From a virus: a stretch of DNA of 12,027 nucleotides. A program made the translations under genes and the position numbers. Position 1 is the first letter of the stretch; each line of letters begins with the position of its first letter. Of this stretch, positions 1-12,027 are shown piece by piece. Location: the IMG/VR virus record IMGVR_UViG_3300000293_000096, positions 1 through 12,027 of that record. The stretch is one strand, 5' to 3'. Under the pieces are notes generated by a model. That model did no database searches. It was not told the origin of the DNA and saw only the letters and a list, made by a program, of their open reading frames with translations.

Positions 1-54
1 GGACAAGAAAGAAAACCTTAACAAACAAAAATTTTAAAGTTGCAACGTTGCAAC
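1..54. repeat. Left inverted terminal repeat (ITR), 54 bp perfect
   Basis: Bases 1-54 (GGACAAGAAAGAAAACCTTAACAAACAAAAATTTTAAAGTTGCAACGTTGCAAC) are the exact reverse complement of 11974-12027. Identity stops at position 55 (C here, A expected from the right end). ITRs at both ends plus a protein-primed type PolB imply linear genome ends. Confidence 0.95.
39..54. repeat. Palindrome copy 1 (GTTGCAACGTTGCAAC), inner edge of left ITR
   Basis: Exact 16-mer that is its own reverse complement. It starts 38 bp from the genome end and is followed by 175 nt without a convincing CDS. Confidence 0.9.
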
Positions 55-170
55 CGAGGAAGCCCCGAGAGGAACACAACACTTTGCAACTCTTAAAGAT
101 TTATCAATATGGGTCAATGCACTCATGGAAAAAAGAGAAGCCCTTGAAAATATTGATATAACATTTGATG

Positions 171-199
171 TTACAACAAAACACACTGAGTTTTAATAA
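171..199 (+). promoter_or_regulatory. Weak candidate sigma-A-type promoter (TTACAA-N17-TAATAA) for the left-end operon
   Basis: TTACAA at 171-176, a 17-nt spacer, then TAATAA at 194-199. Both hexamers are imperfect, the region is AT-rich so chance matches are likely, and the -10 overlaps the loop and 3' arm of the hairpin at 182-208. Confidence 0.2.
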
Positions 200-208
200 C
201 TCAGTGTG
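182..208 (+). promoter_or_regulatory. Perfect 11-bp stem / 5-nt loop hairpin just upstream of the first gene
   Basis: CACACTGAGTT (182-192) pairs perfectly with AACTCAGTGTG (198-208), with loop TTAAT. No T-tract follows on the + strand. On the - strand it is followed by a T-rich run (complement of 170-181). It sits 21 nt upstream of the ATG at 230, immediately 5' of the SD, which is the same relative position the 16-bp palindrome occupies at other modules. Confidence 0.5.
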
Positions 209-229
209 CAGAAAGAGAGGTAAATAGAA

Positions 230-433
230 ATGAAAAAACTTTTTGTTTGTGAAATGTGTGGTAAGGTTTTTGACGATGAGCATGAAGCTAGGCGTTGTGA
301 AAGAAGTCATTTTATACCGCTGAATGTTACACCAAAGTTTTATGATGAGGGGAAAGTCATTCCCGAATTAGTAACAGTGAGTTTTGGAGTTCATGAAGAA
401 ATTTACAGACGTGTAAAGACAGATAATATATAA
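230..433 (+). CDS. Small zinc-finger protein (C-x2-C-x12-C-x3-H), putative DNA-binding or regulatory protein
   Basis: ATG at 230 with SD GAGAGG (215-220) and a 9-nt spacer; 67 aa. The N-terminus FVCEMCGKVFDDEHEARRCERSH has the spacing of a classical beta-beta-alpha C2H2 finger, with the first His replaced by Cys. First gene after the left ITR. Confidence 0.75.
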   Translation: MKKLFVCEMCGKVFDDEHEARRCERSHFIPLNVTPKFYDEGKVIPELVTVSFGVHEEIYRRVKTDNI

Positions 434-445
434 AGGGGTATACAT

Positions 446-607
446 ATGAAGATAACAATAAAATCAGTTGTGACAATTCTGCTAACAATTGTTTTTTGTC
501 TGTTATCACTTGCTGGAAAGATAACAAGTGAACAGTATATGACAGTTTTTACAACTGTTATTGCATTTTATTTCGGTACTCAGTTTTCAAAAAATGGCAG
601 GGTATAA
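446..607 (+). CDS. Small two-TM membrane protein, holin-like (not in the supplied ORF track)
   Basis: ATG at 446 with SD AAGGGG (433-438) and a 7-nt spacer; TAA at 605-607; 53 aa: MKITIKSVVTILLTIVFCLLSLAGKITSEQYMTVFTTVIAFYFGTQFSKNGRV. It has two hydrophobic segments and a short charged C-terminus, fills the gap between flanking genes exactly, and lies in the lysis cassette. Confidence 0.65.
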   Translation: MKITIKSVVTILLTIVFCLLSLAGKITSEQYMTVFTTVIAFYFGTQFSKNGRV

Positions 608-609
608 CA

Positions 610-819
610 ATGTGGGGCTCAATAATAGTTGCTGTCTTGTCTTTAATAGGTACGCTTATCGGAAGTTATTCGGGGTTTAAATTGACAGAATACAGAGTGC
701 AACAGTTAGAAAAACGAGTGGCAGAACACAACAATTTTGCAAGGCGTTTGCCAGTTGTTGAAGAGCAGATAAAGGTAATTAACCATAGATTAACAGATTT
801 AGAGGTGAGAGAAAAATGA
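610..819 (+). CDS. Holin-like protein with N-terminal TM helix plus coiled coil (BhlA/UviB-like architecture)
   Basis: ATG at 610, 69 aa. A hydrophobic N-terminus (WGSIIVAVLSLIGTLIGSYSGF) is followed by a charged helical region (EYRVQQLEKRVAEHNN...QIKVINHRLTDLE). The stop overlaps the endolysin start (ATGA at 816-819). The family assignment comes from remembered architecture only. Confidence 0.6.
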   Translation: MWGSIIVAVLSLIGTLIGSYSGFKLTEYRVQQLEKRVAEHNNFARRLPVVEEQIKVINHRLTDLEVREK

Positions 820-1484
820 CGTTTAAAGAATATATTTCTAAAAATTTAGGTAAATCAATTGATTTTGACGGAATTTACGGCTTTCAGTGTTGTGATTTAG
901 TCAATGATTATATGCAGAAATGTTTTAACGTTTTTACATATTACCCATATAATTTCAATGCTCAACAGTATTTCACTCGTTTCAATGAAGTGTCGGCACT
1001 TGTAAAGAATTTTACAAAAATTTCAAATACACCTGAGTTTGTACCAATGCAAGGTGACATTTGTGTTTTTAAGTCGTCTGACAATATCGGTCATATCTCA
1101 ATAGCAACAGGTGAGGGAAACACAAGTTATTTTTACAGTTATGACCAAAATTATAACGGACACAATTTTGTTGCAAGAGAAAAACACACTTACACTAATT
1201 TTTTAGGCGTATTAAGATACAAAGGTAATGCTCTTGACACAACAGGTCTAAAACGTGGTGATAATAATGCAGGGGTTTACGCCTACAAAATGTTACTAAA
1301 ACTAGCAAAAACTTGTAAAATAATTAGTACAAGTGTAGATTTTAACGGCATATATGGAAAAGGCACTGAAAAGGCTACAAATGAGATTTTGCGAAAACTG
1401 AAAAAGAAAGAAAACGGAATAGCAGGAGTAAAACTAATTAATGCACTTTATGAAGCTATTCTTGACAAAATAGTCAATTTTTAA
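816..1484 (+). CDS. Endolysin: N-terminal CHAP domain plus C-terminal PG_binding_1-like cell-wall binding domain
   Basis: SD GAGGTGA (802-808). The CHAP catalytic signature is Cys in GFQCCDLVNDY and His in GDICVFKSSDNIGHISIATGEGN. The C-terminus LKRGDNNAGVYAYKMLL...DFNGIYGKGTEKATNEIL...ENGIAGVKLINALYEAI fits the PG_binding_1 repeat pattern. Confidence 0.85.
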   Translation: MTFKEYISKNLGKSIDFDGIYGFQCCDLVNDYMQKCFNVFTYYPYNFNAQQYFTRFNEVSALVKNFTKISNTPEFVPMQGDICVFKSSDNIGHISIATGEGNTSYFYSYDQNYNGHNFVAREKHTYTNFLGVLRYKGNALDTTGLKRGDNNAGVYAYKMLLKLAKTCKIISTSVDFNGIYGKGTEKATNEILRKLKKKENGIAGVKLINALYEAILDKIVNF

Positions 1485-1572
1485 CATTCGGTAATACGCT
1501 TGTGAGCATTTAACAATACAACAGCAAATTGATAATAATTAACATTTATAAAATAAGAGTGCTAAACCGCTA

Positions 1573-1602
1573 TTGTTATCTAGCGTACATAGCTATTATA
1601 TA
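1573..1602 (+). promoter_or_regulatory. Candidate sigma-A-type promoter (TTGTTA-N18-TATATA) for the SSB-like gene
   Basis: TTGTTA at 1573-1578 and TATATA at 1597-1602, inside a 171-nt AT-rich intergenic region (1485-1655) that lacks the 16-bp palindrome. Identified by eye only; alternative -10 hexamers exist. Confidence 0.25.
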
Positions 1603-1655
1603 TTACGGTCACATAATATTGAACAAATTACAAAACATGGAAAGAGGTTTTAAAC

Positions 1656-1994
1656 ATGACAGGTTTTAATGTGAACATGAGCAAAAAGGATATTTTTAAC
1701 GCTAAAAGCGGAAGTATTTCAATCAAGACAGCGGAAGCAGGCGAGTGGCACACTGTTTCAGGGTGTGCGGTGGTAGAAAATGGAGGACTTGACAGGGACA
1801 AGAAGCCTTGTGATATAGGTTATATTGCAACAGATATCGGTGTGTTCGGCTTTTCGTCTAAAGTTTGCCTAGACCATATGGAAGAATTGGCAGATATTCT
1901 CAGCGATTGCCACAGTGACGGAGAGGAAGTAAAAGTTAGATTTGTAAAAGGCAAGTCAACGAACGGAGAATTTTATTCAATTCAGATACAGTAA
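1656..1994 (+). CDS. Putative single-stranded DNA-binding protein (phi29 p5-like)
   Basis: SD AAGAGG (1642-1647), 112 aa. From memory of phi29 p5 (124 aa): DIFNAKSGS resembles IFNAQTGGG, and YIATDIGVFGFSSKV...ELADIL resembles TIFAADGSLYSAISKT...DLIDLV. The C-terminal EEVKVRFVKGKSTNGEFYSIQIQ resembles ETFKVKVVQGTSSKGNVFFSLQLSL. Needs an alignment or HMM check. Confidence 0.5.
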   Translation: MTGFNVNMSKKDIFNAKSGSISIKTAEAGEWHTVSGCAVVENGGLDRDKKPCDIGYIATDIGVFGFSSKVCLDHMEELADILSDCHSDGEEVKVRFVKGKSTNGEFYSIQIQ

Positions 1995-2011
1995 ATAATA
2001 AAATCGGCATG

Positions 2012-2037
2012 ACGTGGTAACAAAAAAGTTGCCACGT
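2012..2037 (+). promoter_or_regulatory. Hairpin formed by an upstream arm (ACGTGGTAAC) and the left half of palindrome copy 2
   Basis: ACGTGGTAAC (2012-2021), loop AAAAAA, GTTGCCACGT (2028-2037): 10 bp with one G-T/G-U wobble. It lies 18 nt after the stop of the SSB-like gene. The variant C at 2033 is what allows pairing with G2016. Confidence 0.55.
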
Positions 2038-2043
2038 TGCAAC
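2028..2043. promoter_or_regulatory. Palindrome copy 2, variant GTTGCCACGTTGCAAC, 23 nt upstream of the portal start
   Basis: One substitution (A to C at motif position 6). It is followed directly by SD AAGAGGTGAG and the ATG at 2067. Confidence 0.85.
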
Positions 2044-2066
2044 CGATTGAAAGAGGTGAGAAAAAA

Positions 2067-3026
2067 ATGAGTTCAAAAGTAAAGCCGTGGGAGTGGAGTG
2101 AGTTTGGAGTATCAAACATAGACAAAACACAATTGACAAATTATTATTACAAAATGTTGTTAAATCGTGTTATCAATATGTTTACATGGAATAACTTACC
2201 AGATACCATTGACGAGCAAGTAATGAATTTTTGGCTATTTGTAACAGGGCGTGTTGTTTTTACTGAGTTCAACGGAAAACTATATGCACTAAATGGGAAT
2301 TACGGTGGTTATCCTAACGAGTATTATTTGCCTACAGAATTTATTGTTGCTAATCCAATTTTAGGAAGCAAAAATGTAAAGATAGATATTGACGGAGTTG
2401 TAATGTTCAATAGTGATACTGACAAATACCCTACACAAACAATGACAGGCGGTTTATATCCTATATTGACACTTACCGCAAATATGTTAGCTGACTGTGT
2501 AGTAACAATTTCCAGTGCGTTAAAAAATGGCAGAGTACAAACGGCATTTTTGTGTAAAGACGATACAGTGCGAATTGCAGGAGAAAAAGTTCTAAAACAG
2601 TTATATAATGGTAATCCAGCCGTTATGATTGACGACACAATTCTAAATTGTATCACGCCAATAAAAATGGCAGATAATACAAGTGTCGCTACAATTCTAC
2701 AACAGACAGTCGAAACGTATCAATTTTGGCTTGCAAATTTTTACAATTCAATCGGAGTAAATGCAAATTTTAACATGAAGAGGGAACGACTAAACACAGC
2801 AGAGGTCAATATTAATGATAGTGCGTTATTTGTAAATGTTATTAATATGTTGAATAACCGACAGCACGCGGTCAACAAAATTAATGCTATGTTTGGTACA
2901 AATATCACTGTTGAAATTTCCGATGAGTGGAAAGACTTGACAGAGGAAGAACCTACAGAAGAAGAACCTATAGAGGGAGAAAGTGAGGAAGAACCTAAAA
3001 ATGAAAAAGTTGATAACATTGAATGA
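2067..3026 (+). CDS. Portal / upper collar connector protein (phi29 gp10-like)
   Basis: I prefer ATG 2067 (SD AAGAGGTGAG at 2051-2060) over the track's TTG at 2037, which lies inside the palindrome; 319 aa. [40 protein letters not shown] parallels phi29 gp10 [57 protein letters not shown]...[16 protein letters not shown] parallels [20 protein letters not shown]...ACEKINELYGLNVKVK. The C-terminal tail is acidic, as in gp10. Confidence 0.85.
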   Translation: [319 protein letters not shown]

Positions 3027-3678
3027 ATGGGTGGAATTATTCCCCTCTATAAAGACTATTTTTGACAAGGTATCAACAGACTTAAAACTATTTACAATTT
3101 TTACATCTGCTGAGATGTTCTATTATTTTGCAGATAAGTTCGGTGAGCGTGATTTTTACAAGTATTATGATACTGAAAATGTGACAAATAATACTAATAT
3201 GGTGAAGCAGGCAAGCGACTATATAGCATTATATGGAAAATCACACAAATATGAGTATGATAAATTAGTTGATACTCTGTCATTGGAATATAATCCTATT
3301 GAAAATTATTCCATGACAGAAAAAGGAACAGATACAAGAACACCGAACATTACTCAGACAAACAAAGGAGTAAATACAAATACAGTCGGAGTTGATACGT
3401 CAATCACAACAGGAAAAACAACATTTGATAAATCAGACAGTTTTATTAATGACACAAAGACTACAAATACAGGTACAAACACCGATACACAAGATATAAA
3501 CACTACAGTTACAACAGCAGGAAACGAAAAAACTGTGCATGAATTTACAAGAAGTGGCAATATTGGAGTTACAACCTCTCAACAGATGATTGAAAGTGAA
3601 CGACAGTTAGCTATGTTTTCTGTAGTTGATTTATTCGTAAAGGCAATAGCCGATATTATTCTAATTGGTGTATATTAA
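3001..3678 (+). CDS. Putative lower collar / head-to-tail adaptor protein (gp11-position)
   Basis: ATG at 3001 with SD GAGGAAG (2985-2991); it overlaps the portal end by 26 nt; 225 aa. It lies immediately downstream of the portal, as gp11 does in phi29. A central Thr/Asn-rich stretch of about 70 aa (TDTRTPNITQTNKGVNTNTVGVDTSITTGKTT...TTVTTAGNEKT) is compatible with a long beta-hairpin tube insertion. The conserved-looking motif RSGNIGVTTSQQMIESE is near the C-terminus. The call rests on synteny and composition. Confidence 0.55.
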   Translation: MKKLITLNEWVELFPSIKTIFDKVSTDLKLFTIFTSAEMFYYFADKFGERDFYKYYDTENVTNNTNMVKQASDYIALYGKSHKYEYDKLVDTLSLEYNPIENYSMTEKGTDTRTPNITQTNKGVNTNTVGVDTSITTGKTTFDKSDSFINDTKTTNTGTNTDTQDINTTVTTAGNEKTVHEFTRSGNIGVTTSQQMIESERQLAMFSVVDLFVKAIADIILIGVY

Positions 3679-3681
3679 AAA

Positions 3682-3697
3682 GTTGCAACGTTGCAAC
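3682..3697. promoter_or_regulatory. Palindrome copy 3 (exact), 17 nt upstream of the start at 3715
   Basis: Exact GTTGCAACGTTGCAAC, 3 nt after the collar gene stop (TAA 3676-3678), preceded by an A-run and followed by SD GAGAGGA and the ATG at 3715. Confidence 0.9.
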
Positions 3698-3714
3698 TAG
3701 AAAGAGAGGAATAT

Positions 3715-4011
3715 ATGCAAAAAGTGAGAAGTCCTACATTTGCAGAGAATTACGTCAATCTTGCAAGAGCAGTTGTATTAAATGTAATTACTGACACTTT
3801 GCAACGTAAAGAAGATTTAACACACTATATTTTATATAGTGATGATTTTATGTTTTGGCTATCCCTTGCCAATTGGCTAGATTATGAAAATGTTATTAAA
3901 GATAAATTTTCACGTTTCAAAGGGATTGACAGAACAATAAGAAAAAAATTAAATACTTATTATCGCATAAAAGGCGAGGAAATGAAAGCGAGGAAAAATT
4001 ATGAAAGTTAA
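3715..4011 (+). CDS. Hypothetical protein; positional candidate for scaffolding protein (gp7 position)
   Basis: I prefer ATG 3715 (SD GAGAGGA at 3704-3710) over the track's TTG at 3691 inside the palindrome; 98 aa. It lies directly upstream of the major capsid gene and overlaps it by 11 nt, as phi29 gp7 (also 98 aa) precedes gp8. I recognise no sequence motif. Confidence 0.55.
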   Translation: MQKVRSPTFAENYVNLARAVVLNVITDTLQRKEDLTHYILYSDDFMFWLSLANWLDYENVIKDKFSRFKGIDRTIRKKLNTYYRIKGEEMKARKNYES

Positions 4012-5137
4012 GCAGATTGCAACTATTTTGAATGAAGCTCAGAAAGAAATTGTCGGTGAAACAGCCATAACAACGGAAAGTCTTGAAAATGTTGTTGATA
4101 TGGGTAAGCAGATACTTGAAGCAACAGATGTTGACAATTATGTCCGCAAGCTTATCGATAAAGTCGGACGTATGATTTTTGTTGACAGAGTTTATAACTC
4201 TACAGCCCCCGATATACTTGCCGACGGGTGGGAATATGGTTCAGCAATGCAGAAAGTTCGTTGCGAAATGCCAGATGCAGTTGAGAACGATAGCTGGAAG
4301 CTGACAAGCGGGCAGAGTTATGACCCATTTGTTTTTACCGCACCCGATGTACAGTCAAAATTTTATGACAGCAAGGTAACATATGAAGTGCAGATGTCAT
4401 TTACAGAAATGCAGGTAAAGAGTGCATTTAATTCTCCTACCGAAATGAATAGCTTTTTTGCTATGATTGAAAATCGTATCAGATTTAAGCTCACTCTGTC
4501 AAACGATATACTTAAAACACGCACTATCAATAATCTCATTGCGGAGAAGATACATAGTAAAAACAACGTTGTAAATCTTCTGACAATGTACAATGCAGAA
4601 TTTACAAAAACACTGACCGCAAGTCATGCACTTATGGACAAAGACTTTCTGAGATATGCTATCGGTAAAATAAAGGAGTATATTAAGTATATTCAGCGTC
4701 CGTCAACACTGTTTAATGACGGCGGATATACCACATTCACCCCCGAGAGTGACATGAAAATGGTTCTGCTGTCAAGATTTGTAAATACCGCTGAGGTGTA
4801 TTTGCAGAGCGACACATTCCACAATGACCTTGTAAAGCTGAGTGGCTATTCAGAAGTACCTTATTGGCAAGGTAGCGGAAATAGTGAGAATTTTGATTTT
4901 GCAGAAATTTCAAAAATTAATGTTACAACCGCAAGCGGTAACGCAGTTACTCAGGCAGGCATTATTGGCACTATTTTTGACAAGGACGCTTGTATGATTT
5001 GTAACGCAAATCCGAGAGTTACAAGTATTTACAACCCAAAGGGCGAGTACTGGAATTATTTCTATAAGTATGATGCAAGCTATTTCAATGATACAATGGA
5101 AAATTGTATAGTATTTATAGTCGCAGACGCTGGATAA
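4001..5137 (+). CDS. Major capsid protein (phi29 gp8-like, HK97 fold)
   Basis: SD GAGGA (3990-3994), 378 aa. The C-terminal IYNPKGEYWNYFYKYDASYFNDTMENCIVFIVAD parallels phi29 gp8 [34 protein letters not shown]. The N-terminal IATILNEAQKEIVGETA...VVDMGKQIL is typical of this capsid family. Confidence 0.85.
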   Translation: MKVKQIATILNEAQKEIVGETAITTESLENVVDMGKQILEATDVDNYVRKLIDKVGRMIFVDRVYNSTAPDILADGWEYGSAMQKVRCEMPDAVENDSWKLTSGQSYDPFVFTAPDVQSKFYDSKVTYEVQMSFTEMQVKSAFNSPTEMNSFFAMIENRIRFKLTLSNDILKTRTINNLIAEKIHSKNNVVNLLTMYNAEFTKTLTASHALMDKDFLRYAIGKIKEYIKYIQRPSTLFNDGGYTTFTPESDMKMVLLSRFVNTAEVYLQSDTFHNDLVKLSGYSEVPYWQGSGNSENFDFAEISKINVTTASGNAVTQAGIIGTIFDKDACMICNANPRVTSIYNPKGEYWNYFYKYDASYFNDTMENCIVFIVADAG

Positions 5138-5160
5138 CAGCATAACAAAATAATAGTTAA

Positions 5161-5191
5161 AACGTGGTAACTTGAAAATAGTTGCCACGTT
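5161..5191 (+). promoter_or_regulatory. Hairpin formed by an upstream arm (AACGTGGTAAC) and the left half of palindrome copy 4
   Basis: AACGTGGTAAC (5161-5171), loop TTGAAAATA, GTTGCCACGTT (5181-5191): 11 bp with one G-T/G-U wobble. It lies 24 nt after the capsid stop and has the same composite architecture as 2012-2043. Confidence 0.55.
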
Positions 5192-5196
5192 GCAAC
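5181..5196. promoter_or_regulatory. Palindrome copy 4, variant GTTGCCACGTTGCAAC, 19 nt upstream of the start at 5216
   Basis: Same A-to-C variant as copy 2. ATA/TAT flanks extend the symmetry. It is followed by SD AAGGGGTGA and the ATG at 5216. Confidence 0.85.
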
Positions 5197-5215
5197 TATA
5201 TAAGGGGTGATAAAA

Positions 5216-5707
5216 ATGCCAATTATAACAACTTATCAATGTTCGCAAGACGTGCGAACAATTCAAAAAACCTTAACAAATGCAATTGATTATAATTGTG
5301 AAATACTGGACACTATGAACAGTTTTTCACCACACATAAGATTATTTTGCACATCTGAAACGTTCAACGCAAATATGGCGTATATACCATTTTTTGATAG
5401 ATATTATCATATAATTTCGGCAGACGCTGAGAGTGCTGAAACAATTATTTTACAATGTGAATTTGATATTTTTACCTATTCAACAGCATTACTAAACAGC
5501 ACATTTCTAATAACTAGAAATGAAAACATCGGCAGTACATACATCCCCGATACAATGTTACCATTAAAAGGTAGTAAAGAAATGAAAGTAATTGAGTTTA
5601 CTGGCGGTGATTTTAACCTAGACACAGCCACAGCAAATAGTTACAATTTTGTGCTAAATGTGGCAGGCGGTGGCAGTAATCAGGGAACAGCGGAGAATGG
5701 GGGATAA
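5216..5707 (+). CDS. Structural protein resembling the N-terminal domain of the phi29 gp9 tail knob
   Basis: I prefer ATG 5216 (SD AAGGGGTG at 5202-5209) over the track's GTG at 5207; 163 aa. NMAYIPFFDRYYHIISADAESAETIILQCEFDIFTYSTALLNSTFLITRNE parallels gp9 residues [44 protein letters not shown]...ESFIVRE (pattern recalled from memory). The C-terminus is Gly-rich. Confidence 0.45.
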   Translation: MPIITTYQCSQDVRTIQKTLTNAIDYNCEILDTMNSFSPHIRLFCTSETFNANMAYIPFFDRYYHIISADAESAETIILQCEFDIFTYSTALLNSTFLITRNENIGSTYIPDTMLPLKGSKEMKVIEFTGGDFNLDTATANSYNFVLNVAGGGSNQGTAENGG

Positions 5708-5709
5708 AA

Positions 5710-7836
5710 ATGAAATTAAATGAAAACGTTTATGGAACGCCTACAGAAATTGAATTCCATGGTATGCCGATTAAAGTGGTAGGCAATGGCACTTTAAAAG
5801 ATTTAATTAATACCAATAAAATACAATTAAATAAAGAGTTCGACCAATCTATTATATACGCAGTTACTAACAATTCAGCATTAACAAATTATGCCGTACC
5901 ATACGGGAATAGCGTATTAAGACCAAAAATACAAAAATTTACAGCTACTAGCCCCATGGGATTAATAATGTGCTATGGTGGACTAACATCATCAATAGCA
6001 TTGGATTTTATGTACACTGATTATACTGCTCGTAATAATCCTTTTTTACCATATTTATCTATTGGCTATGGTGTAACATCATACGGAAATAACCCATACG
6101 GCGACGGCAATTATACACTTGTAAACCCTCATTTCGTTACTGGATATAAATGGACGGAAGTAAGGTGGTATATCACATTATATGTGACAAACATTTTAGC
6201 AATTACCAATTATAATGCGTTTGACCGCTGGAGTTTTAGAAGAGTATCATTGCAGGACTACAAAGATAATGTCGATAATGTTGCCACCAAAAACCCGCAC
6301 GTTGTCGGTGCAGATATTACACCAGTGCAACATTATATCGGTGGAACATATGAACCTGAATTTTGTCCTACATTCTATACGACTATTAATACATCATCAA
6401 ATAAAATCACCAATGACTATGCAAAAGATGTAAAAAATGATACATTTTATGTAAACCAAAACAGAAAACATTTTTTACTGGGGGCGGATTATCCGGGGCA
6501 ACACACGGCATCATTGCCTATGTATTTTGGAATTGATGATAAACTATTTGAAATGCACTCACATATTTTCAAAGAAGGTAATGACACATTTCAAACATAT
6601 GTGCCACTTTTAAAAGGCAGTCTTGACGATTTAATTAAAACATTTTGTTATTTAGGTATACCAATATCGACCAATCTTCAACACGCCCGAGATGATGATT
6701 TTGATAGTGAATATATTTATACTATGGGTATAAATGACAGCGGACTAACTGACGGAGATTTAAAAAACGGCAGTGATAACAATACAGTACCGCAAATTGA
6801 TTACGCCGATGATATTCTAACTAATAATAATTTTGGTGGTATTGACAGAGTAGACCCAAACAATTATACTGACAAAATAGACCTAAACAAGCCGACACTA
6901 TCAAATGTAAATGTATTTAACCGCAGTTTTGCCGTAACGTCAAATAACGTCAGACAGCTTGCCGATTTTCTTTGGAACGCAGACGAAACAAAATTTAATG
7001 AAATTGTAAAAGGTTTAGCTTTAATGGGTGAAAACCCCATGAACGGCATTATCGACCTGAGGTTATTTCCGTTTGACGTTGCATTAAAAAATTCAGCGAC
7101 AAATGCAGAGCATATTGTTATCGGTAGGACAAATACAGGCGTAAACGGAATAAAATTGACTGAAAATGTAAACAGCTTAATTGATTTAGGTGAATGTACA
7201 TTTTTTGAAAAATTCAAAAATTTTCTAGATTTTGAACCATACACAACAGCTCAATTATATATCCCATATATCGGAGTTGTACCAGTGTCTACGGCTGAAT
7301 TTATGGGGCATAAAATTTCCGCAAAAATGCTAGTTGACTATACGACAGGGGCAGGAACAGCAATTGTTTTTAAAGACGATATCCCATTCATTTACAAAAA
7401 TGGTGTTGTAGGTATAACAATTCCAATGACAGGGACGGACAGTGCAAGTTATGCTAATACAGTTGTGGGCAATGTTGTAAATGGTGCTATCGGTGGTATA
7501 TCTTCAATCGCTAGTAATAATATGGGTGGATTAATTGACAGTACAAAACAACTTTACAGTGGTTTTGCAACAGGGACTAATTATCAAGAAGCGAGTGCAA
7601 GTTCTCCGTCGGTTGCAACGTGGCAACCACAAAAATGTTATTTCATTATTGACAGACCTATTTTAAATGTACCAGATAATTATGGGCGTACTGTAGGCTA
7701 TGCTTGTGAAGTAACAGGAAAACTATCTGATTTTAAGGGCTTTACAGTTGTTAGCAATCCTGAAATTAATTTCAGATGTACAGACAGCGAAAGACAATAT
7801 ATAGTAAATATGTTACAAGGCGGTGTATTTGTATAA
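5710..7836 (+). CDS. Tail knob / distal tail tube protein (phi29 gp9-like C-terminal two-fifths; N-terminal part unassigned)
   Basis: SD GGGGGA (5699-5704), 708 aa. FEPYTTAQLYIPYIGVVPVSTAEFMGHKISAKMLVDYTTGAG resembles the gp9 [24 protein letters not shown]...KLKIQVRGSLG segment. The Gly/Ser/Ala-rich hydrophobic loop GNVVNGAIGGISSIASNNMGGLI resembles the gp9 membrane-active loop GMIGGGISAGASAAGGSALGM. The C-terminal KCYFIIDRPILNVPDNYGRTVGYACEV...DSERQYIVNMLQGGVFV resembles VYVIKKQLKAEY...FHKYGYKIN...DLQEIRTIFDNGITLW. Confidence 0.7.
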   Translation: MKLNENVYGTPTEIEFHGMPIKVVGNGTLKDLINTNKIQLNKEFDQSIIYAVTNNSALTNYAVPYGNSVLRPKIQKFTATSPMGLIMCYGGLTSSIALDFMYTDYTARNNPFLPYLSIGYGVTSYGNNPYGDGNYTLVNPHFVTGYKWTEVRWYITLYVTNILAITNYNAFDRWSFRRVSLQDYKDNVDNVATKNPHVVGADITPVQHYIGGTYEPEFCPTFYTTINTSSNKITNDYAKDVKNDTFYVNQNRKHFLLGADYPGQHTASLPMYFGIDDKLFEMHSHIFKEGNDTFQTYVPLLKGSLDDLIKTFCYLGIPISTNLQHARDDDFDSEYIYTMGINDSGLTDGDLKNGSDNNTVPQIDYADDILTNNNFGGIDRVDPNNYTDKIDLNKPTLSNVNVFNRSFAVTSNNVRQLADFLWNADETKFNEIVKGLALMGENPMNGIIDLRLFPFDVALKNSATNAEHIVIGRTNTGVNGIKLTENVNSLIDLGECTFFEKFKNFLDFEPYTTAQLYIPYIGVVPVSTAEFMGHKISAKMLVDYTTGAGTAIVFKDDIPFIYKNGVVGITIPMTGTDSASYANTVVGNVVNGAIGGISSIASNNMGGLIDSTKQLYSGFATGTNYQEASASSPSVATWQPQKCYFIIDRPILNVPDNYGRTVGYACEVTGKLSDFKGFTVVSNPEINFRCTDSERQYIVNMLQGGVFV
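7612..7627. repeat. Palindrome copy 5, variant GTTGCAACGTGGCAAC (reverse complement of the copy 2/4 variant), inside the tail-knob CDS
   Basis: In frame with CDS 5710-7836. GTT GCA ACG TGG CAA CCA encodes V-A-T-W-Q-P. It lies 208 nt upstream of the next start (7836). Confidence 0.8.
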
Positions 7837-8384
7837 TGAATGAACATTTTGCAAGCGGTTTAACAAATGAACAGTTAAAAGCTGAAATTTTAAGACAAGG
7901 GCGTAAAGCAAATTTACGCCTCAGTCAATTGAAAAAAAGTGGAATGTATAACAAAAACCCTATAATTTCTAGTAAATGGAATACTTTTTTACATGAAAGT
8001 AAGTTTTCAACAAAAAAGAATTTTTTCAAAACAGGTAGTAAAGGCGAAACAAGAACAGAATTGCTAAAACACTATGTGCAGATTAGACAGTTTTTAGGGC
8101 AAAAAACAACAGTAAAAGAAACAAAATCTATTATGTCAAAACACGCAAAACGTTTAAATATTTCTGAAGAAAATGTTGAAAGAGTTTTAACGATTTTCGG
8201 AAATAGTGGCATTGCTGGCAATTTACCTAACAGCGATTTTGTACAGCAATTTATTGCTGAAATGATTGAAAGTGGTTTTAATGATAATGAAATAAATTCA
8301 TTATTGAATACCCTTGAAAATTCAGCGAAAACACAAAATGAAATGTATGATTTAATGCGTGAACAAATGCAAATGTTAGAATAG
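7836..8384 (+). CDS. Candidate terminal protein (TP) for protein-primed replication; otherwise hypothetical
   Basis: The ATG at 7836 overlaps the tail-knob stop (TAATG); 182 aa. It lies immediately upstream of the PolB gene on the same strand, as gene 3 precedes gene 2 in phi29. The basic N-terminus LKAEILRQGRKANLRLSQLKKSGMYN resembles phi29 TP KAEYARLVKNTKAKIARTKKKYGVD, and the C-terminal region is helical and acidic. It is shorter than known TPs (about 230-270 aa). No priming residue is assignable by eye. Confidence 0.35.
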   Translation: MNEHFASGLTNEQLKAEILRQGRKANLRLSQLKKSGMYNKNPIISSKWNTFLHESKFSTKKNFFKTGSKGETRTELLKHYVQIRQFLGQKTTVKETKSIMSKHAKRLNISEENVERVLTIFGNSGIAGNLPNSDFVQQFIAEMIESGFNDNEINSLLNTLENSAKTQNEMYDLMREQMQMLE

Positions 8385-8399
8385 TTGCAACGTTGCAAC
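8384..8399. promoter_or_regulatory. Palindrome copy 6 (exact; extended to a 22-bp palindrome at 8381-8402), 24 nt upstream of the polymerase start
   Basis: ATAGTTGCAACGTTGCAACTAT is a perfect 22-bp palindrome. Its first G is the last base of the TAG stop (8382-8384) of the preceding gene. It is followed by TTTTC, SD GGGAG (8411-8415) and the TTG start at 8424. Confidence 0.9.
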
Positions 8400-8423
8400 T
8401 ATTTTCAAAAGGGAGTGTAATAG

Positions 8424-10562
8424 TTGATAAATGTAAATGATTTTGATTTTGATATTCTAAAAAATAGTAATTTACAAACAGTTACAACCCGAACGAAAGA
8501 TAATAAATATATTGAATATTACAACGCCCCATTTGCATTTGACATTGAAACAAGTTCCTTTTATGACGGAGAAAATAAAAGAGCGTGTATGTATATTTTT
8601 ATGTTTGCATTAAACGGAAATTATGTGTACGGCAGAACATGGAAAGATTTTGACTTTACATTGAATAAATTAAAAGAAGTATTACAATTAAATGAATACA
8701 GAAGAATTATAATATATATTCACAATTTAGGCTATGAATTTCAATTTTTAATCGGTCATGAACGCTTTAAAGACGTTTTCGCAAGAAACGCACGTCACCC
8801 TATTAAATGCACTATGAATGAATGTTTTGAATTAAAATGTAGTTTAATGCTCAGCGGTATGAGTTTAGCTAAAACAGCGGAAGACTTGACAAGCGTAAAA
8901 ATACAAAAACTAACAGGGGATTTGAATTATAAACTTTTAAGAACATGGAAAACAACACTAACAAAAGAAGAATTAGCATATTGTGAGCATGACGTTAAAA
9001 TTTTACATTATTTTATACTTGAAGAAATGACAAAAAATGATAATGATATAACAAAAATACCATTAACTAAAACAGGGTATGTTAGAAAATATTGCCAAAA
9101 CTACATTAAGAAACACACATATTATCCAAAATATAGAGAAAAAATAAAAAAGATAGCCCCAGTTGATAAAGATTTATTTTGTTTATTGCATAAAAGTTTT
9201 ATGGGAGGTTATACCCACGCAAACTATATGTATGTAGGAATGATAATGGAAAATGTTGCTAGTATTGATTTTACAAGTTCATATCCCTCCGTTATGATTA
9301 GAAAAAAGTACCCTATGCAACCATTTACAAAAGTTCACATAAAAGATTTAAAAGATTTTAGATACTGTATTAAAAATTATCCTTGCGTTTTTGAAGTGGA
9401 ATTAACTAACGTTATTGCTAAAAAATGTAATCACATCTTATCAAGGTCAAAATGTTCTGTATGTGATAATGCGGTTGTTGATAATGGCAGAATTGTATCG
9501 GCAGATAGAATATTTACATATTTTACAGATATCGACTTTAAAGACTTTGAGCAATTTTATTCTTATGAGCATTTGTCAATCGGTAAATTTTATACGTCTA
9601 GTTATGGTTATTTGCCTAAACAAATTATAGAATGTGCGTTAAAATTTTACAATGATAAAACAACACTAAAAGGCGTAAAAGGCAAGGAAGTTGAATATTT
9701 AGTCGGTAAAGGTATGTTGAATAGTTTATTCGGAATGTGCGTAACTAATCCAGTCAACGACAATATTATTTTTGACGGAAAAGAATGGAACACGGAAAGA
9801 AAAGATATAACGGAAGCGTTACAAGAAAATTACATAAAGAATAAAAAACAAGTGCTAGTATATCAATGGGGGGTATGGATTACGGCATGGGCAAGACATG
9901 AACTTTTTAAGGGTATTTTGGAAATTGATGAAGATGTTATTTATTGTGATACAGATAGTATAAAATTCTTAAACTATGAAAATTATAAAAACTGGATAAA
10001 TGAATATAATAAAAATTGTATTGATGAGATAAACAAAGCATTAAGCTATTATGAAATTGATTTGAATTTAGCTAAACCTAAAACAATTAAAGGTATTGAA
10101 AAACCTTTAGGAGTATGGGACTTTGAAGGAATTTACACAAGGTTTAAGACGTTAGGTGCAAAACGTTATGCGTATGAGCAAAACGGAAAATTTAATATTA
10201 CTGTTTCGGGACTAAATAAAAAGTGTGCTGTCCCGTATATAGTTGCAACGTTGCAACCGTTTGAATTTTTTGACAATGAAATGTATATTCCGAAAGAGTA
10301 TACAGGCAAAAATACATTGACGTATATTAATGAACCTTACAAAATTATGGTAAAAGACTATCAAGGAAATTATGCAGAAGTGGCGGAAAATAGTTACATA
10401 CATATGGAAGAGCAAGACTACAATATGAGTTTGTCGGAACAGTTTATATATTATTTAATGTGTGGTACAAATTTCGGTAGCGGTGCGAAAGAGCATACAT
10501 TATTTGAAAAAAGTCAAGAATTGGCTACAAATTTCTGGGAGTGTGATTTTAATGAAAAGTGA
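8424..10562 (+). CDS. Protein-primed family-B DNA polymerase (phi29 gp2-like)
   Basis: TTG start at 8424 with SD GGGAG and an 8-nt spacer. There is no in-frame ATG upstream of the ExoI motif. Motifs: ExoI FDIETS; ExoII HNLGYEFQF; ExoIII YCEHDVKIL; motif A DFTSSYPS; motif B KGMLNSLFGM; motif C YCDTDSI (identical to phi29); KxY LGAKRYAY. 712 aa, with room for TPR1/TPR2-type insertions. Confidence 0.95.
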   Translation: MINVNDFDFDILKNSNLQTVTTRTKDNKYIEYYNAPFAFDIETSSFYDGENKRACMYIFMFALNGNYVYGRTWKDFDFTLNKLKEVLQLNEYRRIIIYIHNLGYEFQFLIGHERFKDVFARNARHPIKCTMNECFELKCSLMLSGMSLAKTAEDLTSVKIQKLTGDLNYKLLRTWKTTLTKEELAYCEHDVKILHYFILEEMTKNDNDITKIPLTKTGYVRKYCQNYIKKHTYYPKYREKIKKIAPVDKDLFCLLHKSFMGGYTHANYMYVGMIMENVASIDFTSSYPSVMIRKKYPMQPFTKVHIKDLKDFRYCIKNYPCVFEVELTNVIAKKCNHILSRSKCSVCDNAVVDNGRIVSADRIFTYFTDIDFKDFEQFYSYEHLSIGKFYTSSYGYLPKQIIECALKFYNDKTTLKGVKGKEVEYLVGKGMLNSLFGMCVTNPVNDNIIFDGKEWNTERKDITEALQENYIKNKKQVLVYQWGVWITAWARHELFKGILEIDEDVIYCDTDSIKFLNYENYKNWINEYNKNCIDEINKALSYYEIDLNLAKPKTIKGIEKPLGVWDFEGIYTRFKTLGAKRYAYEQNGKFNITVSGLNKKCAVPYIVATLQPFEFFDNEMYIPKEYTGKNTLTYINEPYKIMVKDYQGNYAEVAENSYIHMEEQDYNMSLSEQFIYYLMCGTNFGSGAKEHTLFEKSQELATNFWECDFNEK
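10242..10257. repeat. Palindrome copy 7 (exact), inside the DNA polymerase CDS
   Basis: In frame with CDS 8424-10562. GTT GCA ACG TTG CAA CCG encodes V-A-T-L-Q-P, just after the KxY motif region. It lies 294 nt upstream of the ATPase start (10552). Confidence 0.85.
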
Positions 10563-11643
10563 ATACTATTCGCTTAAAAAGATTAATAAGTTAAATGCTC
10601 TATACAATTTGATTATAGGTCAACGTTCAAACGGAAAGACTTATGCAGTGTGTGAGCAGGAAATAAGGGGGTATTTTAAAGAGGGCTTTAAGCTTGCATA
10701 TTTAAGACGTTATGACGAGGAAATTATGCCTAAAAATATACAAAACTTATTTAAACCTCATTCAGCTTTAATTGAAAAATTATCTAATGGGCAATTTAAT
10801 AGCACTGTATACAAGAATAGAGAATTTTATCTATATAATACAAATACAGAGGAAAAAAGTGAAGAAAGTTTTTGCAAGTGTTTTTCTCTAAATGCGTGGG
10901 AACGTACAAAAGGTGCAGACAATGGTTACTTTAAATATATATTATTTGATGAATTTATGACACGTTCATTTTACCTTAATAATGAATTTGTTACATTCAC
11001 TAACTTATTGTCATCTATAATTCGTGATAGAGATGATACAGTTATTTACATGATAGCTAATACTGTCAATCAATATTGCCCATATTTTGCGGAGATGGGA
11101 TTAGGTAAAATTTCAGATATTAAACAGGGTGACTTGAAATTATTTACATACGGAGATAGCGAATTAACACTAGCGTTAGAATACTCAGACAGTAAAGGAC
11201 AAACTGGAAAAGTTAGTAAATATTTTGCGTTTGATAATCCCCAGTTAAAAATGATAACTACAGGTCAATGGGAAATAAAAAACTATCCTCACGCCCCTTT
11301 TAAAATTAAAAAAGAAGATATTGTATACAGGGCTTATATATTTTTTGATAATGATATTATTGCTTGCAATATTGTACATTATAACAATAGTGTATTTCTA
11401 TTTTTTAACATTCAAACAAAAACCGAACACCTTGATTTAAAAAAGAGAGTTGTATACAGTTTTGAAACAGACACTAATCCTTTACACGTTCAATCACTAG
11501 CGGAACAGCCTACAGATGTACATAAACTTATTAATAATTTAATAACATTTAATCGTGTGTTTTATTCAGATAATTCAGTGGGTGAAATTGTTAGAAATTG
11601 GATAAATGCACAAAGCAAACACGCTATTAGTATAAGGGCATAA
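10552..11643 (+). CDS. DNA encapsidation (packaging) ATPase (phi29 gp16-like)
   Basis: I prefer ATG 10552 (SD GGGAG at 10537-10541), which overlaps the polymerase end by 11 nt, over the track's 10462; 363 aa. Walker A is LIIGQRSNGKTYA (phi29 FVIGARGIGKSYA), followed by AYLRRY (phi29 IYVRRY). Walker B is YILFDEF (phi29 TIVFDEF). IYMIANTVNQYCPYF parallels CICLSNAVSVVNPYF. Confidence 0.9.
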   Translation: MKSEYYSLKKINKLNALYNLIIGQRSNGKTYAVCEQEIRGYFKEGFKLAYLRRYDEEIMPKNIQNLFKPHSALIEKLSNGQFNSTVYKNREFYLYNTNTEEKSEESFCKCFSLNAWERTKGADNGYFKYILFDEFMTRSFYLNNEFVTFTNLLSSIIRDRDDTVIYMIANTVNQYCPYFAEMGLGKISDIKQGDLKLFTYGDSELTLALEYSDSKGQTGKVSKYFAFDNPQLKMITTGQWEIKNYPHAPFKIKKEDIVYRAYIFFDNDIIACNIVHYNNSVFLFFNIQTKTEHLDLKKRVVYSFETDTNPLHVQSLAEQPTDVHKLINNLITFNRVFYSDNSVGEIVRNWINAQSKHAISIRA

Positions 11644-11647
11644 AAAT

Positions 11648-11682
11648 ATCCCCATGAGTTTTTTCTCATGGGGATTTGTTTT
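11648..11682. terminator. Bidirectional Rho-independent terminator between convergent genes
   Basis: ATCCCCATGAG (11648-11658) pairs perfectly with CTCATGGGGAT (11665-11675), with loop TTTTTT. TTGTTTT follows on the + strand. A-rich sequence (TAAAAAT) precedes the stem, which gives a T-run for the - strand. It starts 5 nt after the ATPase stop and abuts the stop of the - strand gene. Confidence 0.85.
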
Positions 11683-11959
11683 ATATAACGTATTCTCTTA
11701 ATACGGCTTGTATATTTGTCATTGTAGGTTCACAATTCATTCCATAAACATCTATTAGTAAATCACTTATATCATCATATCTTAAATAACCATTTGGCAT
11801 ACGCTCTTGATTATTAAAATACCATTTAACAGATACACACTCAACGACATTCATTATATTGTCGAATATAATCATAATAGGCTCATATAGATTTTTATAT
11901 TTGTTATATCTACCTACAGCCTTTTTAATTCCTTTAATCTCAGTACCATTAATTTTCAT
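11681..11959 (-). CDS. Hypothetical protein; the only minus-strand gene, read inward from the right ITR
   Basis: I prefer the ATG at 11959 (MKINGTEIKG..., SD-like GAAAGGA upstream) over the track's TTG at 11980 inside the palindrome; 92 aa. No motif recognised. It ends at the bidirectional terminator. Confidence 0.65.
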   Translation of the reverse strand: MKINGTEIKGIKKAVGRYNKYKNLYEPIMIIFDNIMNVVECVSVKWYFNNQERMPNGYLRYDDISDLLIDVYGMNCEPTMTNIQAVLREYVI

Positions 11960-11973
11960 AATTTTTCCTTTCT

Positions 11974-11989
11974 GTTGCAACGTTGCAAC
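11974..11989. promoter_or_regulatory. Palindrome copy 8 (exact), inner edge of right ITR, 14 nt upstream of the minus-strand gene start
   Basis: Exact GTTGCAACGTTGCAAC. On the - strand it is followed by AGAAAGGAAAAATT and then the ATG at 11959. Confidence 0.9.
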
Positions 11990-12027
11990 TTTAAAATTTT
12001 TGTTTGTTAAGGTTTTCTTTCTTGTCC
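11974..12027. repeat. Right inverted terminal repeat (ITR), 54 bp perfect
   Basis: The reverse complement of 11974-12027 is identical to 1-54. The inner 16 bp are the GTTGCAACGTTGCAAC palindrome. Confidence 0.95.

Follow-up and report, generated by a model that had tools for sequence, protein, structure and literature searches.

A coding-complete, end-truncated genome from a gut lineage of small phi29-like podophages

The stretch of DNA analysed here, 12,027 nucleotides in its entirety and termed the window in the following, is best explained as a coding-complete, end-truncated linear genome of a phi29-like podophage of virulent type; the lineage it represents occurs widely in gut metagenomes, and none of its members has been cultured or named. 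We hold this reading to be correct with a probability of about 85%. The perfect inverted terminal repeat (ITR) of 54 bp that closes the window on both sides appears to be what the assembler left of an ITR of 330-415 bp, with approximately 340 bases missing per end, because the sequences of its relatives run on outward to a common terminus. This puts the true genome length at about 12.7 kb; relative to a genome type of 13.15-13.3 kb, the window also carries a deletion.

Terminal repeats and the ends of the contig

The two repeats delimiting the window are:
1-54, plus strand: left ITR stub, the innermost 54 nt of an inverted terminal repeat measuring 330-415 bp
11974-12027, minus strand: right ITR stub, reverse complement of 1-54

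Positions 1-54 are the exact reverse complement of positions 11974-12027, with the first mismatch at position 55 (57 nt at 98% if the match is extended), and a 54-nt match placed precisely at both ends is not attributable to chance. The original prediction had read this as the perfect ITR of a complete genome. The exact match at both window ends stands; it turned out to lie inside a much longer repeat, and the contig ends are not physical termini, as homology in more than 20 close relatives (84-90% nucleotide identity) continues outward beyond the first and the last base of the window. There, the relatives carry two strong inward-facing promoters and tandem repeats, followed by the common terminus AAAGTACCCC. 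In a MAFFT alignment, homology runs outward from window position 1 via TTGACA-N17-TGgTATACT and the tandem repeats, and the distance from the end to the first palindrome (see below), measured over all ends, is 321-415 nt in the relatives versus 38 nt in the window. The AAAGTA terminus is reached 337-351 nt past the window ends, with an overall range of 181-351 nt for the outward extension, and the left stub is homologous to positions ~340-394 of the 401- and 410-bp ITRs of relatives L002 and L004.

Perfect terminal inverted repeats of 55 to 410 bp were found in 18 IMG/VR relatives, and all long ones among them begin at or within 10 nt of AAAGTACCCC, an endpoint shared by at least ten independent contigs. 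The long ITRs of the relatives measure 327-410 bp and start with AAAGTA. Their reiterated terminal base is a feature of sliding-back initiation; of this repeat, the window shows the inner 54 nt only. Three relatives illustrate the continuation. L039, an NCBI assembly, is colinear with window positions 426-12027 at 90.5% identity and ends 351 nt beyond the window end at AAAGTACCCCC. Positions 246-182 of L005 equal window positions 11963-12027 at 100% identity, and this contig goes 181 nt further outward. In L010, TCCGATCT, which we take to be an Illumina adapter tail, is joined directly to AAAGT at both ends. Beyond the window end, the sequence would be expected to continue with ...TATACTATATATAGAGTTAAGGGAGAG, the missing outer ITR of this strain being modelled on relatives that are 84-100% identical at the ends.

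The length of the stub points to its origin. A Logan contig (L001) is identical to window positions 25-12003 and gives an ITR of 30 nt, which is k-1 for k=31; the same genome thus yields a different 'ITR' in a second assembly, indicating that the stub length is set by the assembler and not by biology. In the MEGAHIT 'k141_' contigs L025 and L054, the ITR is exactly 141 nt long, and apparent ITR lengths by assembly are 30, 54, 55, 99 or 141 nt for a real repeat of ~390 bp. A De Bruijn graph would merge both copies of the ITR and therefore leave only a k-dependent stub on the contig of the unique region. The 54-nt stub is compatible with a node-centric graph at k=55; SPAdes-type output at k=55 would leave 55 nt.

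Could the window nevertheless be complete, with the 54-bp repeat as true ITR and a terminal protein attached at GGACAAG? The position of a perfect ITR exactly at both contig ends and the presence of virion, replication and lysis genes speak for it, but every relative runs on outward here, with at least ten independent contigs arriving at the shared endpoint, the genome ends would be devoid of the ITR promoters, which are the sole strong promoters in complete relatives, and the 30-nt repeat of the second assembly is at odds with a biological length. We regard a complete genome of 12,027 bp as very improbable. Scarcely credible is a circular or concatemeric artefact, or an origin as a piece of some far larger genome of a phage or plasmid: the repeat at the ends is inverted rather than direct, more than 20 related contigs from different assemblers measure 12.4-13.4 kb with equal gene order and a common terminal sequence, and none of the relatives was found within bacterial genomes (GTDB representatives).

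The truncated linear genome is hence our preferred reading, and the claims of completeness and of a length of 12,027 bp have to be given up: relatives reach the AAAGTA terminus 337-351 nt further out, and a deletion relative to the 13.15-13.3 kb type adds to the missing ends. That the contig is a fragment of a larger genome, as shown by relatives extending beyond both ends, is an outcome that the original prediction had itself listed as speaking against it. Nor is the size rare, as had been proposed. Isolates of 10.4-12.3 kb are present in GenBank, phi29-like clusters are 'typically about 11-14 kbp' (2024 review, PMC11476376), and IMG/VR holds more than 555 relatives by family B DNA polymerase (PolB); of the best 80 among these >555 matches, 51 are contigs of 10 kb or more, with a median of 12,000 bp. 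Most relatives retain a left-end gene and measure 12.4-13.4 kb, the complete ones with full ITR 13.15-13.3 kb. A perfect ITR at both contig ends, widely accepted as proof of completeness, is misleading here, and the sequence missing from the window is where the replication origins and the sole strong promoters lie. Since ITR length follows the k of the assembler, metagenome-derived genome-size records and ITR catalogues for phi29-like phages will be biased low.

Gene content and proposed functions

The features between the terminal regions are:
230-433, plus strand: 67-aa Cys-rich, zinc-ribbon-like protein (open reading frame; weak DUF7128 match below the Pfam cut-off)
446-819, plus strand: two small membrane proteins of 53 aa (446-607) and 69 aa (610-819) (phrog_13256, phrog_1863)
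816-1484, plus strand: CHAP-domain endolysin (PF05257, 3.4e-06; endolysin PHROGs down to 2e-30)
1656-1994, plus strand: 112-aa candidate single-strand DNA-binding protein (SSB), phi29 gp5-like (iterative profile)
2067-3026, plus strand: portal or upper collar connector, phi29 gp10 (PF05352, 3.9e-18; phrog_2038, 2.4e-39)
3001-3678, plus strand: 225-aa candidate lower collar (homologous to the post-portal gene in L041, MT836125 and AD70P2)
3715-4011, plus strand: 98-aa candidate scaffolding protein (size and position directly upstream of the major capsid protein, like phi29 gp7 and Cp-1 orf8)
4001-5137, plus strand: major capsid protein (MCP) of phi29 type (PF25622, 2.4e-53)
5216-5707, plus strand: N-terminal part of the tail knob, as a gene of its own (profile link to Phanie gp9 and astrithr gp09)
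5710-7836, plus strand: C-terminal part of the tail knob (profile link to Phanie gp10, astrithr gp10 and AD70P2_00005)
7836-8384, plus strand: 182-aa candidate terminal protein (directly upstream of PolB)
8424-10562, plus strand: PolB of protein-primed type (PF03175, 1.8e-14; phrog_1907, 7e-62)
10552-11643, plus strand: gp16-type DNA encapsidation ATPase (PF05894, 4.4e-16)
11648-11675, no strand: bidirectional intrinsic terminator (11-bp stem, T-runs on both strands)
11681-11959, minus strand: 92-aa right-end gene reading inward (open reading frame, ribosome-binding site (RBS) after the right ITR palindrome)

The predicted linear phi29-like podophage with a polymerase of protein-primed type was borne out by Pfam and PHROG matches, and the 15 open reading frames agree with the gene list given before, so that the window is coding-complete or nearly so. 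The matches to the phi29-type MCP, the gp10 connector and the gp16 ATPase, three hallmarks of the phi29-like protein-primed podophages (Salasmaviridae, Rountreeviridae, Guelinviridae, Astrithrvirus and allies), are all above the Pfam cut-offs. The MCP is 41-45% identical to that of the Astrithrvirus cluster and 60% to that of L059/L060, and the ATPase shares 39% identity with those of astrithr and Phanie. The collar assignment is in part upheld: the 225-aa product is a homologue of the post-portal gene of related phages, but its link to phi29 gp11 reaches only 40% probability over 23 columns in hhalign, and we keep it as a candidate collar by synteny and homology. For the 98-aa product, position and size would suggest a scaffold; no sequence similarity to the phi29 or Cp-1 scaffolds was detected. 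The tail knob prediction holds by homology, with the modification that two genes are involved, split as in Phanie and astrithr. The product of the first is also profile-linked to the fused 439-aa protein AD70P2_00005, and its counterpart Phanie gp9 is annotated as 'putative tail knob protein'; a split tail knob has been described for the Astrithrvirus group (PMC11476376). In the second gene, a central module (~5722-6852) fails to align with most members of the clade and is probably the receptor-binding region, while window positions 5348-7845 are 86% identical at the nucleotide level to the otherwise different L041 lineage.

The PolB translation contains the motifs DIET, NSLFG, YCDTDS and KRY and is 40-43% identical to polymerases of the Astrithrvirus group. 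Judged from its place in the genome, the 182-aa product is likely the terminal protein: its family occupies the slot before PolB in seven lineages, including L041, astrithr, Phanie, Vibrio K58, HM2 and AD70P2, and a terminal protein counterpart has been reported for the Astrithrvirus group (PMC11476376). No sequence similarity to the phi29 or Cp-1 terminal proteins was found, the AF2 model is helical with no PDB match with E below 1, and the GenBank TPA title of one homologue reads 'Regulatory protein'. The 'SSB-like' label of the 112-aa product is weakly suggested by a local iterative profile that reaches AD70P2_00009 and phi29 gp5 at 2e-05; hhalign against phi29 gp5 gives 41% probability (E 2.9e-4), and the L041 lineage has a Pfam SSB gene at the same position.

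Hydrophobic segments are evident in the translations of the 53-aa and 69-aa proteins, and both PHROGs are without assigned function; their position upstream of the endolysin makes them putative holin or lysis accessory proteins. Among named cellular homologues of the endolysin, proteins from Ruminococcus sp. and Eubacteriales MAGs are the nearest, and a CHAP endolysin together with two small membrane proteins fits a Gram-positive Bacillota host. The 67-aa Cys-rich protein has a homologue in 16 of the 24 clade genomes and none in the non-clade genomes; homologues of the 92-aa right-end protein occur in 24 of 24 clade genomes and in 4 of 18 other, palindrome-less genomes, the L041 lineage included. 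The terminator separates the rightward genes from this convergent gene. The top four sigma-70 matches of L007, a complete relative, lie two per ITR; a sigma-70 match search of the window returned none of these promoters. No tRNA was found, and neither the window nor complete relatives gave an Rfam match for a pRNA at E up to 1. Since documentation of the pRNA is confined to phi29 and Bacillus phages related to it (PMC11476376), the molecule is not a defining trait of the wider phi29-like group.

Taken together, replication would be primed by protein, with PolB starting from the AAAGTA ends, the 182-aa product as likely primer and the 112-aa product possibly acting as SSB. The host RNA polymerase would initiate at the two strong promoters within each ITR and transcribe inward, giving a long rightward and a short leftward transcription unit that would converge on the terminator. 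The virion is predicted to be a minimal phi29-type particle of portal, small lower collar, MCP, two-gene tail knob and gp16 ATPase, and lysis would proceed by the endolysin and the two small membrane proteins.

Left-end deletion and a repeated palindrome

Two further kinds of feature concern the left end and the repeated palindrome:
39-54, no strand: 16-bp palindrome GTTGCAACGTTGCAAC, copy 1, in the left ITR at its inner edge
2028-2043, 3682-3697, 5181-5196, 7612-7627, 8384-8399, 10242-10257 and 11974-11989: copies 2-8 of the palindrome
55-196, plus strand: 3' remnant of an early gene at the left end (relatives: 216-227 aa; first ~170 codons deleted)

Window positions 40-70 are identical to the surroundings of an internal second palindrome at position 528 of relative L031, in which the two palindromes are 524 nt apart. 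By this comparison, about 524 nt have evidently been deleted between two copies of the 16-bp palindrome, removing most of the left-end early gene. A Logan k=31 contig bridges the deletion junction; the junction is absent from IMG/VR and JGI metagenome contigs and was seen in this sample only, so that the window could represent a defective minority variant. The phage might then be a deletion mutant in need of a full-length relative, or the whole lineage might require a helper, as does Acinetobacter phage Phanie, which relies upon a helper myophage to be infective according to Pourcel et al. in the account given by the review (PMC11476376). The confinement of the deletion to one sample, the otherwise filled left-end region of the relatives, and the split tail knob and missing fibre genes, as in Phanie, point in this direction. 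We still consider it unlikely: the left-end region differs among relatives, with three different small genes in L039 and no such region in L016, which suggests accessory content; the genome was abundant enough for one-contig assembly in two assemblies; and the central module of the 708-aa tail protein is exchangeable, as is typical for receptor-binding proteins.

The palindrome is present in eight copies versus none expected in shuffles, and across 22 genomes the copies are conserved at 95-99.7% compared to 78-93% in their flanks; they are under nucleotide-level constraint. Written as half-sites GTTGCAAC|GTTGCAAC, each half is one base longer than GTTTCAC, and the window has no site within three mismatches of the parS consensus TGTTNCACGTGAAACA. 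Outside the clade, the closest relative found that has the gene order of the window is L059, and it carries canonical parS at the intergenic site between MCP and tail knob and at a left-end site in front of a gene; in L070 and phi29, parS directly follows the stop codon of the ATPase gene. A ParB-like gene was not found in the phage. In phi29, parS sites serve to hijack host ParB/Spo0J. By analogy, the eight palindromes might be diverged relatives of these sites, in a clade that would have switched to a site specificity shared with conjugative elements of low-GC gut bacteria, a reading we offer tentatively and rate as rather doubtful. If true, many small gut phi29-like phages, those of this clade among them, would carry docking sites for a host factor, through which a nominally lytic genome could undergo partitioning, silencing or entrapment in the spores of gut Bacillota; its confirmation would extend the spore-entrapment strategy of phi29 to abundant gut phages.

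As a separate observation, palindrome copies are found at positions equivalent to those of host parS sites in related lineages and phi29.

Relatives, host and comparison with known phages

A megablast search against 50,697 phage records gave no match, and sensitive blastn against described phages aligned no more than 7% of 8 kb, with identities of 65-72%. The ICTV genus threshold is ~70% nucleotide similarity; in both searches, the nucleotide similarity was too low for membership in the genus Astrithrvirus. Core proteins are 29-45% identical to those of the nearest isolates. The clusters of PolB and portal at 90% identity have 468 and 441 members, GenBank TPA MAG records among them, and public relatives of the same lineage comprise the IMG/VR UViGs L002-L019, the GenBank TPA MAG 'Caudoviricetes sp.' (DAU98297.1, DAW22704.1) and the NCBI contig JAIFIH010001734.1. 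They share 84-90% nucleotide identity over 87-91% of the window, 93-97% in PolB, as well as gene order and palindromes. The proposed distinct lineage is thus indeed far from any described phage, but it is already abundant in public assemblies. The phage was not found in GTDB representative genomes; we read promoter and RBS features of the clade as typical of Bacillota, and a Gram-positive Bacillota host fits.

Best isolate matches were obtained with the Astrithrvirus group (PolB 40-43%, MCP 41-45%, ATPase 37-40%, portal 29-32%), which comprises astrithr, Astrid and assan (Salmonella), DU_PP_III (Pectobacterium), Phanie, Entb_47 (Enterobacter) and K58 g2 (Vibrio) with genomes of 10.4-11.9 kb. 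Common to both are the size class, a two-gene tail knob, a small post-portal collar gene, a gene of ~180-200 aa before PolB and a long ITR, which in Phanie measures 171 bp. However, replication and structural modules stand in swapped order, the phages of the group have no repeated palindrome, and their hosts are Gram-negative, whereas the CHAP endolysin of the window has Clostridia-like relatives. The lineage adds a Gram-positive-type branch that is nearer to this Gram-negative group than the Amedibacillus phages are, which bears on how the group crossed between host types.

These Amedibacillus phages, AD70P2 and AD70P3 (Guelinviridae, 12.2-12.3 kb), and the human faecal contig MT836125 (12.7 kb) share the size class, a gut or sewage source, a Bacillota host and homologues of the SSB-like, collar and tail-knob proteins. 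MT836125 also has the outer-ITR sequence TTTCCCACTTTAACGTGGTAAAGTG in common with the clade and carries a repeated palindrome of its own before genes. Core proteins of these phages are only 28-36% identical to those of the window, and AD70P2 has its tail knob in one fused gene, unlike here.

Streptococcus phage Cp-1 (19,343 bp) resembles the lineage in its long ITR (236 bp), in inward early promoters at both ends and in a terminal protein gene directly upstream of PolB, like the candidate proposed here; it is much larger, and similarity of its terminal protein, collar and scaffold to those of the window is undetectable. Bacillus phage phi29 (Salasmaviridae, 19,282 bp) has the families of MCP, connector, gp16 ATPase and protein-primed PolB in common with the window. 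Its genome is ~6.5 kb larger, its tail knob is not split, and head fibre, appendage (gp12) and gp13 genes are missing in the window, in which neither a pRNA nor homologues of phi29 p4 or p6 were found. The dispersed 16-bp palindromic sites of phi29 are five parS sites, whereas the palindrome of the window clade is not a canonical parS. The phi29 terminators at 17262-17301 after gene 16 are arranged in the same way as the bidirectional terminator of the window, and the phi29 ITR, at 6 bp versus ~390 bp, reads AAAGTA, identical to the terminus of the relatives of the window.

Contig ends and genome termini

Read as the reverse complement, the last 54 nt of the window match its first 54 exactly (first mismatch at position 55; 57-nt match at 98%), and the perfect inverted terminal repeat (ITR) of the original prediction is thus real as a sequence feature. 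The claim that the contig ends are genome ends, and that the genome of 12,027 bp is complete, did not survive, as relatives continue outward past both window ends. The 18 IMG/VR relatives (84-90% nucleotide identity over 87-91% of the window; 93-97% identity of the protein-primed family B DNA polymerase, PolB) were compared with it. Perfect terminal inverted repeats in IMG/VR relatives measured 55, 95, 99, 99, 119, 276, 327, 354, 364, 385, 385, 401, 403 and 410 nt, and all long ones begin at, or no more than 10 nt from, AAAGTACCCC. L007 (at both ends) and L012 start exactly there, L015 carries two extra bases before it, and L039, a relative from an NCBI assembly, also terminates at this sequence. 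In L010, TCCGATCT is fused to AAAGT at both ends; since we take TCCGATCT to be an Illumina adapter tail, the fusion point marks a physical DNA end.

We aligned the ends of all genomes, anchored on a 16-bp palindrome located at the inner edge of both ITRs. At the base homologous to window position 1, no relative stops: the sequence, ...CATTGACA-N17-TGGTATACTATATATAGAGTTAAGGGAGAG|GACAAGAAAG..., extends outward in each of them and, past tandem repeats of 25 nt and 8 nt, reaches the AAAGTA terminus. The palindrome lies 321-415 nt from the true end in relatives, whereas it lies 38 nt from the window end. L005 is 100% identical over 65 nt at the window end and then continues for 181 nt, being itself truncated, while the extension past the window ends reaches 339 nt in L002, 337 nt in L004 and 351 nt in L039. 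Since the relatives most similar at the ends extend further, the window would lack about 340 nt per end, and the sequence comparison puts the true genome at about 12.7 kb. In the complete relative L007, the four best genome-wide sigma-70 matches are two tandem inward-facing promoters per ITR; the window has none of these four. The outer ITR of complete relatives (L007 52-80 and 104-127; L015 120-200) also holds 8-nt repeats, TAAAGTGC and GTAAAGCG, that echo the AAAGT terminus, and 25-nt repeats, GCGAGTACAAATAATTGGAC..., whose copy number differs from genome to genome. Both repeat types are candidates for origin or protein-binding iterons.

A Logan contig from run ERR3986694 (L001, 11,979 bp) represents this genome in a second assembly. 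It equals window 25-12003 base for base, and its 'ITR' is therefore 30 nt long, the remnant expected of an inverted repeat that collapses in a k=31 graph; Logan assemblies are built with k=31. MEGAHIT contigs named k141_ (L025, L054) have ITRs of exactly 141 nt. The sequence feature of the window is thus real but an assembly stub, and the genome is near-complete, truncated at its ends and internally deleted.

Many public 'ITR-complete' contigs of the group have ITR lengths equal to the assembler k-mer size or to k minus one: 141 nt in L025 and L054, 30 nt in L001, 55 nt in L008 and in the isolate AD70P2 (L022), and 99 nt in L014 and L017. We suspect that the 55-bp ITR of the published AD70P2 is k-derived as well, and catalogued ITR lengths and genome sizes probably err systematically on the low side. 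Several IMG/VR contigs (L010, L059, L085, L090, L097, L103) have ends at which sequencing-adapter remnants, presumably Illumina TruSeq or Nextera tails, are fused to phage sequence. Such remnants flag the true ends of molecules, and searching for them could help to map the termini of linear phages.

Left-end deletion and gene content

Most relatives have AGAAAGGA next to the ITR palindrome and, after it, a gene of 216-227 aa containing a second palindrome copy. In the window, the ITR palindrome is joined directly to the sequence that in relatives follows this second copy, and two junction forms can be told apart: palindrome-CGAGGAAG, the deleted form of the window, and palindrome-AGAAAGGA at the left end, the full-length form. 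Window 40-70 is identical to a stretch of L031 that starts at position 528, and the two palindrome copies of L031 lie 524 nt apart (L031 3-527, compared with the window 54/55 junction). Judged from this alignment, the window is a deletion variant in which about 524 nt between palindrome copies are gone, and with them the N-terminal ~170 codons of the left-end gene, which survives only as a remnant at 55-196. The reads contain the junction, because the k=31 contig L001 crosses it; it was seen in this sample only, and neither in IMG/VR nor in the JGI metagenome contigs. The left-end region differs from relative to relative, which is why the left-end gene is probably accessory. The window may, less probably, be a defective variant. 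The deleted gene product matches phrog_15077, a PHROG without known function, and its AF2 model is unusable (pLDDT 45.7). GenBank TPA records give the gene a DUF3102 label, which Pfam searches did not confirm at any E up to 10. An 11-12 bp hairpin at window 182-209 spans the stop codon of the remnant; only its - strand carries a T-run. Its role might be to terminate leftward transcription or to define the 3' end of an RNA.

The predicted phi29-type gene set was confirmed by Pfam and PHROG searches. Nearly all genes lie on the + strand, the - strand carrying one small gene at the right end.

Core genes of the window with profile matches
816-1484, CHAP endolysin, PF05257 (Pfam)
2067-3026, gp10 connector, PF05352, 3.9e-18
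4001-5137, Phi29_MCP (major capsid protein, MCP), PF25622, 2.4e-53
8424-10562, protein-primed PolB, PF03175; phrog_1907, 7e-62
10552-11643, gp16 ATPase, PF05894, 4.4e-16

A strong bidirectional intrinsic terminator (11648-11675; 11-bp stem, T-runs on both strands) sits between the convergent ATPase gene and right-end gene, mirroring phi29, where terminator TD1 separates the rightward genes from the right-end gene. No tRNA was found in a tRNA scan, and an Rfam E-value scan of the window and three complete relatives returned nothing relevant to a pRNA.

Further proteins were linked by a local iterative profile search over the ORFs of the fetched genomes. The 163-aa and 708-aa products are connected to the tail-knob gene pair of Phanie and astrithr, and each of them also to the one 439-aa gene of AD70P2 in which the two are fused. 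Because it is linked to the post-portal genes of L041, MT836125 and AD70P2, the 225-aa product is a lower-collar candidate, and the 182-aa product is a terminal-protein candidate because it is linked to ORFs that immediately precede PolB in six other lineages; the 112-aa product is linked to AD70P2_00009 and to the phi29 SSB gp5. When clade-level families were compared by hhalign with phi29 and Cp-1 proteins, only gp5 (41%) and gp11 (40%) reached even weak probabilities, and there was no signal for the terminal protein, scaffold, gp9, gp4, gp6, gp16.7, gp17 or gp1. No PDB entry scored below E 0.06 in phmmer searches with the 708-aa, 225-aa and 182-aa proteins. For the 182-aa protein, one AF2 model out of five was acceptable (pLDDT 80.8), and Foldseek found no PDB match for it with E below 1. 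With hhalign weak or negative and the 182-aa model unmatched, the tail-knob, lower-collar, terminal-protein and SSB roles are candidate assignments through homology to proteins of the Astrithrvirus group, through synteny and through what PMC11476376 found in its structural study of this group.

The tail-knob region (window 5348-7845) is 86% identical at the nucleotide level to L041 4367-6868, the variable centre of the 708-aa gene included. L041-L050 form a different phi29-like lineage of 11.8 kb, whose genomes are laid out differently, carry a Pfam SSB gene and lack palindromes. The similarity suggests that a receptor-binding module was exchanged horizontally, in which case the two lineages would share a host.

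Size class, relatives and host

The view of the phage as unusually small and rare had to be abandoned. By tblastn, we found isolates of 10.4-12.3 kb (Astrithrvirus, Phanie, DU_PP_III, Entb_47, Vibrio K58 g2, Amedibacillus AD70P2/P3) and human faecal contigs of 12-14 kb. Phi29-like phages are the smallest known tailed viruses, and many of their genomes from human metagenomes measure 12-14 kb, with clusters "typically about 11-14 kbp" (PMC11476376). GenBank TPA genomes of the BK/DA series to which that review refers include ctsL82 (13,451 bp) and ctjx911 (13,168 bp). The window PolB has more than 555 relatives in IMG/VR, the best 80 of which include 51 contigs of at least 10 kb with a median of 12,000 bp, and the 90%-identity clusters of PolB and portal hold 468 and 441 members, GenBank TPA MAG proteins included. 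The lineage is abundant in the gut, phi29-like and of a size class already known.

Among phage records, none has usable nucleotide similarity to the window. The nearest isolates for all four core proteins are those of the Gram-negative Astrithrvirus group (29-45% identity), with AD70P2 (28-34%) and MT836125 (26-36%) further away; the uncultured L059/L060 are nearer than the isolates (MCP 60%, PolB 50% identical) and share the gene order of the window. The ITR ends of MT836125 share TTTCCCACTTTAACGTGGTAAAGTG with the window's clade. No PolB relative was found in 185,579 GTDB representative genomes. The nearest named cellular homologues of the CHAP endolysin come from Ruminococcus and Eubacteriales MAGs, the relatives come from gut metagenomes, and extended -10 promoters and GGAGG-type ribosome-binding sites are visible in the sequence; together, these features point to a Gram-positive Bacillota host.

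A repeated palindrome and its likeness to parS

The palindrome GTTGC[A/C]ACGT[T/G]GCAAC occurs eight times in the window, as against 0 copies expected by chance.

Copies of the 16-bp palindrome in the window
39-54, left ITR
2028-2043, internal
3682-3697, internal
5181-5196, internal
7612-7627, internal
8384-8399, internal
10242-10257, internal
11974-11989, right ITR

Copies precede by 10-26 nt the start codons of the portal gene, a 98-aa gene (followed by the MCP gene), tail-knob N, PolB and the right-end gene, and two lie inside coding sequence. Their usual place is shortly ahead of the start of a gene module. Conservation across 22 genomes is 95-99.7% in the motif versus 78-93% in its flanks, which indicates constraint at the nucleotide level, on the copies in coding sequence too.

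We consider it about an even bet (probability roughly 0.5) that a dimeric DNA-binding protein, probably one of the host, uses the palindromes (GTTGCAACGTTGCAAC) as docking or operator sites, by analogy with parS; a specific model in which a ParB-like protein is hijacked appears doubtful. They could alternatively be transcription-linked hairpins, such as antisense terminators, or RNA elements. A strong RNA hairpin was rejected: for five of the eight copies the core reaches only -5 to -8 kcal/mol, z-scores are -1 to -5, and the variants in the 22 genomes affect one side of the palindrome and are never compensatory. LacI/cre, LexA and ECF-promoter readings were set aside, as the spacing does not fit. 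As to the binding protein of the docking-site reading, no small window protein tracks the palindrome-bearing genomes. Nor did any taxon appear to use the palindrome as a chromosomal centromere, the at least 120 genome matches listed being scattered and single. Conjugative or mobilisable elements on MAG contigs labelled Treponema and Erysipelotrichaceae contain the exact 16-mer several times over. L146 (1637-5681) has six copies within 4 kb, beside genes for an integrase, a topoisomerase, HicB and a MobL relaxase; lone copies lie beside a MobL relaxase gene and a T4SS coupling protein gene (L143 1741-1756; L184 5500-5515). These three are low-GC MAG contigs with regions of integrative or conjugative elements.

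Other lineages have repeated palindromes with the same GTT..ACGT..AAC frame. MT836125 (L023; PolB 36% identical) has a 14-bp palindrome of its own, GTTCGACGTCGAAC, in eight copies (829, 3430, 5288, 6599, 8051, 8933, 11001, 12250), directly upstream of the ribosome-binding site and ATG of several genes. Its half-site CGTCGAA resembles the Spo0A box TGTCGAA. Many other lineages carry GTTTCACGTGAAAC, the canonical chromosomal parS, a type of site bound by ParB/Spo0J according to the literature; the window has no such site within 3 mismatches. About half of the small phi29-like contigs fetched contain a perfect canonical parS, TGTTTCACGTGAAACA, often in several copies (L070 181, 1294, 4236, 5579, 12723; L075; L059 716, 745, 5595; L022 8621; L052 10529), and it is present in the isolates AD70P2 and Clostridium phage HM2.

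Phi29 has five parS sites and uses Spo0J to segregate its genome into the prespore (PMC2731898). We found four copies of TGTTTCACGTGGAACA in phi29, one directly after the ATPase stop codon, and L070, another small phi29-like lineage, likewise has parS directly after the ATPase stop codon; in both genomes this copy lies ahead of the terminator. In L059, the canonical parS occupies the MCP/tail-knob intergenic site and the left-end pre-gene site, both of which are positions of the palindrome in the window.

Follow-up and report, generated by a model that had tools for sequence, protein, structure and literature searches.

Two of the eight copies of a 16-base palindrome in a small phage genome carry the same altered base, and each lies just downstream of an arm that pairs with exactly that base. 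Is the resulting structure under selection, and does it act as a switch between two hairpins, as a single RNA hairpin at the end of a gene or as an extended site in DNA? The whole stretch of DNA that was analyzed (the window, 12,027 bases) is almost the entire genome of a small phi29-like, protein-primed podovirus, with nearly all of its genes on the + strand. In addition to a packaging ATPase and several genes without an assigned function, it contains the following genes and signals.

816–1484: CHAP endolysin
1656–1994, + strand: g1656, a gene of 112 aa, upstream of site A (below)
2067–3026, + strand: upper collar connector/portal gene
3715–4011: gene whose Shine-Dalgarno sequence lies 5 nt 3' of a palindrome copy (3682–3697)
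4001–5137, + strand: major capsid protein gene (PHROG 2006, E = 3.5e-35; stop codon 5135–5137), upstream of site B (below)
5710–7836: 708-aa gene after the capsid gene, probably a tail gene, by position only
8424–10562: type-B DNA polymerase
11648–11675: canonical intrinsic terminator used by the window genome
11681–11959, − strand: minus-strand gene

The 57-nt terminal inverted repeat (ITR) of the window is only the inner end of ITRs of ~400 nt, and full-length relatives start with AAAGTACCCC. The source phage is tiny and comes from the human gut; related genomes are ~13 kb long. A megablast search of GenBank phages with the whole window found no close relative; among named phages, Acinetobacter phage Phanie, Salmonella phage astrithr and Amedibacillus phage AD70P2 come nearest, with capsid identities of 31–45%. 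The comparisons below rest on 30 close relatives (18 from IMG/VR, 10 from human-gut metagenomes and 2 more from Logan and IMG/VR), and the capsid gene in relatives matches Pfam Phi29_MCP.

The palindrome, GTTGCAACGTTGCAAC, is a tandem of the self-complementary octamer GTTGCAAC and occurs eight times in the window at one mismatch or fewer, against 0.07 copies expected.

39–54: exact copy at the inner edge of the left ITR; no arm
2028–2043, + strand: copy 2, variant GTTGCCACGTTGCAAC (A6 to C, with C at 2033)
3682–3697: exact copy, 5 nt before the Shine-Dalgarno sequence of gene 3715–4011; no arm
5181–5196, + strand: copy 4, variant GTTGCCACGTTGCAAC (A6 to C, with C at 5186)
7612–7627: mirror-variant copy GTTGCAACGTGGCAAC, inside the 708-aa gene 5710–7836; no arm
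8384–8399: exact copy before the DNA polymerase gene; no arm
10242–10257: exact copy inside the DNA polymerase gene; no arm
11974–11989: exact copy at the inner edge of the right ITR, before the minus-strand gene 11681–11959

The arm, ACGTGGTAAC, lies at 2012–2021 and again at 5162–5171, 6 and 9 nt upstream of the two variant copies (site A and site B, respectively), and pairs base for base with GTTGCCACGT at 2028–2037 and 5181–5190, one U·G (2018·2031) included. The initial annotation had described this pairing and its recurrence at the second site, and all of its coordinates check. It was equally right that the A-to-C change at 2033 supplies the base that pairs with G2016, for which G5166–C5186 is the counterpart at site B, and that the same change weakens the palindrome's own hairpin, by a C×U mismatch at the sixth pair of its stem. 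The exact copies do lack an arm, as it had noted: the best anchored pairing at the six remaining copies is 3–5 nt, compared with 12 and 11 nt at the composite sites, and in 20,000 flank shuffles the gain of an arm of at least 10 nt by at least two of the eight copies arose once. That the variant base marks the composite copies was overstated. Position 6/11 of the motif is variable (C or G; on the mirror side C or G) in arm-less copies, including those of the ITRs and the copy at 7612: the latter carries the mirror image of the A6-to-C change in the window, and ITR copies in relatives also bear the C, in each case without an arm. The hairpin needs a C at motif position 6, and the motif tolerates a C there because position 6/11 is soft.

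Both elements proved larger than first described, with an inner helix of 11–12 bp enclosed by an outer helix of 6 bp. Their parts are as follows.

2002–2007, + strand: site A outer helix, 5' strand AATCGG, which pairs with 2043–2048 in both the minimum free energy (MFE) fold and the RNAalifold consensus
2011–2021, + strand: site A arm GACGTGGTAAC, the 5' strand of the inner helix, in which G2016 partners C2033
2022–2027, + strand: site A loop, A6
2028–2038, + strand: site A inner helix, 3' strand, the left 11 nt of palindrome copy 2
2039–2042, + strand: 3' side of the site A internal loop, within palindrome copy 2 (base 2043 starts the outer helix)
2043–2048, + strand: site A outer helix, 3' strand CCGATT
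5153–5158, + strand: site B outer helix, 5' strand ATAGTT, which begins 16 nt after the capsid stop
5161–5172, + strand: site B arm AACGTGGTAACT, the 5' strand of the inner helix, in which G5166 pairs with C5186
5173–5179, + strand: site B loop
5180–5191, + strand: site B inner helix, 3' strand
5194–5199, + strand: site B outer helix, 3' strand AACTAT

The internal loops are 3×4 in one site and 2×2 in the other. The hairpins begin 8–16 nt past the stop codons of genes 1656–1994 and 4001–5137, and the translation signals that follow them are unpaired: the portal Shine-Dalgarno sequence (2052–2060) and ATG (2067) downstream of site A, and those of the next gene (5203–5209 and 5216) downstream of site B. 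All six pairs of the site B outer helix are invariant among 16 distinct sequences. Relatives show one U·G, one A×C and one terminal A×A change in the outer helix of site A, which is less well supported than the inner helix.

The initial annotation had interpreted each element as a structural switch between two mutually exclusive hairpins, and the thermodynamics of both conformers speak against it. The MFE values for sites A and B are −19.6 and −20.4 kcal/mol (z-scores −4.9 and −6.0), and the full intergenic regions fold at −23.5 and −23.1 kcal/mol, respectively. The palindrome's own hairpin reaches only −5.0 (A) and −6.1 (B) kcal/mol (range −5.0 to −6.6) and is 17–18 kcal/mol weaker than the arm hairpin, so the two folds are far from the near-equal energies expected of a bistable element; at equilibrium, the probability of the palindrome's own pairs lies between 5e-12 and 9e-12 in site A and is 4e-9 in site B. 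A single uncompensated change in the helix costs 6.6 kcal/mol, and the variant pair as G–C is 2.4 kcal/mol stronger than its U–A state. As the arm is 5' of the palindrome, it is transcribed first and pairs first. Nor are both folds conserved: in relatives the arm helix is 100% paired, compared with 80.7% for the palindrome's own helix, the sixth pair of which is never formed at site A, and the palindrome helix decays in two sister genomes (L247 and L279; see below). The composite element is not a two-state switch, and no second conformer is needed, since the hairpin stays in the sister genomes where the palindrome half decays.

The arm hairpin itself recurs throughout the clade. The same fold, at −18 to −23 kcal/mol, is present in all 18 + 16 distinct sequences from the relatives, and RNAalifold predicts both folds unguided (−22.0 kcal/mol for site A and −21.2 for site B). 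In the inner helix of site A, all 220 of 220 cells across 20 distinct sequences hold standard pairs, with 7 of the 11 pairs varying. The changes at site A are all transitions, with pairing retained through G–U on the + strand; they yield the arm variants ACGTGGCAAT, ACGTGGTAAT, ACGTGGTGGC, ACGTGGTGAC (opposite GTTGCCGCGT) and ATGTGGCAAT, and one pair is C–G in 8 sequences, U·G in 10 and U–A in 2. As variation within each pair is limited to one side, a shuffle control gives no information at this site. At site B, the arm AACGTTGCAAC accompanies the consensus A, with a U–A pair, in 12 of the 16 distinct sequences, and the arm AACGTGGTAAC accompanies the C, with a G–C pair, in the other 4 (the window included); pairing is 100%. 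This G–C/U–A exchange is confined to one lineage, in which the A and B arms are identical, and it could be a single copy-over of the site A hairpin rather than stepwise compensation.

Variation of another kind is found outside the helices. The A-run loop of site A is 4–8 nt long among relatives (ACAAA in the sister lineage), the loop of site B differs in both sequence and length (TTGAAAATA, TTAAATA, TCAAAAAA, CCCTAAAAA(A)), and loops span 4–9 nt overall, with transversions and indels in the unpaired flanks. The variable length of the site A loop fits a hairpin loop, not a fixed protein–DNA spacing. The two strands are also unequal: the − strand would turn the G·U wobbles into C·A, and in 14 of the 18 site A sequences the + strand forms the more stable fold. 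Both sites keep GCAAC, the right half of the palindrome, without any change in the 30 genomes with the palindrome system; as the hairpin does not need it, each copy is presumably still read as the motif.

The sister genomes separate the hairpin from the palindrome. L247/L248 and L279, with 84–86% identity in the upstream gene, are without the multi-copy palindrome, and only a relic of the in-coding copy is left in them; a search of viral contigs with the sister palindrome GTTGCCACGTGGCAAC gave matches only in unrelated high-GC phages. L247 and L279 nevertheless retain AACGTGGTAAC-ACAAA-GTTACCACGTT at site A, perfectly paired, with the former motif base G4 changed to A, so that the U·G pair is now U–A, and in L279 the right half of the palindrome is lost altogether. 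Because these genomes keep the hairpin without the palindrome system, the hairpin, not the palindrome, is the selected unit at site A. At the composite sites the arm and the variant base never vary independently among the relatives, and no distinct sequence of the 30 has an unpaired position in the inner helix; the view taken in the initial annotation, that the pairing between the arm and the left half of the palindrome is a selected structure and not drift, is thus supported by the comparison.

The same annotation had placed the two elements at the ends of an SSB-like gene and the capsid gene. The positions are correct, and the SSB-like label is unproven. No match to g1656 was found in Pfam, PHROG, NCBIfam or PDB sequences. 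An AlphaFold model from the single sequence was unusable (pLDDT 41.6); one built from a 20-sequence alignment (pLDDT 79.5) shows the order strand-strand-strand-helix-strand-strand, which is of the OB type. Compared with the PDB, this model gave no significant structural match, and its weak matches include the SSB-like PrgE, so that g1656 is, from the model, a possible SSB. For site A, the abundance of the upstream protein is an assumption. In distant relatives g1656 lies directly upstream of the capsid gene. In the window it is preceded by a conserved non-coding gap of 170 nt (1485–1655) that contains a promoter-like sequence and looks like a promoter region; such a putative promoter would make g1656 and the site A hairpin a self-contained unit.

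Other lineages place hairpins at the same position. In every other lineage examined, a strong hairpin separates the capsid gene from the next ribosome-binding site. Salmonella phage astrithr, L019, L110 and L246 have a canonical terminator there, on the mRNA strand; in L243, L247 and L279 the strong hairpin has an A/U-rich tail behind it; in the window clade, the composite hairpin occupies this post-capsid slot. The window also contains a third intercistronic hairpin.

182–208, + strand: CACACTGAGTT-TTAAT-AACTCAGTGTG, an 11-bp stem without a U-tract

It is unrelated in sequence to the composites and adjoins a Shine-Dalgarno sequence downstream. At ~−17 kcal/mol it is found in 27 of 30 clade genomes, with no match in L001, L018 and L105; its apical pair is U–A in some genomes and A–U in most, a compensatory exchange, and L014 has one G·U.

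We consider it moderately probable, judging the function from position, that the composite element is a conserved mRNA stem-loop with a 3'-end or stabilizing role for an upstream gene whose product is needed abundantly. The + strand stem-loop would be of ~47 nt, with a 6-bp outer helix, an internal loop, an 11–12-bp inner helix and a variable A-rich loop, an energy of about −22 to −23 kcal/mol and a 3' strand provided by the left 11 nt of a palindrome copy. It would mark or protect the 3' end of the upstream message (that of g1656 at site A and of capsid at site B), whether by blocking 3' exonucleases, as a processing site or as a leaky terminator, and the upstream, presumably abundant proteins would thereby be made at higher levels than those of the downstream portal and tail genes. 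Among the roles suggested in the initial annotation (attenuator, processing site or competitor for factor binding), 3'-end formation or processing is the best reading, and the two-state switch falls away. An element acting at the RNA level is favored, with the proviso that G·T wobbles would also be tolerated in the + strand single-stranded DNA displaced during protein-primed replication.

The stem-loops are stable, on the sense strand and at the end of a transcriptional unit, as in an intrinsic terminator. The stems are followed by GAAAGAGG at site A and ATAAGGGG at site B, with no U-tract at either, and a terminator scan of the + strand called neither composite hairpin; as the U-tract is lacking, they are not canonical intrinsic terminators. 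In phi29, a terminator inside gene 4 is said to favor production of the abundant proteins p5 and p6 (PMC11476376). Like the post-capsid terminators of related small podoviruses, the hairpin of the window lies between the capsid stop and the next Shine-Dalgarno sequence and is of similar strength; it differs from them in the absent U-tract and in its 3' strand, which is a copy of a genome-wide palindrome and not a private sequence. The RNase III processing sites of T7 (R0.3 and R1.1 among them) and the stem-loops that stabilize 3' ends within operons, such as the REP elements between malE and malF, are intercistronic. The hairpins of the window may be likened to these, as they are intercistronic, irregular, interrupted by an internal loop, without a U-tract and placed before a ribosome-binding site, and by this analogy the expected effect would be a differential stability of the upstream message.

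The RNase III comparison can be taken literally: in this reading, a more specific mechanism that competes with a plain barrier or leaky terminator, a cut by the host enzyme would separate the cistrons and leave a protective hairpin on the upstream message, in the manner of the T7 R sites. The double-stranded RNA of RNase III sites extends over about two turns, and an internal loop is often present. The conserved succession of lower stem, internal loop and upper stem, without a U-tract and ahead of a Shine-Dalgarno sequence, at both sites is consistent with such a target, and the plain palindrome hairpins, at 6–9 bp, would be too short for the enzyme. The helix is nonetheless shorter than in typical RNase III substrates, with 17–18 real base pairs (~20 bp equivalents) at the short end, the lower limit of about two turns; the internal loops are unlike between the sites; and the third hairpin (182–208) is a simple stem of 11 bp. 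We regard a dedicated RNase III site as unlikely.

A further possibility is that the arms have no function and are decaying leftovers of partial duplication or recombination at a palindromic repeat with a period of 8. As the motif is a tandem of GTTGCAAC, partial copies pair by construction; moreover, the copies look like recombination points, in that the motif marks the ITR boundary, a segment of ~520 bp between two copies is missing from the window, and terminal duplications occur in some relatives. Against this stands the perfect pairing in 36 distinct sequences that differ by transversions and indels in their loops, internal loops and flanks. In the arm helix every kind of change preserves pairing, compared with 2 of 7 kinds in arm-less copies; on the motif side, the G4-to-A change improves pairing once the palindrome system is gone; and unrelated hairpins hold the same position in other lineages. 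We judge a functionless origin distinctly unlikely.

The arm and the palindrome could instead act in DNA, as an extended or double operator of three half-sites that gives stronger or cooperative binding of a dimer at the start of the structural genes. A second, degenerate motif copy (GTTAAAACGTGGTAAC, 5156–5171) indeed has the arm of site B as its right part, partial-plus-full motif copies recur in unrelated phages (L053, L027, L075 and L043), the portal gene of the distant L110 clade is preceded by two copies of that clade's own palindrome, and the conservation of the loop bases ACGT, equal to that of the stem, fits recognition of duplex DNA. The spacing between arm and core, however, ranges from 4 to 9 bp within the clade and is not fixed; the arm variants ACGTGGTGGC and ATGTGGCAAT leave the motif consensus with G–U kept on one strand only; and genomes that lack the palindrome system still have the hairpin. 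Such an operator is, in our estimate, improbable.

What the palindrome itself does is a separate matter. It would work independently of the hairpin and is most likely recognized as double-stranded DNA by a sequence-specific dimeric factor, since its central ACGT is conserved as strongly as its stem and the arm-less copies are not selected for RNA pairing: substitutions in their stems break their own hairpin in 5 kinds and keep it in 2. The dyad symmetry of the 16-mer is perfect, centre included, and is conserved in many copies, as would be expected of an operator for a dimer. The two copies inside long genes are kept bar a few changes (that at 7612–7627 save for one synonymous variant), and the neighboring synonymous sites vary. 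Flanking stems at the arm-less copy at 8384, viewed by eye in relatives, keep their pairing only in part and are not used as evidence.

Scans of small ORFs against Pfam, PHROG and NCBIfam found no DNA-binding domain, and blastp and profile searches found no protein shared between the window clade and 72 unrelated motif-bearing contigs. Unrelated viral contigs with several copies of the identical GTTGCAACGTTGCAAC range in GC content from 0.34 to 0.66. A sigma-70 promoter is rejected as an explanation of the palindrome, as there is no −35/−10 pair at a consistent spacing in the window and no asymmetric extended consensus in unrelated phages with 8–17 copies. A host regulon is likewise rejected: a scan of genome contigs (596 Gb) for the 16-mer gave mostly single matches in roughly chance number, apart from one Treponema contig, in which the exact 16-mer occurs 4 times, and one Prevotella contig, in which 2 copies lie near each other.

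Two known systems invite comparison. The phi29 genome has five parS sites, which are used through the host Spo0J/ParB (PMC2731898). Like the motif of the window, parS is a perfect palindrome of 16 bp, present in several copies per small protein-primed genome, free in orientation and tolerated inside genes. It is not the same sequence: counted position by position, GTTGCAACGTTGCAAC has 6 of 16 identities to the parS consensus TGTTNCACGTGAAACA, and the window contains no site within 3 mismatches of parS. Cluster K mycobacteriophages carry the start-associated SAS, a multi-copy repeat by translation starts, about half of the copies of which have an extra inverted repeat (ESAS) with a spacer of 4–13 bp (PMC3203893). 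SAS resembles the palindrome of the window as a short multi-copy repeat by start codons with an optional inverted repeat and a variable spacer. It differs in being asymmetric and including the ribosome-binding site, where the window has a perfect palindrome upstream of that site; in that the ESAS inverted repeat is a separate element, whereas one arm in the window is the repeat itself; and in that the hosts and phage types are unrelated.

Other phi29-like lineages have palindromes of their own just before ribosome-binding sites: GTCCATAYRTATGGAC in 17 copies (L110–L114), TTCGGTTGACCGAA in 4 copies (L246) and, in a distant relative (L280), canonical parS in 6 copies. The palindrome sequence was not found in any paper in a literature search, and a review of phi29-like phages (PMC11476376) mentions neither palindromes nor hairpins. 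A speculative extension of these observations, to which we give little credence, makes the palindrome the DNA or RNA target of a clade-specific trans factor, with the composites as toggles and with different lineages having adopted different palindromes for the same job. The factor would punctuate nearly every gene in phages of ~13 kb; at the composites, the overlapping RNA hairpin would either compete with its binding or gate it, and over time this would toggle between formation of the upstream message end and expression of the downstream structural gene. In a broader version, tiny phi29-like lineages would each have taken a different palindrome of 14–16 bp, one of them the host parS, with the identical GTTGCAACGTTGCAAC adopted by unrelated phages.

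The weakest reading, very improbable in our view, is a regulated switch between the arm hairpin and the palindrome hairpin that either works as an attenuator or competes for a factor recognizing the palindrome hairpin: bases 2028–2038 and 5181–5191 take part in both folds, which are formally exclusive, and the intact right half of the palindrome suggests that the copy is probably still used, but the occupancy of the palindrome hairpin is 1e-9 to 1e-12, the C variant weakens this minor fold further beside an arm that is made first, the sister genomes keep the arm hairpin only, the Rfam 15 covariance models give no match anywhere in the window at E ≤ 1, and the arm-less copies, not being selected for an RNA hairpin, do not indicate a factor that binds one.

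If the composite is indeed a 3'-end or stabilizing stem-loop of the mRNA, one short sequence would be under two constraints, as a repeated palindromic site and as a strand of an mRNA hairpin, and the conflict between them would be solved at the one tolerant position of the motif. It would also offer a testable handle on how phages with tiny, protein-primed and nearly unidirectional genomes set the ratio of abundant to scarce proteins. The palindrome system may be a more valuable observation than the hairpin: lineage-specific palindromes before ribosome-binding sites, the use of parS in one lineage and a 16-mer shared with unrelated phages together point to a regulatory or host-hijacking system that has not been described.

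Comparison with L001, L004, L009 and other relatives places both ends of the window (1-57 and 11971-12027) inside ITRs of about 400 nt, and the full-length relatives start with AAAGTACCCC, in the style of phi29. The relatives' ITR carries an extended -10 element (TGGTATACT) about 55 nt upstream of its copy of the 16-nt palindrome; in the window, ITR identity ends precisely at the final base of that palindrome, position 54. In the relatives a first gene of about 520 bp (MENII...) separates the palindrome of the ITR from a second copy (378-915 in L001, 277-815 in L002), and at 39-60 of the window the ITR copy instead runs straight into the sequence that follows the second one. This junction represents either a deletion by recombination between the copies or an assembly collapse. 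The terminal modules are duplicated in L014, L018 and L099, with the motif at their borders. The other elements considered here in the window are as follows.

Features of the window outside its terminal module
182-208, + strand: third conserved intercistronic hairpin, CACACTGAGTT-TTAAT-AACTCAGTGTG, about -17 kcal/mol
2943-3008: direct repeats at the 3' end of the portal gene, three imperfect units of 24 nt (GAGGAAGAACCTACAGAAGAAGAA)
7612-7627: palindrome copy within the 708-aa post-capsid gene 5710-7836, coding VATWQ
10242-10257: palindrome copy within the DNA polymerase gene, coding VATLQ
11648-11675, both strands: intrinsic terminator of canonical type, bidirectional, with an 11 bp stem and a T-run on each strand

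The two copies inside genes, one of them in what is probably a tail gene (5710-7836), are read in the same frame and keep neighbouring copies of the motif less than about 2.4 kb apart. Across 29 relatives the in-gene motif is kept save for a few changes, while adjacent synonymous sites vary. The direct repeats in the portal gene specify an acidic C-terminal tail of its product, EEPTEEEP, and overlap the beginning of the next ORF.

Gene 1656-1994 is preceded by a conserved non-coding gap of 170 nt (1485-1655) that holds a promoter-like TTGTTA-17-TTATAT. In the relatives this gap contains an additional palindrome copy (L005), a 24-nt duplication (L008 and L009) or a long poly-A run (L018 and L105), the last of which is probably an artefact.

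Repeated palindromes are also found in other lineages. The clade of human-gut contigs L110-L114 (capsid identity 41%) carries about 17 copies of its own 16-nt palindrome, GTCCATAYRTATGGAC, placed on both strands 0-3 nt before ribosome-binding sites; the portal gene is preceded by two of them, and one lies 3' of the canonical terminator that follows the capsid gene. The same positions ahead of ribosome-binding sites are occupied in a distant relative, L280, by six copies of the canonical parS TGTTTCACRTGAAACA, including a tandem pair (3355-3388, 4411, 7088, 7125, 9994). A single parS is present in Amedibacillus phage AD70P2 (L122, 8620), and L246 has four copies of TTCGGTTGACCGAA (1889, 4070, 7579, 9790). 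No repeated palindrome was found in astrithr, L019, L243 or the sister genomes L247 and L279.

The window's exact palindrome, GTTGCAACGTTGCAAC (core TTGCAACGTTGCAA), recurs in 4-17 mostly intergenic copies in unrelated viral contigs (L095, L053, L088, L038, L027, L043, L075 and the Treponema MAG contig L142) whose GC content ranges between 0.34 and 0.66, and these share no detectable protein with the window clade. A-runs and T-runs flank the motif in the Treponema contig, resembling a bidirectional terminator.

The hairpin at 182-208, present in 27 of the 30 clade genomes, lacks a U-tract on the + strand and lies directly upstream of the ribosome-binding site of gene 230-433; its apical pair is A-U in most relatives and U-A in some, with one G.U in L014. 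The terminator at 11648-11675 lies where the ATPase gene and gene 11681-11959 converge, and its canonical T-runs indicate that the host does use U-tract terminators.

Finally, the age of the variant C at 2033, in the composite element that follows gene 1656-1994, is addressed by L249, a 611-nt contig with 64% identity to the window in this gene. A perfect palindrome, GTTGCCACGTGGCAAC (594-609), adjoins the stop codon of its homologue, with both soft positions (6 and 11) altered to give a C-G pair. Judged from this sequence, the C at 2033 could therefore be a long-standing variant of the motif and not a recent adaptation.
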